Assembly (NCBI GenBank): GCA_963678315.1 | Contig: OY782781.1 | Span: forward strand, 1,568,001-1,632,000 | DNA: 64,000 bases | From: Candidatus Cloacimonadales bacterium | GTDB lineage: Bacteria; Cloacimonadota; Cloacimonadia; Cloacimonadales; JAFGVF01 | Direction: 5' to 3' | In this document: piece by piece, positions 1 to 64,000 of the stretch | Layout of the letters: every line of letters starts with the position of its first letter | Position numbering within the stretch: the stretch's first letter is position 1 | Translations under genes and position numbers: made by a program | The notes under the pieces: generated by a model | Databases searched by the model: none | Seen by the model: the letters and a program-made list of their open reading frames with translations, nothing else | Told to the model about the DNA's origin: nothing

Positions 1-134
1 CGCATGTTCATATAAAAACTTCAGGAACAAGTAAGAAAGTATTAAAAATGTATAATATATAAATTATTATAAAACATTGATAAAATATAATATAGAGATA
101 ATAGAAAATAAGAAAATAAAAAATATAAGAAAAA

Positions 135-152
135 TATTTGCATATGAACATA
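135..152. promoter_or_regulatory. Imperfect palindrome TATTTGCATATGAACATA, candidate operator upstream of the DUF5320/NifX-like genes
   Basis: Dyad centred on CATATG. ATATGAACAT (142-151) is the exact reverse complement of ATGTTCATAT at 4-13. Confidence 0.45.
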
Positions 153-196
153 AGTTAGATATATTTAATAAATAAAAAAATAAAAGGAGAATAATT

Positions 197-349
197 ATGC
201 CTAATGGTGACAGAACAGGTCCTCAAGGAAAAGGACCAAGAACAGGACGTGGATTAGGAAAATCAGTTGGAAACAAAAGTGGAAGAGACAGTAATAAGCC
301 CGGTCGTGGCTCAGGAATGGGATTAAGAAGAAACGATAAATCTAAATAA
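197..349 (+). CDS. Small Gly/Arg-rich protein, DUF5320 family (50 aa, missing from the ORF track)
   Basis: Hand translation gives MPNGDRTGPQGKGPRTGRGLGKSVG...NDKSK*. RBS AAGGAG upstream. The MPxGDRTGPxGxGPRTGRGLG start is typical of DUF5320, which often neighbours NifB/NifX-like genes. Confidence 0.85.
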   Translation: MPNGDRTGPQGKGPRTGRGLGKSVGNKSGRDSNKPGRGSGMGLRRNDKSK

Positions 350-358
350 GCTTGAAAA

Positions 359-384
359 GAGTGGGTGTCTACGGATGCTCACTC
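359..384 (+). other. RNA hairpin with cUACGg tetraloop between the DUF5320 and NifX-like genes
   Basis: GAGTGGGTGTC-TACG-GATGCTCACTC: 11-bp stem with G-U pairs that form only on the + strand; no U-tract follows. Confidence 0.5.
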
Positions 385-427
385 AACAAATATCTATTTG
401 GATTAAAGTATTATAATAAGAGGAAAA

Positions 428-823
428 ATGGATAAATTATTGTTTGCATTTGCTAGTAATGATGGAGTTAATTTTAATAAAGAACATTTCGGCGACTCGG
501 ATTATTACTATATTTATAAGATAGGTCAAAACAGTTGTGAATATATTAAGAAGATTGCAAACACAACTACTGATATTGAAGAAGAAGTTCATGCAGATCC
601 TAAGAAAGCAGGTGGAGTATCATCTATGTTAAAGAAAGAGAATATTGATGTTGTTGTGTCAGCTGTTTTTGGTCCAAATATTAAACGAATCAAAAAGAAA
701 TTTGTATGTATAATTATTAGGAATAGAGTTTTAGATGATAGTATAGAAGTTATAAAAGACAACTATTCTAAAATTATTGGTGAGATGGGTAAAGACCAAG
801 CTAGATCTCATCTAATGCTATAG
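428..823 (+). CDS. NifB/NifX family (FeMo-cofactor biosynthesis domain) protein
   Basis: AFASNDG...EHFGDSDYYYIY and DVVVSAVFGPN motifs; RBS AGAGG. Confidence 0.8.
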   Translation: MDKLLFAFASNDGVNFNKEHFGDSDYYYIYKIGQNSCEYIKKIANTTTDIEEEVHADPKKAGGVSSMLKKENIDVVVSAVFGPNIKRIKKKFVCIIIRNRVLDDSIEVIKDNYSKIIGEMGKDQARSHLML

Positions 824-1011
824 ATTTTTATTAAACCCAGATCATGCATTAGGTTTGACGAAAATATTGCAGATTATTTCAGCAAAATAGCTTACTGAAT
901 CGAAGCTCGAATAATATATATTCTAGTTGAGATTATGGAAGTTATTATTGCCAAATAATATAGTGCTATTTTTCAAGTCCTAGTGTATTATTTGGGTTAA
1001 AGAGGATATAA

Positions 1012-2379
1012 ATGACAAAATATAATATACTTGTAATTGGGGGTGGACCTGCAGGGGTAACACTTGCCAAAATGTTAGGAAAGAAAGAGAAAGTTGCAGT
1101 AATTAGACCTGAAGACTTTAGTATGATATATTGTGCAATGCCTTACGCAGTTGAAGGTTTAATGGAACTTGAAAAGACTTTTAAGAAAGATGAAATAGTC
1201 ACAGATGCGGGTGCTGACTTAATTCGTTCAAAGGCAATCCATGTTGATTTCGATAACAAGATAGTCACTTTAGAGAGCAAGGATATAGTTGAATATGATA
1301 AACTAATTATTGCAACTGGAGCTCAGCCTTTTATTCCTCCTATCAAAGGTGCTGATTTAAAAGGAGTAAGTGGCTTTAAAACAGAAAAAGATATGAGGTT
1401 TGTAATTGAAAGCTCTCAATATGGGATTAAGAGTGCCTTAGTTGTGGGGGCAGGTGCTATTGGAATTGAACTAGCTTTGTCGCTTAGAAAATTGGGACTC
1501 AATGTGGAGTTAGTGGATATGGCTTCTTCATTATTGCCAAATCTAGTAGACCCAGAAATGTCTGAGCCGATTTACGAAGAGATAGTCAGGACTGGTATTC
1601 ATGTGCATTTGAATGCTAGAGTTGACGAATTAGTTGGTAAAGAATATGTTCAACAGGTTAAGCTTAGTAATGGCAAAGTTATTCATTTTGATACATTTGA
1701 GGACTGTAATGTAACTAATGTTGAACAGTATAGAGGACTCGTTGTCTTTGCTACTGGAATGAAACCGGTAGTAGAGCTTTTCCAAAATACTGGCTTAGAG
1801 ATTGGTAGAGACGGAATAATCATAGATAACAAAATGCAAAGCAATATCGAAGATGTCTATGCAGTAGGAGATTGTGCTCAATTCCATAGTGGGATAACAA
1901 ATGAAATTTTATCTGGAAAACTGGCAACCAATGCTGTACCAATGGCAAAAGTTCTAGGTTTTAATTTGTTAGGTCAAGATAGAACATATAAAGGTTTCTA
2001 TAATGGAGCAGCTACAAAAGTTGGAGACTATTATGTTGGTGGAACAGGACTATCTGAAGCTCATGCTGAAAAATCAGGATTCAAGGTTGCTGTTACATAT
2101 AGTGAGGTGACGACTAAATTCCCAATAATGCCAACAGCAAAGAAAGTTTCTATGAAATTAATCTTTGATAAAGTTACAAAAAGAGTTTTAGGAGGACAGG
2201 TGGTTAGTCAAGAACCTGTCACAGATAAAATAGATATTTTAACCTTAGCTATTCAAAATAACTTTGTTTTAGAACAACTGACAGAATTGAGTTATTCATC
2301 ACAGCCATATCAAAGTTATTATCCTGCAGCAAATCTAATTGTCCTAGCTGCTGAGGATGCCTTAAAGAAAATTAGTTAA
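1012..2379 (+). CDS. FAD-dependent pyridine nucleotide-disulfide oxidoreductase (NADH oxidase/CoA-disulfide reductase family)
   Basis: GGGPAG FAD motif, single redox Cys in SMIYCAMPY, ATGA, GAGAIGIE, YAVGDC and a C-terminal dimerisation domain. Confidence 0.9.
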   Translation: MTKYNILVIGGGPAGVTLAKMLGKKEKVAVIRPEDFSMIYCAMPYAVEGLMELEKTFKKDEIVTDAGADLIRSKAIHVDFDNKIVTLESKDIVEYDKLIIATGAQPFIPPIKGADLKGVSGFKTEKDMRFVIESSQYGIKSALVVGAGAIGIELALSLRKLGLNVELVDMASSLLPNLVDPEMSEPIYEEIVRTGIHVHLNARVDELVGKEYVQQVKLSNGKVIHFDTFEDCNVTNVEQYRGLVVFATGMKPVVELFQNTGLEIGRDGIIIDNKMQSNIEDVYAVGDCAQFHSGITNEILSGKLATNAVPMAKVLGFNLLGQDRTYKGFYNGAATKVGDYYVGGTGLSEAHAEKSGFKVAVTYSEVTTKFPIMPTAKKVSMKLIFDKVTKRVLGGQVVSQEPVTDKIDILTLAIQNNFVLEQLTELSYSSQPYQSYYPAANLIVLAAEDALKKIS

Positions 2380-2403
2380 GTTTTTCCCCCAGATCTAATA
2401 CCT

Positions 2404-2434
2404 AAGAGGTTGTGGAATCAATCTACAACCTCTT
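2404..2434. terminator. Intrinsic terminator between convergent genes
   Basis: AAGAGGTTGTGGA-ATCAA-TCTACAACCTCTT hairpin. Confidence 0.75.
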
Positions 2435-2467
2435 GTTTAATAAATAGTTGAATATCTTTTTTCTCCC

Positions 2468-5400
2468 TTACAAAGGATTAGATTCATTTAAAAGTTGTTC
2501 TTTAATGATTCTATTGACTTCTTGCATAGATAAAGGCTTTGCAAGAAAATCAACCATGCCAATGTCTAAACAATTCTTCTTATCCTTCTCTGAAGCATTA
2601 GCGGTTAGGGCAACAATAGGAGGATTCTTTCTATTCATCTTTGCAATAATCATCTTACTAGCAGATAAACCATCAAGAACAGGCATCTGTAAGTCCATTA
2701 AGATTAAATCAAATTGCATATTCAAAGCTTTTTCAACAGCTTCATTGCCATTGATTGCAATATCAATTCTTGCATTTGGGAGTACTTTTTTTATGACTTT
2801 GCCTATCAGCTTACGGTTAAGCTTATTATCATCTACAACTAATATACAATGTTCAGATTGACTCAATGTCTTGTATGAACTTTTAGAATTAGACTCGTTG
2901 GAGAGCTTAATACTGTTTATCTCATCGTTATCATCTTGACCACTTCTAATAGTGCTAATGAGCTTTCTCGGTTTAATTGGCTTCCTAAATAGATGGATTT
3001 TATAGTCTTTAAAGTCTGATAGTAATTGAGATTCATTGTGTGATGAATATAGTAAAATAATCTTTGTTCTAGGATAATTATCATTGATAAGTGTTATAAT
3101 TGAGCTAATTTTTTTTATACAGTCAGGTTCATGAACAATGTAATCAAGAAGAACAACATCAGGTTTCTGTTTTTTGAGAATATTAATAATATCATAGTTT
3201 TCTTGATATTCAATAACACTATGATTTGCCCGTTTTATATACTTCTCACAATATTTATGTGTTTCATAATATTTAGATAAAATCAAAATCTTTAACTGTT
3301 TTGCAGGATCTAGTTTATCTTCTATAAAATCCTTGTAGTTTACAGGAATATCAAAGCTAAAAGTAGAACCTTTATCTACTTGGCTAGTGAAAGATATGGA
3401 ACCACCCATTTGTTCAATTAAACTTTTTGATATTATTAAACCTAAACCTGTGCCACCATAATTTCTAGTAATTGTGTTATCTGCTTGAGAAAAGGCTTTG
3501 AAAAGTCTGTTTGTATTAGTCGCATCAATGCCTATTCCGGTATCTATTACTTTGAAAGTAAGTTTTCCATGAGAGGAATCAATTTTCTGGAAATTAACAT
3601 CTAATTTAACAGAGCCCTTTTTAGTGAACTTAAAAGCATTAGACAATAGATTAGTAAGAATTTGTTGAAGTCTTAAAGAATCAATCTCGACAGTATCAGG
3701 TATAATTTCATTGTAATCAAGGTAGAAATCCAAGTTTCTCTTAGAGGCAGTTAGCTGGAAATTATCAAGTATTTGTTCAAGAAAATCAAGCAAATGCTCA
3801 TCTTGATAATATAAGCTAAACTTACCCGATTCAATTTTAGAGAAATCGAGAATGTCGTTAACAATCTGTAATAAATCTTTTGCTGATCGGTTTGCGAAGC
3901 TAATATATTGACGTTGATTAGTGTCAAGTTTAGTATCTAAGACAATGTCAGTAAAACCAATCATACTATTAATCGGAGTTCTGATTTCATGACTCATATT
4001 GGCGATAAATTCAGACTTAGATTTGTTGGCTTCATAAGATGTCCTAGCATATTCTTGAGCAATTTTAGTCTTCTTTGTAAGTTGTTGGTTAACCTTAATT
4101 AACTGGTTCTCGGCAATCAGTTTTGAAGTAATATTAATGTATATTGGAGCAAAAGTTTCTAGCATGTTTATTTCTTTACTAGTTATAGTTTTTTTTACAT
4201 CAAAGAAGCTTGCACCAATAAAGCCTGACGGAGTGTTATTTCTAAATATTGGTACTACAACTAAGCTTTTAACTGGTCGACCTTGTAATTTATCTAATAA
4301 TGATTTTGGGGCTTCATTTATAAAGTCAGAAAAAATAATCGTTTCACCATTTCGCAATGCATTAACAATGGACTCATTTTTGGATAGTCCTATTGAACTA
4401 AGGGTATTAGCTAAATGACTATATTTCTTGGAGTACCAATCGTAATTAGTTTGAGAAAGGTGGTTTTCAAAATCGTAAGCATAAATATAAACTCTATCAG
4501 CTTGCATGACCTTGCCAATTTTCCCTAACACTGAATTGAACTTATTATCAACATCTTTAGAATTAATGTCTATCAAGTCTGTTGTGAAATCTCTGATTAA
4601 TCTATTAAAATCAATTACATTGTGAAGTTCTTTATTTATTTGAACTTGATCTGTTAAATCAGTAAAAGTAGTTAAAAGATATTTTTGTTTGTTCAATTCA
4701 AAGACTCGAGAATAAAGCTTGCCCTGACAAATATTCCCTTGTTTTGTGTAAATAGAAACAGGAACTTCAGAGCTAATAGATGAGGAAGTGATAAGTTTTT
4801 TTATATCGGTAAATATTTCTAAATCACTGATTAACCCAAGTTCATAAAAATTATTACCTATTACCTCTTCTTCAGTGTAACCTAATGTTTTAGTGAAATT
4901 ATGATTTATATCTAAATATGCCAAAGTATCAAAATCACATAGTGCGATAGGATTTGGAACATTATTTATCATATATTTAAATTTTAAATCACTCTCATCT
5001 TTAGCACCAGAGAGATGCTTAACTCTTCTTCTCCAGAAGAATACAACAAATATAATAGTTAAAAATAGAAGAATTACGACAAGAGCAATGATGACAAAAT
5101 CTTGAATGTTTAAGCCGTATTGAAAATCGATACCAATCCAATTATTGAGTATTTCTTGCTTATTTTGTTCAGTAGTAGCAGATAGTGATTTATTTATTAT
5201 AGATGCAATTTCAGGCCAATCTTTTCTTACAGCAATTCTTTGATTCTTACAATTAAAAGGTGTAGGACCTAAAATCTTAAACCCAGAAAGATTAAGTTTA
5301 TTGATAATGTGAGTGCCAACAACCAAATCGCCTACATAAGCGTCAACTTGTCCTGATTTAACGTGTAGAAAGCATTGTTCAACAGCATTTTCATGTTCAA

Positions 5401-5920
5401 CAGTTTGAATATTAATTTTTGGATAAAAGCGACTAATATCTTGTTTCAAAGCATAGCCTTCAGGAATAGCAATAGTTTTATTTTCAAGATTCCCCAAACC
5501 ATCAATATCATCTCTATTTGAAAGAGTGAAAATAACATTGTGAAGATCAATATAACCATCAGAGAAAGCTAAAAAATTCTCCCTTTCAGAAGTTCTTTTC
5601 ATAGTCATTGCTAAATCAAATTGTTCATGACTCTTTATTTTATCAAGTACTTGATTAAAGGTAAGATCACCGGTTGGGACAAATTGATAAGCTATACCAG
5701 TCATATCTAAAAAGTGTTTAATATAATCAACAGAAATCCCTTTAGCTTCGCCATTTTCCATAAATTCGTAAGGAGCCCAATTAGTAACTGCTATTCTAAC
5801 GACATGTTTCTTTAATAACCAATCTTCTTCAGTATTAGTTAAATTTATGTCTTGAACAGGTTTACTAAATAACGGTGTTAATAAAGCAAGAAGAACAAAG
5901 AATATTGTAACTTTTCTCAT
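2468..5920 (-). CDS. Hybrid sensor histidine kinase: signal peptide, periplasmic solute-binding domain, TM, PAS, GAF, HisKA, HATPase, two receiver-like domains
   Basis: NWAPYEF...GISVDY binding domain; H-box MSHEIRTP; NLLSNAFKFT; DTGIG; GGTGLGL; LMDLQMP and KP in the last receiver. Confidence 0.92.
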   Translation of the reverse strand: MRKVTIFFVLLALLTPLFSKPVQDINLTNTEEDWLLKKHVVRIAVTNWAPYEFMENGEAKGISVDYIKHFLDMTGIAYQFVPTGDLTFNQVLDKIKSHEQFDLAMTMKRTSERENFLAFSDGYIDLHNVIFTLSNRDDIDGLGNLENKTIAIPEGYALKQDISRFYPKINIQTVEHENAVEQCFLHVKSGQVDAYVGDLVVGTHIINKLNLSGFKILGPTPFNCKNQRIAVRKDWPEIASIINKSLSATTEQNKQEILNNWIGIDFQYGLNIQDFVIIALVVILLFLTIIFVVFFWRRRVKHLSGAKDESDLKFKYMINNVPNPIALCDFDTLAYLDINHNFTKTLGYTEEEVIGNNFYELGLISDLEIFTDIKKLITSSSISSEVPVSIYTKQGNICQGKLYSRVFELNKQKYLLTTFTDLTDQVQINKELHNVIDFNRLIRDFTTDLIDINSKDVDNKFNSVLGKIGKVMQADRVYIYAYDFENHLSQTNYDWYSKKYSHLANTLSSIGLSKNESIVNALRNGETIIFSDFINEAPKSLLDKLQGRPVKSLVVVPIFRNNTPSGFIGASFFDVKKTITSKEINMLETFAPIYINITSKLIAENQLIKVNQQLTKKTKIAQEYARTSYEANKSKSEFIANMSHEIRTPINSMIGFTDIVLDTKLDTNQRQYISFANRSAKDLLQIVNDILDFSKIESGKFSLYYQDEHLLDFLEQILDNFQLTASKRNLDFYLDYNEIIPDTVEIDSLRLQQILTNLLSNAFKFTKKGSVKLDVNFQKIDSSHGKLTFKVIDTGIGIDATNTNRLFKAFSQADNTITRNYGGTGLGLIISKSLIEQMGGSISFTSQVDKGSTFSFDIPVNYKDFIEDKLDPAKQLKILILSKYYETHKYCEKYIKRANHSVIEYQENYDIINILKKQKPDVVLLDYIVHEPDCIKKISSIITLINDNYPRTKIILLYSSHNESQLLSDFKDYKIHLFRKPIKPRKLISTIRSGQDDNDEINSIKLSNESNSKSSYKTLSQSEHCILVVDDNKLNRKLIGKVIKKVLPNARIDIAINGNEAVEKALNMQFDLILMDLQMPVLDGLSASKMIIAKMNRKNPPIVALTANASEKDKKNCLDIGMVDFLAKPLSMQEVNRIIKEQLLNESNPL

Positions 5921-6153
5921 TATTAACCTCCTTTTAAAATAATAGTACTAACTATATCATCATAAACAAAATTGTCTATATATTTATTTAGCAATATGCT
6001 AGAATTTGAAGAGCTGAAATATAATTGGTTAAGAAGTATCAACACATCGAGAGCTTTGAAAATAAAGTATTATTGAATGGTGGATATTTAATTTGACATA
6101 TATTATTACATTATATATATAGGAAGTTCTAATACTATTAAATAGGAGACGAT

Positions 6154-6453
6154 ATGCAAAATCAAAAAAAGATTAATTTGAAGTTAGATGAGAAAGTAGG
6201 GGAAGGAGTGTATTCAAATCTTGTGGTTATCTCACATAATCAATCAGAATTTATTATAGATTTTGGTAGATTATTACCAGGCTTGCAGGATGCTAAGATT
6301 ATGAGTAGAATTATTCAAACACCTCAGCATGCTAAACAATTGCTTAAAACACTTGAAACCAACATTAAGAATTATGAGAAGCAACATGGGGAGATTAAGA
6401 CTACTAATAATCAGTCAGATAATAAATCTATAGGATTTACTAATAAGCAGTAA
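6154..6453 (+). CDS. DUF3467 family protein
   Basis: GVYSNLVVISHNQSEFIIDF...SRII.TPQHAKQLL..L..NI..YE..HGEI pattern; RBS AGGAG; TTGACA near 6093. Confidence 0.85.
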   Translation: MQNQKKINLKLDEKVGEGVYSNLVVISHNQSEFIIDFGRLLPGLQDAKIMSRIIQTPQHAKQLLKTLETNIKNYEKQHGEIKTTNNQSDNKSIGFTNKQ

Positions 6454-6480
6454 TCAATGAACACCTAAAAAGGATCAAAA

Positions 6481-7524
6481 ATGGGTTATAAGACGAAAGC
6501 AATAGTTATTTCAGTTATGTTTTTATCATTGCTAGTTGGAATATACTTCTTTTATAAAGCCAACAACAAGGAATCAATCTCGATCAATTCTACCAAACAC
6601 GTTAAAGAATTGCAGGAAGGTATACAGTATGTTCTTGAAATTGATTCCTCTAACTTAAAAGAACACAATATAGAAGAGGCTCGGGAAAATATTATAAAAG
6701 TGATTGAAAAGAGGTTAATATCAACGAAAATTGAAAGCTACAATATATTCAAAGTTTCTAACAATAGGATAACCTTACAAGTTCCTTATATGAATGACTC
6801 TGGAAGATTGATTGAATTGGTAGCTATAAGGGGTAATCTTGAATTCAAACTTGTTGAAACAACTCTTAACAGAGATAGAACTATCAATGCAATTGATAAG
6901 TATTTTGTTAAAAACAACCTTGAAGATATCAAAAGTATAGCTGAAGAGAACAATCTTCCTGAAATGGAAGCTTACCAAAAAGTTAAGCCATTCTCTGAGT
7001 TTATTGTAGAAAATGGGTTAATAAGACCAGCATATATTAATTATATGCAACCATACTTTGATTCACTATTTGTATCCAGGAAAATTGTAAGAAGTGATGC
7101 TCAAATTGCTTTGCAAAAGGTTGATAATGAGACAAGAGAAAACAAAGGACTCCCTTTTATTGTATTAAACTCTAATGTAGAATTAGATGGAAGAGACATC
7201 AGTGATGCAAGTTGGAGCTATAGTAACAATAGTTCTGAGCTAAAACGTAACCCAACCCGTGAAATCAACCTTAGTTTTGACAAAGAAGGTGCTGCAATAT
7301 TCTCAAAAGTTACTGGAGATAATGTTGGTAGACAACTTGCTATCATGTTAGATAATTTAGTTTATTCAGCTCCAAGAATTAATGGTAAGATTTCTGGTGG
7401 AAGAGCTCAGATTACTGGTTATTTCACTATTGAAGAGGCAAGAGACCTTGCAAATATTCTTAATAGTGGTGCTTTATCAGCTCCAATAAGACTAATCTCG
7501 AATGAACATTTTTCTAATAAATAG
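6481..7524 (+). CDS. Truncated SecD paralog (one TM plus periplasmic P1 domain only)
   Basis: Long near-identical blocks shared with the downstream SecD (VENGLIRPAYINYMQPYFDSLFV; YSAPRINGKISGGRAQITG). Stops before TM2-6. Confidence 0.8.
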   Translation: MGYKTKAIVISVMFLSLLVGIYFFYKANNKESISINSTKHVKELQEGIQYVLEIDSSNLKEHNIEEARENIIKVIEKRLISTKIESYNIFKVSNNRITLQVPYMNDSGRLIELVAIRGNLEFKLVETTLNRDRTINAIDKYFVKNNLEDIKSIAEENNLPEMEAYQKVKPFSEFIVENGLIRPAYINYMQPYFDSLFVSRKIVRSDAQIALQKVDNETRENKGLPFIVLNSNVELDGRDISDASWSYSNNSSELKRNPTREINLSFDKEGAAIFSKVTGDNVGRQLAIMLDNLVYSAPRINGKISGGRAQITGYFTIEEARDLANILNSGALSAPIRLISNEHFSNK

Positions 7525-7672
7525 AAAATGATTGACATATAGTGCATTTAATTCAAAATTAATTTTCTTGACTGATTGAATGCTAAATAAGATATTGTAT
7601 TAATTTCCAATGATAAAAGGATTTTAGTAAAAAAATATTATAAATTTTTAATAATACATGAGGGAGTTATCG

Positions 7673-9238
7673 ATGAGAAATTCAACATTTAACAGAGTTC
7701 TAATAGCTGTGTTTTTGATTGTTACCGCATACTTTATGTATGTGATGTTCGATAATGAATCACCTGTAAATTTCGCTAATAAGAAATTAAATTTAGGTCT
7801 AGACCTTGCTGGTGGTTCATATTTTGTTCTAGAAGTAGACACTTCAGACCTTAAGGACAAAGATAGCAATGGAATCCAATCAGCATTAGATTCAAACATT
7901 GAAGTTATTCGAAATCGTGTGGACAAATTTGGTTTAACTGAACCAGTTATCCAACAAAAAGGTGAAAAACAAATTATTGTTCAATTACCTGGTATGAAAG
8001 ATGCAACAAGAGCAAAAGAACTTTTAGGTAGTACAGCTATTCTTGAGTTCAAACTTGTTGAATCATCTCTTAACAGAGACAGAACTATCAAAGCAATTGA
8101 TAAGTATTTTGCAGAACACAATCTTGAAGATATCAAGACTATTGCTGAAGAAATGAATCTTCCTGCAATGGTTGAAAACCAAGAAAGCAAACCATTCTCA
8201 ACATTTATAGTTGAAAATGGATTAATTAGACCTGCTTACATTAATTACATGCAACCATACTTTGATTCTTTATTTGTTACTAAGAAGATAGTTAAAAAAG
8301 ACTATCAAATTGCTTTACAAAAAGTTGATAAAGAAACAAGAGAAACTAAAGGTCTTCCTTATGTAGTTTTAAATTCTAATGCAGAATTAGAAGGTGGAAG
8401 TTTAAGTGATGCAAGCTGGGGCTATAACAATAATAGTTCTGAATTAAAAAGTAGCACAAGTCCTGAAATCAATCTAAGCTTTGATAGAGAAGGTGCTGCA
8501 ACATTCTCAAAAGTAACAGGTGATAATGTTGGTAAACAATTAGCTATCATGTTAGATAATGTTGTTTATTCTGCTCCTAGAATTAATGGTAAGATTAGCG
8601 GTGGTAGAGCTCAGATTACTGGTTCTTTCACAGTTGAAGAAGCAAAAGACCTTGTAAACATTCTTAATAATGGTGCTTTAAAAGCTCCTCTTAAGATTGC
8701 TCAAGAATCTACAGTTGGTCCTTCATTAGGTAAAGATAGTATAGAAACTGGTAAATTTGCTGCAATTATTGGCTTGATTGCTGTTTTTGTATTCATGTTG
8801 ATTTACTACAAAGTTTCAGGTATTTATGCAAATATAGCACTTTTGTTCAATATTTGTTTTATCTTAGCAATGCTAACTATGTTTGGCGCAGCTTTAACAA
8901 TGCCTGGTATTGCTGGTATCATTCTTACAATTGGTATGGCAGTTGACGCTAACGTTCTTATATTCGAAAGAATTAAAGAAGAACTTAAAGTTGGAAAATC
9001 TGTTGGTTCAGCAATTGAGTCTGGATTTAACAGAGCTGTAATTACAATTGCTGATGCTAATATCACTACTCTTATTGCTGCTGCTGTTCTATATAACTTC
9101 GGTAGTGGTGCTATTAGAGGTTTTGCAGTTACTTTAATGATTGGTATTATTGGTTCAATGTTCTCAGCAATTATTCTTGTTAAGACAATGTTCAATCAAT
9201 TTATTGTTAGCAAAAAGAAAACTAAGTTAAGCATCTAA
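7673..9238 (+). CDS. secD: Protein translocase subunit SecD
   Basis: LGLDLAGG, VGPSLG, GMAVDANVLIFERIKEE, DANITT. Start moved to ATG 7673 behind AGGGAG. Confidence 0.97.
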   Translation: MRNSTFNRVLIAVFLIVTAYFMYVMFDNESPVNFANKKLNLGLDLAGGSYFVLEVDTSDLKDKDSNGIQSALDSNIEVIRNRVDKFGLTEPVIQQKGEKQIIVQLPGMKDATRAKELLGSTAILEFKLVESSLNRDRTIKAIDKYFAEHNLEDIKTIAEEMNLPAMVENQESKPFSTFIVENGLIRPAYINYMQPYFDSLFVTKKIVKKDYQIALQKVDKETRETKGLPYVVLNSNAELEGGSLSDASWGYNNNSSELKSSTSPEINLSFDREGAATFSKVTGDNVGKQLAIMLDNVVYSAPRINGKISGGRAQITGSFTVEEAKDLVNILNNGALKAPLKIAQESTVGPSLGKDSIETGKFAAIIGLIAVFVFMLIYYKVSGIYANIALLFNICFILAMLTMFGAALTMPGIAGIILTIGMAVDANVLIFERIKEELKVGKSVGSAIESGFNRAVITIADANITTLIAAAVLYNFGSGAIRGFAVTLMIGIIGSMFSAIILVKTMFNQFIVSKKKTKLSI

Positions 9239-9250
9239 GAGGTAATAGTA

Positions 9251-10300
9251 ATGAAAAATTTTAAATTTATATATAATCGTAAGATAACTTATGTTATTTC
9301 AACAATATTAGTACTAACAAGTATTATTGCCTTAGTTGTAAAAGGTCCTAACTGGAGTATTGACTTTACTGGTGGACAACAAATCATGGTTAAAATTGAC
9401 CCTACTACAGAAGGTCAAGCAAAGATTGATGTTGAAACAGTAAGACAAGCTTTGGAGAAAGAAGGTCTAAGTGAAGCAAACATTCAAGAGCTTTCATATA
9501 AACTAACTTCTGGTGATGAAGATGGAACTTCTTCAGAGAATTCAGCTATGTTTGTAATTAAAACAACTGAAGATGAAGAAGCTGTTGCTGAAGAAGCTAC
9601 TGAAGCTGGTGAAAAGAAAGTTGAAAAGACTGAGATTAAAGCTCAAAGTTCATTAGAAAGTTCAAATATTATTACAGCTATCCAAAAGAATATCCCTAAT
9701 TATAAGGTAGATATGGATGGTTCAAATATTGAAATTGTTAAGAGTTCAATCGGTAAAGAACTAAAAGATAAAGCTTGGAAATCAGTGTTGATTTCATTAT
9801 TATTGATGGTTCTTTATATTGGTATCAGATTCCAATTTAACTTTGGTATTGCTGCTATTATTGCTCTTTTCCATGATGTTACAATTACACTTGGTGTATT
9901 CTGTATTCTTGGTTTAGATGTATCAGCTGCAATCATTGCTGCTCTTCTTTCTATAGTTGGTTACTCAATCAATGATACTATTGTGGTATTTGATAGAATT
10001 AGAGAAGATTTAAGAAAGAGAAAAGCTGACCAAGATTTAGATTCTGTATTTAATACATCTATTAACAGAACTTTAAGTCGTACAATTATCACATCATGTA
10101 CTACATTGTTAGCAGCAGTTGCATTATATGTATTTGCTGGTATCGTAATCAGAGATTTTGCATTTGCAATAATCATTGGTACTTTGATTGGTACTTATTC
10201 TTCAATCTTTGTGGCTAGTCCACTAGTTCTTGATTATTTCCATTCACAAAAAAATGATTCTCATGTTTTCAGTAGAATCATGAACAGAAAAAAGAAATAA
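9251..10300 (+). CDS. secF: Protein translocase subunit SecF
   Basis: IDFTGG, ALFHDV, GYSINDTIVVFDRIRE, GTYSSIFVASP. Confidence 0.97.
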   Translation: MKNFKFIYNRKITYVISTILVLTSIIALVVKGPNWSIDFTGGQQIMVKIDPTTEGQAKIDVETVRQALEKEGLSEANIQELSYKLTSGDEDGTSSENSAMFVIKTTEDEEAVAEEATEAGEKKVEKTEIKAQSSLESSNIITAIQKNIPNYKVDMDGSNIEIVKSSIGKELKDKAWKSVLISLLLMVLYIGIRFQFNFGIAAIIALFHDVTITLGVFCILGLDVSAAIIAALLSIVGYSINDTIVVFDRIREDLRKRKADQDLDSVFNTSINRTLSRTIITSCTTLLAAVALYVFAGIVIRDFAFAIIIGTLIGTYSSIFVASPLVLDYFHSQKNDSHVFSRIMNRKKK

Positions 10301-10335
10301 TAGAATGTAATATAGTTTAAGTGATTTTCACTTAG

Positions 10336-10367
10336 GAGTGTAGTTTTTATAACTACACTCTTTTTTT
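10336..10367 (+). terminator. Rho-independent terminator after secF
   Basis: GAGTGTAGTT-TTTAT-AACTACACTC followed by T7. Confidence 0.85.
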
Positions 10368-10444
10368 ATGTATAAATATTTATCTGATTTTTATTGACTT
10401 ATTCTGCTTGGTTAAAAAATGAGAAAAAAACTTCTGGAGAATAA

Positions 10445-11656
10445 ATGGAATCTATAAAAACGCTTTATAAAATTGGCTATGGACCTTCAAGTAGTCATAC
10501 AATGGGACCAAGTAGTGCATCACTAAAATTTGTGCTAAAAAATAAAAGTGCTTACAAAATTAGAGTTACCTTGTATGGTAGTTTGGCAGCTACAGGGAAG
10601 GGGCATTTAACAGATAAAGCTATTATTGAGACTATTGGAAATAAAGAATATGAGATTATTTGGAAGCCAGAAGTCTTCTTGGATTATCATCCCAACGGCA
10701 TGAAGTTGGAATCATTAGATGAAAGTAATAATCTGATAAATGAAGAGGTAGTTTATAGTGTAGGTGGCGGGGCAGTAGTCTATGAGAATCAAGATGTTGT
10801 TCCAACTAGTAGTTATAAATTCAATCAGATGGAACAAATTATATCTTACTGTCAAAGTTCTGGAAAAACATATTGGGAATATGTATTTGAGAATGAAGAT
10901 GAATCTCTTGCCAGCTACTTAAAAGTTGTTTGGAAGACCATGCAGGATGCAGTTGAAAGAGGTCTTATCGAAGAGGGTGTTCTTCCTGGTGGACTAGGTG
11001 TATCAAGAAAAGCTTACCAATATCATAAGAAAGTTCAGTTTGTAACTCATAATCATAAAAGATCAGGATTCTTGTATTCCTATGCTTTAGCTGTTGCTGA
11101 GGAAAATGCTAGTGCTGGTAAGGTTGTTACTGCTCCAACATGTGGTTCATCAGGAGTTTTACCTGCTGTCCTATATTTCCTTAAAAATGATATGAAGTTA
11201 AGAGAAATTGAGATAATCAGAGCTTTAGCAACAGCTGGCTTGATAGGTAATTTAGTAAGACATAATGCTTCGATATCCGGAGCAGAGGTGGGATGTCAAG
11301 GTGAAATAGGTGTAGCTTGTGCAATGGCTTCAGCAGCTGCCACACAGTTAATGGGAGGAACTATTAGGCAGATAGAATATGCTGCTGAGATAGGTTTAGA
11401 ACATAATTTAGGGTTAACATGTGATCCAATCTGTGGCTTAGTACAAATCCCATGTATTGAAAGAAATGCTTTTGCTGCCCGTTCAGCTATGTCTGCTAGT
11501 GATTATGCCTTATTCTCAGATGGAACTCACTTTGTTAAATTTGATGAAGTAGTTCGAGTAATGAAAAAGACAGGCCACGATATTCCTTCTTTATATAAAG
11601 AAACATCTATTGGAGGACTTGCTTTAGAATATCAGAACCGACAAATGAAGGTTTAA
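10445..11656 (+). CDS. sdaA: L-serine dehydratase, Fe-S dependent, single chain
   Basis: GPSSSHTMGP, LYGSLAATGKGHLTD, SISGAEVGCQGE, LGLTCDP, VQIPCIERN. Confidence 0.95.
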   Translation: MESIKTLYKIGYGPSSSHTMGPSSASLKFVLKNKSAYKIRVTLYGSLAATGKGHLTDKAIIETIGNKEYEIIWKPEVFLDYHPNGMKLESLDESNNLINEEVVYSVGGGAVVYENQDVVPTSSYKFNQMEQIISYCQSSGKTYWEYVFENEDESLASYLKVVWKTMQDAVERGLIEEGVLPGGLGVSRKAYQYHKKVQFVTHNHKRSGFLYSYALAVAEENASAGKVVTAPTCGSSGVLPAVLYFLKNDMKLREIEIIRALATAGLIGNLVRHNASISGAEVGCQGEIGVACAMASAAATQLMGGTIRQIEYAAEIGLEHNLGLTCDPICGLVQIPCIERNAFAARSAMSASDYALFSDGTHFVKFDEVVRVMKKTGHDIPSLYKETSIGGLALEYQNRQMKV

Positions 11657-11674
11657 ACATTTATTAAAGATAAT

Positions 11675-11707
11675 AAAAAGAGCTATCAGTTTTTGATAGC
11701 TCTTTTT
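11675..11707. terminator. Bidirectional intrinsic terminator
   Basis: AAAAAGAGCTATCA-GTTTT-TGATAGCTCTTTTT between convergent genes. Confidence 0.85.
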
Positions 11708-11727
11708 ACATAGAAAGTTATAATTAT

Positions 11728-12597
11728 TTATATGGGCTTTTCTTGAAGCTCAAGCATCTGGGATGCTTTTACCATATTGTAGCCAATTTTATTTACCTCT
11801 TCAATGAAGTATTTTAAGTTATCTAGTCTTTCTTTAGAAGTGCAATGAGTGATAATTAAAATATCTTTTTCATACTTGTAGTATTTCTTCATTCTCTCGA
11901 TATACTTATCAACATTTGTAGCTGTAGGATTTGGTACATCCAAGAATATAGCCCTCTTAGCTGTAGGAACGCTCATTTGTTTTGCTAAGCTATAAGCAAC
12001 AGTTTGGGTGCTGGTTGCTGAATCTATAAAGAAGAGATCATTTGCATGGCACCAGTTTAGTACAGTTTCCATGGTAGTAGAATCGGCTGTTGCAAGACTT
12101 CCCATGTGATTGTTTATTCCTACTGCTTTCGACACTTGTTTATGAAAATCATTTAGTTTATTGATAATTGTTATCTCATCATCACTAGGGCGGATGTATT
12201 CTTTACCTGGATTAACTGATTTATTAGTCGGTTCCATGGGTACATGAATAATGACATCGTGTGAGTAATCTATAGCTAGATCCATCACCCTTTCTGTATA
12301 AGCTAAATTTGGTAATACAGCGAAAGTGACTTCCTCAGGTAATTGGCAAAATTGGATCAATAGAGAGTCTTTCACTTTTTCATTGTAGTTTCCAAAATCA
12401 TCAATTACGATAGAAAACTTTGGAGAAGAATCAATAATATCTTGATCCGGACTTCTCTCAATTACTTGTATAGTTTCCATAGAAGCCAACAATGAATCTT
12501 TAGAAGTATCGTCATCTGTTTTCTTATTGTCGTTTTTACAAGCTTGCATTGTAAGTACTAGTAATATTAGTAAAATTACTTTTATAGCTTTTTCCAT
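11728..12597 (-). CDS. Divergent polysaccharide deacetylase family lipoprotein (YibQ-like)
   Basis: IVIDDFG, HVPMEP, GINNHMGS, FFIDS; lipobox-like MQAC. Confidence 0.9.
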   Translation of the reverse strand: MEKAIKVILLILLVLTMQACKNDNKKTDDDTSKDSLLASMETIQVIERSPDQDIIDSSPKFSIVIDDFGNYNEKVKDSLLIQFCQLPEEVTFAVLPNLAYTERVMDLAIDYSHDVIIHVPMEPTNKSVNPGKEYIRPSDDEITIINKLNDFHKQVSKAVGINNHMGSLATADSTTMETVLNWCHANDLFFIDSATSTQTVAYSLAKQMSVPTAKRAIFLDVPNPTATNVDKYIERMKKYYKYEKDILIITHCTSKERLDNLKYFIEEVNKIGYNMVKASQMLELQEKPI

Positions 12598-13079
12598 GAA
12601 ATTCTATCTCCAATTTTTATATTATATTTATCGCAAAATCCTGCATTAACTTCAAGAGTGTATTTACTGTATTCTTCACTGAATATATTTTCTTCAGAAT
12701 AAGGTTCAGCATATTCATATTTATCTAATATCTGACCTTCTTCACTAATAAAGATTAAATCTAATGAGATATGGGTATTCTTCATCCAGAAACTCATTGG
12801 TCTAATATCTTCATAGATAAAAAGCATTCCTGCCTTCCAGTTCATCTCTTTCCTATACATGAGCCCTTGCATCATTTCTTCATTATTTTCGGCTAATTCA
12901 ATATCAATTACCAGTGAATCATGATCTGCAGTTGGTAAAAATATCAACTCTCCTTCTTTCTGAAAATCAATATTTTCACCCATAGGATCATCAATACTAT
13001 TGCTTGCACAAAAGTAGATTGTAACTGTAAGAACTAAGGTGATTAAGGCTAAATACTTTTTACTTATCAGTTTTAACAT
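12582..13079 (-). CDS. DUF192 family protein
   Basis: GLMYR...GMLF...FWMKNT..SLDLIF...LEVNAG. Start moved to ATG 13079 behind AAAGG (ORF track gives 13139). Confidence 0.88.
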   Translation of the reverse strand: MLKLISKKYLALITLVLTVTIYFCASNSIDDPMGENIDFQKEGELIFLPTADHDSLVIDIELAENNEEMMQGLMYRKEMNWKAGMLFIYEDIRPMSFWMKNTHISLDLIFISEEGQILDKYEYAEPYSEENIFSEEYSKYTLEVNAGFCDKYNIKIGDRISWKKL

Positions 13080-13257
13080 TTTCAACCTTTTGTGTATTCT
13101 TGCTAGAATTGACTTTGTCAAATAGTTGGTGATTTTCAAGATAATTAATAATAAAGAAAATTAAGATTATTCCAACAATATATAACATTATTTTTCCGTA
13201 GAAATTAGCTCTATTCTGTTTTTTCTTCATTTGTTTTAACTCATCTTTATAACTCAT
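13060..13257 (-). CDS. Small single-pass membrane protein, first gene of the three-gene minus-strand operon
   Basis: RBS AAGGAG; one hydrophobic helix; overlaps the DUF192 start; minus-strand TTGACA at 13341-13346. Confidence 0.7.
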   Translation of the reverse strand: MSYKDELKQMKKKQNRANFYGKIMLYIVGIILIFFIINYLENHQLFDKVNSSKNTQKVENVKTDK

Positions 13258-13393
13258 TTTCAGCTCCTTAAAGATTTATGTTAGTATATGAAATTAGATT
13301 TAATACTTCAAATAAATTATATATTTACAAGTGCTATATCTGTCAATAAAAACCATAAACACAATGAATCCTGACTATATCTTCATGCATTCA

Positions 13394-13440
13394 TTAATGG
13401 CCTCCTGCATTAAATCTACTTTCTATGCAGGTGGGGCAAG
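13394..13440. repeat. Diverged copy of the dispersed palindromic element
   Basis: TTAATGGCCTCCTGCATTAAATCTACTTTCTATGCAGGTGGGGCAAG aligns with 61649-61692. Confidence 0.6.
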
Positions 13441-13788
13441 GGCACAACGGCATAGGAGTAAGTGTGGAGTGTAAAGGGAAAATGTAAGGGGGATTGCCTA
13501 CGTCTAGAAGGCTGTGAGCATCACTTCATAAATCATCAAAAAAAAGATCAACTTTTTAATTGATTTGTACAATTCATAATAGACTGAAAGGGCATGTGAA
13601 TGACAAGAAAATTAGCTAAAAAATAGTGTTGAAAAAAATGAACACAATTAAGACTAGAAATAGTCCTTATTTTTAGTAAAATCTGGTAGAAAATGCTATG
13701 ATTTTCTAGGAAAAAGATACTTAATAAAATTATGAACAAAAAAAGGCTCAAATGCCTAAAAATAAAGGCAAAAATGCCCAGAAATCTA

Positions 13789-13816
13789 TTGACAAAAAAG
13801 GTAAAAAATATATGTT
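13789..13816 (+). promoter_or_regulatory. Candidate sigma70 promoter for gyrBA
   Basis: TTGACA, 16 nt, TATGTT, about 140 nt upstream of the gyrB start. Confidence 0.5.
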
Positions 13817-13917
13817 GAAACTAGGATTTGAGGTGAAAAATGAGTAATGAAATTAGCAGGAAAAATTGAATAAAAAACAGCATTAAGAATAATAAAATTT
13901 AAATAATGCAATTATAG

Positions 13918-15855
<1,938 letters not shown>

Positions 15856-15864
15856 GAGGTTATA

Positions 15865-18336
15865 ATGGAAGAAAATAATAGAGTAATATCAAGACAGATT
15901 GAAGAAGAATTAAAAAAATCATACATGGAATATTCAATGAGTGTGATTGTTTCTCGTGCCTTACCAGATGTAAGAGACGGATTAAAACCATCACAAAGAA
16001 GAATCCTTTATGCGATGAATGAATTGAATTTAACCCCTGGTGGACATTTTAGAAAGTGTGCTAAAATTGCTGGTGATACATCAGGTAACTATCACCCACA
16101 CGGTGAACAAGTTGTGTATCCAACTCTTGTTAGATTAGCTCAAGAATGGAACATGAGATACCCACTTATCAATGGACAAGGAAACTTTGGTTCTATTGAT
16201 GGTGACCCACCAGCTGCTATGCGTTATACTGAAGCTAGACTTCATAAAACAGCTATAGATTTAATGATGGATATTGAGAAAGATACAGTTGATTATCGTG
16301 GTAACTATGATGATACACGTAAGGAACCAGAAGTTTTTCCTACTAGACTTCCAAACTTGTTAATTAATGGTTCTTCTGGTATAGCTGTTGGTATGGCTAC
16401 CAACATGGCTCCTCATAATATTGGTGAAATTAGTGATGGAATAGTGGCTCTAATTGACAATCCGGAAATGACAGATTTAGAGCTAATGCAATATATTCCA
16501 GGTCCTGATTTCCCAACAGGCGGTTATATTGTTGGTCGTTCAGGCATTAAAGATTACTTCACTACTGGAAGAGGTAAAGTTAAGGTTAGAGGTAAAGCTG
16601 ATATTCACGTTAATAAGAAAACAGGTCAAGAATCAATTATTATTTCTGAAATACCTTATATGTTAAATAAGACTCTTCTTATAGAAAAAATAGCATCTCT
16701 AGTTAAAGAAAAACGAATTGATGGTATTAGTGATATCAGAGATGAATCTGGTAGAGATGGAATGCGCTTAGTTATTGTTGTTAAAAAGAATGCAGATGCT
16801 AATGTAGTATTAAACAGTCTCTATAAATTTACTCAACTTCAAGGAACTTTCGGTGTAAATAACCTTGCTTTAGTTGATGGTGTTCCACAAACACTTTCTA
16901 TGACAAGATTGATTTCTGAGTTTATAAGTTTTAGGCATGAAGTAGTTGTAAGAAGAACTAAGTTTGAACTTAGAAAAACTGAAGCAAGATTACATATTTT
17001 AGAAGGTCTAAAAATTGCCTTAGATAATATCGACGAAATAATAGCCTTAATTAGAGCTTCTGCTAGTACACAAGATGCAAGAGATAGTCTGATGGAAAGA
17101 TTCGAATTAAGTGAAATTCAAGCAAAAGCTATTCTAGAAATGAGACTACAAAAGTTGACAGGTTTAGAAAGAGAAAAAATCGAAGATGAATTTAAAGAAC
17201 TTTCTGAGCTAAAAGCTCAACTTATTGCAATTCTTGAGAGTGAAGAGCTTCAAATGAATATCATTAAAGAAGAAACTCTTGAAATGAAAGAAAAATATAG
17301 TGATCCTAGAAGGACTATTATTATTGATAACGACTTATCTTTAGATGAAGAAGATTTGATTCCTGAAGAAAATGTTGTTGTTACTATAACTAAAGAAGGT
17401 TATATCAAGAGAATGTCGCTTGATTCATATAAGACTCAAAATAGAGGTGGAAGAGGACTATCTGGTTCAAACTTGAAAGACTCTGACTTTATTCAAAACA
17501 TATTTGTAGCATCAACACATTCTTACATTCTTTTCTTTACAGATTATGGTAAATGCTATTGGTTAAAAGTTTATCAAATACCTTCAGCTGGACGCTTAGC
17601 AAGAGGTAAGGCAATAGTAAATCTTATCAATATCGAGAAGAATGAAAATATTAAAGCATTTGTGACAGTTGATGAATTTGATGAAACAAAATATATCGTA
17701 ATGGCTACACGTAATGGCTTATTCAAGAAAACTTCTCTTTCAGCATACTCAAGACCACGTACTAATGGTATTATTGCAATTAAACTTGTTGATGGTGATG
17801 AGCTACTTGAAGCAAAGTTGACTAATGGTAATAATGATATTTTATTAGCAACAAACCATGGATATAGTAACAGATTCTCAGAAGTTGCCATCAGAGCACT
17901 AGGAAGAAATTCCCAAGGTGTATGTGGTATTAAATTAAGAGAAGATGATACTGTTGTTTCTATGATTGTTGTCGAAGAAGATGATGATAGAACAGCTTTA
18001 TCTATTAGTGAAAATGGATATGGTAAACGTACCCCTCTAAATATGTACAAGACAACAAATCGTGGTACAAAAGGTGTTATTACTCTTAAGACAACTATGC
18101 GTAATGGTTACTTAGTTAAGATGCTGGTAATATGTGATGACGATGATTTAATGATAACAACTAAAGATGGAATGATTATTAGACAATCTGGAGCTTCAAT
18201 TTCTCAAGTTAGTAGAAATACTGCTGGAGTTAAGCTTATTAATCTTCTTAAGAAAGATAAAGTTTTCGATGCAACTTGCATTAGAAGTGAAGATGCTGAA
18301 ACTGAAGATTCTGAAAATGATCAGGTGAATGAATAG
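15865..18336 (+). CDS. gyrA: DNA gyrase subunit A
   Basis: [19 protein letters not shown] catalytic Tyr, GyrA-box QNRGGRG, beta-pinwheel repeats. Confidence 0.97.
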
Positions 18337-18438
18337 TTAATTTTAAGTTTATCTTTAATCAATTGTAAGTTTATTTTTAAAATAGCTTGACTAAAATTGT
18401 TGTAATTGATTAAACTTGATTAATATTGGAGGATTTAA

Positions 18439-19323
18439 TTGTTAATACAAAAATATTTTGTTACAAGACAGAAATTAGTTGATGATGCATTAGAAGAATA
18501 TTTTGTTCTAAGTTCTAGGAATACAAGTAAATTCGATAAAGCTGTCAGATATTCTTTACTGTCTGAAGGAAAGAGACTTAGGCCTATATTGCTTTTTGCA
18601 GTTTATGAAATGCTCAAAGGAAGAAAGAATATAAAATCTCTCAACAAGATTATGCCAGTTGCTTGTGCTTTAGAAATGGTTCATACTGCTTCTCTTGTTC
18701 ATGATGATTTACCAAGCCTAGATAATGCTAAATATCGTAGAGGTAAATTAACTTCTCACGAAAAGTATGACCCTGCTACAGCTATTTTAGTTGGTGACGC
18801 ATTATTAACAAAAGCTTTCGAAGTTCTTACAGAAATGGAGGATAAGAAGAAAGCTGTTCAATGCATTGATATTCTTGCTAAAGCAATCTCAACTAGAGGA
18901 ATGATTGGTGGACAAACAGTAGACCTTCTTTCTGCAGATAAAAATGTTAGAATTAATGTCCTAAAATATATACATTTGAAGAAGACAGGGGCACTCTTAC
19001 AAGCTGCTACTGATATGGCTTGTGCTTTATGTGATGTAGAAGAAAATCAGATGATTACATTAGGTAACTATGCTCTTAATTTGGGATTGTCATATCAAAT
19101 CATTGATGATATTCTTGATGATGTTGGAGCATTGGATATCTTAGGTAAGGAATCTGAGGATAGTAAAAACCATAAAACAACTTATGCAACTCTACTTGGT
19201 ATAGAGGGAGCAAAGAAAACTGCTGAAAAGCTTTTATCAGATGCTCATAAAATGATTAAAAACATTGATAATAGCGATGTTTTAGTGGAGTTCATAAATA
19301 GGATAAAAGAAAGATTACCATAA
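18439..19323 (+). CDS. ispA: Polyprenyl diphosphate synthase (FPP/GGPP synthase, IspA-like)
   Basis: GKRLRP, HDDLPSLD..RRG, GGQ, KTGAL, QIIDDILD; TTG start behind GGAGG. Confidence 0.85.
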   Translation: MLIQKYFVTRQKLVDDALEEYFVLSSRNTSKFDKAVRYSLLSEGKRLRPILLFAVYEMLKGRKNIKSLNKIMPVACALEMVHTASLVHDDLPSLDNAKYRRGKLTSHEKYDPATAILVGDALLTKAFEVLTEMEDKKKAVQCIDILAKAISTRGMIGGQTVDLLSADKNVRINVLKYIHLKKTGALLQAATDMACALCDVEENQMITLGNYALNLGLSYQIIDDILDDVGALDILGKESEDSKNHKTTYATLLGIEGAKKTAEKLLSDAHKMIKNIDNSDVLVEFINRIKERLP

Positions 19324-20114
19324 TGAAAATAATTGATATCCATACTCATATATTACCAAATGTTGATGATGGATCTGATTCAATAGATAAATCTATTGAG
19401 TTTATAAAAAATTCTATAGGAGAAGGGGTGGAAACTATTTTTCTCACCCCTCACTATATGTATGGCAAGTATATATCATCCAATGAGGAAACTAGCAAGC
19501 AATTTGATAAACTAGTAGCTGAAGTGAAGAAAAGAAATTTAGATATTCAGCTGTTTAAAGGTGCAGAAGTATATACTGACATGAATTATGTTGACCTTAT
19601 TGAAGAAGAAAAGTTAACTTTAGGTGAATCAAATTATGTTCTGTTTGAGACATCGCTTAACTCAAGCAGTAGCGATATCAATGAATTTGTGTTTGCCTTA
19701 CAGAGAAAAGGATACAGACCTATCCTAGCACACCCGGAGCGGTATAGTTCTGTACATTCTAACAGTAAGATTCTTGAAGATTTGATGTATAGAGATGTTT
19801 TACTACAGATAAATGCAAGTAGTCTTTTAGGATTATATGGTAAAAAAGTTAAGCAAGTAGCTTGGAAATTGCTTCATAAAGGTTATGCTCATTTTATAGC
19901 TTCTGACGAACATTGTAGAGTTGAAAACGATAGCTTAAAAGAGGCTTATGATAAGGTTGTTGATCATATTGATGAGTTTACAGCAAATCTTTTGTTTTAT
20001 AAGAATCCTCTTAAAATAGTTCAGAATAAGCCTATCTCAACATTCTATGTTACAGTAGTTGCTAAGCATCACAGGAAAAGAAAATCAATTTGGAATATAC
20101 TCTTTAGAAGATGA
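19323..20114 (+). CDS. CpsB/CapC/YwqE family PHP protein-tyrosine phosphatase
   Basis: IDIHTHILP.VDDGS, TPH, LAHPERY, ASDEH. Confidence 0.92.
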   Translation: MKIIDIHTHILPNVDDGSDSIDKSIEFIKNSIGEGVETIFLTPHYMYGKYISSNEETSKQFDKLVAEVKKRNLDIQLFKGAEVYTDMNYVDLIEEEKLTLGESNYVLFETSLNSSSSDINEFVFALQRKGYRPILAHPERYSSVHSNSKILEDLMYRDVLLQINASSLLGLYGKKVKQVAWKLLHKGYAHFIASDEHCRVENDSLKEAYDKVVDHIDEFTANLLFYKNPLKIVQNKPISTFYVTVVAKHHRKRKSIWNILFRR

Positions 20115-21115
20115 AAAATACGAAAGCTAAAGTTTTGATAACAAACATAATTGGGTATGTTGGTCAAAATCTATGTAAGAAAATTAAAGCCAAAAATTAT
20201 GATTTATATGGAATTGTTCCAGTAGGCACTGATCCTATGAAATATGAAGAATTCCGTGATATTATTACTGTAATTGAAATTACAATAAATGATATAATTA
20301 ATTTGAGAAATCATCTTGAAGAAAATTATTACGACTTTATAATTCATGTTCAAGATGACCCTACAGATAAGTATTTTAAGAAGAAAAGGTTCATAAATAA
20401 TTCAGTAAATATTGTAGAGCAAATTGTAGAATATTGCATGAAAAATGATTCTGTTTTAATTCATCTCTCTAATACAGATGTTTTTGAAACAGCTCCAGTT
20501 GAATTACCAGCATATTTCAGAAAGAAAAACAATTACAAAAGTAAGTATGCTAAAGTTCTAGCAGAAGAGGAAGCAATAATTGAGAAAAATCGGATTAAGG
20601 GATTGAAAGCAATTATACTCAGACATTCTGTTTGGTATGGAGAAGGGTGCAAAGGCTTTAGTAAAAATATGATTTCTGCAATCAAACTTAGATTATTCCC
20701 ATTAGTAAATGAACGGATTTATATTCATCTGACAAATATATTATTGTTCTGTGAAATCATTGAGCAAGCAATAACTAACACTCAAGCTATTGGTAAAAAC
20801 TACAATGTTACAGATCATGAACCAGTAGTATTATCAGAGCTAACACATTTTATAAATCAATTACTCAAGGAAAAGAAGTATGGGGCTTATCACAGTATGA
20901 ATTTATATTTTGGACGTAATATTGCTGAACTTCTAAGCAAACTAAGGTTATACAGGTGCTCAAAGTTCTTTGAGCAAATAACTCATAATTGGTTTTACGA
21001 TAGTACAAATTTAAAGAGAGATTTTAATCCGCCCAGATATAATACAATTCCTGCAATAGCTATTGCAGTTACTGGTGAACAGATGAATTTCTGGAAGGAT
21101 AATGAACAAGATTAG
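20111..21115 (+). CDS. Extended SDR / NAD-dependent epimerase-like protein with degenerate motifs
   Basis: KVLITNIIGYVG Rossmann-like start, ILRHSVWYG, GKNYNV; YxxxK replaced by YAKVL. Confidence 0.65.
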   Translation: MKNTKAKVLITNIIGYVGQNLCKKIKAKNYDLYGIVPVGTDPMKYEEFRDIITVIEITINDIINLRNHLEENYYDFIIHVQDDPTDKYFKKKRFINNSVNIVEQIVEYCMKNDSVLIHLSNTDVFETAPVELPAYFRKKNNYKSKYAKVLAEEEAIIEKNRIKGLKAIILRHSVWYGEGCKGFSKNMISAIKLRLFPLVNERIYIHLTNILLFCEIIEQAITNTQAIGKNYNVTDHEPVVLSELTHFINQLLKEKKYGAYHSMNLYFGRNIAELLSKLRLYRCSKFFEQITHNWFYDSTNLKRDFNPPRYNTIPAIAIAVTGEQMNFWKDNEQD

Positions 21116-22100
21116 AAAGACTTTAATTATTGGTCTTAGTATTGGACTTCTTATGTTATCTGCATGGCTGTATTTCTTTGATTTTAATGCCCTTAAAGAT
21201 AACTTAATGAATTTGAATGTTGGATATGTTCTTCTTAGTTTATTGAGTTATGTCCTAGCATACTTTGTTAGATCTCTCAGATGGAATCAACTTCTAATAC
21301 CAACTAAAAAAGTAAAAGTAAAAGAAACATATCTTTGGTCGATAGCAGGTAATTTTGTTAATTATTTAATACCAATTAGAGCAGGTGAATTAGCAAAAGC
21401 AATAATTGCAAAGAGGAACTCAAATATCGCAATCGCTAGCTCTTTACCTTCAATATTTATAGACAAGTTCTTTGACACAATAGGTATTTTTATAATTTTG
21501 ATAATGATACCATTCTTGCATATTCAAGTTGTTCCGGCACTTAACTGGCTAATAACTGTTTTACTTATAGTATTTACTTTGGGAATATTAATCCTAATTG
21601 GAGCAATAGTAGCAGAAGATAAACTGATTAAACTTCTCCACAAGTGTTTCTATTTTATTCCTGAGAAATACCAGAATAAAGTATTTGATTTCATAGAGTT
21701 GTTTGTTAAAGGAACTGCTATTTTTAAAGAACATTCTGGCATTCTAATAAAAGTGATATTTTTTACTGCATTAGGAATAATTCTTGACGGAATTTACTTC
21801 TATTTAATGTTTAAAGCATTCGGATTCATTAATGTAAGTCTTTCATTTATATTCTTTGGATATACATTATTGAATCTTTCATATATTTTACCTCAACCAC
21901 CAGCTCAATTAGGTAGTAATGAGTGGTTAATGACTCTAATATTTGTTACTGGAATGGGAATGAATTTAGGAGAGGCAAGTTCACTAATGGCTTTCGCTCA
22001 CATAGCTACAGGTATAATTGTTAGCTTATTGGGTATTATCGCTATGAGTATGATTGGAGTTAAGGTTGTGGATTTAATCAAAAGGAGCTCAAATGAGTAA
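21102..22100 (+). CDS. Lysylphosphatidylglycerol synthase TM-domain (flippase-like) membrane protein
   Basis: RSLRW, NYLIPIRAGELAK, DKFFD, PQPPAQLGSNE; about 8 TM helices. Confidence 0.85.
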   Translation: MNKIRKTLIIGLSIGLLMLSAWLYFFDFNALKDNLMNLNVGYVLLSLLSYVLAYFVRSLRWNQLLIPTKKVKVKETYLWSIAGNFVNYLIPIRAGELAKAIIAKRNSNIAIASSLPSIFIDKFFDTIGIFIILIMIPFLHIQVVPALNWLITVLLIVFTLGILILIGAIVAEDKLIKLLHKCFYFIPEKYQNKVFDFIELFVKGTAIFKEHSGILIKVIFFTALGIILDGIYFYLMFKAFGFINVSLSFIFFGYTLLNLSYILPQPPAQLGSNEWLMTLIFVTGMGMNLGEASSLMAFAHIATGIIVSLLGIIAMSMIGVKVVDLIKRSSNE

Positions 22101-23058
22101 TCAAAGTGTTGATTTAATAGAAAAATTAGCTGATATAAAAAAAGATATACTAAAAGAACTAAGCAAAGTAATTGTTGGGCAAGATAAAGTAATAGAGCAA
22201 ATACTCGTTGCACTCTTTGCTGATGGACATGTACTACTAGAAGGTGTTCCAGGGCTGGCTAAAACCTTGTTGATTTCTAGTCTGGCTAAAGTTCTTAACC
22301 TAGATTTTAGTCGTATTCAATTTACTCCAGACCTTATGCCTTCTGACATAACAGGTACAGACATACTTTCTGAAAATAAAGCAGATGGTAAAAGATATTT
22401 TGAGTATATTAAAGGTCCAATATTTGCTAATATTATTTTGGCTGATGAAATTAATAGAACACCCCCTAAAACGCAATCTTCATTGTTGCAAGCAATGCAG
22501 GAATATGAAGTTACTAATGGTAATGAGACTTATCAGTTAGCAAGACCATTTCTTGTTCTAGCAACTCAAAATCCAATTGAGCAAGAAGGTACATATCCTT
22601 TACCAGAAGCTCAGTTAGATAGATTTATGTTTAATATAGTGATAGATTATCCGACTTATGATGAAGAACTTGAAATTGTAAGAGTTACAACATCAAATCA
22701 AAAGCAAACAATAAAGCCTGTCATTGATGCTAAGAGTATTATTGCTCTACAAAAAGCTATCTTAGACATACCAGTCAGTGACCACGTTCTTAAATATGCT
22801 GTAGATTTAGTAAGATCTACAAGACCAGATAAGTCAAATAGCAATGAGCTAATATCTTGGGGAGCTGGTCCACGTGCTTCTCAATATTTAATATTAGCAG
22901 CTAAATCACGGGCAGCTTTAACTGGTAGATTAACTCCTTCAGAAGATGATATTCGATATGTTGCACCTTTAGTTTTACGCCACAGAGTAATTCCTTCATT
23001 CACTGCAGAAGCAGAAGGAATTAAATCACTCGATATTGTAGATAAACTATTAAAGTAA
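22093..23058 (+). CDS. moxR: MoxR family AAA+ ATPase
   Basis: GHVLLEGVPGLAKT, RIQFTPDLMPSD, LADEINR, ATQNPIEQEGTYPLPEAQLDRF. Confidence 0.95.
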   Translation: MSNQSVDLIEKLADIKKDILKELSKVIVGQDKVIEQILVALFADGHVLLEGVPGLAKTLLISSLAKVLNLDFSRIQFTPDLMPSDITGTDILSENKADGKRYFEYIKGPIFANIILADEINRTPPKTQSSLLQAMQEYEVTNGNETYQLARPFLVLATQNPIEQEGTYPLPEAQLDRFMFNIVIDYPTYDEELEIVRVTTSNQKQTIKPVIDAKSIIALQKAILDIPVSDHVLKYAVDLVRSTRPDKSNSNELISWGAGPRASQYLILAAKSRAALTGRLTPSEDDIRYVAPLVLRHRVIPSFTAEAEGIKSLDIVDKLLK

Positions 23059-23990
23059 TGAGAAAAATAGCACTTCTAGCTTTCATATTTGCTCTTAGTC
23101 TTTCTGCTTTAACAGCTTCTAGTAAGTATTTGTGGTCCACAGGGAGAACAATTGAATTAGTTGCTAACAAGATAGACTATAAAGACAATATTCTTGCTGT
23201 AGCAAATAATAATGTTGTCTATATATATAAAACTTTTGGTGTATCATCATTTACATTGAAAAGTTCTTATATTCTAGAAGAAGAAGTGCTTGATATTGAA
23301 GTATTATCAACGGGGGATGTTGGGATTGCTATCAACTCAATTTCAACAATATATACTGAAAATGATTCTGTTGATACCGTTGGTCGTGATATCGAAATAG
23401 AAATATTTAATGGCAATGATATAGATCAAGAAGGATCTAATTTATATGTAGCTAATCAGGATAAAGGTCTGACTATTTATAATTTAGGTAATAATGGGGT
23501 AGAGGATATTGTAAGCAATTATAGAAAAGAGTGGGGGCTTAATTCAATTGAACCCCAATGGCCACTTCTATATACTGCGAATAAACATGGAGTTGCTACA
23601 GTAAATTTAAGTAATCTTAAAAAACCTATGCCATTTGGAAATAATTATGATGTGTTTTCTACTTCTAAAGTAGCTTATTGTAATGATTATTTGTTTGCTG
23701 TATCTAGTAGAACCTTGAATATTCTAGACGTATCAATTCCTGGTAAACTGAAAAAATTTACATCAGAGGTCTTTCCTTACAATATTCACGATATCAAAGT
23801 CAAAGATAATGAAGTATTTGTAATTTTGGGAGATGGTGGATTTGTAATTTATCATATTGATGAGAATAAGGAAATTTATCAAACAGATTCTTATGATGAT
23901 GGGACATTTATTGAAGATATTGCCTTTATTGGAGATTATATTCTAGTTGTTAGAAGGAATCAAGATATAAAGATTGTAGGATATAATTAG
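23058..23990 (+). CDS. Secreted beta-propeller protein (LVIVD-repeat-like)
   Basis: Signal peptide; repeats such as LYVANQDKGLTIYN, LNILDVS.P, GDGGFVIY. Confidence 0.6.
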   Translation: MRKIALLAFIFALSLSALTASSKYLWSTGRTIELVANKIDYKDNILAVANNNVVYIYKTFGVSSFTLKSSYILEEEVLDIEVLSTGDVGIAINSISTIYTENDSVDTVGRDIEIEIFNGNDIDQEGSNLYVANQDKGLTIYNLGNNGVEDIVSNYRKEWGLNSIEPQWPLLYTANKHGVATVNLSNLKKPMPFGNNYDVFSTSKVAYCNDYLFAVSSRTLNILDVSIPGKLKKFTSEVFPYNIHDIKVKDNEVFVILGDGGFVIYHIDENKEIYQTDSYDDGTFIEDIAFIGDYILVVRRNQDIKIVGYN

Positions 23991-26755
23991 AATTTTGAAA
24001 CAGGTATAATGAACTCAATCTGATGCCTATCATTAGACCTATTAAATAAAAATGAGTAACGTAGACCTAGTTTTAATTCTATTTCATTAAACAATTTGTA
24101 GTCTAATAATATTTCTGTACCTGCTGAGTTACGCTCTATTTTTGTTTTATTATCATTACTATCCCTGACAGAGTTTGAGTAACATATAAATGGACTAGCA
24201 TATATCCTTTTTAAGTAAACAGTGTCCTTTATTCCTACTTCAGGATAAAAGAGACTAGTATACATCTTAAGTTTAGTATTTACTTGTCTATCAAATTCAA
24301 GATCATCAAAATAACCATAAGCTTTAGTCAGATTATCTGAAAATCTATATTCATTTTGGCTGTCTTCATTAACAAAGCTATTTTCTAAAAGAAAAGAATA
24401 GTTTTCCCAGAAGCTATCAAAAGAAAAATCTGCTTGAATTGTTATTTGTTCTGCATCAATTTCATCAACAGATTTCTTGTAGTTAATTGAATAGTATTGA
24501 CCTAAAGGAGAATAAAAATCATTTTGAGCTTTAGGAGCTAGTGATGTAAGGGATAAGGAAGTGTTTATATAATTAAAGGTTAAATCTGCTCTTTCTGTAA
24601 AATTAAATATACTTTTACTTCTGTATCTATCAAGATGATTAAGCCCTAATGAATAATTCATGTTACCATTATTGCTTCCTTCAATGAAATTAAGCGGTAA
24701 TATTAAACTAACACCATACATTATTTCTTCGTGATTATCATTTGAATGCCTTGAGTTAGAATGAGAAATTTCAGTTCGTATATTTGGATAAAAGGAAGAG
24801 AAAAGGCTTGATAATGATGTTTTCATGCCTAAGTTCTTAAAACTAAGTTTAGAAGTTGCGTTGATTGTAAAAGTCTTCATCGGGTTCCTAGAATAAGTAT
24901 AAATATTAGCTTCTCTCTGGTCATATTGCAATCTTAACGCCCTAAATCTTATTAGCTCGAACATTGGGTCTAACTGCTTTTCTCCTTTATAATATTTCTT
25001 AAGATTATCAATAATTATTGAACAATCATCTACAAGCATTTCATTTTTGTTCCACATTGTAGGAGTGAAGCTATTTTTATCTAATTGGATTATTCTTAGT
25101 TCCTTACCCCAATATTTGTTAGCAGTGTAGATTAAAGTATCTCCTTTTATATATGGATAGCAGACACTATTATCTGAATAAAAGGTTTGATAAGCAAGAC
25201 TATCATTCTGAGATAAATAGCAAACATTGTAAATATCATTAATTGGGTAAGTAAAGTAAATTGCCGAATCTGAAACATGTAAATCTTTTATAGGATCTGT
25301 TGAAAATGGAGTTAATACTTGTTCTTTTTTGGTGCTGATGTTATATTTAACAATTGCAGTCTGACCAAGAAAATTCTCAGCAATATAAACAATTGTATAT
25401 TGATCCAGCCAAGTAATCTTATTGAAACTCCAACAATTATTATTAGGAATATAGTATATTCTATCGCCAGTATCAAAATCTAAAATTGTAATGTTTTGAC
25501 TATATTTATCAGATATTCTTATTGTTGCAATTTTACTTTTATCTGGGGACATTTTTGGCTTAACAAAAATTTCATTAGTTTTAATGATTCTTTTCTTTCT
25601 GTTCTGTAAGTTATAAAATACTAATGAGCTATTTTCAATATTATTTAAATTTAGCTCTTTATGCTTTTCATTCCACAAAATATAAGGTTCATTAACATCA
25701 ATTTCAATATCATTCATGTACCCAATGGAGACAACTTTTTCAATTGAATCTTCACTTATTTGGATAACTTGTTTTGGGTGTTTATAGCTTTCTTTAACAG
25801 CAATAATATTACCGTTATTTAGTAAAAACGCTTGGGTTATTGAATTGTTGTATTGCTGATTTTGTGCGTAATAAGGGGAGCTTAGGTCAGGAGGTAGTAG
25901 ATTAATATCATGTAAGAATTGTCTCTTATAAAAGTTGTGAAAATCGTTATAAAATTCTTCAATTGTTATATCAGTATTTTTCTTAAAAGACCTAGAATAA
26001 GGATAGAAAAAGTATTCAAAATACTCTATATCGTTAACAATCGCTTGCCATCTTTCAGGTCCGTATCTTTGCAAAAAGTAGTTGCTTGCAAGAATTCCAA
26101 AATCTGTTAAGTTAGGAGTTTTATTTCTATATGAGCCATTTACTAAATTCTGATAAGGGATATATTTGTTGTAGAGTGCAAAATCTCTATAAGAATCATA
26201 AGTCTGAAGTTCAAGTCTTCTTCTGAAACTTTCTAATATAGCTTCATTGTATTCCTCTTTAGAAGAATGAAACCATTCTGGATAAATTATACTTTTTGTT
26301 GATTTTAAAGACTTACCTCTAGATATGTTATAAGTTAATTGTAAGACACTTTTCCTTAATTCTCTAGAATTAATTGTTAGTGGTATATCTACTAAATTTG
26401 ATATATTACTTAGCTCAATTTCATCATATGTAACTTGAGTTCGTTTATTCTTGTAAATGTAAGAATCAATAAATTTATTGAAATTAAAGTCTAGATTGTT
26501 AGCCACTGATTCTTTATCAATAACAATGTAGCCATCTTTTAAATAATCGTGTAAAGACTCGGTGTTGTTGTTAAGGTAGTCTATAAATGTAGCAATTAAC
26601 TTAGCTCTATACTCAAATTTCTCTTCATAAATTATTTTTGTATCGCCCACATCTATGTAGTACCAATTTGGAATTTCGAAGAATGAGTTTGCTTCTAATA
26701 AAGATAAGGCAATGGATAATATTGTCGATATAAGTAAGGATTTAGATTTAATCAT
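23987..26755 (-). CDS. Outer-membrane protein: degenerate peptidase-like N-domain, TolB-like propeller, C-terminal beta-barrel
   Basis: Signal peptide; P.WF motif; PKMSPDKSKIA WD40/PD40-like repeat; alternating beta-strands; C-terminal Phe. Confidence 0.6.
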   Translation of the reverse strand: MIKSKSLLISTILSIALSLLEANSFFEIPNWYYIDVGDTKIIYEEKFEYRAKLIATFIDYLNNNTESLHDYLKDGYIVIDKESVANNLDFNFNKFIDSYIYKNKRTQVTYDEIELSNISNLVDIPLTINSRELRKSVLQLTYNISRGKSLKSTKSIIYPEWFHSSKEEYNEAILESFRRRLELQTYDSYRDFALYNKYIPYQNLVNGSYRNKTPNLTDFGILASNYFLQRYGPERWQAIVNDIEYFEYFFYPYSRSFKKNTDITIEEFYNDFHNFYKRQFLHDINLLPPDLSSPYYAQNQQYNNSITQAFLLNNGNIIAVKESYKHPKQVIQISEDSIEKVVSIGYMNDIEIDVNEPYILWNEKHKELNLNNIENSSLVFYNLQNRKKRIIKTNEIFVKPKMSPDKSKIATIRISDKYSQNITILDFDTGDRIYYIPNNNCWSFNKITWLDQYTIVYIAENFLGQTAIVKYNISTKKEQVLTPFSTDPIKDLHVSDSAIYFTYPINDIYNVCYLSQNDSLAYQTFYSDNSVCYPYIKGDTLIYTANKYWGKELRIIQLDKNSFTPTMWNKNEMLVDDCSIIIDNLKKYYKGEKQLDPMFELIRFRALRLQYDQREANIYTYSRNPMKTFTINATSKLSFKNLGMKTSLSSLFSSFYPNIRTEISHSNSRHSNDNHEEIMYGVSLILPLNFIEGSNNGNMNYSLGLNHLDRYRSKSIFNFTERADLTFNYINTSLSLTSLAPKAQNDFYSPLGQYYSINYKKSVDEIDAEQITIQADFSFDSFWENYSFLLENSFVNEDSQNEYRFSDNLTKAYGYFDDLEFDRQVNTKLKMYTSLFYPEVGIKDTVYLKRIYASPFICYSNSVRDSNDNKTKIERNSAGTEILLDYKLFNEIELKLGLRYSFLFNRSNDRHQIEFIIPVSKF

Positions 26756-26779
26756 AGCATCAACAATAAGGTCAAATTA

Positions 26780-27514
26780 CTATTTCAAAGCAGTATAAAC
26801 GCTTAACATAAATGATAGAGTTGCTAAAACTGCAGTATAAATGTGCCAAGGAAATTCTCTAGGGGGAGGAATAATAATTGTATCGCCAGCATTGATAATA
26901 AGCTGATCTTCAAACTCACTAATTTCTTCAGAAAACCAGATATCCTCAATATTTACATTGAAGACCTCTCCATCAACTCTAATGATTCTTATAATTGATA
27001 CATCACGGATATTTGTTATTCCTTTTGCTAGTGCAAGGGCGTCAGTAAGTTTCATTGATTCATATATTTGAAAGTCTCCAGGTTGATTCACATAACCTAA
27101 AATACTTATTTTATGTCCATAAATTTTATCTACATAGATAGTTACAACTGGTATCGTTACATAGGGTAAGAGCTTTTTCTCTATTATTTCCCTTAGCTTT
27201 GAAACAGTCATGTTTTCTACCCTAATATTACCAAGTAGGGGATATTCTATTCCTCCATCAGGTAGAACTTTGATACCCTTTTTGGTAAATTCACCGTGCT
27301 CCATTACTATTATAGAAATCTGATCACCTTTTTGTAGTCTATATTGCTCATCTAAAGATACAGAAAGAGAATCATTTGGTTCCAAATCAGTAGATGTAAG
27401 ATTCTTAATAATATCATCTTTAGTTATCATAGGTATTGAATCATCGTAAATATCCTGTCCACTAAGTGAAAACAAGAATCCAAGCATTACAATTAAGATA
27501 AAAAGCTTTTTCAT
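26780..27514 (-). CDS. wza: Polysaccharide export protein (OPX/Wza family, short form)
   Basis: YRLQKGDQISI...VLPDGGIEYPLLG poly-export motif; SLBB ILGYVNQPG...LTDALALAKG; GDTIIIP; C-terminal hydrophobic helix. Confidence 0.88.
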   Translation of the reverse strand: MKKLFILIVMLGFLFSLSGQDIYDDSIPMITKDDIIKNLTSTDLEPNDSLSVSLDEQYRLQKGDQISIIVMEHGEFTKKGIKVLPDGGIEYPLLGNIRVENMTVSKLREIIEKKLLPYVTIPVVTIYVDKIYGHKISILGYVNQPGDFQIYESMKLTDALALAKGITNIRDVSIIRIIRVDGEVFNVNIEDIWFSEEISEFEDQLIINAGDTIIIPPPREFPWHIYTAVLATLSFMLSVYTALK

Positions 27515-28618
27515 TTAATCTCCAACTCTCTTTAAATCTTCTTTAAACTGTTTATAGGTATCAAGGTTAGTATCCCAGTATTTCTTTCCATTTATTCTTC
27601 TTACTACTCCAGGTAAAGTATAGAACTCAATCTTGGCATTCTTCATTGAAGATACTCTTCTTGCTACAGCCATAGCAAATTTAGGGTCGATATTAGTATC
27701 TGCTTCACTTAGAATTTGAGGTCCTACCTTTGATGAAATAAAGAAATCCATAGACTTAAACTTTTTATACAATTCTCTCATAAAGTCCTTTTGTCGTTTT
27801 ATTCTATTGTGTGAACCTGTAGTTACATCAATCTTTCGCATATCTTCTGAAATGTATGTAATATATCTCCAGGAAGTATAGCCATCAATAATGTGTATAC
27901 CTGAGTTAATTCTATACTGTTTAGCAAATTCCTTAGGTATATCTACCTTAATACCCTGCAAATGATCGATAAACTTCATCCAAGATTTCCTGTCATGGGC
28001 GAAATAGTGATTAATATCTAGTGAAGTTAGAGCTTCTACAGATTTTACTAGAGAGCTTGGTCCTCCAATTAGATACATCTCATATAAGGTTCTTAGTTCT
28101 TTGTTAGAATTTGGAATTATGGTATACCAAGGAATGTGTCCTACCTTGATTAACTCCAATTCTGGATAAACAGTTATTAGAATAAAGGTTCTAGGCAATC
28201 CAGCATATACTATGTTAACTTCTTCAATATCTTGCTTGTAGTTCTTTAGTTTTACTTCTGGTTCAGAATAAACTTTAACAGGTTTAGGTTCTTTTTTTGA
28301 TAATGTAGAAGAATAAGGAATACAGTAAGTTTCCCAAGGAGTCAAAAGTTGGTTTATATCAACTTTTTCAAGATTAGCATTTGGAGTAATTCCTTTGGCT
28401 TTTTGAATTAGTTCATAAAGAGTTTCACCTTCAGTTATTGGGTAAACTCCTCTATCAACTACTGCTCCTCCAATTCCGGCATAGATAGTCTTATCTATTA
28501 CAGTGCAAGTTCTGAGAGACAGCAATATAATAATAACTATAGCCACACAAAGAATTATAGAAATAGCAGCACCAATACGTTTACCTTTATCATAGGAATA
28601 GTGATTATTTTTAGTCAT
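27515..28618 (-). CDS. TM-SLBB-LCP (LytR/CpsA/Psr) fusion protein with degenerate LCP motifs
   Basis: IGGAVVDRGVY...LIQKAKG...NL ComEA-like SLBB; LVKSVEALTSLDINHY, FIDHLQGIKVD, RIKRQ, TNI and TLPG of the LCP fold. Confidence 0.75.
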   Translation of the reverse strand: MTKNNHYSYDKGKRIGAAISIILCVAIVIIILLSLRTCTVIDKTIYAGIGGAVVDRGVYPITEGETLYELIQKAKGITPNANLEKVDINQLLTPWETYCIPYSSTLSKKEPKPVKVYSEPEVKLKNYKQDIEEVNIVYAGLPRTFILITVYPELELIKVGHIPWYTIIPNSNKELRTLYEMYLIGGPSSLVKSVEALTSLDINHYFAHDRKSWMKFIDHLQGIKVDIPKEFAKQYRINSGIHIIDGYTSWRYITYISEDMRKIDVTTGSHNRIKRQKDFMRELYKKFKSMDFFISSKVGPQILSEADTNIDPKFAMAVARRVSSMKNAKIEFYTLPGVVRRINGKKYWDTNLDTYKQFKEDLKRVGD

Positions 28619-31388
28619 AATCTATATCATCAGAAAGACCGAACACTTTCTTAATTTTGTTTAAGTACTTCTCAAACTTTGTTGGCTTATGATTTTTACT
28701 GTATGTTGATTCAAATTCATCATCGATTTCTTTATCTCTTTGGGATGACAAACCAACAAACTCGTCTTCATCGTCGTCATCAATATCATTTTGGAAGGTA
28801 AAGTTTTTTAGATAGTTTACTAACTTCATAAACCAGTCCTTACTGACAAAGTGACTTTCTTTTTTCTTTCCACTTTTCTTATGCTTTTTCTTTACTTTTT
28901 CATTATCTTTATAATAGTAATAATATTCGTAACCGTAGTAGTAGTCGTTGTAAGCTGTGTCGAAAATATCATTAGTTACTGAATTTGCAATAAATCCAGC
29001 ATTTCTTATACCTATTACATCAAGCTTTTTCGCCATTCTTCTAATGTTCTTAGTTGTAGTTAGATTCATTTTGGTTGCAGTCAGAACACAATCAAGATGA
29101 CTAAGTAAAATTGATGTTTCAGGGAAATACATAGACGCTGGTGTATCAATTATTACAATATCATAATCTTCTTTTAACTTTTCAAGATATTGAACAAACT
29201 TAGGACTATGGTATAGTTGATTAACACTTGGTGGTTTCTTCCCTGAAGGTAGAACATTCAAGTTTTGAATCCTAGTCTCAACAATAGCTTCTTCAAGATT
29301 TACTTGCTCGGATAGTACTTCTGAGAAACCAACGAGATGAGACATTTTATGGTACCTAGAAACTCTAGGATTATAAAAATCTGCATCAACGAGAAGAACT
29401 CTCTTATTATGCTTGGCTGTGGCTATTGCAAGGAAGTTAGTAATTGTAGATTTACCTTCACCTTTTATTGAGCTAATCACACCAATGATATTTTTTTCTC
29501 TATTTAGAATTAAGTACTTGAAGTTTAATGAAATTTCTTCGAAAACTTTAAGCAGGACATCTTTTTTATCTTCAATTTCTGCCTGATCTTTAGAAGTAAA
29601 AACATTTAAATCTAGTGGAGAGAAGTTAAGTTGTGGTATTGTTCCAATTACAGGAATATTCGGGAAATTATTAATTAACTCTTTTACAGTACGTATTTTG
29701 TTATCTAACATGTTAAGAAGAAGAGCAATACCATAACCAAGACCCAATCCTAGAATTAAACCTATAAGAAGGTTCATCTTTAATTTATTATTAGATGGTT
29801 TTGTTGGTATTTCAGCTTCTTGTAATTGAACTATTCTACTTGCTTCAATATTTTCGCTTAACCTTGTTTGATTTAGTTGAGCTTGAAGATTCAACCTGAT
29901 AACATCAAACGATTTTTTTAAACTCTGTAACTTATTTAACTTAGAAGTATCTTTATCATTTAACTCCATTGAAGCTATAACTTTATCAAGAGCTTTAATC
30001 TTTTGTGTTAATGAAATCTCAGTTGTCTGAGCTTTAATTAAGTCACTAAGTAATTGCTGTTTTAAAGGATTTTGACCAATACTCTTAAATTGTACATTTT
30101 TTTCAGCTCCTTCTTGAATAAGGTGCTCTAAATTAGTAATATTTGTTTTTATTCCTAGAACCTTTGGATGGTTTTCACCATATTTTGTTAAGGCACGTGC
30201 TAGGTCTACTTCAAGATTTAATAATCTCATTTTGAGAGGCTCACTATAAGTTGTCTCCGAAATATAAGAATTATCTTCTTCTTTTATCTTTTTCTCAAGC
30301 TCTGCAATATTGGCTTGTTGAGATTCAAGTTCAACTTTATAAGTTGTTCTCATATCTTTAAATGAATTTAATCTTTTTAGGTTAACTTCAACATTATTAT
30401 CATTGAAATTTTTACCAGCATATAACTTCTTTATTTCAACATCTAAAGAATCAATATCCTTATTCTTTTTGTCTAATTGATCCTCAAGATACATAATTGA
30501 CTTAGCATAACTATCAGTTCTAATAGCTAAATCATATTCATTTAATGCAATAAAATAATTATTTGCAATAGATGCTGCTATATTGGGATTAATATGGTTA
30601 ACATTGATTGTAAGAATATTCTCGACATCGCGTTCAGATGTGCAAGTCATGGAAGCTTTTGCTTGTCCTGGAGTAATAAAGTTGTTCATTAGCTTTGATA
30701 CTCTAGATGAAAGTTCTGACGAATTTATTATTTGAATCCAAGTTTTTAAATCCATCTCTTCTTTGAAATATTGTTTCTGATTTATCAAGTTCATCTCAAT
30801 TAAATTATCTTTAATCAAGATCTGTGTAGAAGAAGTGTATTTTGGAACTTGATACATAGAAAATAAATAAGCTACCAAAATAGCTGTAATTGTGCTCAAT
30901 AAAATCAATAGCTTGTAACGATAAGCTATCTCCAAGTAGTCCATAATATTAACTTCATCTTCAAAGATATTCTTTTTCTGTGCTACATCATTATATTCAT
31001 AACTTGTCTCATTATGATTAGTTAGGTTCTCTGGACTTTTAGTGTTGTGTAGAGTCTTACCAGAGTTATTAATCTCTTTTATTACTTCTTTTTGAGGTAA
31101 CTCAACAGTTGGATTCTTCCCTGGTTTATGATCTATATCTTCTGTATTGCTAGCTTTTGCCCTTTCAGAAGGCGATATTGTTTCTTCTTGCTCTTTTATA
31201 CCTTTAAGTTTTTGGTCATTTTCTTTAAGGTTAGAGTAAGGGGTGCCTATGGAAGCTGTTTCACTAGAATCAACAAAAATAGATCTCTTTTCAGAAATGT
31301 TATTGGCTGACTCTTTATTTAAATCAATTTCAACATTGCTTTTTCTTTTTTTTCTTAGGTCTGATATTGATAATCTTTTTTGTGTCAT
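28611..31388 (-). CDS. wzc: Wzc-type polysaccharide co-polymerase / BY tyrosine autokinase
   Basis: Two TMs flanking coiled coils with YGENHPKV; Walker A GEGKST, A' VDAD, B IDTP; Tyr cluster YNDYYYGYEYYYYY. Confidence 0.92.
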   Translation of the reverse strand: MTQKRLSISDLRKKRKSNVEIDLNKESANNISEKRSIFVDSSETASIGTPYSNLKENDQKLKGIKEQEETISPSERAKASNTEDIDHKPGKNPTVELPQKEVIKEINNSGKTLHNTKSPENLTNHNETSYEYNDVAQKKNIFEDEVNIMDYLEIAYRYKLLILLSTITAILVAYLFSMYQVPKYTSSTQILIKDNLIEMNLINQKQYFKEEMDLKTWIQIINSSELSSRVSKLMNNFITPGQAKASMTCTSERDVENILTINVNHINPNIAASIANNYFIALNEYDLAIRTDSYAKSIMYLEDQLDKKNKDIDSLDVEIKKLYAGKNFNDNNVEVNLKRLNSFKDMRTTYKVELESQQANIAELEKKIKEEDNSYISETTYSEPLKMRLLNLEVDLARALTKYGENHPKVLGIKTNITNLEHLIQEGAEKNVQFKSIGQNPLKQQLLSDLIKAQTTEISLTQKIKALDKVIASMELNDKDTSKLNKLQSLKKSFDVIRLNLQAQLNQTRLSENIEASRIVQLQEAEIPTKPSNNKLKMNLLIGLILGLGLGYGIALLLNMLDNKIRTVKELINNFPNIPVIGTIPQLNFSPLDLNVFTSKDQAEIEDKKDVLLKVFEEISLNFKYLILNREKNIIGVISSIKGEGKSTITNFLAIATAKHNKRVLLVDADFYNPRVSRYHKMSHLVGFSEVLSEQVNLEEAIVETRIQNLNVLPSGKKPPSVNQLYHSPKFVQYLEKLKEDYDIVIIDTPASMYFPETSILLSHLDCVLTATKMNLTTTKNIRRMAKKLDVIGIRNAGFIANSVTNDIFDTAYNDYYYGYEYYYYYKDNEKVKKKHKKSGKKKESHFVSKDWFMKLVNYLKNFTFQNDIDDDDEDEFVGLSSQRDKEIDDEFESTYSKNHKPTKFEKYLNKIKKVFGLSDDIDYD

Positions 31389-32227
31389 TAAATATAGCTA
31401 CCGTTATTCTCTAAATCTTGAAATATTATTTCCATTAGTTCATTATCAATAATCTTGATCTCTTCTGTAGAAGCAATATCCATCGCTATTTTACAAGCTC
31501 TGTTGATTTCTCTTGGAATACCATGTGTTTTTCTATTTATAAGCTTACTTGCTTCTTCAGTGAATATCTCATCTTTCGCACCAGCAATTTTTAGTCTATG
31601 TTTAATATAATCTATTGTGTCAGTTTCGGACATATTTGTTAAATGATATCTCATACCAATTCTTTGGTCAACTTGAGGTAATTTCTTAACATTATTCATT
31701 AAAGAAGGTTGACCTATCAATATTATAATTATTGGGCAAGAAAAACCTATTGTGATGTTAGTTAAATCCTTTATATAATCCAAATCTTTACTGGCAATTT
31801 TCTGAGCTTCATCAAATAATAGATAAAGGCTATTCTTATTACTAACTATATTGTTCTCTAAGAACTTTTTTAGCTTTAATTCCAGATAATAACGTTTTGA
31901 TGGCAATGATTCAGGATCTTGTCCAGTTATTTGCCATAGGACTTCTGTAAGAATCTCACTATAATTATAGGTTGTAGAATTTATGTTAACGATAAAGTTA
32001 TTAGGATGTTTTCTTCTTAGTTCCTCAATTAAAACTAGTTTGGATATGGTTTTTCCTGTACCAACTTCTCCGCTTAGCATACCCATTTGCATAGAACCAG
32101 ATTCTGTAACGTATTTTAAGCGTTCTAGAGCTTCCAAATGGTCAGAACTTTTATAATAGAATTGAGGGTCATTATTGTCTTGGAAGGGGGGTAATTTCAA
32201 CCCCCAAAAAGAAAAATAATCTATCAT
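31388..32227 (-). CDS. ExeA/GspA-family AAA ATPase (no C-terminal PG-binding domain)
   Basis: FWGLK.PPF....DP.FYY.S..H.EAL; GEVGTGKT; FDEAQ; LIGQP; QRI; THGIPREINRAC. Confidence 0.9.
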   Translation of the reverse strand: MIDYFSFWGLKLPPFQDNNDPQFYYKSSDHLEALERLKYVTESGSMQMGMLSGEVGTGKTISKLVLIEELRRKHPNNFIVNINSTTYNYSEILTEVLWQITGQDPESLPSKRYYLELKLKKFLENNIVSNKNSLYLLFDEAQKIASKDLDYIKDLTNITIGFSCPIIIILIGQPSLMNNVKKLPQVDQRIGMRYHLTNMSETDTIDYIKHRLKIAGAKDEIFTEEASKLINRKTHGIPREINRACKIAMDIASTEEIKIIDNELMEIIFQDLENNGSYI

Positions 32228-32919
32228 TAGCTATCCTTTTTTTTGCTGAGTTTAATTTCTACTCTTCTATTTTTTTCTCTATTAGCTGGTGAATCGTTAG
32301 GGACAAGAGGTTTGAATTCACCATAGCCCATTATTTGTAATTGGTCAGGAGTAAAATAACTATTTCTTAAAAAGAATTTAACTATACTCAAAGCTCTTGC
32401 AGTTGATAATTCCCAGTTAGATGGATATTTTGAATTAGCAATTGGGATATTATCTGTGTGCCCTTCAATCCTTATGCTCCAATCTCCACCATCTGAAACA
32501 GTTTGTTCTATTGATTGGGCAATTTTTAACAGTGGTTTATGTGAATTCCATCTAAGTTCTGCTTTACCACTTTCAAATAGGATTTCTCCTGGAACAGAAA
32601 TAACTCTTTCATTTAAATCAGATATTGCTGAATATTCAGTTGAATCAACAGCTACTTGATTTTCAGCAATGACTTTTTGTTGAGCTTCTGATATTGTTTT
32701 CCATCCCAACTCACTATCTCTAACCAAATAGAAGAACACAAAGAAAATCAGTAGCAGAGTCATCAAGTCTGAATAGGGTACTAAGCTTGTATAGAAACCA
32801 GAAAAATCATTTTCTGGAGATTCTTCAAACAAGGCACTCATTGATGATATATCTGACCTATCTTCTTTTAAAATCTTCTGTACTTGATTATGAGTTGTAG
32901 ACTCTTTATTATTAAGCAT
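32227..32919 (-). CDS. motB: Stator subunit MotB/PomB-like (TM plus OmpA-like PG-binding domain)
   Basis: LVPYSDLMTLLLIFF with the ion-binding Asp; LFESGKA; IEGHTDNIPI; SNWELSTARA; NRRVEI. Confidence 0.92.
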   Translation of the reverse strand: MLNNKESTTHNQVQKILKEDRSDISSMSALFEESPENDFSGFYTSLVPYSDLMTLLLIFFVFFYLVRDSELGWKTISEAQQKVIAENQVAVDSTEYSAISDLNERVISVPGEILFESGKAELRWNSHKPLLKIAQSIEQTVSDGGDWSIRIEGHTDNIPIANSKYPSNWELSTARALSIVKFFLRNSYFTPDQLQIMGYGEFKPLVPNDSPANREKNRRVEIKLSKKKDS

Positions 32920-33649
32920 AAATCTTTTCTAGTCCTGCTTTGATTAGTTCCGAATTCTTCTTGTTTAGCATACCTCTAATGCCTTCGATAATTATCTTTC
33001 TATTAATGAAAGCTTTTTCTGCTTGTGAAGATAACTTTCCTGATAATGGTCTAAAGAACACAACAGACAATACTAAACCATAAAGAGTTGTAACCAATGC
33101 TAAACTCATTGCTTTTGGAACAATTGTAGGATCTTCAAAAGAACTAAGCATAGAAATCAGACCTATAACAGTACCAATCATCCCGAACATTGGTGATATA
33201 TTACTAGCTAAACCAAATACTTTGGAAGCTTTTTTATCTTTATTAAAAAGTGAAAGACTTTCTTTTTCTAACAAAAGGGCAATTTCTGAAGATGGAATAT
33301 TATCAGTTATTAAATTTAAACCAGATCGTAAGAATTTTAATTGTTGCACTTCATCAAAATCAATGATTTCTTTGAATGTTAATGATCTAGAATCTTTGCT
33401 AATGCTAACGATAATATCAACAAGATCATCATGAGATATATTATCTTCTTTATTTATTGTAAATAGCCTTTTGAATGAGAAGAAAAAATCGCTAATTGAG
33501 TAAGTGCTAATTATCGTTACTAAAGTTCCCCCAAGAGTAACAACAACAGCTGTTATATCAACAAAATCCTGCAAGTCTCCCTTGTTATATACTGCAAACA
33601 ATACAATAAAAAGTGATATAAGAATACCTATAAAAGTAGAAATTTTCAT
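32912..33649 (-). CDS. motA: Stator subunit MotA/PomA-like
   Basis: GGT in TM2; FLRSGLNLITD; PMFGMIGTVIGLI; AMSLALVTTLYG; PL..KL; IIIEG. Confidence 0.92.
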   Translation of the reverse strand: MKISTFIGILISLFIVLFAVYNKGDLQDFVDITAVVVTLGGTLVTIISTYSISDFFFSFKRLFTINKEDNISHDDLVDIIVSISKDSRSLTFKEIIDFDEVQQLKFLRSGLNLITDNIPSSEIALLLEKESLSLFNKDKKASKVFGLASNISPMFGMIGTVIGLISMLSSFEDPTIVPKAMSLALVTTLYGLVLSVVFFRPLSGKLSSQAEKAFINRKIIIEGIRGMLNKKNSELIKAGLEKIYA

Positions 33650-33658
33650 TTAATGTCC

Positions 33659-35044
33659 TTAATTTAAATTTAGTATGTATCTAATCTGATTTACTGATTG
33701 ATTGATAATAAGATTCTTTGTCTCTTCATTAAAATCGTCCAGCATTTCTATGTCCTCTTTCATAATCATAATAGCTCTTTCTGAGAGCTGAGAATAGAAC
33801 TTGTTCCTAATGTTATCAGGCACACACTTTAAGAATCTTACCATGTCTAAATGAGTGAACTCACTGTTAATTTGTTCCAGCTGTACATTCTTTAACTTAA
33901 GAATATCATCAATTAAGAATATTTTCTTTGAAAGCTGTTGACTAAAGTCACTATCAAAGAACTGGATTGACTTAAATATTTCGTTAGCTACGTCTGGAGA
34001 AGAATTATTAATAAACTTAGCCATTGTATTAAGTTTATTAATTTTATAGGGATCTTTTTCCATAGCTTCTAAATATTTCTGATACATATTTACAACTAGA
34101 ATTTTCATATCTAATTTAAGCACATTGTCTAAGTTTATGAGGGCTTTTAACACAGCGTTTTTATCACCAGTGTAATGTCTAAAGAAACTATCAAATTTAT
34201 CAGCATCAAGTTGACTTAAAATGATAGCGATCTCATTAGGATTCTCATCTTTTAAAATATTTATGAAGTTATCATTAGATAGCTCATTTAAAAAGGCAAA
34301 ACTAGTTGGACTGTCTTCCTCATCATCTTTTAGAAGTTGAACTTTTACAGGTCTATTGCCCAAGTTATTTGTATGGTTATTATTAGACTCAGAAGAAGAA
34401 CTTTGTGATAATGGAATGGATTGCATTCCGCTAACCTGATCAATATTAGTAACTTTAACTTTTCTCATTGATTTAGCAATGATTCTGAATCCACTTTTTA
34501 GATTATTAACAATTACGAAGAAAGCTAAAGCGAGTAAGGCAATAATTGAAATATTCTTTACGTTAAAGAATGAGTTGCTTTCAGACTTTATATTAAGATC
34601 TTTCTCAATATTAATTACATCACCTTCAAGCTCATTAATATAAGCAATATTTCTTACAATTTCAGAAATTTCTTCAATAACAGAATCATCAGTGTCTTGT
34701 GCAACACGAACTGTTACTCTTTTGCCAGTAACATCTGTTGGAGATAAATCAGTAAGATCAAGAGTTGGTATTTTGTCTTCAGTCTTTGCGACTGGTAGTC
34801 CAGGTAAGCTAGTTTGCTTATCTAGTGTCATTTGATCGCTATTGGGATCATAAAAGTTATAACTTAAATCAATATCAACATAGACTATACAATCTTTTAT
34901 AATTGGTTTCAAAGATGCGTTAATTCTTTCTGATAGTTCGTTTTCTAATCTTAGCTCAGCTAAAGAATTAGAGCCAATTCCAAATAAAAGTCCTGAAAAG
35001 CAAAGAATAAAAATGATAAGTAAAAATCTAATAACAATCTTCAT
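33659..35044 (-). CDS. FliF-like (ring-building domain plus TM) / FliG (middle and C-terminal) fusion protein
   Basis: FliF_C-like RVTVRV...IEEISEIVRNIAYINELEGDVINI; TM ISIIALLALAFFVIV; FliG_M-like FAFL...ENPNEIAIILSQL; FliG_C-like KKIFLIDDILKL...LKC...LSERAIMIMKEDIE. Confidence 0.8.
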   Translation of the reverse strand: MKIVIRFLLIIFILCFSGLLFGIGSNSLAELRLENELSERINASLKPIIKDCIVYVDIDLSYNFYDPNSDQMTLDKQTSLPGLPVAKTEDKIPTLDLTDLSPTDVTGKRVTVRVAQDTDDSVIEEISEIVRNIAYINELEGDVINIEKDLNIKSESNSFFNVKNISIIALLALAFFVIVNNLKSGFRIIAKSMRKVKVTNIDQVSGMQSIPLSQSSSSESNNNHTNNLGNRPVKVQLLKDDEEDSPTSFAFLNELSNDNFINILKDENPNEIAIILSQLDADKFDSFFRHYTGDKNAVLKALINLDNVLKLDMKILVVNMYQKYLEAMEKDPYKINKLNTMAKFINNSSPDVANEIFKSIQFFDSDFSQQLSKKIFLIDDILKLKNVQLEQINSEFTHLDMVRFLKCVPDNIRNKFYSQLSERAIMIMKEDIEMLDDFNEETKNLIINQSVNQIRYILNLN

Positions 35045-35168
35045 TACTACCTCTTATAGTTAATTGATATCAAGTGTAGTTTTTAGGCAAGAAAAAAATC
35101 AGTTTTTTTTTTGTTTGACTAAAATACCCAAAGTGCAAATATTAATTATCAAACTACGGAGATATCAG

Positions 35169-38100
35169 ATGAAATGTATTTTTAGTCGAACTACGATAAC
35201 GTTACTATTGATAATATTATTTAACTATTCAAATTTACTCAGTGAAAAAAAATATGATTTTAGTGAATGGAATGGTAATGTAGATATCATTGGAGAGAGT
35301 TCTTTTGATCAGTTTGGAGAAGATCTTGTTCATGGTGATGTGAATGGTGATGGTATAAACGATATTATATGTTCAAGTCCTTCAGCTGATCCTTCAGGTA
35401 GAAACTCTGCAGGTATTGTTTATATTTTTTATGGCGAGACAATTCTAGAACAAGAAACAACTATATCACTTGAAAGCAATAATGCCGATGTTACTATATA
35501 TGGGGCTGTAGCAGGACAAAAATGTGGTTCAAGCTTGGCTTGCGGCACAGTTAATAGTGACCTTTTTGATGATGTAGTAATTGGAGCTCCTTTTGCTAGT
35601 ACTAATGATCTTGAACAAAATGGTCTAGTATACATTATTAATGGTTCGAATAATTTACCAACAATTATAGATTTAGCTTCTGCTACTGGAATTGATAAAA
35701 TTAATGGTAGTACTAGTAATGATTTTTTAGGAAGTGATATCACTGTTGCGAATTTGAATAGCGATAATTTAGATGAAGTTATTATTAGTGCACCCAATGC
35801 AGATTCAGATAATACACAAAACTGTGGTAAGGTATATATCTTATGGTCTAATGAAAGCTACTCACAGAATCTTGATTTAGCTTCTGCTAATAATGTTACA
35901 TATTTTGTTGGTAACCATATCAATGAAAACTTAGGTTATAAGATTGCTTGCGGTAATATTAATAACGACTCTTTCTGTGATTTGTTCATTGGCGCTCCGG
36001 GTTTTGATGATGATAGTCTGTTAAATAATGGAAGGTTATTCCTTATAAAAGGTCGAGGTTTCTTTCCTTTTGGGCAAGTTGATATTACAAATGAAACTTA
36101 TGTAAATGCAACAATTGAAGGAACTAATCAAGCATCTGTAATTGGAAAAGCTTTTACAGTAGATGACTTCAATAATGATGGGAATGGAGATTTACTTCTC
36201 ACAGATCAAAGTAGTCAATTAGATTCAAACTTAATATACCTAATTTTAGGTAATAATAGCCTAACAGGTACCATTCTAGCAAACAGTGAAAACTCTAATT
36301 CATTAATTTCAGGAGAAGGTTTAGACAATACATTTGGTCAGTATCTTTACTCTGGAGATGTAAATAATGATTCTATATATGATATGATTATTTCCTCTCC
36401 TGAAGCAGAAACTACTAATGGTAATTCCTCTGGAATAGTCCATGTTATTTATGGTAATAGCCTTATTAATACTGCTTATGATGTTAATCTAGGTGATAGT
36501 GATGAAGTTTATCTTGGAAGCACAACACAGTCATTAACAGGTACTTCTATTTCTCTATGTGATTTTAATAATGATTCTAAAAATGATATTTGGATTGGTT
36601 CTCCAGGTAGTGGAAATAACAATGGTGAGATTAATAGTGTTTATGGTGGTATCCCATGGCTATATAATAGAAATCCTAATGAAGAAGCTACAGATGTAGA
36701 TATTGATAGTCCTGTATCTTTCTCATTGGCAGATGATAATCAGATTAATATTTCTTCTATCTCAGTTGTTATAGCTGGTACAGAATACAACTCTAATAGC
36801 AATAACTTCTCTTATAGTGGTTCGGAAGAAAATTACAGAATTACTGTAGCTCCTGAAGATTTTTACGGATATAACCAGATAATTGACGTATCAGTCAATG
36901 CTGAAGATGATGATGGCTGGCAGATACCTGAATCAAATTATAGATTTTTTACTAGAGAAGATACTGATCCTCCATTTACTGATTTATGGATTCCAGCTCC
37001 AGATGCAGTTGGCGTTGCTGTAGATACCAACATTGAATTCCATATTTATGATTTAGGGGATGGGGTCGACTTATCATCAATCACTGTTAATATTCAAGGT
37101 GAAAACTATTATTCAGGTCATCCTAATTTCTCAGCTCTGGGAGAGGCAAATGATTACACAATAGTAATTAATCCCCCTCAAAACTTTAGTTTTGGGGAAT
37201 TAGTTAATGTTACTATTGATGCTACAGATTTAGCTGAAGTCCCTAATGCCATGACTTCTTTCGAATACTCATTTACTTGCGGACAAGATAATTCTGCTCC
37301 TTCAATAATCTTAATAGAACCAGCTTATAATGAAGAAGTATCTAGAGTTAATCCTGTAATAATAGAGGTTAGAGATGATGAAACTGAGTTAAATCTTTCT
37401 TCAGCTGAATTAAAGCTTGATGATGTAAGTATATTAGCTTCATCACAGATAACCAATATAACAAATGGATATAGATTTTATTATTCAGCACTTGATAACG
37501 GTATACATTCATTCGGAAATCATGAAATTGAATTTTATATTGAAGATAGCTCTTCCAATGCAGTTGATACTCTATCAGTTTTTTCTGTGATACCAGATAA
37601 TGAAGCTCCTTTTACTCAGAATCACTATCCTGATAAGTTTTCTACCGAGAACGCAACAAATACCAGTTTTATGGTGGAAATATTTGATTTTCTTAGTGGA
37701 GTAGATATTAATACTGTCTCAATTAGATTGAATAGCCAAGAGATTATGAGTTCTCCATTCACAACTATTACAGATGTTGCTGATGGTTATAGAATTCTTT
37801 ACAGTCCTGATGAAAGGTTTCAAGGAGAAGTTTCAGTAGAAATTGATGCAGGTGATCTTGATATACCAGCCAACAACATGCCAACAGAAGTCTATACTTT
37901 TGAATGTACAAGTGATACTGAAGCCCCTTACATAGAAAATGTTGATCCTGAAGTCGGCGAGATTAACGTTAGTCCTGATACTAATGTACAATTTAGAATA
38001 AAAGATGATAAAACTGGGGTTGATATTTCAACCTTATCAGTTAAAGTTAATAATATTGTTGTAACTGATAATGTAACGACAGCTCTAGTTACATCTGGTT

Positions 38101-39833
38101 TTGATGTGCTTTATATTCCATCTGAAATATTTGATTTCAATGAATGGGTTGAAGTAGAAATTGCATGTTATGACAAAGCTCTTGTTCCTAATTTGTTTAC
38201 AACTGATTATAGCTTTAGAATAACTCCAGATCTTATTCCACCTGAACTAGTAAATCTATCCCCCGAAGCCAATGAAACAGGAGTTCCTATCTCTGAAAAT
38301 ATATATTTTGAAATTACTGATAATGGACTTGGTGTTGATATCAACAGCTTATCAATGAGAGTAAATGGGGTTCAAGTTAATCCAGATTATGAAGAAATTA
38401 ATGATACAAATAATTATGCTGTAACCTATGAACACCAAGATTTTGATTATTCAGAAGAAGTGACTGTTGTAGTATCTGTGTCAGATCTTGCAGCGTCTCC
38501 GAATAGTTTAATTAATTATAACTATATGTTCCAAACAGTAGATGATGATAATGTTGAACCATTTTTTACTGCCTTTAATCCAACACCTGATGCTATAGAG
38601 GTGCCTGTTGAGACTTCAATCTCTATGGAAATCCTAGATGCTGATTCAGGCATAGATGAAACTTCAATTATATTTAAAATTAATAATGAAACAATTGAAA
38701 GTTACCAGCTAACACCGATTGATAGTGATGAGGGAACAGGTTTTCAACTTCTTTATGAACCTAATGAAGAGTTTAATTACAATGAGACTGTTCATGTTCA
38801 GATTTATGCAATGGATTCTTCTAGTAATAACAATAGTAATAGTATGAATTATTCTTTTACTACTTTAGTTGATGACGATCCTCCATATCTTAGCTTTTCA
38901 TATCCTGAATCTGGAGGTAATGGTTATGCTAATTCTTTAGTGTATCTTAATTTTAATGATGACTTATCTGGGGTAGATAAGACTAGTTTTAATTTGAAAA
39001 TTAATGATTCTTTTGTGACAACTTATACAGATTCTTTAGATGGAAATGCTTTTGAGGTTTGGTACGAAACAGAAGATAACTACACTTCAGATATTGTTGA
39101 AGTAGAATATTACATATCTGACAAGGTGGGTAATACTTTAAACGAATCCTTTGAATTTAACATTATAGAGGATATATATCCTCCATATTTTGTGCAAATT
39201 GGATCCTTTGCAGATAATCAAGATGAAATAGTAAATAAACTAAAAATAGCTATTCTTGATAAGGGGGTTGGCATTAATAAAGAGAGTATTCAGTTCGAAG
39301 TTAATAATCAAAGTGTAGAAAACTATTCGCTAGATGAACATATTTATGATTCAAACCCTGACTCATTAGGTTATGTGCTGACTTATAATGTTAATGAAAA
39401 TAATTATGATGGTCAAAAACTTAAAGTTAATATTTATGCAGAAGATGAAAACAATCCTATTCCTCTTTCTGGTGAAGCTCAACTAAGTTTCTATATATGG
39501 CGTGAGCTAAATTCAGATAAAGTAGAGATTGTTCCAAATATTTTGAGCCTAAATAATGATGGATATAACGATGAATGCAGAATAATCATTCCATCCAATA
39601 AAAATGCTGTGTGTAAAATATTCACAATGGAAGGTAAAGAGATCAAAGACTTGGATATTATGCCTTATAGCTATGAAGATAGTCCTGATTTATCAAAAGG
39701 TGTGCAAGATTACCAAGTTGCCATCTGGGATGGTAGAAACAAAGACAATAAGATTGTCAATGCCGGAATTTACTTTTGCCAAGTCGAAGTAAATGGTAAG
39801 AAACACTTAAACACAATAACAATAGCAAAGTAG
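35169..39833 (+). CDS. Large surface adhesin: 7 FG-GAP blades, about 9 Ig-like repeats, T9SS type-B (CHU_C)/FlgD-like C-terminal domain
   Basis: GDVNGDGINDI-type Ca-binding loops x7; D..(A/P)P linkers and D..GVD..S about every 105 aa; VPNILSLNNDGYND...WDG...GIYF...ITIAK. Start ATG 35169 behind GGAG. Confidence 0.85.
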   Translation: MKCIFSRTTITLLLIILFNYSNLLSEKKYDFSEWNGNVDIIGESSFDQFGEDLVHGDVNGDGINDIICSSPSADPSGRNSAGIVYIFYGETILEQETTISLESNNADVTIYGAVAGQKCGSSLACGTVNSDLFDDVVIGAPFASTNDLEQNGLVYIINGSNNLPTIIDLASATGIDKINGSTSNDFLGSDITVANLNSDNLDEVIISAPNADSDNTQNCGKVYILWSNESYSQNLDLASANNVTYFVGNHINENLGYKIACGNINNDSFCDLFIGAPGFDDDSLLNNGRLFLIKGRGFFPFGQVDITNETYVNATIEGTNQASVIGKAFTVDDFNNDGNGDLLLTDQSSQLDSNLIYLILGNNSLTGTILANSENSNSLISGEGLDNTFGQYLYSGDVNNDSIYDMIISSPEAETTNGNSSGIVHVIYGNSLINTAYDVNLGDSDEVYLGSTTQSLTGTSISLCDFNNDSKNDIWIGSPGSGNNNGEINSVYGGIPWLYNRNPNEEATDVDIDSPVSFSLADDNQINISSISVVIAGTEYNSNSNNFSYSGSEENYRITVAPEDFYGYNQIIDVSVNAEDDDGWQIPESNYRFFTREDTDPPFTDLWIPAPDAVGVAVDTNIEFHIYDLGDGVDLSSITVNIQGENYYSGHPNFSALGEANDYTIVINPPQNFSFGELVNVTIDATDLAEVPNAMTSFEYSFTCGQDNSAPSIILIEPAYNEEVSRVNPVIIEVRDDETELNLSSAELKLDDVSILASSQITNITNGYRFYYSALDNGIHSFGNHEIEFYIEDSSSNAVDTLSVFSVIPDNEAPFTQNHYPDKFSTENATNTSFMVEIFDFLSGVDINTVSIRLNSQEIMSSPFTTITDVADGYRILYSPDERFQGEVSVEIDAGDLDIPANNMPTEVYTFECTSDTEAPYIENVDPEVGEINVSPDTNVQFRIKDDKTGVDISTLSVKVNNIVVTDNVTTALVTSGFDVLYIPSEIFDFNEWVEVEIACYDKALVPNLFTTDYSFRITPDLIPPELVNLSPEANETGVPISENIYFEITDNGLGVDINSLSMRVNGVQVNPDYEEINDTNNYAVTYEHQDFDYSEEVTVVVSVSDLAASPNSLINYNYMFQTVDDDNVEPFFTAFNPTPDAIEVPVETSISMEILDADSGIDETSIIFKINNETIESYQLTPIDSDEGTGFQLLYEPNEEFNYNETVHVQIYAMDSSSNNNSNSMNYSFTTLVDDDPPYLSFSYPESGGNGYANSLVYLNFNDDLSGVDKTSFNLKINDSFVTTYTDSLDGNAFEVWYETEDNYTSDIVEVEYYISDKVGNTLNESFEFNIIEDIYPPYFVQIGSFADNQDEIVNKLKIAILDKGVGINKESIQFEVNNQSVENYSLDEHIYDSNPDSLGYVLTYNVNENNYDGQKLKVNIYAEDENNPIPLSGEAQLSFYIWRELNSDKVEIVPNILSLNNDGYNDECRIIIPSNKNAVCKIFTMEGKEIKDLDIMPYSYEDSPDLSKGVQDYQVAIWDGRNKDNKIVNAGIYFCQVEVNGKKHLNTITIAK

Positions 39834-39839
39834 GTTAAC

Positions 39840-41315
39840 ATGAAAAATACAAATATAAAAATTACAGTCTTTCTTGTTTTATTACTTTGCACATTAGATT
39901 TATATTCTTTCAATTTCTTCAAGGGTGGACTTAGGAATTATAGTTTAGCTGGAACAGGTGTAGCCTCAACTAATGATGTATCTGCTAGTGGCTACAATCC
40001 TTCTTTGCTTAATTTGAATAGAGATTTTTCCATACTAACAGACTCAAGAGTCTATTTCTATGATCTTGAGAATGATGATTTAAGCTTTAATTATTTTGCT
40101 TTAGGAGTACCTCTCGGACGTTATGGCTCTTTAGCTTTATCAGGGGATATTTTCAATGCTAATCTTTATGATGAAAATAGATATGGATTACATTGGGGAT
40201 ACTCATTAACAGATGATTTTGGTATAGGTACCAGCATCAATTATTACTCTATATCTTATGGAGGAAATGAGTATACCCAGAATGACCCATTCTTTGTTGA
40301 TAATAATACTGATAAGGCAGCTCTTGATCTAGATTTTGGATTATATTATAATCTTAGTCAGCAATGGAGACTAGGACTCTCATCGAAAAATATACTTCAA
40401 TCTGATCTAGCGATTGATAGTAGTAATGAAGAACAGTTAAATAGAGAAATCTTAATTGGTAATAATTATCAATATAGAAAATTTAATTTTATGCTTGATC
40501 TTGGTCTTATTCAGAATGCTGTAACAGAAGAAAACGAACTAAATTATGCTTTAGCTAGTGAATATAAATTATACGATAATCTTGCTATTAGAACTGGTAT
40601 TAACAATAATGATCTAACTTTTGGGTTTGGCTTTGAGATTATCGACAAAGAATATGTTTCTTCTTACAGATCTTCATATAACTCAAAAAAAATGATTGAG
40701 ACTAAAAGTGTTGTTTTCTCTGTAGATTATGCTTTCTCTTATCCTTTGTTGAGTGATCTTGCTATTCCATACGGAAATCACTTTGTAGGTTTAAGCTTTA
40801 AATTTGGTAACTCACAATCTAGTGAAGATGAACTTAAAAAACATGTTTCTCCTGTAGTGGAAGAGGCAATCGTTGAGATTCCTGTCAAAGCATCTTTAGA
40901 TAATTCTAAACCGCATGTCTTAGTTGATACAGTTTATGTAGATAAGATTATTAGAGATACTATTGTTGTAGTTGATACAATTGAGGTTATTACAGGAGTA
41001 CCTGAGAGTGAGTATCAGAAGAAAATTCAGGAGCTTAATGCTGCATACACTAAAATCAAAACTTATAAAACTAATAATCAAGCTCTGATACACATAACTA
41101 ATGCAACGAAATACTATTATAGCAGTGATTTTGAGAAGGCTATTGATGAGTGTAATAAAGCTATAAGGCTTGCTCCAGATATGGCACTTGCTTATATAAA
41201 ACTCGGTTCGATATATTATAGGCAAGGAAAAGCAGACTTAGCAATGAAGAATTGGAAAATTGCTAAAAGACTAGACCCTAAAAACCCTGAACTTGAAGGT
41301 CTTTTTGATGATTAA
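39840..41315 (+). CDS. PorV/PorP-SprF-like outer-membrane barrel with C-terminal stalk and TPR domain
   Basis: RNYSLAGTGVASTNDVSASGYNPSLL N-terminal motif; DLDFGL, IRTG, VDYAF strands; TPR AIDECNKAIRLAPD..LAYIKLG. Confidence 0.7.
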   Translation: MKNTNIKITVFLVLLLCTLDLYSFNFFKGGLRNYSLAGTGVASTNDVSASGYNPSLLNLNRDFSILTDSRVYFYDLENDDLSFNYFALGVPLGRYGSLALSGDIFNANLYDENRYGLHWGYSLTDDFGIGTSINYYSISYGGNEYTQNDPFFVDNNTDKAALDLDFGLYYNLSQQWRLGLSSKNILQSDLAIDSSNEEQLNREILIGNNYQYRKFNFMLDLGLIQNAVTEENELNYALASEYKLYDNLAIRTGINNNDLTFGFGFEIIDKEYVSSYRSSYNSKKMIETKSVVFSVDYAFSYPLLSDLAIPYGNHFVGLSFKFGNSQSSEDELKKHVSPVVEEAIVEIPVKASLDNSKPHVLVDTVYVDKIIRDTIVVVDTIEVITGVPESEYQKKIQELNAAYTKIKTYKTNNQALIHITNATKYYYSSDFEKAIDECNKAIRLAPDMALAYIKLGSIYYRQGKADLAMKNWKIAKRLDPKNPELEGLFDD

Positions 41316-41363
41316 TAGAGATGAAGTATTAGCTTTATCTACAATATAGTATTGGTAATAGAA

Positions 41364-41394
41364 AAAGGCAGATTAGCTAAGCTAATCTGCCTTT
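41364..41394. terminator. Bidirectional intrinsic terminator
   Basis: AAAGGCAGATTAGC-TAA-GCTAATCTGCCTTT, perfect 14-bp stem. Confidence 0.85.
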
Positions 41395-41451
41395 CATAAT
41401 GCGTAAATTATTAATACTATAAATCTATATGTTATTAATTCTTTTACTAGG

Positions 41452-41721
41452 TTAGTATCTGTTGCTTCTGAACTTTTGTTCACGAGGACGAGCTTCATTA
41501 ACTTTTAAGTTACGTCCACCAATTTCATTATCGTTTAGGTTTTTGATAGCTTCTTCGCCATCTTCTTTGTTAGCCATTTCTACGAAACCAAAACCTTTAG
41601 GTCTTCCAGTTTCTCTGTCTTCAATAATCTTGGCAGAAATAACTTCGCCAAACTCAGCAAATAAAGCTCTTAATTCATCTTCTGTCATTTTGTATGACAT
41701 GTTTCCAACGTAAATATTCAT
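41452..41721 (-). CDS. RRM-domain RNA-binding protein
   Basis: RNP2 IYVGNM, RNP1 KGFGFVEM, LKVNEARPRE. Confidence 0.95.
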   Translation of the reverse strand: MNIYVGNMSYKMTEDELRALFAEFGEVISAKIIEDRETGRPKGFGFVEMANKEDGEEAIKNLNDNEIGGRNLKVNEARPREQKFRSNRY

Positions 41722-41811
41722 TTAATTTCCTCACTTCTTGACTTTTCATAAAGTCATCGAAGATACTTTTTAGGAAATCTAAAACATTGTCAATAAATAT
41801 AATATTTATTT

Positions 41812-42186
41812 TTAAATATTGGTGTTTAACGAAATATTAAGAGCTTCAATTAAATCTACTTTTGAGATTGGTTTCGTTAAGTAATGATCACAACCTGCAT
41901 CGTATGCTGCTCTTTTTTCTTCAGGGTAAGCATATGCTGTTAAGGCTATTATAGGTTTTTCGAAGCCAAAATCTCTTATCTTTCTTGTAGCACTTAGACC
42001 ATCCATTAAAGGCATCTTGATATCCATTAGTACAAGATCAATATTATTTCCTTCTTTAGTTATTTTTTTTACAGCAGCTTCCCCATTAACCTCATTAATT
42101 AAATTAAAGTCCTCTTTTAAATATGCTTTAACTAATATATAGTTATCTATTTGATCTTCTACTACTAATATTGTCTTTTTATGCAT
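41812..42186 (-). CDS. Single-domain response regulator (CheY-like receiver)
   Basis: LVVED, LMDIKMP.MDG, IIALTA, KP. Start moved to ATG 42186 behind AAGGAG. Confidence 0.9.
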   Translation of the reverse strand: MHKKTILVVEDQIDNYILVKAYLKEDFNLINEVNGEAAVKKITKEGNNIDLVLMDIKMPLMDGLSATRKIRDFGFEKPIIALTAYAYPEEKRAAYDAGCDHYLTKPISKVDLIEALNISLNTNI

Positions 42187-44929
42187 AAATATTTCTCCTT
42201 GTTCTGTGTTTGTTTGGAATTTTAAAGTAGAAAGTACTTCCAACATTTATTTCTGATTCTAACCAAATCTTACCGTTTAATTTTTCTAAGAGAGCTTTTG
42301 AAATAGAAAGCCCTAGTCCTGTTCCTTGCTTTATTGAGTCTATTTGATAGAACTTTTCAAAAATTTTATTGAAATGTTCTTTCTTAATTCCACAACCAGT
42401 ATCTCTTACAAAGAATGTTGTATGAGAAGTGTTTTTATCTATTATACCAAATGAAATTTCTCCGCACTCTGTGAATTTAAAGGCATTATTCAAAATGTTA
42501 ACAAAAACTTGTACTAATCTATATTTATCAGTTTGAATATTAAAGTTCTCAGGTAGATATTCTAACTTTATTCTTAAATTATCTCTTATCCTAGTTTTAT
42601 ATGTAGAATGAAGTTCTTCAAGAACTTGGCTGATGTCAAACTCTTGTAGATCTACTTCAATTATATCAGCTTCAATCCTAGAATAATCAATAATGTCACT
42701 AATCAACTTAAGCAGTATTTCATTATTTCTTTTAATTATTTCCGAGTAGGTTTTTAATTCTTCAGCAGAAAGAGAAGCATCAAACAAATCAGCAAAACCA
42801 ACAATAGCATTAAGTGGAGTTCTAATCTCATGACTCATATTTGTTAGAAAAGCTGTTTTAAGCCTATCACTTTGCTCAGCTCTATCTTTTGCAATTTCGA
42901 GTTCAGTCATATTTTTATTTAGTGTCTTATTTAATTGAATATATTCTTCATTCTTTTTTTCAAGTTCTTTCTTACTATTAACTATCCCTGTTACATCGCT
43001 AATAATACATATAACACCAATTATATTTCCATCAGAATCAATGTTGGGACTAAAAATCTCTTGAGAAATTCCCCATTGTTTCTTCTTTGGATTATAGAAT
43101 TCAACATTTTCATAAGTAATTCGATTACCTTTTAATGCCTCTTCTAGACCATGTCTAATCTTGTCATAAGTAGATTGGTCAAAGATCTCAGCAGTTGTCT
43201 TGCCTAGAACTTCAGATTCAGATAAACCTGTAAAAGTTTCCATAAACTTGTTCCATAGTAGGTATCTAAGTTTGGTATCATAAACAATAATCCCCTGAGA
43301 TGCGTTTGTTAGAATACTCTTGTTCAATTCAAGTGCATTTTTCATCTTATTGAGATAAAGTTTCCTCTCTTCTTCTGCTTTTATTCTCTTGGATATATCG
43401 TGAATGATAGAATATAGGTATTCTTTACTTCTAATGTAAATCTTTCCACTATATACTTCTACATCTCTAATCTCACCATTAGATTTTTTATGTTTGAAAT
43501 GAAAAATGTTTTTATCATTATTTAAGGCTTTATTGACATCATTTCTCACATTTTTTAAAGCATTTGTGTTCAAATCACAAATCTTAAGCTTTAGCATTTC
43601 ATCATGGGAGTATTGGTAATAATTACAGGCTGCATCATTAGCATCAATAATATCTGTTGTTATTGGGTCAATTATCAACATGATTGAGTATGATTTTTGG
43701 AACATACTTTGATAACGAATTTTACTTTCGCGTAACTCTTTTTCCATCATAAACTCGGTTGTAATATCCTTAAAAGTACAATAAGTTTGTCGCATAATTC
43801 CATCAGCACGATAACCAATACAACCTTCGAAGGAAACGTAAATTTTTGATTTGTCTTTTCTTACCATTCTAAATCTAACATCATGAATATAACCCTGTGC
43901 CTTAAAGACAGGGAAGTTCTTTTTGAAATGTGCAACATAGTCATTATCTAAGAAGTCTGAAAAATTTCTGCCTATAACTTCAGACTTTGTATATCCTAGT
44001 GTAATTAACCACATAGGGTTTACATCAATAATATTACCATCGGGGTTCAATGATTGATAGGCTAAAGGAGCATTCTCATACATTGCTCGATACTTATTTA
44101 CTTTTTCTGAAAGAAGATCTAGTTTTGTATTATATAATGTAGTGTTGTTTGCAAAAATCAAGATATGATTATAGGGTGTTAGTAAACCTGTTGTTTTAAA
44201 GTAAATTGTTCTTTTTTTAGAAGTTATGAGTTTGATATCTTTTTGAAATTTTCTTTTCATAGTAACCTGATGAATGAAGTCTAAAAATTCTGTATTCTCT
44301 TCTCGAACAAAGTTAACAATATGTTTTCCAATAATAACTTCTTTCTTTGATTGAAGAGCAATTACAGCCTGCCTATTCAGATCTACAACATTTAAATCGC
44401 TATCTAATTCAAAAAATAATTCATAATTGTTCATTAAAAAAGTATACTGTGAGCCAATAACAGAATATCCTAGTAAAGAAGCCAAAGTATCATTAATCAA
44501 TCCTAAAGTAGAAATGAAATGGCTTATGGATTCTAATACAATATCACTATTGAAATATAAGCAACCAATTGCTATATTATTAAAAGAAATAGGATAAGAA
44601 TAATTAAAATCTTCCATTAAAATTTTACTTATATCTTTTAATTCCAAGTTGTTCTTTACAATTAGGATATTTTTTCTATTATCAATAACTTCAAAGAATT
44701 CATATTTATCAATTGAATCAAAGTTTTTTCTCATTAACTCATTTGAAAATATCAACTTTTTTTGGTCTGCGAGAATGAACTCAGCATTATTAATAAAACT
44801 CAAACTTATGAATTTACTATGAATATTATCTATAAAAGATTTTTCAGGCTTTTTGGTAATAAGCAATTTATTGATATATAACGATAGGTTAAATAATTCA
44901 TCCTTTATTTCAATATTTTTATTTTTCAA
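42179..44929 (-). CDS. Cytoplasmic multi-PAS sensor histidine kinase
   Basis: About 4 PAS repeats; MSHEIRTPLN; NAFKFT; DTGCG; GTGLGL. Confidence 0.9.
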   Translation of the reverse strand: MKNKNIEIKDELFNLSLYINKLLITKKPEKSFIDNIHSKFISLSFINNAEFILADQKKLIFSNELMRKNFDSIDKYEFFEVIDNRKNILIVKNNLELKDISKILMEDFNYSYPISFNNIAIGCLYFNSDIVLESISHFISTLGLINDTLASLLGYSVIGSQYTFLMNNYELFFELDSDLNVVDLNRQAVIALQSKKEVIIGKHIVNFVREENTEFLDFIHQVTMKRKFQKDIKLITSKKRTIYFKTTGLLTPYNHILIFANNTTLYNTKLDLLSEKVNKYRAMYENAPLAYQSLNPDGNIIDVNPMWLITLGYTKSEVIGRNFSDFLDNDYVAHFKKNFPVFKAQGYIHDVRFRMVRKDKSKIYVSFEGCIGYRADGIMRQTYCTFKDITTEFMMEKELRESKIRYQSMFQKSYSIMLIIDPITTDIIDANDAACNYYQYSHDEMLKLKICDLNTNALKNVRNDVNKALNNDKNIFHFKHKKSNGEIRDVEVYSGKIYIRSKEYLYSIIHDISKRIKAEEERKLYLNKMKNALELNKSILTNASQGIIVYDTKLRYLLWNKFMETFTGLSESEVLGKTTAEIFDQSTYDKIRHGLEEALKGNRITYENVEFYNPKKKQWGISQEIFSPNIDSDGNIIGVICIISDVTGIVNSKKELEKKNEEYIQLNKTLNKNMTELEIAKDRAEQSDRLKTAFLTNMSHEIRTPLNAIVGFADLFDASLSAEELKTYSEIIKRNNEILLKLISDIIDYSRIEADIIEVDLQEFDISQVLEELHSTYKTRIRDNLRIKLEYLPENFNIQTDKYRLVQVFVNILNNAFKFTECGEISFGIIDKNTSHTTFFVRDTGCGIKKEHFNKIFEKFYQIDSIKQGTGLGLSISKALLEKLNGKIWLESEINVGSTFYFKIPNKHRTRRNIYA

Positions 44930-44943
44930 AATAACTCCCTTAA

Positions 44944-47900
44944 TTAAATACTCTCAAAAATATCGAGTAGAACTTTTTTTAATTTATCAGAACTTATAGG
45001 TTTTGAGAGAAAGCCCTTCATTCCTATATCTAAACATTTTTCTCTTGTTTTTGTTGAAACATTTGCTGTTAATGATATTATTACTGGCACTTTCTCAGTC
45101 AATTTTTGAAAAATTACCTTAGATGTTGTGATTCCATCCATTTCAGGCATTTGTAAATCCATGAAGATTAAATCAGGCACGTTTTTAAGCGCACTTTTTA
45201 ACGCATCTATTCCATTTACTGCATGAAATAATTCTACATTTGGTAGAAATTTTTTAAGCATAATAGTAATAAGTTTTGAATTGATTTTATTGTCTTCTGC
45301 AATAAGAATCTTTCCTGTTTTAGAACTTATTGCATCTATTTTATTTCTTTTTTTAAGCTTATTATTAATTGAAGAAGATTTAGATTTACTATCAATCTCT
45401 TTCAAGATGTTATAAATCATTTTTGGTAAAACAGGTTTTGATATAGTATAATTTATATTCTCATCAATGCACAGTTTAGAGACAAATGCTTCGTGCTCTA
45501 AATTGTAGAATATTACAAACGGAATTGACAAACTGTTCTCTGAAAAATATCTGTTTATTCTTTTAACAGTTCTAATATTATCATATTTACTAGCAGAAAA
45601 ATTAGCTATTATCAAACTGATATCATGCTTATTTATAATCTCGATTGCCTCTACATAGCTATCACATGTTATTATTCTTAAACCAAAGTATTCAGTGTAT
45701 CTTTTTGTTATAGCAATAGTCTCAGGAGTTTGATCTATCATTAAAATATTGTTTATGTTCTTGAACTTATAAGGGAATAGATCTTTATCAAAAATATGAT
45801 TACACTTTATTGTGAACTCAAATGTCGTTAATTTATCTGGTATACTATCAAAAGTTATTTTACCACCCATTTTAGTCACTATATCGTTTGAAATTACTAA
45901 ACCAAGCCCTGTTCCACCAAATTTTCTGGTTATAGTTGAATCTGCTTGTGTAAAAGCTTGGAACAACCTACTTGTTTGCTCTTTAGAAATCCCTATTCCA
46001 GTGTCGATAACCTGAACTGTTAGATTCCCTGATCTGTTATCAATATATTCAAATAGTAGTTTTAATACAACCTGTCCTTTTGCAGTGAATTTTACAGCAT
46101 TAGACAAAAGATTTGTTAGAACCTGCTTTAATCTTACAGAATCTACAAATAGATAACGAGGTAGTTTTGTATCATAATCCACAACGAATTCTAATAATTT
46201 TGAGGATGATGCGATTTTTATAATATCTACAGTCTCATCAACAAGATCAAAAATGTCTGTCTTTTCAATATTTAAATCAAATTTACCAGATTCAATTTTA
46301 GAGAAATCTAGAATATCGTTGATGATGGATAATAAAGATTTAGCAGACTTGAGCGAGTATTCTATATAGCTTTTTTGCGTATCATCAATTTTAGTATGTG
46401 CAAGAAGTTCTGTGAACCCAATTACTCCGTTTAATGGCGTTCTTATTTCATGACTCATACTGGCAAGAAATTCAGATTTTGCTTTGGTAGCCTCTAGTGA
46501 ATCTTTGGCAAACTGTCGAGCTTTGATTGTTTTTTCTTCCAGCTGAGTGTTAAGCAAATTTAATTTATTAATTGCTTCGATTCTTGCTAAAACATTTGCA
46601 TAAATCTGTCCAAAGAAATCAAGAATTTCAATTTCTGATTTGTTAAAAAGATGGTGTGAAGAAACAAAATCTATACCTACAAATCCCTTACACTGATTGT
46701 TTACGAAAAAGGGTATAGTGCATAAACTCTTAATTTCTTGTGCAACAAGAATATCATGCATCTCACCTTCTGTTTGTGTGTCAACATTGTTATAAATTAT
46801 TGGATTCCCATTTATATGAGTTGAAAACCAATTAGGGATTTCGTCTAAATTAAATTCTTGTATCTCATTAATCTGGGGTTTAATCCCAATATTACACCAT
46901 TCATAAGTATATGTAGTAGTGTTCTTTTCTAAATCATATTCGAAGATATAGGAACGGTCACATTCAAAAAATTCTCCAATATCCTTAAGAACCTTATCAA
47001 AAGCAGGCTTTACTTGGCTAACATCAATATTGATCAGATTTGTAGAAAAATCTCTTAGAATGTTCTGGATTTTTAAGTAGTAGTTAAGCTTATTTTTGGT
47101 GAAATTCAACTGAGTAATATCTGTCATCGTAGTAATGAAATATTTTTCCCCATCAAATTCAATTACATCACCTGAAAATAAACCATCTAGCCTTTCTCCA
47201 GTTTTGGTCATTATACATATTTCTAGCCCCTCTATATGCTTTTGTTTCCTGACTGAATCGAATAATAGTTTTTGACTTTCGATTGTAGGCATGATATGCA
47301 GTTCAAGGGGAGTTTTTCCAATTACTTCTTCTTTTGTAAAACCAATTTTTTTGGTAAAGTGCTTGTTAACATCAGTGAAAACAAAATCTTCAGCTCTACT
47401 AATAGTAATTGAGTTAGGACTGTTATTAAAAATAATATCCATTTTTTCAGTTAAAGTTTTTTGCTGTTGTGTAGAAACAAGGATTTCTGTTATATTTTTG
47501 GCTGAGGCATAAATTAAATTTCCAAAGAGATGAAAGGTCCATTCTAAAGTAAGGTATTCACCACTAATATTTTTTATTCTATTAGTGAATTTTTCAATTG
47601 TTTTTTCTTGAACTAAACTTTTAATGACAGCTCTTGTCTTTTCCAAATCATCGGGGTGTACTAGGTTTATTAAGCTTCCATGATATTTTTTTTCTTGGTT
47701 AATACCAATTAATTCAGAAAATTCATGGTTCATTTGTATTATATAACCTCTGATATCCATAATGGTTAAAAGAGAGAGACCAACTTCATAAAACTTCTCT
47801 AAAATAACTTGTTTCTTGAAATCATTGTTACTTTCTAAGAATATAGCAACGAAATAGTTAGGCTTTGGAGAATAAGCAATTACATGAAACTCTTTTTGGA

Positions 47901-48180
47901 TATGTTCTGAAAACTGGATAAAATTAGCACTTTTACCCTCCAAAGTAATTTGCCCATAAAAATCTATCCAATCAAAGGCATCATCAACAATTGTAGGAAA
48001 TATATGTGTTATTCTTTTGTTAATAATATTTGAAGCTCTTAAACCTGTTAACTCCTCAAACATTTTATTAACATCAATAAAAATATAGTCTATTGCTTGG
48101 CCAGTATCATCTAAAACAATTTTGTGTAAGCCATATCCAAATGGGGCATCAACGAATAAATCCTTTGTGCTAGTTATCAT
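44944..48180 (-). CDS. Cytoplasmic PAS/GAF hybrid histidine kinase
   Basis: PAS x3, GAF (DRSYIF...YEWC...GFVGID), MSHEIRTPLNG, NAVKFT, GGTGLGL, FMDLQMP. Confidence 0.92.
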   Translation of the reverse strand: MITSTKDLFVDAPFGYGLHKIVLDDTGQAIDYIFIDVNKMFEELTGLRASNIINKRITHIFPTIVDDAFDWIDFYGQITLEGKSANFIQFSEHIQKEFHVIAYSPKPNYFVAIFLESNNDFKKQVILEKFYEVGLSLLTIMDIRGYIIQMNHEFSELIGINQEKKYHGSLINLVHPDDLEKTRAVIKSLVQEKTIEKFTNRIKNISGEYLTLEWTFHLFGNLIYASAKNITEILVSTQQQKTLTEKMDIIFNNSPNSITISRAEDFVFTDVNKHFTKKIGFTKEEVIGKTPLELHIMPTIESQKLLFDSVRKQKHIEGLEICIMTKTGERLDGLFSGDVIEFDGEKYFITTMTDITQLNFTKNKLNYYLKIQNILRDFSTNLINIDVSQVKPAFDKVLKDIGEFFECDRSYIFEYDLEKNTTTYTYEWCNIGIKPQINEIQEFNLDEIPNWFSTHINGNPIIYNNVDTQTEGEMHDILVAQEIKSLCTIPFFVNNQCKGFVGIDFVSSHHLFNKSEIEILDFFGQIYANVLARIEAINKLNLLNTQLEEKTIKARQFAKDSLEATKAKSEFLASMSHEIRTPLNGVIGFTELLAHTKIDDTQKSYIEYSLKSAKSLLSIINDILDFSKIESGKFDLNIEKTDIFDLVDETVDIIKIASSSKLLEFVVDYDTKLPRYLFVDSVRLKQVLTNLLSNAVKFTAKGQVVLKLLFEYIDNRSGNLTVQVIDTGIGISKEQTSRLFQAFTQADSTITRKFGGTGLGLVISNDIVTKMGGKITFDSIPDKLTTFEFTIKCNHIFDKDLFPYKFKNINNILMIDQTPETIAITKRYTEYFGLRIITCDSYVEAIEIINKHDISLIIANFSASKYDNIRTVKRINRYFSENSLSIPFVIFYNLEHEAFVSKLCIDENINYTISKPVLPKMIYNILKEIDSKSKSSSINNKLKKRNKIDAISSKTGKILIAEDNKINSKLITIMLKKFLPNVELFHAVNGIDALKSALKNVPDLIFMDLQMPEMDGITTSKVIFQKLTEKVPVIISLTANVSTKTREKCLDIGMKGFLSKPISSDKLKKVLLDIFESI

Positions 48181-48345
48181 ATATTTCTCCCATGGTTATA
48201 TTATAAGGATGATTTAAATATAGTCAATTAAAAAAGTACTATTTTAGTATTTTTTTTCAATAGCAGTTATGCAAGCAAAACTCTCAGTTTCTGCTTTCTA
48301 GCCCCTGTAGGTTGACAGTCCAGTTTATTAGCTTTTTTACTTGAC

Positions 48346-48397
48346 CCTTACTTGCCACCTTGAAAAAAAACCGATTTTTCAAGGAGACCAGTAAGGA
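48346..48397. repeat. Dispersed palindromic (REP-like) element
   Basis: CCTTACTTGCCACCTTGAAAAA-AAACCGA-TTTTTCAAGGAGACCAGTAAGG; near-identical inverted copy at 61649-61697. Confidence 0.8.
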
Positions 48398-48480
48398 TGG
48401 AGTTAGTGACCAAGGAGTTAGTGACTGGGATCGCCAGCCTCCGAGCTAGCTTCACTTAGAACATAGTGATAAGTGAATTT

Positions 48481-48507
48481 GTAGAGACGTTTGGAAAAAC
48501 GTCTCTC
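48481..48507. repeat. GTAG-type REP-like hairpin
   Basis: GTAGAGACGTTT-GGAA-AAACGTCTCTC; inverted half-copy at 61631-61645. Confidence 0.7.
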
Positions 48508-48971
48508 TTGAATTGTCCTGAAAGGACATATCACCACAGAGCCCATGATTTCAATCGAGGGAGATGTGATAAATGAGAAATAAATAATTAATAATGAAAA
48601 ATAAACTTGCCTACCATCTAAATGCATTGTGGCAAAAATGATTTAATTAGAGTAATTAGTGCCATTTGTGGCTGATTTCTTATTTGCTATTTAGTCCCAA
48701 CGGGACGATATAGGTTTTTAGTCCATCTCAGAATGTTCCTCAATCGAGAATGATGGATAGGGAAGTCTATTTTTATTTCTTGACACTTTTAAAGAGATAA
48801 GGCTAAGTTGTATTATAAATACAGATGTTGATAAACATTCATTACAAAGTTATTCAAATAAATAACCAAAAAAGATACAAAACATAATGAGCAAATAAAG
48901 TAAAAAATTGAAAATATCATTATTTTTAAACAACATGTTTTATTTGATATGTTACTTAAACAGGAGAATAT

Positions 48972-49796
48972 ATGTTTAAAAAAGTAGGTCGCTTAACGCC
49001 TGAAGATATGAAAGAAATGCGCTTAAAAGTAGAGGGCATATTTGAGCAAATTGAAAAAGAAAAAATAACATCAGCAGTAAGAAGAATCAATCTTATTGCC
49101 AATACAGCTAATTATTTTGTTCGTGAAGAAATGGGGAAGATGTTAGCAGAATGTGAAAATAAGCAGGCAATGGATGATATATGTTTAAAAATGATGAAAC
49201 ATAAACTTTATGGTATTCGAGCAACAGGTCTATTCTATTTCTATTATAAGGATAAATCCCACCCACATGAAGTTATTGAGGTTTTGGACAAGTATTATGA
49301 CAAAGTTCCTTGGGAAGCAGAAAGTATCGCCTATAATATGTGGAAGAAGCATTCACATATAATGAAAAAATACATGCCTGAATGGCAAAAAGATAAAGAT
49401 GAGTTCAAGCGTTCTTTATCATTACATGGAATGGAAAATATAGCTAACAATGAACCCAAATTCATCATGAAATTTATTGGTGATATGATTGATGATGAAT
49501 CAATTGAAGTGCAAAAGAAAATTACCCACATTTTAACTCAGGTAGGAAGACAGAAGCCTTCAAAATGTTATCCCGTAATCAAGCAATGGTTGTATAAGGC
49601 TGATGATAGAAGAATAAAAACTATTTGGGTAACAATGAAGAAATTAGCAAACATAATTACTCAAAAGAGTAATAGAGACAAATCGAGTGACTTTGTGAAA
49701 GCTACAGAAAGAACAGTGAAAGAGTGGAAGAAAGATTCAAACAATAATGTTTCTTCAATGGGCAATAAACTTGCTTATATTTTAAAAATAAAATAA
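48972..49796 (+). CDS. HEAT/ARM-repeat protein (DNA alkylation repair AlkD-like)
   Basis: All-helical repeats W..D.D...R, DESIEVQK.I...L..VGR..P; RBS AGGAG. Confidence 0.6.
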   Translation: MFKKVGRLTPEDMKEMRLKVEGIFEQIEKEKITSAVRRINLIANTANYFVREEMGKMLAECENKQAMDDICLKMMKHKLYGIRATGLFYFYYKDKSHPHEVIEVLDKYYDKVPWEAESIAYNMWKKHSHIMKKYMPEWQKDKDEFKRSLSLHGMENIANNEPKFIMKFIGDMIDDESIEVQKKITHILTQVGRQKPSKCYPVIKQWLYKADDRRIKTIWVTMKKLANIITQKSNRDKSSDFVKATERTVKEWKKDSNNNVSSMGNKLAYILKIK

Positions 49797-49834
49797 CCAA
49801 TAATCTATATAACATACGAAAAGAGGACTTAAAG

Positions 49835-50269
49835 ATGGCTAACGAATGGATGAATTTAGGTCATAGTTTAGAAGACTATTTAGAGAAGATTTTATTATTA
49901 GGTTTAACAAACGAAAAGATAAGAGTAACAGATTTAGCTATTAAACTTGGTGTGAAAAAGCCATCAGTAGTATCAGCATTAAAAAAGCTAGCAGAGATGG
50001 ACTTCATTGTTTATGAGAAGTATAAAGATATATATCTTACAGAGAAAGGTAGAGAGTATGCTGGTAAAATCTATAGAAGACATTTAACTTTAACTAGATT
50101 CTTCAATGAAATTCTTGGTATTGATTATGAACAAGCAGAAGAAGATGCATGTGCAGTTGAACACGACTTAAGTGTTACAAGTTTTAATAGAATATTTGGA
50201 TTAATTGAATACTTTGAAAGGGATTCTGAAGCCAGAGAGGTAATTGAAAGATTTAAAAAGAAGTCGTAG
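49835..50269 (+). CDS. DtxR/MntR family metal-dependent transcriptional regulator
   Basis: EDYLE.I, DLA..LGV.KPSV, LTEKG, RRH, EDACAVEH. Confidence 0.92.
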   Translation: MANEWMNLGHSLEDYLEKILLLGLTNEKIRVTDLAIKLGVKKPSVVSALKKLAEMDFIVYEKYKDIYLTEKGREYAGKIYRRHLTLTRFFNEILGIDYEQAEEDACAVEHDLSVTSFNRIFGLIEYFERDSEAREVIERFKKKS

Positions 50270-50277
50270 GGGAATAG

Positions 50278-50742
50278 ATGAAAAGCACATTACACAATAT
50301 TATTAAATCGTATAAAGATAAGAAAGGTTTTTTAATTCCACTATTGCAAGCTATACAGAGAGAAGAAGGGTATTTATCAAGAGAATCAATTATTCAAGTT
50401 TCAGATGAAACAGGTGTTTCAAAAGCAGAAATCTATGGCGTAGCAACATTTTATACTATGTTTAGATTGAAAGCTCAAGGTAAGCACACAATTAGAATCT
50501 GTAAAGGAACAGCCTGTCATGTATCTGGAGCAAAAACAATTCTTGAGGCAATTCAAGATGAACTAAATCTAAGTAATGAGAAAGATACCACTGATGATGG
50601 TATGTTTACGCTCTTAGAAGTAGCATGTCTAGGTTGTTGTAGCTTAGCTCCAGTAATTATGATTGATGATAAAACTTATGGTAAACTTAGTTCAAGAAAA
50701 ATACCTGAGGTAATAAAATCATTTATTGAGGAGAATAAGTAA
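50278..50742 (+). CDS. nuoE: NuoE/HydC-like [2Fe-2S] subunit (StnA-like)
   Basis: LIPLLQ..Q...GYL, GVATFY, CKGTACH, CLGCC.LAPV. Confidence 0.85.
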   Translation: MKSTLHNIIKSYKDKKGFLIPLLQAIQREEGYLSRESIIQVSDETGVSKAEIYGVATFYTMFRLKAQGKHTIRICKGTACHVSGAKTILEAIQDELNLSNEKDTTDDGMFTLLEVACLGCCSLAPVIMIDDKTYGKLSSRKIPEVIKSFIEENK

Positions 50743-52508
50743 TGTCAGGAAAGATTATAAAAGTAGGTATGGCTTCTTGTGGTTTAGCTGCCGGCGCTCA
50801 ATCCATTTATGATACAATTCAAAAAATTATCATTGATAAAAAATTAGATATTACTTTGAAACAAACAGCTTGTAATGGCATGTGTCATTCAGAGCCTTTA
50901 ATTGAACTTCATGATTGTGACAGCCGCTATATTTATGGTAATCTAGAAAAAAATGATGTTGAAAGTATTATTCTTAATTTTAACAACAACGAATATAAGC
51001 AAAGCAAGTTAATATACTCAAACAAAGTTGATGCAGAAGAAAACTATGTTCTTGAATCTCAAACTAGAATTGTGATGAGAAATTGTGGAGTTATTGACCC
51101 AGTTTCAATTGATGAATATCTCCAAGTAGATGGCTATAAGGCTTTATCAAAAGCTCTGCAGATGGACAGATTCTCAATTATAGATGAAATCTCAAAATCA
51201 GGGCTAAGAGGTCGTGGGGGAGCAGGATTCCCAACAGGACTAAAATGGAAATTTGCTTACGATAAAGAAAGTGCTAAGAAATTTGTAGTATGTAATGCTG
51301 ATGAAGGAGATCCAGGTGCTTTCATGGATAGGTCAGTTCTGGAAGGTGATCCTCATAATGTTATCGAAGGAATGATAATAGGAGCTTATGCAATAGGTGC
51401 TGATGAAGGTTATCTATATGTACGTGCTGAATATCCTTTAGCTATAAAACATCTTTCAATTGCAATCAAACAAGCTGAAGAAAAGGGCTTTCTAGGTAAG
51501 AATATTTTAGCTTCTGACTTTAACTTTAAACTTCACATTAAAGAAGGTGCTGGAGCATTTGTTTGTGGAGAAGAAACAGCTTTAATGGCTTCAATTGAAG
51601 GTAAGAGAGGTATGCCAAATCTAAGACCACCTTTCCCTGCAGAATCAGGTTTATGGGGTTATCCAACAAATATCAATAATGTTGAAACTTGGGCTAACAT
51701 CTCCTGGATTATTCTCAATGGTGCTGAAGAATATGCAAAATATGGTACTGAGAAATCTCGTGGAACAAAAGTCTTTGCCTTAGCCGGAAAGATTAAGAAT
51801 TCTGGATTGATAGAGGTTCCTATGGGTATCAGTCTAAAAGATGTAATCTATAAAGTTGGTGGTGGTATGAAGACAGAATCACCCTTTAAAGCAGTTCAGC
51901 TTGGAGGACCATCAGGAGGATGTGTTCCTGAAGAATTACTGGATACAATTGTTGATTATGATTCTATAAACAAAACTGGAGCTATCATGGGTTCTGGTGG
52001 AATGGTTGTAATGGATTATGATACATGTATGGTTGATGTGGCTAAATTCTTTTTAAACTTCACACAAAATGAATCTTGTGGCAAGTGTACTTTCTGCAGA
52101 ATAGGCACCAAGAGAATGCTGGAAATATTAGAAAAGATTACTAAAGGTGATGGTCAACTTGAAGATATTGAGAAACTAGAGCAACTATCTGATAAAATAA
52201 TAACAACTTCTCTATGTGGTTTAGGACAGACAGCTCCTAACCCAGTTCTAACAACATTAAGGTACTTTAAAAAAGAATATGAAGAACATATTGTAGATAA
52301 ACATTGTTCTGCTAAAGTATGTACAGATTTACTGAAATATTCAATCGATAAAGATAAGTGTATAGGATGTACAGCTTGTGCAAGAGTTTGTCCAGTAAAT
52401 TGCATTTCAGGGGAAGTTAAAAAAGTTCATGAGATAGACCAAACTAAATGTATAAAATGTGGTTCTTGTTTTACAGCTTGTAAGTTTGATGCTGTGGAAA
52501 TTAGTTAG
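50742..52508 (+). CDS. nuoF: NuoF/HydB-like FMN/NAD-binding subunit with C-terminal 2[4Fe-4S] (StnB-like)
   Basis: GLRGRGGAGFPTG, NADEGDPGAFMDR, GAGAFVCGEETAL, ESCGKCTFCRIG, two CxxCxxCxxxC motifs. Confidence 0.88.
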   Translation: MSGKIIKVGMASCGLAAGAQSIYDTIQKIIIDKKLDITLKQTACNGMCHSEPLIELHDCDSRYIYGNLEKNDVESIILNFNNNEYKQSKLIYSNKVDAEENYVLESQTRIVMRNCGVIDPVSIDEYLQVDGYKALSKALQMDRFSIIDEISKSGLRGRGGAGFPTGLKWKFAYDKESAKKFVVCNADEGDPGAFMDRSVLEGDPHNVIEGMIIGAYAIGADEGYLYVRAEYPLAIKHLSIAIKQAEEKGFLGKNILASDFNFKLHIKEGAGAFVCGEETALMASIEGKRGMPNLRPPFPAESGLWGYPTNINNVETWANISWIILNGAEEYAKYGTEKSRGTKVFALAGKIKNSGLIEVPMGISLKDVIYKVGGGMKTESPFKAVQLGGPSGGCVPEELLDTIVDYDSINKTGAIMGSGGMVVMDYDTCMVDVAKFFLNFTQNESCGKCTFCRIGTKRMLEILEKITKGDGQLEDIEKLEQLSDKIITTSLCGLGQTAPNPVLTTLRYFKKEYEEHIVDKHCSAKVCTDLLKYSIDKDKCIGCTACARVCPVNCISGEVKKVHEIDQTKCIKCGSCFTACKFDAVEIS

Positions 52509-52516
52509 GAGAATTA

Positions 52517-55500
52517 ATGGTTAAGATAAATTTGAATGGTATTGATATTGAGGCTAAAGAAGGCCAAACAATATTAGAAGTAGCAGAAGAACATGGATAT
52601 AAAATCCCTACTTTATGTCATGACGAAGAATTAAAACCTTATGGTTCTTGTTGGGTATGTGCAGTAAAAGTTGAAGGAAGAAAAGGGTTTGTTACTTCTT
52701 GTGGTACTAAAATAAACGATGGAATGGTAATTGATACAGAAGGTGAATCAGTAAAACAAGCTAGAAAAATGGCTTTAGAATTGTTGGTTTCAGACCACTA
52801 TGCTGATTGTCAAGCTCCATGTAAAACAGCTTGTCCTGCAGATATTGATGTTCAATCTTATGTTTCTTTAATCGCTAATAAACAGTATCATGAAGCTGTT
52901 AGAGTGATAAAAGATAAATTGCCTATGCCTTTATCAATTGGCAGAGTTTGTCCTGCTTTTTGTGAAGAAGAATGTAGAAGACAGCTAGTTGAAGATTCAA
53001 TTGCGATTAGACAATTAAAAAGATTTGCAGCTGACTACGATGCTCAAGATTATTGGAATTATGTTCCTGAAAGGGAAGAAAATAAAAATAAAAGTGTAGC
53101 AATAATTGGTGGAGGACCTTCAGGATTGTCATGTGGCTATTACTTAACTGCAAAAGGCTATAATGTAAAAGTTTTTGAAGAAATGCCTCAAGCTGGGGGA
53201 TGGTTACGATATGGAATTCCTGAGTATAGACTACCTAAGGAAATTCTAGACCTTGAAATTGAAATAATGTGTGCTAATGGCATGGATATTCAATATAACA
53301 CTAAAATTGGTAGAGATATAGCTTTTAAAAATATAGTAGATGATTATGATGCAGTTTACTTAGCTATTGGAGCTTCAGACGCAGTTTCTATGGCAGTTCC
53401 AGGTAATGACCTTGAAGGTTGCTATTTAGGTGTAGATTTCTTGAAGGCAAATGCTTTGGGTAATGCTCCAGACCTTGGAAAGAAAGTAGCTGTAATTGGT
53501 GGTGGAAATACTGCTATTGATTGTGTCAGAACTGCTGTAAGACTTGGTACAGAGGCAACAATAGTCTACCGTAGAGCTGAAGCTCAAATGCCAGCTGAAG
53601 ATTTTGAAATTGAAGCTGCTAAAAAAGAAGGTGTTAAGTTTAAGCTTCTAACCAACCCTGTTGAATATATTGGTGAAAATGGTAAGCTAAGCAAGATTAA
53701 ACTAGAAAAGATGGAGCTTGGTGAAGCAGATTCTTCAGGGAGAAGACGTCCACAAGCAACAGGAGAATACGAAATTGAAGAATTTGATTCTGTTATAGCT
53801 GCAATTTCCCAAAAGCCCAACATTGATTTCCTTTTAGAAGAAAGCTCAAAAATTGAAGGGGAAGAATTACCTTTAACTAGATGGAATACGCTGGAAACTC
53901 CTCAAGAAACAATGTATTCAGGTTTAGGAAATGTATTCGCTGGTGGCGATTTTAGAAGAGGTCCAGCTACAGCTGTAGAAGCTATTGGAGATGCTAAGAA
54001 AGCAAGTCAAGCAATTGATAAATTCTTGCAAGGCGAAAAACTAGACAAGCCTAAATATAGATTTAATTCTGTAAAAGCTAATAAAATTAGTGATATTAGA
54101 AAGGACTTGTATGCCGAATATGACAAAGTTGAAAGAGCTAAAATGCCTGAAATTGATGTTGAGCAAGCAAGAAGTTCATTTGCCGAAGTAGAAACTGGAT
54201 TTACAGAAGAACAGGCGATAAATGAAGCTAAGAGATGTCTTGAATGTGGTTGCCAAGTTAATGAAACTTGTGCTCTAAGAATCTATGCTTCTGAATATAA
54301 TGTTTCACAGGATTTATTCTTTGGTGATGTAAATCAACATCCAATTGATGATTCACACCCATTTATTCTTCGTGATGCAAACAAGTGTGTTAACTGTGGA
54401 AGATGTGTTAGAACATGTGCTGAGATTCAAGGAGCTGGGGTTCTTGGTTATATTTATAGAGGTTTTGAAACCTTAGTAGCACCAGAATTTGGTGAAAGCT
54501 TAACTAATACTTCTTGTGAATCTTGCGGTAAATGTATAGCAGTTTGTCCAACAGGTGCTCTGATCCCTAAGAATATAAACTACAAACTTAATCCATTAGA
54601 AAATAATAAAGTAATTCAATCTTGTGGCATGTGTGGTAGCGGTTGCGATATCTTAGTTGATGTACAATCAGATAAAGTTACTACAATCTCAACACCAGCT
54701 GAATGGGACGAAGTCTTCTTACCTCAAGAGTATGATAATAAGAAGTCATTTAACGGTAGAAATCTATGCTATAAAGGTAGATTTGGCTGGCAAAAGCTCT
54801 CAATTAATGATGATTCTCCAAAGCTCTTTAATGGAGAGGCATGGGATGATATTGATTATTTGCAAGTAAAACAAATTCTTGCTGATAAAATCCTAGGTGG
54901 ATTCTGTGTAGTTCCTTCTCCTAACCTAACAATAGAAGAATTGCTAATTGCTGAAGAGTTAGGAAAGTACAAGAATTCTGCTATCAAACCACTTATTGAA
55001 TTAGATGATTTTACTAGTGAAATGCTTAAAGCAGACTTTAGTGTAGTGACTAAAGAAAGGTTTGAAAAGGCTGAAAACTATGTTATTATTGGTGAAATAT
55101 CACATACACTTAGAACATTAGTAAGACTGGAACAGTTAAAAGGAAAAGGCTTAATATTAATAGATTATCCAGAAAGTGATTTTAGTAAGTTCGCAGACAA
55201 AGCTTTTACTAGTATTGATGACTTGGATTGGAGTGATTTAACAAATACTGTAATTCTATTTGATATGGCTAGAAAAGATATTGATAAAATATATAGTAAA
55301 TGTTTAGAAATTAGTGATTTCACTGAAAGCAGCTTCTTATATCCTAATTCTAAATATAATAATATTAGAGCTTACAACTATTTCTATACATCATCAGAAG
55401 ATACTAGCAATGATAAACCTGTAATATTCTTTGGTGATATACCTGTTGACTTCAAAAAGAATAGCTTTACAGTACTTATTAGTGATGTCTTTGATACTTC

Positions 55501-55807
55501 CTTAGATATTGACTTGTTTATTCCTAAAGCATCATATTTAGATATTGATGGTATTGCTTTGGCTGATGATATGAGGACAAAAGTATTTTCAAAAGCAACC
55601 AATAAAATGCTGCATGAACAGTTGGTGGTTAGTTTTGCTGAAATAGGTATAATTCCAATCAGTATGGCTGAAATTACAAACTGGAATAATCGAGCAGATA
55701 AATTCTTAGAGAATCTCTCTCTCGAAAATAAAAAGATTGACATTGACAAGAGTAAATTCTTATCTAAATATAAAGAAGATATAGTTAGATTTGATTTGTT
55801 TAAATAG
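52517..55807 (+). CDS. [2Fe-2S]-GltD/NfnB-like FAD/NADP domain-ferredoxin-degenerate NuoG/Fdh fusion (StnC-like)
   Basis: IPTLC...C..C...C; GRVCPAFCE; GGGPSG; YGIPEYRLP; GGGNTAIDC..YRR (NADP); CVNCGRC; CGMCGSGC...LCYKG. Confidence 0.8.
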   Translation: MVKINLNGIDIEAKEGQTILEVAEEHGYKIPTLCHDEELKPYGSCWVCAVKVEGRKGFVTSCGTKINDGMVIDTEGESVKQARKMALELLVSDHYADCQAPCKTACPADIDVQSYVSLIANKQYHEAVRVIKDKLPMPLSIGRVCPAFCEEECRRQLVEDSIAIRQLKRFAADYDAQDYWNYVPEREENKNKSVAIIGGGPSGLSCGYYLTAKGYNVKVFEEMPQAGGWLRYGIPEYRLPKEILDLEIEIMCANGMDIQYNTKIGRDIAFKNIVDDYDAVYLAIGASDAVSMAVPGNDLEGCYLGVDFLKANALGNAPDLGKKVAVIGGGNTAIDCVRTAVRLGTEATIVYRRAEAQMPAEDFEIEAAKKEGVKFKLLTNPVEYIGENGKLSKIKLEKMELGEADSSGRRRPQATGEYEIEEFDSVIAAISQKPNIDFLLEESSKIEGEELPLTRWNTLETPQETMYSGLGNVFAGGDFRRGPATAVEAIGDAKKASQAIDKFLQGEKLDKPKYRFNSVKANKISDIRKDLYAEYDKVERAKMPEIDVEQARSSFAEVETGFTEEQAINEAKRCLECGCQVNETCALRIYASEYNVSQDLFFGDVNQHPIDDSHPFILRDANKCVNCGRCVRTCAEIQGAGVLGYIYRGFETLVAPEFGESLTNTSCESCGKCIAVCPTGALIPKNINYKLNPLENNKVIQSCGMCGSGCDILVDVQSDKVTTISTPAEWDEVFLPQEYDNKKSFNGRNLCYKGRFGWQKLSINDDSPKLFNGEAWDDIDYLQVKQILADKILGGFCVVPSPNLTIEELLIAEELGKYKNSAIKPLIELDDFTSEMLKADFSVVTKERFEKAENYVIIGEISHTLRTLVRLEQLKGKGLILIDYPESDFSKFADKAFTSIDDLDWSDLTNTVILFDMARKDIDKIYSKCLEISDFTESSFLYPNSKYNNIRAYNYFYTSSEDTSNDKPVIFFGDIPVDFKKNSFTVLISDVFDTSLDIDLFIPKASYLDIDGIALADDMRTKVFSKATNKMLHEQLVVSFAEIGIIPISMAEITNWNNRADKFLENLSLENKKIDIDKSKFLSKYKEDIVRFDLFK

Positions 55808-55812
55808 ATTTG

Positions 55813-55844
55813 AGTAACTGCCATTGATTGAGGTGGCAGTTACT
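55813..55844 (+). terminator. Hairpin terminator after the Stn-like cluster
   Basis: AGTAACTGCCAT-TGATTGAG-GTGGCAGTTACT followed by ATTT. Confidence 0.7.
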
Positions 55845-55916
55845 ATTTACTAAACCTATAACAAATACCATATAGTAGATTAATTGTAACTGCAGTAGTT
55901 ATAATGTGAGGGGTTA

Positions 55917-56516
55917 ATGAATAAGAGATTAGAAAAAAAGAACTTAATAGCTGAAGCTGCAAAGTCACTTTTTGTGAAGTATGGCTATAGTAAAACATCT
56001 TTAGATGATATAGCTAAGGAAGCACATATTGGTAAAGGTACTATTTACTATTATTTTGAGTCCAAAGAAGATATATTTTTTACGATTACAGAGAATCAAA
56101 TTCAATCAATAACGCAACGACTTAAGATTAAAAGGCTTGAAAGAAGGATTAGGAATCATGAAGATTATTTTATCAATTGTATTCTTGAGCCATTCAATAT
56201 ATTGCTTGATTTTGATAATGTAATATTTGATTTGATACATACTTTAAAAACAACATATACTAAGACCTTAGATGAACTTGAAGATAGGTGGAAAGAATCT
56301 GTAATTGAGCATACAGAGCTTGTTATCAACAGATGTGCAGAAGAAGAAGGTTTCAAAGTTGATGCCAGAGAATTAGCTGAATCAATAATTTTCTTTCTAT
56401 ACCAAGAAAAAGAAGAAGATCTTATTGGGGTTACAGAGATTGATAAACTGATTACCCCAATCATTGATAAAGCAAGAGTCTTTTTAGGTTATATTTATCG
56501 AGGTCTTAATAAATAA
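55917..56516 (+). CDS. TetR/AcrR family regulator
   Basis: AA..LF...GY..TSLDDIAKEA.IGKGTIYYYF.SKEDI. Confidence 0.92.
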   Translation: MNKRLEKKNLIAEAAKSLFVKYGYSKTSLDDIAKEAHIGKGTIYYYFESKEDIFFTITENQIQSITQRLKIKRLERRIRNHEDYFINCILEPFNILLDFDNVIFDLIHTLKTTYTKTLDELEDRWKESVIEHTELVINRCAEEEGFKVDARELAESIIFFLYQEKEEDLIGVTEIDKLITPIIDKARVFLGYIYRGLNK

Positions 56517-56555
56517 TAGTCCGGTGAATAATTAATATTACTAGTGAGAATATAA

Positions 56556-57002
56556 ATGAAACAAATGATAAATAGAAAAGCAAAGCATGAATACTACTTT
56601 GTAGATAAGTTTGAAGCTGGAATAGCCCTTCAAGGAACTGAAATAAAGTCCATTAGACAAGGTAAGGTTAGTTTTAAAGATAGCTTTGCTAGAATAGATA
56701 AAAAGGGAGAAGTGTGGTTGCTTAATTTGCACATAACACCCTATGAAAAGTCTACTTATTTCAATCATGAAGCAACAAGACCAAGAAAGTTACTTCTTAA
56801 TAGGAGAGAGATTAAGAAACTAAATTCTAAAATTATTGAGGGAGGAATGACTCTTATTCCTGCTTCAATGTATATAAATGATAAAGGCTTATGTAAGGTT
56901 GAACTTGCTTTAGCTAAAGGTAAGAAGAATTACGATAAACGTGAAGTAATGCAGAAAAGAGATCAGAAACTCGATATGGATAGAGCAAGGAAACAAAGAT
57001 AA
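56556..57002 (+). CDS. smpB: SsrA-binding protein SmpB
   Basis: NRKAKHEY, EAGIALQGTEIKSIR, RKLLL, KGKKNYDKR. Confidence 0.97.
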   Translation: MKQMINRKAKHEYYFVDKFEAGIALQGTEIKSIRQGKVSFKDSFARIDKKGEVWLLNLHITPYEKSTYFNHEATRPRKLLLNRREIKKLNSKIIEGGMTLIPASMYINDKGLCKVELALAKGKKNYDKREVMQKRDQKLDMDRARKQR

Positions 57003-57009
57003 TAGATAT

Positions 57010-58155
57010 ATGTTAAGAAATAAATTAATATTTTTAATTGCACTGTTTACGATATTTACCGGGATAGTTTTTGGTGATATCAATATACAGTTTGCAGGTA
57101 CTAGCGAATTTTATAAGCTGGAGTCGTTTAAAGTAAACAATATTGATTATGTTTATTTGAAAGACCTTAATAAAGTACTTCAAGGACAGCTTAGAGAAGT
57201 GTTGATTGATGATCGAGTATATTTCACTTTGTATAAAACTGAAATTAGTTTCTGTATTGAAAGCTCTTTCTTACACGTTTCAACTGCCCATTCTTACATT
57301 GACGATTATTATAATTTCTACTATCCTCTGATATATAAAGAAGGTAAGTACTCTATTCCTGAACATTTTGTGAATGAAATTCTACCTATGATATTCTCTG
57401 AGCAAATGCAGTTTCAAGATGGATTCTTAATTGTTAAAGAGAAGAATAAAGAGCCTATAGACGTAATTGTTATAGATCCTGGTCATGGTGGTAAGGATCC
57501 GGGGGCCTTAAGTAGCAAAGGAACTAAAGAAAAGAAGATAACTCTTGAAGTAGCCAAAAAGCTTAAGAAAAGGCTTGAAGAAGAACTTAACATTAAAGTT
57601 CTGCTCACTAGAGATGATGATAGCTTTGTTTCATTGAAAGATAGAACTAAATTTGCCAATGATAAAAAGGCTGACCTTTTTGTTTCACTTCACTGCAATG
57701 CCGCAAGAAATAAAAAAGCAGATGGGATAGAAGTTTACTACTTATCAGAAGCAAAGACAGATGATTCTAGAGCTGCTCAAGCCTTAGAAAACTCAGTTGT
57801 TGCAGAGTATGAAGGTAAGGATGCTGAAGAGTCTTATAATAGTGCTGATCTGGTAATTAGTGACCTTGTACAGTCAGCCCAGTTAATGGAGTCAATAAGT
57901 TTAGCATATAAGAGTCAAACTAACCTTATCTTAGAAACTGACACAACCGATAGGGGCGTAAAGTCTGCTAATTTCTATGTTTTAAGAGGTGCATTTATGC
58001 CTGCAGTTCTTATAGAGATGGGTTTTATTTCCAACAGTAAAGAAGCTAAGAAGTTAGTGAAGTCTTCTTATCAAGATAAAATTGTAGAAAGCTTATTCTA
58101 TGCTATTAAATCTTTTAAAGTCAGTTTTGACAGGAATAACAGTTTAAATGATTAA
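57010..58155 (+). CDS. N-acetylmuramoyl-L-alanine amidase (Amidase_3)
   Basis: IDPGHGGKDPGA, EK, LTR.DD, FVSLHCNA, PAVLIEMGF; signal peptide. Confidence 0.93.
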   Translation: MLRNKLIFLIALFTIFTGIVFGDINIQFAGTSEFYKLESFKVNNIDYVYLKDLNKVLQGQLREVLIDDRVYFTLYKTEISFCIESSFLHVSTAHSYIDDYYNFYYPLIYKEGKYSIPEHFVNEILPMIFSEQMQFQDGFLIVKEKNKEPIDVIVIDPGHGGKDPGALSSKGTKEKKITLEVAKKLKKRLEEELNIKVLLTRDDDSFVSLKDRTKFANDKKADLFVSLHCNAARNKKADGIEVYYLSEAKTDDSRAAQALENSVVAEYEGKDAEESYNSADLVISDLVQSAQLMESISLAYKSQTNLILETDTTDRGVKSANFYVLRGAFMPAVLIEMGFISNSKEAKKLVKSSYQDKIVESLFYAIKSFKVSFDRNNSLND

Positions 58156-59038
58156 ACCAATACCTCCTAAAAGACAAGCCAAAGAAGAAGAGATAAGACA
58201 TAACCTTAATAAAAGAAACTTAGATGATAAACCTCATCATCCCTTTGCCTATGTTCTAAGAGCTCTCTTTAGGTTCTTAGGACTTGAAGCATTAGGAGAA
58301 CTTAATACATTAAAAATTGATATGAGGGAAGAGAAGATAATTGATTCAAGGATTCCCTCTTTTTTTAATGGTTTTAAAATATTATTTATTACTGATTTGC
58401 ACCTAAATGGTCACCCAATTCTAATACGTTCATTACGACGATACCTCAAGAACAATGATGCAGACATAGTTTTGTTTGGAGGAGATTATCAAGTTAACTC
58501 TTATGGCAATTATAAGAAGATTAAAGCTATCTATAAGGAGTTGCTAAGAAATATTGATTGTAGCAACATTTACGCTGTTCTTGGAAATCATGATGAATAT
58601 ATAATTGGCAAGATATTGGATAAAATTGGTGTAAAGGTTCTGATTAACGAGTCGGTTACCTTCCATAAGGATGAACAAAGTCTTATTCTTACAGGCATTG
58701 ATGATGCCGATAGATATAAATCACATGAGTATCCTAAGATAAACTTCAACGACTTACAGTATAGAATACTTCTTACTCATACTCCCAAAGTTTATGAGTC
58801 AGCACATAGAGAAGGATATCACTTCTTGATAGCTGGACATACTCACGCTGGACAAGTTTGTCTTCCTGGTAGGATACCACTTCACAACTTTGATAAATTT
58901 CCGCATAAATTAGTTTATGGAAGGTGGAACTATAAATCAATGATTGGATTTACTTCTGCGGGAGTTGGCAATACTTGGATGAATATTAGGTTCTTTTGTC
59001 CTCCAGAAGTAGTTATGTTTACTTTGAGTAATAGTTGA
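58148..59038 (+). CDS. Calcineurin-like metallophosphoesterase (YkuE-like)
   Basis: TDLH, GGD, LGNHD, HTP, AGHTHAGQ. Confidence 0.9.
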   Translation: MIKPIPPKRQAKEEEIRHNLNKRNLDDKPHHPFAYVLRALFRFLGLEALGELNTLKIDMREEKIIDSRIPSFFNGFKILFITDLHLNGHPILIRSLRRYLKNNDADIVLFGGDYQVNSYGNYKKIKAIYKELLRNIDCSNIYAVLGNHDEYIIGKILDKIGVKVLINESVTFHKDEQSLILTGIDDADRYKSHEYPKINFNDLQYRILLTHTPKVYESAHREGYHFLIAGHTHAGQVCLPGRIPLHNFDKFPHKLVYGRWNYKSMIGFTSAGVGNTWMNIRFFCPPEVVMFTLSNS

Positions 59039-59128
59039 TATTCTGTTAATAATAATTTACTTGCATAAAATAAATAACGTTTATATTTTGTAGTATAATA
59101 TTTTATATAAAAAACCTCAAATGGAGAG

Positions 59129-61603
59129 ATGATTATGACTAACAATGAATCAATATTCTTTTCAGACAAGATAAACCATAAAGATAAGACAATTAAAGAA
59201 AAATTCTTTTATCACCTAGAATTCTCAATGATTAAAGATAGAACTACATTAACTGCTAGAGATGTTTATCAGGCTTTGGCTCTGACCATTAAAGATAGTT
59301 TGATAGAGCGCTGGCTTAAAACTAACTATGAATACCAAAAGAATAATTCCAAGAAAGTAAACTATCTATCTATGGAGTTTTTAGTTGGTAGACTTCTCAT
59401 GAATTCTATTAGGAACATGGGGATCGAAGGTGAAGTAAAGACCATTCTAAAAGACTTAAATTATACTCTAGCTGATATAGAAGAAATTGAGCCTGATATG
59501 GGCTTAGGTTCTGGAGGATTAGGTAGATTGGCTGCTTGTTTTATGGATTCCTTGGCAACCCACGGCTACCCTGCAACAGGTTATGGAATGCGTTATGAAT
59601 TTGGAATCTTTAAGCAACTGATTAAACAGGGCTATCAAGTCGAAGAACCGGATAATTGGTTAAGAGCAGGTAATCCCTGGGAGATATGTAGACCTGAACA
59701 TACTTACCGAGTTAAATTTGGTGGTAGACTAGAATCTTTTGAACGTGAAGATGGGCGTGTTGATCATTATTGGGTAGACACTGAAGATATTATGGCTGTT
59801 GCTTGGGATATACCTGTCTTAGGCTACAAGACAGATTGCGTAAATACCCTTAGGTTATGGCAAGCTAAGGCTACAGATGATTTTGATTTTGATTACTTCA
59901 ATACTGGCGACTATATCAAAGCAGTGGAAAAGAAGAATATCTCTGAGAATATATCCAAAGTTCTGTACCCTAATGATAACTTCCATTTAGGTAAAGTCTT
60001 GAGACTTAAACAAGAATATTTCTTTGTCTCTGCAACTTTGCAAGATATCTTTGCAAATTATAAGAAAAGGAACAAGGATTATTCTAAGTTTGCTCAAAAA
60101 GAAGCTATTCAATTAAATGATACTCATCCAGCTTTAGCAATCCCTGAGATGATGAGGATTCTCATTGACCAAGAACGTTATAGCTGGGATAAAGCCTGGA
60201 AGATAACTCAAGAAACTATCTCTTACACAAACCATACTGTTCTCCCTGAAGCACTTGAAAAGTGGAGTCATGAACTTATGCAAACACTTCTTCCAAGACA
60301 CCTACAGATTATTCATGAAATAAATCTTAGATTGCTCAATCAAGTTGATAGGTTATATCCTGGTAACATTTATAAGCTGAAAAAGATGTCTATCATTGAA
60401 GAAGGTGAACATAAGGCTGTAAGAATGGCAAATCTCTGTGTTGTCGGGTCTCATTCAGTAAATGGGGTGGCAAAACTACATTCTGAGATAGTAAAAGATA
60501 AGATATTTAAAGACTTCTATGAATTGACACCTGAGAAATTCAACAATAAAACTAATGGTATAACCCAGAGAAGATGGCTAAACTCTTGCAACAAACCTTT
60601 GAGCCGATATATTTCTTCCCTAATTGGGGTTGCTTGGAAAACTGATTTATTTGAACTAAGAAAACTTGAAGAATTTGTTGATGATTCAGAAGTTCTTTCA
60701 AATTTCAAGAAATATAAACAAGATAGTAAAAAGAAGCTAGCTAAACTCATTTATAAGACAAATGGTGTTAGAGTTTCTACTGACTCAATCTTTGATGTAC
60801 AAGTGAAGAGAATGCATGAATATAAACGTCAATTACTTAATATACTTCATATTATTCATTTGTATAATCAAATTAGGGATAATCCACAAGCTGATTGGGT
60901 TCCTAGAACATTCATTTTTGCAGGTAAGGCAGCTCCAAGTTACTATTTAGCAAAAAATATTATCAAATTCATTAATACTGTTGCTGATAAGATTAATTCT
61001 GATATAACCATCAAAGATAAAATCAAAGTTGTCTTTATTCCAAATTATTCAGTTTCATTAGCAGAGATTATTATTCCTGCTGCCGATGTTTCGGAACAAA
61101 TATCTACAGCTGGTTTTGAAGCTTCTGGCACTGGAAACATGAAGTTTGCTTTAAATGGTGCATTAACTGTTGGTACTCTTGATGGGGCTAATGTTGAAAT
61201 GAAAGAAGAATTTGGAGATGATAATATTTATATCTTTGGTCTCAATTCAGAGCAAGTTGTTGAATGTAAAAATAAAGGTTATAATTCTATAGATTACTAT
61301 CAAAATAATGATAATATTCGTAGAGTTCTTGATATGATAAAGAATAATTACTTCAATGACAGCGAGCCAGGTGTATTCCAACCAATTATCGATACACTTA
61401 TTGGGAATGGCGATTACTTTATGGTTCTAGCTGATTTCCAAGCTTATTGTGATATTCATCAACAGATAGCAAGTGATTACAGAAATGAAGAAGTCTGGAT
61501 GAAGAAGTCTCTTTACAACATCGCTCGTTCTGGTAAATTTTCTTCTGATAGAACTATTCATGAATATGCAAAAGACATTTGGAATGTGAAATCTATTGGC
61601 TAG
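59129..61603 (+). CDS. glgP: Glycogen/starch phosphorylase
   Basis: GGLGRLAACF, QLNDTHP, YTNHTVLPEALE, KRMHEYKRQ, EASGTGNMKF (PLP Lys), FSSDRTI. Confidence 0.96.
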   Translation: MIMTNNESIFFSDKINHKDKTIKEKFFYHLEFSMIKDRTTLTARDVYQALALTIKDSLIERWLKTNYEYQKNNSKKVNYLSMEFLVGRLLMNSIRNMGIEGEVKTILKDLNYTLADIEEIEPDMGLGSGGLGRLAACFMDSLATHGYPATGYGMRYEFGIFKQLIKQGYQVEEPDNWLRAGNPWEICRPEHTYRVKFGGRLESFEREDGRVDHYWVDTEDIMAVAWDIPVLGYKTDCVNTLRLWQAKATDDFDFDYFNTGDYIKAVEKKNISENISKVLYPNDNFHLGKVLRLKQEYFFVSATLQDIFANYKKRNKDYSKFAQKEAIQLNDTHPALAIPEMMRILIDQERYSWDKAWKITQETISYTNHTVLPEALEKWSHELMQTLLPRHLQIIHEINLRLLNQVDRLYPGNIYKLKKMSIIEEGEHKAVRMANLCVVGSHSVNGVAKLHSEIVKDKIFKDFYELTPEKFNNKTNGITQRRWLNSCNKPLSRYISSLIGVAWKTDLFELRKLEEFVDDSEVLSNFKKYKQDSKKKLAKLIYKTNGVRVSTDSIFDVQVKRMHEYKRQLLNILHIIHLYNQIRDNPQADWVPRTFIFAGKAAPSYYLAKNIIKFINTVADKINSDITIKDKIKVVFIPNYSVSLAEIIIPAADVSEQISTAGFEASGTGNMKFALNGALTVGTLDGANVEMKEEFGDDNIYIFGLNSEQVVECKNKGYNSIDYYQNNDNIRRVLDMIKNNYFNDSEPGVFQPIIDTLIGNGDYFMVLADFQAYCDIHQQIASDYRNEEVWMKKSLYNIARSGKFSSDRTIHEYAKDIWNVKSIG

Positions 61604-61630
61604 GATAGAATAAAATACTGAAACCTTTTC

Positions 61631-61701
61631 CCAAACGTCTCTACATGATTACTGGCCTCCTTGAAAAATCGACTTTTTTTCAAGGAGGCAAGTAAGGATG
61701 G
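61631..61701. repeat. Composite REP-like element (half GTAG hairpin plus long palindrome) after glgP
   Basis: CCAAACGTCTCTACA then TTACTGGCCTCCTTGAAAAA-TCGACTT-TTTTTCAAGGAGGCAAGTAAGG; inverted match to 48346-48494. Confidence 0.8.
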
Positions 61702-61777
61702 CCTATCTTTAATCAAATAAAGACTAACTGATTAATTATTTATATTCAAAATAAATTTAACCTTTGGTATTATTTCT

Positions 61778-61809
61778 TTGACATATTTGTAACTTCTCTT
61801 ATTATGTCA
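61778..61809 (+). promoter_or_regulatory. Candidate sigma70 promoter overlapped by inverted repeat TGACATA-N17-TATGTCA
   Basis: TTGACA 61778-83 and TATTAT 61800-05, upstream of a TetR gene. Confidence 0.5.
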
Positions 61810-61831
61810 TTAATTTAATAAGGATTAAGGT

Positions 61832-62485
61832 ATGAGTGAATTTAGAAATAAAAGAAAACAGTTAGAATATAAATTAAGAAGAGAATTTATTGTAGAAGTA
61901 GCTGAAAAACTCTTCTATGAACATGGTTATGAAAATGTAACTTTGAACGAAGTAGCCAAGAAAGCTGATTATACCAAAGCAACTCTCTATACTTACATTA
62001 AAAGTAAAGAAGACTTGTATTTAGAAGTCTATTGTATTGGCCTTGATAAGAGATTTCACTATCTAATGGATAAAATGTCAAAAGCTAAAAATGGTTTCGA
62101 AAAGATACGCTTCTTTGGCCAATCTTATTACGAATTCTATAAGGAAAATCCTGAAATTTTATACCATCAACAATATTTAGATTTTCGTCCTGTTAATCCA
62201 GAAAAGATAGATGAGACTCTAATGGTTAGATTTAAAGATTTAAATGTTGAAGGCTATATGATAGTTGTTGATGCTATAAAAGAAGGTATTGCCGATGGAA
62301 GTGTTAAAGAAGACTTGAATCCCAACTACCTCTATTCTCAAATTATTTACGCTCTTAGAGCTGTAGCTTCTGCAGCAGTTTATCGTAGGAAACCTGTAAA
62401 AGATGAGGAGAATACAGAAGAAATTAATAGAAAATGGTATTTATCATTCTTAGAACTTCTGTTATCAGCTATTAAACCATCATAG
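61832..62485 (+). CDS. TetR/AcrR family regulator
   Basis: AEKLF...GYENVTLNEVAKKA.YTKATLYTY.KSKEDL. Confidence 0.92.
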   Translation: MSEFRNKRKQLEYKLRREFIVEVAEKLFYEHGYENVTLNEVAKKADYTKATLYTYIKSKEDLYLEVYCIGLDKRFHYLMDKMSKAKNGFEKIRFFGQSYYEFYKENPEILYHQQYLDFRPVNPEKIDETLMVRFKDLNVEGYMIVVDAIKEGIADGSVKEDLNPNYLYSQIIYALRAVASAAVYRRKPVKDEENTEEINRKWYLSFLELLLSAIKPS

Positions 62486-62541
62486 ATTTACTAGACTGTA
62501 TAATATTCGTCTTATAAAACATTTTGATCATGGGAGGTTAA

Positions 62542-63435
62542 ATGCATGTTTTAGAATCTTATAATTTTACCCCAATTTTGGGGTGGTCAGTAAGCAGATA
62601 CGAGACCTTTACTAATTGTAAAAGACAATATTACTACACCTATTATGGTAAATATGATAATCAAATTCCTTATGAAACTATACTCTATTTTAAGCAATTA
62701 ACATCACTTCCTTTGGAAAAAGGTAACATCACTCATGACTTAATAAGGGATATTCTAAGAAGATTCCAGAAAACAAGTGCAGACATTGACACAACTAAGT
62801 TTCAAAGTTATATATTTAATATGACTAAACGTTATTGTGCTAATAAAGAGTTTGCTGAAATAGTATTTAATAAGCAATCTACTATCAACATTCAAGAGCT
62901 ATATGAAGAGATAAAAGGCTTTGTTATAGCTTTTCTAAACAGTAAAAGATTTTCTTGGATTAAAGAACACTTGAATGAAGGGACTGAAGATTGGATTATT
63001 GAACCTGCTGGTTTCGGTGAAACAAGATTTAATGACTTAAAAGCTTACTGTAAAGTTGATTTCTTGATTCCTATTGATGATAAATACTATATTTTTGATT
63101 GGAAGACAGGTCGATTATCACCTGATAAACATAGAAAACAGATGCTTGCTTATTCGGCATGGACTCAAAAGTTCTTCAATGTCGATAGTAAAAAGATACA
63201 TGCAATTCTAGCTTTCTTAAATCCTGACTATGTAGAAGTTGGTGAACATTTTACTAATGATGAGTTAGAAGATTTCAATCAACAACTAAAACTTGAAACA
63301 GAAGAAATGTATACTTACTGTTCAAACATAAAGGATAACGTTCCAATTAGAAAAGAAGAATTTACTAAAACAAGCAACTATCATATATGTTCTTTCTGTA
63401 ATTTCAGAAGGCTTTGTAACAGAGAGAAAATCTAA
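62542..63435 (+). CDS. PD-(D/E)xK nuclease superfamily protein (AddB/Cas4-like, probable Fe-S)
   Basis: WSVSR...C.RQY, G...H, KVDF...IFDWKTG, Q...Y, C-terminal CSFCNFRRLC. Confidence 0.85.
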   Translation: MHVLESYNFTPILGWSVSRYETFTNCKRQYYYTYYGKYDNQIPYETILYFKQLTSLPLEKGNITHDLIRDILRRFQKTSADIDTTKFQSYIFNMTKRYCANKEFAEIVFNKQSTINIQELYEEIKGFVIAFLNSKRFSWIKEHLNEGTEDWIIEPAGFGETRFNDLKAYCKVDFLIPIDDKYYIFDWKTGRLSPDKHRKQMLAYSAWTQKFFNVDSKKIHAILAFLNPDYVEVGEHFTNDELEDFNQQLKLETEEMYTYCSNIKDNVPIRKEEFTKTSNYHICSFCNFRRLCNREKI

Positions 63436-63450
63436 AATAGGTTACTTAAT

Positions 63451-64000
63451 TTAAAAGATATCGAAAAAAGCTTTAATTATTCCTTCAGCTTTTAAAACAT
63501 TAATCAAAATCATTACGCAATATACAATAATAAACATTGAACAATCACGTAAATCTTTATAGAAAGTTTTTGGCTTTACACTATATTCTTGTGGTTGGTG
63601 AAAAAGAGAGAATTTTGGAAAGAACTTAGGAACAGTGCTTCTATATTTATCGTATTGCTCTCCATAAATACCAGACAACTTAGCCTCTTCTCCAGCAATT
63701 ACTAGAGGATAGTAGAAAGCAAAAGCTAATATGCAAAAAGCAAAGAATAATAGAGAATGAGATACTAGTCCAACTCCAATGAGTCCCAGAAAACTGAAGT
63801 AGTATAAAGGATTACGCATCATAGAATAAGGTCCTTCACTGACTAACTTCTTATTCTTGAACCCAGATATGTAGAAAGAACACCAGATTCTTCCCATAAC
63901 CGCAGATGTACATAGAAGTAATGCTACAATATCAATTACCGTATAAGCGATTGGATTTAAAATGAATTTCTGTTTTCCAAATATTAGTGCAATGATTGCT
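63451..64000 (-). CDS. Isoprenylcysteine carboxyl methyltransferase (Ste14/ICMT-like) membrane protein; 5' end outside the window
   Basis: LVSEGPYSMMRNPLY, EE..L...YG..Y..Y...VPKF. The frame stays open from 63897 to the window edge. Confidence 0.85.
   Translation of the reverse strand, partial: AIIALIFGKQKFILNPIAYTVIDIVALLLCTSAVMGRIWCSFYISGFKNKKLVSEGPYSMMRNPLYYFSFLGLIGVGLVSHSLLFFAFCILAFAFYYPLVIAGEEAKLSGIYGEQYDKYRSTVPKFFPKFSLFHQPQEYSVKPKTFYKDLRDCSMFIIVYCVMILINVLKAEGIIKAFFDIF

Follow-up and report, generated by a model that had tools for sequence, protein, structure and literature searches.

A candidate flagellum-independent rotor-stator module linked to a barrel-anchored adhesin in Cloacimonadota

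A locus of a Cloacimonadales bacterium combines a flagellar-type rotor and stator with a giant surface adhesin and an outer-membrane barrel, in a genome without matches to flagellar export-gate, rod or flagellin families. We suggest, with a probability of roughly 0.45, that this locus encodes a flagellum-independent rotor-stator machine of the cell envelope, which has a five-gene core and would move an adhesin held by the barrel. The features assigned within the window, the whole 64,000-nucleotide stretch of DNA that was analysed, are collected in Table 1; the gene labels of the original prediction fit the Pfam and NCBIfam family names.

Table 1. Predicted features of the locus and its surroundings, in window coordinates.
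Feature	Coordinates	Strand	Basis
Rotor gene (gene 1), FliF-FliG fusion, 461 aa	33659..35044	-	Pfam FliG_C
Gene 2, MotA/PomA/MotP-type stator A subunit, 245 aa	32912..33649	-	Pfam MotA_ExbB; NCBIfam MotP/PomA best
Gene 3, stator B subunit, 230 aa	32227..32919	-	Pfam MotB_plug + OmpA
Gene 4, ExeA-like AAA_22 ATPase, 279 aa	31388..32227	-	AAA_22; TIGR03015 best
Gene 5, Wzc-type polysaccharide co-polymerase, 925 aa	28611..31388	-	Wzz/GNVR + tyrosine-kinase ATPase
Gene 6, SLBB-LCP glycopolymer transferase-domain protein, 367 aa	27515..28618	-	SLBB + LytR_cpsA_psr
Gene 7, short Wza-type OPX protein, 244 aa	26780..27514	-	Poly_export + SLBB
Gene 8, candidate propeller-barrel envelope protein, 922 aa	23987..26755	-	no Pfam/NCBIfam family
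Divergent spacer, rotor gene/adhesin gene, 124 bp	35045..35168	.	ORF coordinates
Surface adhesin, ~1554 aa	35169..39833	+	FG-GAP, Big_5, weak CHU_C
PorV/PorQ/PorP-like outer-membrane barrel with TPR tail	39840..41315	+	PorV/PorQ family + TPR
Single-domain response regulator, possible regulator	41812-42246	-	NCBIfam
PAS/hybrid histidine kinase, possible regulator	42179-44929	-	NCBIfam
PAS/hybrid histidine kinase, possible regulator	44944-48180	-	NCBIfam

Judged by their spacing, the eight minus-strand genes form a candidate operon. In operon order they are separated by a 9-nt gap, overlaps of 8, 1, 1 and 8 nt, and gaps of 0 and 24 nt, and the ORF coordinates reproduce exactly the gaps and overlaps first reported for these genes. 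The plus-strand ORF of the adhesin opens with a TTG at 35064; the alignment of its relatives begins only at residue 32-36, and an ATG at 35169 with GGAG before it is the likely start. With that start, 124 bp separate the divergent rotor and adhesin genes, as originally proposed. A scan of the locus for consensus promoters and terminators gave results at background level and was uninformative.

Gene 1 is, on the evidence of profile and fold comparisons, a real FliF-FliG fusion, as originally predicted. Its N-terminal signal or transmembrane segment is followed by a periplasmic ring domain resembling FliF RBM3 (residues ~25-153), a transmembrane helix (~162-195), a disordered linker, and FliG middle and C-terminal domains (~245-460). 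The protein lacks FliF RBM1/2, the FliF C-terminal peptide and FliG_N, for which neither Pfam nor NCBIfam gave a match. On the FliG side, Pfam FliG_C matches at 2.6e-10, and a profile built from 11 orthologues matches the FliG MC structure 1lkv in the PDB at E 1.3e-19. On the FliF side, the periplasmic domain superposes on residues 233-438 of Salmonella FliF with Z 13.5 and an rmsd of 2.3 A over 96 residues (VIA-align), compared with Z values of 8.8-9.3 for other ring-building motifs (SpoIIIAG 9.3, EscJ 8.9). When residues 28-154 are compared with a FliF alignment by local hhalign, the match reaches Prob 96.2 at E 2.6e-9. Foldseek recovers both FliG MC and the FliF RBM3/S-ring, and YscJ_FliF_C matches three relatives weakly and P0109 at 7e-17. 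In the torque helix, all 31 relatives keep the Arg at R423 and have an acidic residue at both E430 and D431; we take these residues to be the equivalents of E. coli FliG R281, D288 and D289. The FliG middle domain also has weak MgtE_N matches.

Genes 2 and 3 are, by family assignment and residue conservation, a stator of the PomA/MotA-MotB type. Gene 2 matches Pfam MotA_ExbB at 1.9e-21, and its best NCBIfam models are MotP (2e-40) and PomA (7e-39), both full length and both under the equivalog cut-offs. Among PDB sequences, all ten matches at E<=0.01 are flagellar stators, with Vibrio PomA at the top (4e-32, residues 1-240), in line with the flagellar-type stator proposed at the outset. Of 20 module stators, all keep P153 and T160, and 18 have a basic residue at R88; the acidic partner residue of the stator, D97, shows poor conservation, its position being acidic in 8/20 in our alignment. 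For gene 3, Pfam gives OmpA at 3.7e-17 and MotB_plug at 5e-06, NCBIfam gives MotD/MotB/MotS, and the PDB matches are MotB, PomB and MotS. The gene 3 product has an OmpA-like peptidoglycan-binding domain and a transmembrane helix bearing a conserved Asp, D51, which is kept in 17/18 relatives and aligns with the Asp of Clostridium sporogenes MotB. The module stators group with flagellar stators in a tree, far from ExbB/TolQ, and the three other MotA_ExbB genes of the genome are partnered by ExbD-type genes. The Zorya defence system (ZorA and ZorB) was considered and set aside, as gene 2 has no ZorA match; the ZorB matches of gene 3 are generic, MotB-like ones only.

Across the spacer, the adhesin matches Pfam FG-GAP (4e-30) and the Ig-like family Big_5 (1.9e-09). 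The C-terminal, T9SS type-B-like family CHU_C is matched at 4.5e-04, with 20.7 bits against a cut-off of 27, and no NCBIfam CTD model matches the window adhesin; in a full-length orthologue (locus L040), CHU_C reaches 32 bits and is above the cut-off. The neighbouring protein consists of a barrel (~22-330), a periplasmic linker and a C-terminal TPR domain (~405-491). Among the 12 PorV_fam matches of the genome, it scores 44 bits against a cut-off of 90 (NCBIfam, 1.8e-11), and it also matches Pfam TPR families. Its L040 orthologue matches PorP_SprF with 24.1 bits against a cut-off of 22.3, and L024 gives a weak PorV match. Together, adhesin and barrel are reminiscent of a type-B CTD cargo and its PorP-like anchor, a pairing already described (PMC9143113).

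The unit conserved across relatives has five genes, which encode the rotor, MotA, MotB, an FG-GAP/Ig adhesin of ~1550 aa that ends in a T9SS-type tail, and a PorV/PorP-like barrel whose own tail is of the TPR type. This unit occurs in three gene orders across Cloacimonadota families and Candidatus Electryoneota, that is, in two phyla, and intact full-length module genes are present in ~40/232 Cloacimonadota genomes at 25-50% identity. In the window's own family, motor and adhesin/barrel genes are divergent in each of the seven close loci and in L029; in 10 of 15 Cloacimonadota loci from other families, adhesin and barrel adjoin the motor on the same strand. Outside the phylum, the order rotor-MotA-MotB-adhesin-barrel is seen in all three of the long metagenome loci, one of them Candidatus Electryonea clarkiae (phylum Electryoneota). 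Full-length homologues of the adhesin thus neighbour motor genes beyond the window's family and also beyond its phylum, and the linkage of motor and adhesin, whose absence from relatives would have undermined the original prediction, is conserved. The genes beyond these five are housekeeping genes that differ between lineages. The other five of the 15 loci (L020, L021, L022 with two triplets, L023 and L028) have rotor-MotA-MotB with no adjoining PorV-like gene detected by BLAST; in four of these triplets a TPR/YfiO-like lipoprotein gene takes its place, and in L021 a different CTD protein lies upstream of the triplet.

The genome, a single contig of 2,988,751 bp that is 97.9% complete, was searched throughout for FHIPEP (FlhA), FliP, FliM, YscJ_FliF, Flg_bb_rod, Flagellin_N and MCPsignal and has no match to any of these families; its one FliG_C match is the rotor gene. 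As a control, the flagellar families found matches in 4/14 genomes. The lack of further flagellar genes, first noted for the window, hence extends to the whole genome for these families, and the genome contains no flagellar gene set elsewhere that might borrow this fliF/fliG and motAB. Cloacimonadota include flagellated lineages, and two genomes (G118 and G119) carry the module together with FlhA, a three-domain FliG and a second stator. Since they carry the module in addition to their own FliG and stator, it is a separate machine. In a quick, unrooted tree, the FliG domains of the module form their own clades, apart from the flagellar FliG of Cloacimonadota. We conclude that the module is independent of the flagellum and most likely acts on the barrel-anchored adhesin.

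The existence of flagellated lineages does make flagellar loss plausible in the window's family, and the MgtE_N matches could be read as a sign that the FliG-like part is a generic helical domain of that type with no role as a rotor. That the module is such a domain, or a decaying flagellar remnant, is nevertheless close to refuted. Intact genes are found in dozens of genomes (~40/232), the torque residues are invariant, and the five genes recur in two phyla and in three gene orders. G118 and G119 possess the module alongside a complete flagellar FliG, FlhA and stator, and the fusion has a defined architecture from which exactly FliF RBM1/2 and FliG_N have been removed.

In the window's own family, the motor genes are followed by a set of polysaccharide-export genes. 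The gene 4 product matches AAA_22 (1e-13) and the XrtA/PEP-CTERM-associated ATPase model TIGR03015 (6e-40; 137 bits against a cut-off of 324). The gene 5 product, whose C-terminal part is a tyrosine autokinase ATPase, matches Wzz, GNVR and AAA_31 in Pfam and eps_fam (1e-31, above cut-off), pepcterm_TyrKin and pepcterm_ChnLen in NCBIfam. The gene 6 product matches LytR_cpsA_psr in Pfam (6.7e-16) and as an NCBIfam domain, with a weak SLBB_2 match; an LCP domain with an SLBB head is unusual. Gene 7 matches Poly_export (2.2e-18) and SLBB_2, and pepcterm_export, EpsE and EpsY under their cut-offs. Its recognised domains finish near residue 214 of 244, and from its length we infer that it resembles a class-3 OPX protein; export by a short OPX protein with a separate beta-barrel has been described (10.1101/2022.04.04.486985, PMC9603273 and PMC12819527). 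The features of Wzc/Wza export are thus present, as a PCP with Wzz/GNVR and BY-kinase and an OPX protein with Poly_export and SLBB, and the best matches are PEP-CTERM-specific models that stay below their cut-offs (137 vs 324, 109 vs 231 and 86 vs 180 bits). In the gene 8 product, an N-terminal domain modelled at low confidence precedes a TolB-like beta-propeller (~304-557), and the beta strands of the C-terminal region (~615-916), which ends in Phe, are probably an outer-membrane barrel. The pLDDT of its AF2 model is 54 for the whole chain, 70-90 within the propeller and 25-70 across the C-terminal strands. A Foldseek search gives TolB (E 1.8e-08), and proteins of ~950-1000 aa labelled PD40/TolB-like match with an Atlas feature score of 0.99. 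Glycosyltransferase, Wzx and Wzy genes are absent from the operon.

How far this set belongs to the machine can be judged from its distribution. All seven Cloacimonadales loci of the window's family have motor, ATPase, LCP, Wza, adhesin and barrel genes; Wzc is found in 5/7 by tblastn and in L006 by ORF clustering, and gene 8 is present in 6/7 and missing from L011 and L029. Synteny of the whole block of eight plus two genes therefore holds within this family. Elsewhere, export genes lie near the motor in one of the 15 other-family loci (L020, where a gene 6 orthologue and a Wza gene are directly upstream of the rotor gene, a partial set) and in none of the three outside the phylum, and no locus outside the window's own family has a gene 4 homologue after MotB. 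The linkage of the motor with Wzc, Wza, LCP and ExeA foreseen in the original prediction is thus a family trait. As the polysaccharide link is lineage-specific and the adhesin and barrel are conserved, polymer secretion becomes the weaker of the roles that had been proposed for the motor, and adhesin handling or surface motility the stronger.

A role of the motor in driving polysaccharide export, or the deposition of a polymer, by way of Wzc, Wza, LCP and the propeller-barrel protein would account for the packing of the motor with five export-type genes, with overlaps of 8, 1, 1 and 8 nt, which holds in close loci, and for the L020 arrangement in another family. In Myxococcus, moreover, an Agl-type motor helps to spread the spore-coat polymer exported by Exo. 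We nonetheless consider this role improbable, given 14/15 other-family loci and 3/3 outside loci with no such genes near the motor, the absence of gene 8 from some loci even inside the family, and Wzc/Wza systems elsewhere that require no such motor.

A second alternative concerns secretion. The module could be a dedicated secretion or assembly motor that energises SprA-dependent export and anchoring of the giant adhesin, in the way GldLM/PorLM serves T9SS cargo in Bacteroidota, and does not move it afterwards. The genome does encode SprA (SprA_N 8.8e-27, above cut-off, in a 2118-aa ORF), as do 205/232 Cloacimonadota genomes by SprA_N, and the adhesin has a T9SS-type CTD and a PorV/PorP-like neighbour. 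In searches run without a T9SS positive control, TIGR03517, TIGR03513 and PF12081 (GldL/GldM) have no match in this genome, and GldM_1st (PF12081) is above cut-off in 0/232 genomes, which makes another energiser conceivable. In Flavobacterium, GldLM powers both secretion and adhesin movement (PMC8986121). Two observations make a secretion motor unlikely here. In one family (f3), SprA is found in 89/98 genomes and the rotor gene in 0/98, which indicates that the T9SS of the phylum works without the module. In addition, the module is linked to a single cargo/barrel pair and SprA lies 1.4 Mb away.

The barrel gene is flanked in the window by a response regulator and two hybrid histidine kinases, and kinase homologues flank it in 6/7 close loci (the exception being L011). 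The two-component link to the module is one of adjacency. Histidine kinases, a dCache kinase and an HDOD protein also lie beside the module in L016 and L018. These neighbours would suit a surface-sensing mechanotransducer, in which load on the adhesin would reach the ring through the barrel, alter ion flow or the engagement of the stator, and be sensed by two-component proteins encoded nearby. We think such a sensor quite unlikely: no kinase adjoins the module in families f12 and f17 or in the Electryoneota-type loci, and a full set of torque residues with a peptidoglycan-anchored stator is what a force generator needs and not obviously what a sensor needs.

In the machine that we favour, the fusion protein would assemble into an inner-membrane ring, and ion flow through peptidoglycan-anchored MotA5B2 units would generate torque at the charged helix of FliG_C. 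On its periplasmic side, the turning ring would be coupled to the adhesin-holding barrel, probably via the linker and TPR tail of the barrel, and the barrel would hold the adhesin by the C-terminal domain of the latter. The adhesin could thereby be moved or spun on the surface, with effects on adhesion dynamics or a gliding-like motility. We infer ring formation, rotation, coupling to the barrel and output from these assignments, and the physical link between rotor and barrel is postulated purely from gene linkage. In the window's own family, the export set may supply a slime or capsule polymer that is co-expressed with the adhesin machine, and would not be the primary load of the motor. Counting against this scheme, the tight translational coupling in that family joins the motor genes to the export genes, and the adhesin genes are divergently transcribed.

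A broader claim, that the module represents an undescribed, widespread ion-driven rotary organelle of diderms, in which a MotAB-turned FliF(RBM3)-FliG ring spins or translocates a barrel-anchored giant adhesin, is rather unlikely as it stands. Our literature search found no published description of a system with this gene set, in agreement with the original prediction. It is very unlikely, with the FliG tree unrooted, that the module is an old sister lineage of the flagellar rotor-stator and not a late derivative. If it were, it would reveal the capabilities of a torque core that has neither a type III export apparatus nor an axial filament.

The flagellar motor is a textbook rotary machine, and to our knowledge its torque core of FliF, FliG and MotAB has so far been known only within the flagellum. 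Here that core is reduced to one rotor protein and a stator, conserved in cells without other flagellar parts and present as a second, separate set in flagellated carriers. If the machine rotates, it would be a new bacterial use of ion-motive force at the cell surface and a natural minimal rotor for torque studies, with FliF and FliG fused in a 1:1 ratio and no C-ring, and it would be relevant to how the flagellar motor came together from modules. Surface motility or active adhesion that relies on neither flagella nor GldLM would likewise be a new mode. Cloacimonadota are abundant and uncultured in anaerobic digesters and sediments, and the module concerns their surface biology.

Compared with the flagellar motor, the rotor shares FliF RBM3 and TM2, FliG_M and the torque helix of FliG_C, and the stator shares a four-TM MotA/PomA with its Pro and Thr and a MotB with the channel Asp and peptidoglycan-binding domain. 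The module differs in joining FliF and FliG in a single chain without RBM1/2, the FliF C-terminal peptide or FliG_N, in a genome without FliM, export gate, rod, hook, filament or chemoreceptor, and in being linked to a barrel and a giant adhesin. The export set resembles Wzx/Wzy export of the Myxococcus EPS/MASC/BPS type, with a Wzc-type PCP, a 244-aa OPX protein too short for the Wza helix, and a candidate barrel. With XrtA/PEP-CTERM EPS loci it shares the ExeA-like ATPase, although the PEP-CTERM models remain below cut-offs. We know of no Wzx/Wzy or PEP-CTERM EPS locus joined to a rotor-stator operon. ExbBD, TolQR, ZorAB and AglRQS belong to the same superfamily of ion-driven motors; unlike ExbBD and TolQR, the module has in gene 3 a MotB-type peptidoglycan-binding domain and not an ExbD fold, and the three Exb/Tol-type pairs of the genome are separate.

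By analogy, what the module most plausibly works like is the gliding/T9SS machinery of Bacteroidota (GldLM, SprB/SprF), with which it shares a member of the 5:2-type stator family, a large CTD adhesin, a PorV/PorP-family barrel and SprA. The T9SS translocon is nearly universal in Cloacimonadota, whereas the module is patchy, and its barrel bears a TPR tail that distinguishes it from the PorP-like partner of Bacteroidota. In place of GldL and GldM, its motor is MotAB acting on a FliG ring, self-contained in five genes.

The rotor, MotA and MotB genes of this locus, together with the adhesin and the PorV/PorP-like barrel (hereafter, the module), very probably form a self-contained, non-flagellar rotor-stator that is functionally tied to the adhesin/barrel pair, a reading to which we give a probability of about 0.85. 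The torque-making and torque-receiving parts of flagella are present with their critical residues conserved, and the flagellar additions to these parts are absent. Two further genes accompany the motor constantly, one for a giant CTD-bearing adhesin and the other for a PorV/PorP-like barrel whose TPR tail is periplasmic.

The genome carrying the locus, one contig of 2,988,751 bp that is 97.9% complete, has a single match to FliG_C, which is the rotor gene (gene 1), and none to FHIPEP, FliP, FliM, YscJ_FliF, Flg_bb_rod, Flagellin_N or MCPsignal, each flagellar family in this search being detected in four control genomes (FliN, CheA and CheW were outside its scope). The module is also INDEPENDENCE from flagella: in two flagellated Cloacimonadota genomes, G118 and G119, the five-gene module coexists with FlhA (E ~1e-261), with a FliG of three domains and with a further full-length stator, of the kind that other flagellated Cloacimonadota have. 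In a FliG-domain tree, the rotors of the Cloacimonadota module (14 rows) and of the Electryoneota type (7 rows) form separate starred clades, and Cloacimonadota flagellar FliG lies inside the canonical FliG cluster; the tree is quick and unrooted, carries composition warnings, and is used solely to set the module clades apart from Cloacimonadota flagellar FliG. PMC13277936 counts Cloacimonadota among phyla that have lost flagellar genes to a high degree. The module might be read as a relic. Coexistence with a flagellar set in G118 and G119, together with the separate FliG clades, argues that it is neither a recent copy of a local flagellar gene nor a remnant, and we find a relic scarcely credible. 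Directly after the three-domain fliG of G119 lies a 168-aa ORF that may be a fragmentary duplicate.

The rotor protein joins pieces of two flagellar ring proteins. A hydrophobic segment at its N-terminus leads into a periplasmic domain and a TM helix (~162-195); beyond a disordered linker, the C-terminal half is helical. A profile of 11 gene 1 orthologues matches the middle and C-terminal domains of FliG in solved structures (E 1.3e-19). When superimposed on Salmonella FliF (233-438, the RBM3/S-ring domain), the periplasmic domain (25-153) gives Z 13.5 and an rmsd of 2.1-2.3 Å over 95-96 residues, with clearly lower Z for other ring-building motifs (SpoIIIAG 9.3, EscJ 8.9, PrgK 8.8); Foldseek likewise gives FliF RBM3/S-ring. 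A model-independent local profile-profile comparison against seven aligned FliF sequences pairs family residues 28-154 with FliF 232-417 (probability 96.2%, E 2.6e-9), and YscJ_FliF_C matches three remote relatives weakly and one 552-aa protein at 7e-17. FliF RBM1 and RBM2, as well as FliG_N, are absent from gene 1. With RBM3 and the FliG domains in one chain and FliG_N gone, a covalent chain replaces the non-covalent FliF-FliG joint of flagella. In the torque helix, R423 is invariant and positions 430 and 431 (E430 and D431 in gene 1) are acidic in all 31 family members; we take these residues to be the counterparts of R281, D288 and D289 of E. coli FliG. The region with E267 and P269, presumably equivalent to the FliM-binding EHPQ motif of FliG, is degenerate in the family (E267 kept in 19/31, P269 in 15/31), which fits with the absence of FliM.

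The profile search also returned other natural FliG fusions (P0053, P0082, P0101, P0124, P0057, P0058, P0075, P0087, P0134 and P0109), of the types FliM-FliG (one with DUF4116 repeats), FliN-FliG, two-FliG_C and full-length FliF-FliG of ~780 aa, and including a 552-aa protein of Desulfomonilia that joins only the end of FliF RBM3 to FliG_M and FliG_C.

The stator is of flagellar type. All ten matches of gene 2 to solved structures at E<=0.01 are flagellar stators, with Vibrio PomA at the top (4e-32, residues 1-240). All 20 module stators retain P153 and T160, and 18 of them have Arg or Lys at the position of PomA R88; the acidic partner residue is poorly kept in this alignment (8/20). The transmembrane aspartate of gene 3, D51, is kept in 17 of 18 sequences, and the protein has a MotB/PomB-type peptidoglycan-binding domain. 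Each of the other three MotA_ExbB genes of the genome adjoins an ExbD/TolR gene. A Zorya identity for genes 2 and 3 was rejected, gene 2 having no ZorA match. In a MotA tree rooted on ExbB/TolQ, Cloacimonadota flagellar stators are sister to the Electryoneota-type module stators; long branches meet at the root of this tree, from which we draw no direction of stator descent.

In the ORF listing of the window, taken in operon order, the first two of the eight minus-strand ORFs are 9 nt apart, the next four junctions overlap by 8, 1, 1 and 8 nt, and the last two leave 0 and 24 nt. This is precisely the spacing originally described, and from this tight packing we infer co-transcription of genes 1-8. 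Four RNA runs compared with 23900-41400 gave 0 reads, which bears on co-transcription in neither direction. The adhesin ORF opens at a TTG (35064) and alignments of its relatives begin only at residue 32-36; an ATG at 35169 preceded by GGAG sets the divergent spacer at 124 bp, in agreement with the distance first proposed. Scans of 23500-42500 for consensus promoters (116 promoter-like sites vs 104 expected) and terminators (7 vs 5.7 expected) stay near background.

Features of the locus and of compared loci, with domain calls for genes 1-8, the adhesin and the barrel from Pfam and NCBIfam
Feature	Location	Strand	Size	Assignment
Genes 1-8	23987-35044	-		
Gene 1, rotor		-	461 aa	FliG_C, weak FliG_M
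Gene 2, MotA		-	245 aa	MotA_ExbB; best NCBIfam MotP, PomA, MotA, full length, 2e-40, below equivalog cut-offs
Gene 3, MotB		-	230 aa	MotB_plug + OmpA; best models MotD, MotB, MotS
Gene 4, ATPase		-		AAA_22; best NCBIfam TIGR03015 (XrtA/PEP-CTERM-associated ATPase) 6e-40, below cut-off
Gene 5, Wzc		-		Wzc-type co-polymerase with tyrosine kinase
Gene 6, SLBB-LCP	27515-28618	-		SLBB (weak match), then LCP domain
Gene 7, Wza		-	244 aa	Poly_export + SLBB
Gene 8		-	922 aa	no Pfam/NCBIfam family
Adhesin	35169-39833	+		FG-GAP repeats, Big_5, weak CHU_C tail
Barrel protein	39840-41315	+	491 aa	PorV/PorQ family 1.8e-11, below cut-off; C-terminal TPR repeats
Genes convergent with the operon end	19323-23990	+		Cps4B-like phosphotyrosine phosphatase; NAD-dependent epimerase-like; flippase-like/LPG-synthase-TM; MoxR-type AAA ATPase; 310-aa protein of no family
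SprA_N gene, outside window	C1:133373-139711			SprA_N
ORF after fliG, G119	L050:5958-6464		168 aa	partial FliG_C, then partial FliG_M
LCP/short-Wza pair, another family	L020:480-2249			directly upstream of rotor gene
Extra f12 triplets, two in tandem	L022:9586-18072			rotor variant 475-514 aa
Extra f12 triplet	L023:9516-13580			rotor variant 475-514 aa
Extra f12 triplet	L028:6502-10633			rotor variant 475-514 aa
MscS-like gene after MotB	L017:6975-7880			
MscS-like gene after MotB	L024:12088-12990			
MscS-like gene after MotB	L025:7499-8404			
MscS-like gene after MotB	L027:6664-7569			

Gene 8 had been called a propeller-barrel. Its model is of modest quality (pLDDT 54 overall, 70-90 in the propeller), and Foldseek identifies the propeller as TolB-like (E 1.8e-08), so that this half of the call stands. 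On the C-terminal side the model has ~300 residues of long beta-strands and a final Phe, for which a barrel is plausible; neighbours in the Atlas are PD40/TolB-like proteins of ~950-1000 aa. The barrel-TPR protein is a divergent member of the 12 PorV/PorQ-family matches in the genome, of which four exceed the cut-off; for a genome of 3 Mb, this number of PorV-like barrels is unusually high. Among the genes convergent with the operon end, the Cps4B-like phosphatase is a likely partner of the Wzc kinase.

The close relatives of the locus are in Candidatus Cloacimonadales MAGs. Seven close loci all share the motor genes with the window, along with ATPase, LCP and Wza, and carry adhesin and barrel divergently (41-75% identity), with Wzc in five by tblastn, plus L006 by ORF clustering, and gene 8 in six. 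Scanning 232 Cloacimonadota genomes gave two match patterns. By our reading of the table, matches across both the FliF-like and FliG-like parts occur in ~40 genomes, including 8 of 11 in family f1 plus the window's own genome, three of f6, f15 and two of f17; in f12, 34 of 62 genomes have a match, mostly of this two-part kind, and in f3 none of 98 has one. FliG-part-only matches, in ORFs of ~350 aa, mark the flagellated families f2, f5, f6, f8-f10 and f13.

Sixteen further loci were compared, of which L029, a window-like locus of the window's family without gene 8, was set aside. In ten of the 15 from other families, a single strand encodes adhesin, barrel, rotor, MotA and MotB, and the genes around them are housekeeping genes (e.g. 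XdhC, MobA, CTP synthase). Four loci (L021, L022, L023 and L028) hold five rotor-MotA-MotB triplets in total. After the two triplets of L022 and the single ones of L023 and L028, the next gene is for a TPR/YfiO(BamD)-like lipoprotein, in place of the PorV-like barrel and adhesin; before the L021 triplet comes an FG-GAP/Ig protein that is not the module adhesin but also has a T9SS tail. Within one genus of f12, the gene right after MotB in the module encodes a 300-aa mechanosensitive channel of MscS type.

Word-index searches yielded few relatives (14 for gene 1, 3 for gene 8) and an exhaustive profile search was needed. It gave 37 clusters under 1e-30 and, further out, a ~500-aa group of the same architecture, including a protein of Candidatus Electryonea clarkiae (phylum Electryoneota). 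A metagenome scan gave 11 loci, among them two contigs of 2-2.7 kb (L042, L043) and six weak matches to query residues 141-234 only (L044-L049); the comparison rests on the three long ones (L039-L041, including the E. clarkiae contig). All three have the order rotor, MotA, MotB, adhesin homologue, barrel-TPR, downstream of CoaE and efflux genes; the adhesin homologue is full-length (~1550 aa; FG-GAP, Big_5, and CHU_C over its cut-off), and the barrel-TPR protein matches PorP_SprF over cut-off. A deltaproteobacterial candidate, L013, was dropped as an ordinary fliF-fliG-fliH-fliI operon. By the linkage shared across loci, the conserved unit comprises five genes; it occurs in three gene orders and spans at least two phyla.

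The original prediction is upheld in part. It was right about an orphan rotor-stator in a non-flagellated cell, and the adhesin and barrel recur as partners across phyla; Wza/Wzc did not hold up as a partner, the EPS genes being family-specific, and the polysaccharide set is therefore an addition within the window's family. The packed operon might suggest a motor that energises polysaccharide export; among the 15 loci of other families, EPS genes occur only in L020 (LCP and Wza, ahead of the rotor gene), which makes that role very unlikely. A mechanosensor read out by neighbouring kinases is a reading that we likewise regard as unlikely. An SLBB-headed LCP (LytR-CpsA-Psr) transferase in a diderm, paired with a short Wza, occurs both in the window and at L020, which hints at a recurrent, unexplained link between this pair and the motor.

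SprA_N is found in the window's genome and, across the phylum, in 205 of 232; f3 has it in 89 of 98 genomes and lacks the rotor gene, so the module is not a general T9SS engine. GldM_1st had no match over cut-off in the 232 genomes and the GldL/GldM TIGRFAMs none in the window's genome, both in searches without a T9SS-positive control genome; the phylum's T9SS motor is either too divergent to detect or replaced by something else. According to two papers, type-B CTD cargo pairs with PorP-like anchors (PMC9143113), and both secretion and SprB motion are driven by GldLM (PMC8986121). The module could be a dedicated secretion or assembly motor for the adhesin cargo, which the constant pairing with a CTD-bearing adhesin would suit; given SprA without a rotor gene in most of f3, we consider this unlikely.

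For a motor that moves an anchored adhesin, an output we put forward tentatively and at somewhat less than even odds, the mechanism we infer is as follows. The RBM3 domain of the rotor would build a ring, as FliF RBM3 builds the 33-34-mer S-ring (titles of the matched structure entries); peptidoglycan-anchored stators would turn it; the tail of the barrel would link it to the outer membrane; and the adhesin would be moved or spun. A complex prediction for the rotor periplasmic domain (24-160) with the barrel linker/TPR region (335-491) scored 0.19, the mark being 0.32, and speaks neither for nor against this coupling.

We found no description in the freely accessible literature of a FliF-FliG fusion and MotAB beside a PorV-like barrel and adhesin; the supplements of PMC12505986, which possibly list the stator group as 'GIT' or 'FIT', were outside this scope. 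Passages of that study of stator evolution set flagellar apart from 'generic' stators and leave FliG-like partners unmentioned, and passages of PMC8542988 contain nothing on motility in Cloacimonadota. The system appears not to have been described before and to have no near equivalent among characterised machines. By likely function, the closest known counterpart is the Bacteroidota gliding/T9SS apparatus, with which the motor shares homology only at the level of the stator superfamily; by descent, it is the flagellar motor core.

Follow-up and report, generated by a model that had tools for sequence, protein, structure and literature searches.

To our knowledge, the flagellum is the only machine in which FliG couples a rotor to a stator. 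A gene of a Candidatus Cloacimonadales bacterium, found in a 64,000-nt stretch of contig OY782781.1 (the window, meaning the whole of that stretch), encodes in one chain a periplasmic FliF RBM3-type domain, a membrane helix and a cytoplasmic FliG_M/C part that keeps the charged torque helix. Is such a protein a relic of a flagellum, a component of another envelope system or the rotor of a machine of its own? By analyzing the window, its relatives and the genomes of the phylum, we conclude that the product of the fusion gene is probably the rotor in a rotor-stator machine independent of the flagellum.

Results

Layout and conservation of the fusion gene

The open reading frame of the fusion proved real and lies on the minus strand, the plus-strand reading of the region being riddled with stop codons. 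The domain order given in a preliminary description of this DNA, namely a hydrophobic N-terminus, a periplasmic domain, a transmembrane helix and, past a Ser/Asn linker, FliG_M followed by FliG_C, was borne out (Table 1). The hydrophobic stretches of the protein are residues 1–24, a segment that ends in small residues among homologues (HA/D, YA/N), and residues 162–185. In the predicted structure, residues ~25–160 follow the fold order α-β-β-α-β and contain an insert of ~40 residues (62–103), which holds the motif SLPGLP, with P81 and P84 present in 30/30 family members. A190, K191, R194 and K197 are invariant among 12 close homologues, and the sequence of the Ser/Asn linker is variable in the family alignments. 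The frame was unbroken in 52 of the 53 fusion matches, the remaining one carrying a single TAG, and motifs of the fusion are invariant across proteins of only ~20–48% identity.

Table 1. Features of the fusion gene and of its neighbors in the window.
Feature	Position	Strand	Evidence and remarks
FliF-FliG fusion ORF	33659..35044	minus	ATG start, 461 aa
Residues 1–24, hydrophobic N-terminal segment (signal peptide or first TM)	34973..35044	minus	Sequence; helix 2–20 in model
Residues 25–160, periplasmic FliF RBM3-like ring-building domain	34565..34972	minus	Models, Foldseek and VIA
Residues 161–196, transmembrane helix and basic juxtamembrane helix (IIAKSMRKVKV)	34457..34564	minus	Helix 162–196 in model
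Residues 197–243, Ser/Asn-rich linker, predicted disordered	34316..34456	minus	pLDDT <50 over 183–248
Residues 244–461 and stop codon, FliG_M and FliG_C with torque helix (R423, E430, D431)	33659..34315	minus	Pfam, NCBIfam, PDB profile, hhalign
MotA-type stator A subunit, 245 aa	32912..33649	minus	9 bases downstream of fusion gene; Pfam MotA_ExbB 77 bits
MotB-type stator B subunit, 230 aa, plug/TM and OmpA-like peptidoglycan-binding domain	32227..32919	minus	Overlaps motA by 8 bases
ExeA-like / PEP-CTERM-system-type AAA ATPase, 279 aa	31388..32227	minus	TIGR03015 137 bits (cut-off 324), Pfam AAA_22; start overlaps motB stop
Wzc-like chain-length determinant and tyrosine autokinase, 925 aa	28611..31388	minus	Pfam Wzz, GNVR, AAA_31; TIGR01007 110 bits, over cut-off
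LytR/CpsA/Psr-family protein with SLBB domain, 367 aa	27515..28618	minus	Pfam LytR_cpsA_psr 59 bits
Wza-like polysaccharide export protein, 244 aa	26780..27514	minus	Pfam Poly_export 67 bits, SLBB_2
Giant surface protein, 1589 aa as listed	35064..39833	plus	FG-GAP, Ig-like repeats, CHU_C-like (T9SS type B) C-terminus; divergent from fusion gene
Outer-membrane protein, 491 aa	39840..41315	plus	PorV/PorQ/PorP-like barrel (~32–297) and C-terminal TPR (~400–485)

The periplasmic domain resembles FliF RBM3 in fold

The RBM3-like nature proposed for the N-terminal domain was upheld by two structure searches. The best 17 matches of Foldseek were all FliF S-ring or RBM3 structures (E = 9e-6 to 1.2e-4), and the S-ring structures of a Vibrio FliF-FliG fusion, 8z4d and 8z4g, were among the best fold matches. 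VIA, which compared the domain with 48,161 chains independently of Foldseek, matched Salmonella FliF (6scn_A) with a Z of 13.7, superposing the domain on chain residues 233–438 with an rmsd of 2.6 Å over 95 residues; Vibrio FliF scored 13.6 and 12.0, SpoIIIAG 9.3 and PrgK 9.1, and BON/DolP- and OsmC-like folds were listed at Z 7–8. An RBM3 domain with an insert between two membrane segments is thus present as in FliF, the insert being modelled with low confidence (pLDDT 37–55) and counting ~40 residues versus ~110 for the FliF collar. At the sequence level the homology to FliF is weak, and the FliF assignment therefore rests on the fold searches: hhalign of the domain against E. coli FliF 372–426 gave an E of ~0.009 and a probability of 4–5%, the Pfam YscJ_FliF_C matches in the relatives P0047 and L073 (E = 0.007 and 0.002) stayed below the cut-off, and no FliF was found at E up to 1 with a profile of 12 homologues against the PDB sequences. 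Searching with the N-terminal part as query gave 37 matches, and the Pfam scan covered those other than P0003, P0013, P0014, P0038, P0039, P0042, P0043, P0045 and P0046; the long matches P0028 and P0034 are Ig/cadherin repeat proteins hit through many short stretches and were treated as unrelated.

In FliF, RBM1 and RBM2 (the SctJ-homology region, Pfam YscJ_FliF) house the export gate, and the rings comprise ~33–34 subunits. The absence of RBM1 and RBM2 from the present protein, as described previously, agrees with a periplasmic region of ~136 residues that forms a single domain and with the genome-wide absence of PF01514 matches. The self-assembling ring that had been proposed is partly backed by modelling: modelled in four copies, the N-domain reached 0.45 versus 0.00 for the best of three controls, with a run agreement of at least 46% of contacts and a partner pLDDT of at least 63, while a closed ring goes beyond what four copies can demonstrate. 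In calibration, the mark for this score was reached by 20/30 solved pairs and 1/23 single chains, under a set-up unlike that of the four-copy run, which used a custom alignment. The pass may also stem from the model's memory of solved FliF rings.

The C-terminal half is a FliG that keeps most torque charges

Pfam FliG_C matched the C-terminal half with 41 bits (cut-off 23.3), confirming its identity as FliG. An MgtE or generic ARM-repeat reading was rejected, as MgtE_N scored 23 bits, under its cut-off and under FliG_C, and MgtE chains appeared in Foldseek only at E 0.07–0.12 versus 4e-7 for FliG. Searching the PDB sequences with a profile returned 12 FliG entries, the best match being residues 114–320 of Aquifex FliG (E = 1.2e-19); the only other match was a kinase (E = 0.1), with MgtE absent from the list. 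Hhalign aligned the half to residues 110–297 of E. coli FliG with a probability of 92%. The fliG model TIGR00207 matched with 64.3 bits over positions 107–298 of 338, missing its equivalog cut-off of 226.7, and Pfam FliG_M reached 20.9 bits, below its cut-off of 25, though the FliG_M fold region aligns in both TIGR00207 and the PDB profile. FliG_N is indeed lacking, with no Pfam FliG_N match and no match to TIGR00207 positions 1–106; the TM helix and the disordered linker occupy its place.

The charged stator-contact positions had been described as kept. Based on hhalign, the positions named there are kept and make up four of the five E. coli torque positions (K264 = K406, R281 = R423, D288 = E430 and D289 = D431); the fifth, R297, is N439. 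Among 30 diverse family members, R423 is found in 29, position 430 is acidic in 29 and position 431 in all 30; the K264 equivalent is found in only 12 and the R297 equivalent in none. Erosion of the FliM-binding motif was verified, EHPQ reading ENPN at residues 267–270 and its columns retaining E in 22, H in 1, P in 15 and Q in 1 of the 30 members, and the MFxF hinge reads IFLI at residues 375–378. In a phylogenetic tree, for which P0009, P0023, P0025 and P0037 of the 30 members had been thinned out, the six canonical FliGs included formed a clan separate from the 26 fusions (support 100/98); the root of this tree is arbitrary and conveys no direction of descent. A Deltaproteobacteria locus (L014), matched only over residues 209–435 through an ORF of 347 aa, was set aside as probably an ordinary FliG.

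A dedicated MotA/MotB stator accompanies the fusion gene

The best NCBIfam models for the MotA-type neighbor were MotP/PomA (134–139 bits), whose equivalog cut-offs of 341–394 were not reached. Among 14 family MotAs, the equivalents of E. coli MotA P173 and P222 are conserved in all 14, and that of R90 is R/K in 12. E98 of E. coli MotA is the partner of FliG R281, and its column is acidic in 0/14 family MotAs, in a loop whose alignment is unreliable. The MotB-type protein matched Pfam OmpA (62.9 bits) and MotB_plug (26.4 bits), both above cut-off, and its D51 aligns to D32, the essential TM aspartate of E. coli MotB. MotA adjoins the fusion gene in 11/11 copies from 10 distant loci, where MotB was detected in 9/10 loci by BLAST and 10/10 by clustering, and the order rotor-MotA-MotB was likewise found in 7/7 close loci. 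Even in a branch of ~20% identity, ORFs of MotA and MotB size follow the fusion gene in 3/3 flanked metagenome loci; the Pfam check of this branch scanned one locus, L073, and confirmed both subunits.

A giant surface protein and an outer-membrane barrel are linked to the module

The giant protein encoded divergently from the fusion gene matched Pfam FG-GAP (103 bits), Big_5 (39 bits) and CHU_C (20.7 bits, not reaching the cut-off of 27), and its true start is likely an internal Met ahead of the signal-like MKCIFSRTTITLLLIILF. In distant loci, full-length homologues of it (26% identity, E = 8e-106) are neighbors of FliFG-MotAB. The barrel protein that follows matched NCBIfam PorV_fam with 44 bits (cut-off 90) as well as Pfam TPR_11 and TPR_2, and its orthologue in locus L029 matched PorP_SprF with 22.3 bits, at the cut-off. 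The giant and barrel-TPR genes were co-located with the module in 7/7 close and 5/10 distant loci, one further distant locus having the barrel only, at a contig end; in three loci, with four copies of the module, a BamD/YfiO-like TPR protein replaces the pair.

In the ~20%-identity branch, an ORF of ~1550 aa follows MotB in 3/3 flanked loci; the two loci scanned with Pfam, L073 and L075, both had FG-GAP, Big_5 and CHU_C, the last above cut-off (32 and 31 bits). The barrel follows the giant gene in both distant-branch loci examined, and in L073, the locus in which BLAST homology to both the giant and the barrel protein of the window was found, the barrel homologue has 27% identity (E = 6e-20). 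The link of the rotor to the giant and barrel proteins hence persists at ~20% rotor identity. The dedicated MotA/MotB and the link to the giant and PorV-like proteins, which the preliminary description did not contain, carry most of the functional inference.

The fusion is distributed independently of flagellar genes

The genome of the window (Cloacimonadales, 2.99 Mb, 97.9% complete) was searched for FliF (PF01514), FlhA, flagellin and FliM/FliN_C, and none was found, in keeping with the earlier view that the protein works with neither a C-ring switch nor a type III secretion gate. Across the 232 genomes of the phylum Cloacimonadota, the fusion family occurs in 47 and FlhA in 24; 44 of the 47 carriers are without FlhA and three have both, including genome G119, which encodes a complete canonical FliG and FlhA alongside the fusion. 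The phylum is described as mostly non-flagellated, with some flagellated members, in the accessible part of the source (bioRxiv 10.1101/2021.10.08.463351).

Discussion

A proposed rotor-stator machine

We propose that, by way of its RBM3 domain, the fusion protein would assemble as a ring in the inner membrane, under which a FliG_MC ring would lie, and that MotAB units anchored to peptidoglycan would be driven by ion flow to push against the torque helix in the manner of the flagellar motor. The covalent link between the two parts would make both FliG_N and the C-terminal peptide of FliF dispensable, and with FliM/FliN missing and the FliM-binding motif degenerate, the machine would have no known chemotactic switch; ring formation, rotation and unidirectionality are what we infer here. 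More speculatively, the output would be something other than a filament: given that the conserved partners are a PorV/PorP-like barrel with a periplasmic TPR domain and a giant surface protein, the motor would probably move, load or tension this adhesin across the envelope, in a role comparable to that of GldLM toward SprB/SprF in Flavobacterium. An RBM3 ring alone cannot span the periplasm, which leaves the coupling to the outer-membrane partners unexplained. We put forward only tentatively the fuller picture of a new surface machine, in which a rotary FliF-RBM3/FliG ring with MotAB might drive or tension a giant integrin-like adhesin via the PorV-like barrel-TPR protein, for gliding or adhesin propulsion convergent with GldLM-SprB, by a module that, compared with the phylum's canonical FliG, is old and that is present in several phyla.

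Alternative explanations

The same components might instead form a stator-coupled transducer of force or signal with no rotating ring, a few copies docking on MotAB via the torque helix and relaying a PMF-dependent change to the periplasmic domain and the TPR partner, much as TonB, TolA and GldM take work from 5:2 motors. Such a reading would suit partners that are all envelope proteins with TPR domains, a collar insert far shorter than that of FliF, the lack of rod or export components for a ring to house, and the occurrence of RBM folds also in small or non-ring assemblies, such as the lower-ranking VIA matches to BON/DolP- and OsmC-like proteins. Nevertheless we consider it rather unlikely, as the top fold is the ring-forming RBM3 of FliF, 4 Z units over the next family, the lateral homo-oligomer model beat its controls, FliG_MC normally functions as a ring, and known partners of the TonB/TolA/GldM type bind their motors on the B-subunit side rather than at the face of MotA that lies in the cytoplasm. 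The neighborhood of the window in turn brings up polysaccharide export, the motor energizing or gating exopolysaccharide secretion in this lineage: gene ends overlap or abut all the way from the fusion gene to the Wza-like gene, which points to translational coupling, synteny of the set extends to 7/7 close loci (the Wzc-like gene matched in 5/7), and in L033, from another family of the phylum, the fusion gene likewise has LytR/CpsA/Psr and Wza-like genes upstream. This is improbable, however: the export genes are missing from 9/10 distant loci and from the ORFs called in three flanked metagenome loci (Pfam covering eight ORFs of L073 and four of L075), where the triad, often with the giant-barrel pair, persists without them; the association therefore looks lineage-specific. 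The ExeA-like ATPase gene is adjacent only in the window's own family (7/7 close and 0/10 distant loci). The partner set as a whole is uneven across loci, with the BamD/YfiO-like TPR protein in some and the Wzc/Wza set in the window's own family.

The type-B-like signal of the surface protein, CHU_C-like as in T9SS cargo, raises the further idea that the module stands in for GldLM/PorLM as the inner-membrane motor missing from the T9SS of this phylum. SprA is present in 212/232 genomes of the phylum, and PorU (574 bits) is found in the window's genome, as are at least 45 ORFs with a match to the region of the C-terminal sorting domain of PorU. In 0/232 genomes did GldM_1st score at its cut-off, and the GldL and GldM NCBIfam models were blank in the window's genome, in searches that had no positive control (0/14 control genomes matched); a search for GldK in turn yielded only generic FGE-sulfatase-domain matches (≤90 bits against a cut-off of 350). 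Against this, the fusion is found in only 47/232 genomes and in 0/98 of family f3, where 93/98 have SprA, so it cannot be a general T9SS motor, and we regard the idea as highly improbable. We give almost no credence to a decaying, functionless remnant of a lost flagellum: such remnants might be expected where most members are non-flagellated and some keep flagella, but the frames are nearly always intact, the motifs invariant and the own stator always present, the fusion coexists with complete canonical FliG and FlhA in G119, and its FliG part lies outside the canonical clan. The mostly FlhA-free carriers likewise point to a separate machine rather than a decaying one, three of the 47 also having FlhA.

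Comparison with known systems

With the flagellar motor's core, the proposed rotor-stator machine has in common the RBM3 fold, FliG_M/C with the R281/D288/D289 equivalents, the P173/P222/R90 positions of MotA, and MotB with D32, plug and OmpA-like domain. It differs in that FliF and FliG, separate chains in the flagellum, are here one polypeptide, which lacks RBM1/RBM2, FliG_N and the FliF C-terminal peptide, has a collar of ~40 instead of ~110 residues, a degenerate EHPQ motif and no R297, and which is partnered by a barrel-TPR protein of the outer membrane and a giant protein resembling adhesins. SpoIIIAG and SctJ/PrgK have an RBM fold too, and in SpoIIIAG an insert likewise separates strands one and two, but they score clearly under FliF RBM3 in VIA and have neither a FliG fusion nor a stator partner. 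In Flavobacterium, SprB is paired with SprF, and GldLM drives SprB/SprF. The GldLM/PorLM-SprB-SprF system of Bacteroidota is similar in being an ion-driven inner-membrane motor tied to a giant adhesin with a type-B-like CTD and a neighboring PorP/PorV-like barrel, a likeness for which the window's own CHU_C and PorV scores lie below the curated cut-offs. There is no homology between the fusion and GldM, nor between MotA and GldL at the family level, and unlike in GldLM the effector would here be engaged at the cytoplasmic face through FliG.

Natural FliF-FliG fusions, which the preliminary description mentioned, do exist, in Chlamydiaceae (PMC4768692). According to the accessible part of that source, the chlamydial protein combines a truncated FliF, made up of a signal sequence, a periplasmic region of RBM type and the second TM, with a FliG-like part in hosts thought to be non-flagellated; it has ~330 aa, with an RBM2-like and a second RBM-like domain and a cytoplasmic part that is FliG_M-like only, and its proposed partner is the injectisome protein SctQ (PMC4768692). 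By this description, the present protein is set apart by its single RBM3-like domain, its FliG_M plus FliG_C with torque helix and its dedicated MotAB. Engineered Salmonella and Vibrio FliF-FliG fusions indicate, in the portions available, that a covalent chain can assemble rings (PMC11481574, PMC6079021); as described there, they are full-length laboratory constructs keeping RBM1–3 and FliG_N, while the present gene is natural. The literature searched, which did not extend to bioRxiv supplements or subscription journals, describes the engineered fusions and the shorter one of Chlamydia only, and not the present module.

Implications

A fused ring-building and torque-receiving protein beside its own stator and a giant surface protein suggests an undescribed motor made from flagellar parts in a bacterium without flagella. 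If this is true, a stand-alone FliF-RBM3/FliG chain with MotAB would be a second use of the FliG torque interface and a natural minimal rotor, consisting of one protein without switch, export gate or rod. It would make testable which are the fewest parts for ring assembly and torque generation, which loads other than a filament a flagellar-type motor can work on, and whether the flagellar motor's core has existed, or is able to exist, separately from the type III export apparatus, with the link to a T9SS-type giant adhesin offering a concrete output for testing. As the module appears old beside the phylum's canonical FliG and several phyla have it, a minimal rotor-stator state may have been preserved in it, which would bear on the origin of the flagellar motor.

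A modelled FliF RBM3-type domain and a FliG-like half share one chain

The fusion gene is read on the minus strand, the plus strand of the same interval being full of stops, and its homologues are named at source either 'hypothetical protein' or 'flagellar motor switch protein FliG'. The layout of the chain, its residue equivalences to E. coli FliG, and the neighbouring features are collected in the table.

Coordinates of the fusion protein and of associated features, with residues matched to E. coli FliG by hhalign
Feature	Position	Description
Fusion gene	33659..35044 (-)	461-aa ORF
Hydrophobic N-terminal segment	residues 1-24	
Periplasmic domain	after residue 24	~136 residues
Insert of the N-terminal domain	residues 62-103	
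Long membrane helix	residues 162-196	structure model
Linker	up to ~243	Ser/Asn-rich, predicted disordered
C-terminal half		all-helical (model)
E. coli FliG EHPQ	267-270	ENPN, eroded
E. coli FliG MFxF	375-378	IFLI, partly kept
E. coli FliG K264	K406	kept
E. coli FliG R281	R423	kept
E. coli FliG D288	E430	kept as acidic
E. coli FliG D289	D431	kept
E. coli FliG R297	N439	lost
Giant surface protein gene	35064..39833 (+)	1589 aa
Barrel-TPR gene	39840..41315 (+)	491 aa
Polysaccharide-type gene set	26780-32227 (-)	
922-aa ORF	23987-26755	no Pfam family
Regulatory genes	41812-48180 (-)	
Tandem second-type modules (L031)	G144:C42, 9086-17572	
Second FliG_C match (L060/L065)	G119:C1:3190590-3191247	174-aa ORF

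The N-terminal domain, with secondary structure alpha-beta-[insert]-beta-alpha-beta, is, by its modelled fold, a FliF RBM3-type ring-building motif. Using the domain modelled alone from 15 sequences (pLDDT 72), the 17 best Foldseek matches were all FliF S-ring/RBM3 structures of Salmonella or Vibrio (E 9e-6 to 1.2e-4), followed by PrgK (1.7e-3) and SpoIIIAG (0.029). VIA, a fold search independent of Foldseek, was run over 48,161 chains and gave Z 13.7 with FliF 6scn_A (rmsd 2.6 Å over 95 residues, chain 233-438), Z 13.6 and 12.0 with Vibrio FliF, 9.3 with SpoIIIAG and 9.1 with PrgK. Both searches support the RBM3-like domain proposed in the preliminary description. The link at sequence level is weak: hhalign aligned the domain to E. 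coli FliF 372-426 or 396-443 (E ~0.009, probability 4-5%), and two distant relatives matched Pfam YscJ_FliF_C (E 0.007 and 0.002). The insert, only ~40 residues long, occupies the site of the FliF beta-collar and carries SLPGLP, the most conserved motif of the family, whose P81 and P84 are present in all 30 diverse members.

When four copies of the domain were modelled with our own alignment, the oligomer score was 0.45 (runs 0.47, 0.45 and 0.36) versus 0.00 for the best of three controls, with contact agreement of at least 46% and partner pLDDT of at least 63. The mark was reached by 20/30 solved pairs and 1/23 single chains in a calibration that the four-copy job does not resemble. Because FliF rings are already solved and likeness to solved complexes can yield a pass, this result makes FliF-like lateral packing plausible and does not demonstrate a ring.

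Sequence matches identify the C-terminal half as FliG_M followed by FliG_C. Pfam FliG_C scored 41 bits (cut-off 23.3), and MgtE_N (23 bits) and FliG_M (21 bits) each fell below their own cut-offs. The NCBIfam fliG model TIGR00207 aligned residues 244-435 with model positions 107-298 of 338; its score of 64 bits falls far short of the 226.7 set as equivalog cut-off. A profile of 12 homologues against PDB sequences (E up to 1) gave 13 distinct matches, of which 12 were FliG, the best being Aquifex FliG residues 114-320 (E 1.2e-19); the remaining one was a kinase (E 0.1) and none was MgtE. An MgtE identity, considered as a competing assignment for this half, was therefore rejected in favour of FliG.

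The torque-residue charges and the altered ENPN and IFLI motifs pointed out earlier proved correct and valid across the family, since they were recovered by hhalign to E. coli FliG (probability 92%) and in the aligned set of 30 diverse members. R423 is kept in 29, and the E430 and D431 columns are acidic in 29 and 30, respectively; K406 is kept in 12, and no Arg occurs in the R297-equivalent column. The EHPQ-equivalent columns retain E in 22, H in 1, P in 15 and Q in 1.

The fusion gene is coupled to MotA/MotB in a conserved module

The MotA gene (245 aa) lies 9 bases downstream of the fusion gene and overlaps the following MotB gene (230 aa) by 8 bases. The best NCBIfam models for this MotA were MotP/PomA (134-139 bits, below their cut-offs). 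Among 14 family MotAs, equivalents of E. coli P173 and P222 are kept in all and R90 is R/K in 12, while the E98 column, in a poorly aligning loop, is acidic in none. MotB has a plug/TM match, an OmpA-like domain and D51 as the equivalent of E. coli D32.

All seven close Cloacimonadales loci have the fusion followed by MotA, MotB, an ExeA-like ATPase, an LCP protein and a Wza-like exporter, with the giant surface protein and barrel-TPR genes divergently upstream; a Wzc-like gene was matched in five. Over 10 distant loci of the phylum (rotor identity 22-31%), the fusion adjoins MotA in 11/11 copies, and MotB was found in 9/10 by BLAST and 10/10 by clustering. Giant protein, barrel-TPR, fusion, MotA and MotB all lie on one strand in five of these loci, and a barrel was seen at the contig end in a sixth. 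Four copies in three loci have instead a ~375-aa BamD/YfiO-like TPR protein after MotB. This second type of module occurs twice in tandem in L031, as fusion, MotA, MotB and TPR protein without giant protein or barrel, and also in L035 and L036; some genomes hold both types, with two matches each in G144, G150, G152, G188 and G191.

In a distant metagenome branch, the three flanked loci L073-L075 show, in order, a 498-533-aa rotor ORF, MotA-size and MotB-size ORFs and a ~1550-aa ORF; a Pfam scan for MotA and MotB, made on L073 alone, confirmed both there. FG-GAP, Big_5 and CHU_C (31-32 bits, above cut-off) were confirmed by Pfam in the giant proteins of L073 and L075, and that of L073 is homologous full-length to the window's (26% identity, E 8e-106). 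The ORF that follows, examined in L073 and L074, bears a signal and is barrel-like in both, the L073 barrel being homologous to the window's (27% identity, E 6e-20). The window barrel, with C-terminal TPR repeats, scored 44 bits with PorV_fam (cut-off 90), and an orthologue reaches PorP_SprF at cut-off.

Just past the barrel-TPR gene lie a 144-aa response regulator and two large PAS-domain histidine kinases, one hybrid; they were not seen next to the module at any other locus, and a regulatory link is therefore unsupported.

The fusion occurs mostly in genomes without flagella

The close relatives are Candidatus Cloacimonadales MAGs. The window's genome (a single contig of 2.99 Mb with 97.9% completeness) matches FliG_C only once, in the fusion gene, and searches there found no YscJ_FliF, flagellin N domain or FliM/N C domain and no FlhA above noise; the controls were positive in flagellated model genomes. 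With the N-terminal 215 residues as query, 37 proteins were found among 1.84 billion representatives. Of the 28 scanned with Pfam, 24 were 425-507 aa with FliG_C and two were unrelated repeat proteins; P0033 and P0036 (195-196 aa) match the N-terminal domain and TM part only, have no Pfam family, and may be split forms, truncated gene calls or contig ends. ESM Atlas leads include look-alike clusters with FliG_C, FliG_M and YscJ_FliF_C, commonest in Elusimicrobiota, and longer FliG_C-bearing clusters, commonest in Bdellovibrionota.

Across the phylum, 47/232 genomes (31/151 high-quality; 18/66 genera) matched the N-domain profile, none of them among the 98 of family f3. FlhA occurs in 24/232 genomes and coincides with the fusion in three (G118, G119 and G121), G119 encoding a canonical FliG besides. 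In a tree of FliG_MC regions, thinly sampled and arbitrarily rooted, 26 fusions stand apart from a clan (support 100/98) of six canonical FliGs, one from E. coli and five from Cloacimonadota. The fusion is a separate paralogue where flagella exist. Directly after the canonical fliG of the flagellated G119, a further ORF matches FliG_C at 75 bits and may represent either a paralogue reduced to FliG_C or an artefact of gene calling.

Possible output of the proposed rotor

Natural FliF-FliG fusions, mentioned in the preliminary description, have a precedent in Chlamydiaceae, for which Bergeron 2016 (PMC4768692) describes a ~330-aa FliF fused to a FliG_M-like part; engineered fusions are noted for Salmonella and Vibrio. 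The available text of a 2025 MotAB phylogeny (PMC12505986) separates flagellar from generic stators and mentions no such rotor, and no description of a FliF-RBM3/FliG plus MotAB module was found in searchable full-text literature, a scope outside which subscription journals and preprint supplements lie.

The motor might serve polysaccharide export, which fits the window's own operon: the motor genes continue, with ends overlapping or abutting, into an ExeA-like ATPase, a Wzc-like co-polymerase/tyrosine kinase, an LCP-SLBB protein and a Wza-like exporter. However, this adjacency is lineage-specific, polysaccharide genes being present in only 1/10 distant loci (L033). The window's set resembles PEP-CTERM-type exopolysaccharide loci, and the 922-aa ORF comes next after the Wza-like gene. 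The module could alternatively be a general T9SS motor. The window's genome encodes PorU, and at least 45 of its ORFs match the C-terminal sorting-domain region of PorU; GldK searches there gave generic FGE-domain matches only, and GldL and GldM models gave no match, although none of their positive controls gave one either, so absence is not established. The GldM_1st cut-off was reached in 0/232 genomes, likewise with no positive control for GldM. Cloacimonadota have either a very divergent PorKLMN motor and ring or a T9SS that is energised differently. Nevertheless, a general T9SS-motor role is unlikely: the T9SS translocon SprA is found in 212/232 genomes, and family f3, which lacks the fusion, has it in 93/98.

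In genomes mostly without flagella, one polypeptide combines FliF-RBM3 with FliG_MC, has a conserved torque helix and is genetically locked to flagellar-type MotAB. We infer that the fusion would form an inner-membrane rotor ring, with no known switch, driven by peptidoglycan-anchored stators. More speculatively, and by analogy with GldLM and SprB/SprF, the output of this rotor may be the conserved outer-membrane barrel-TPR protein and the giant FG-GAP/Ig adhesin with its T9SS-type signal.
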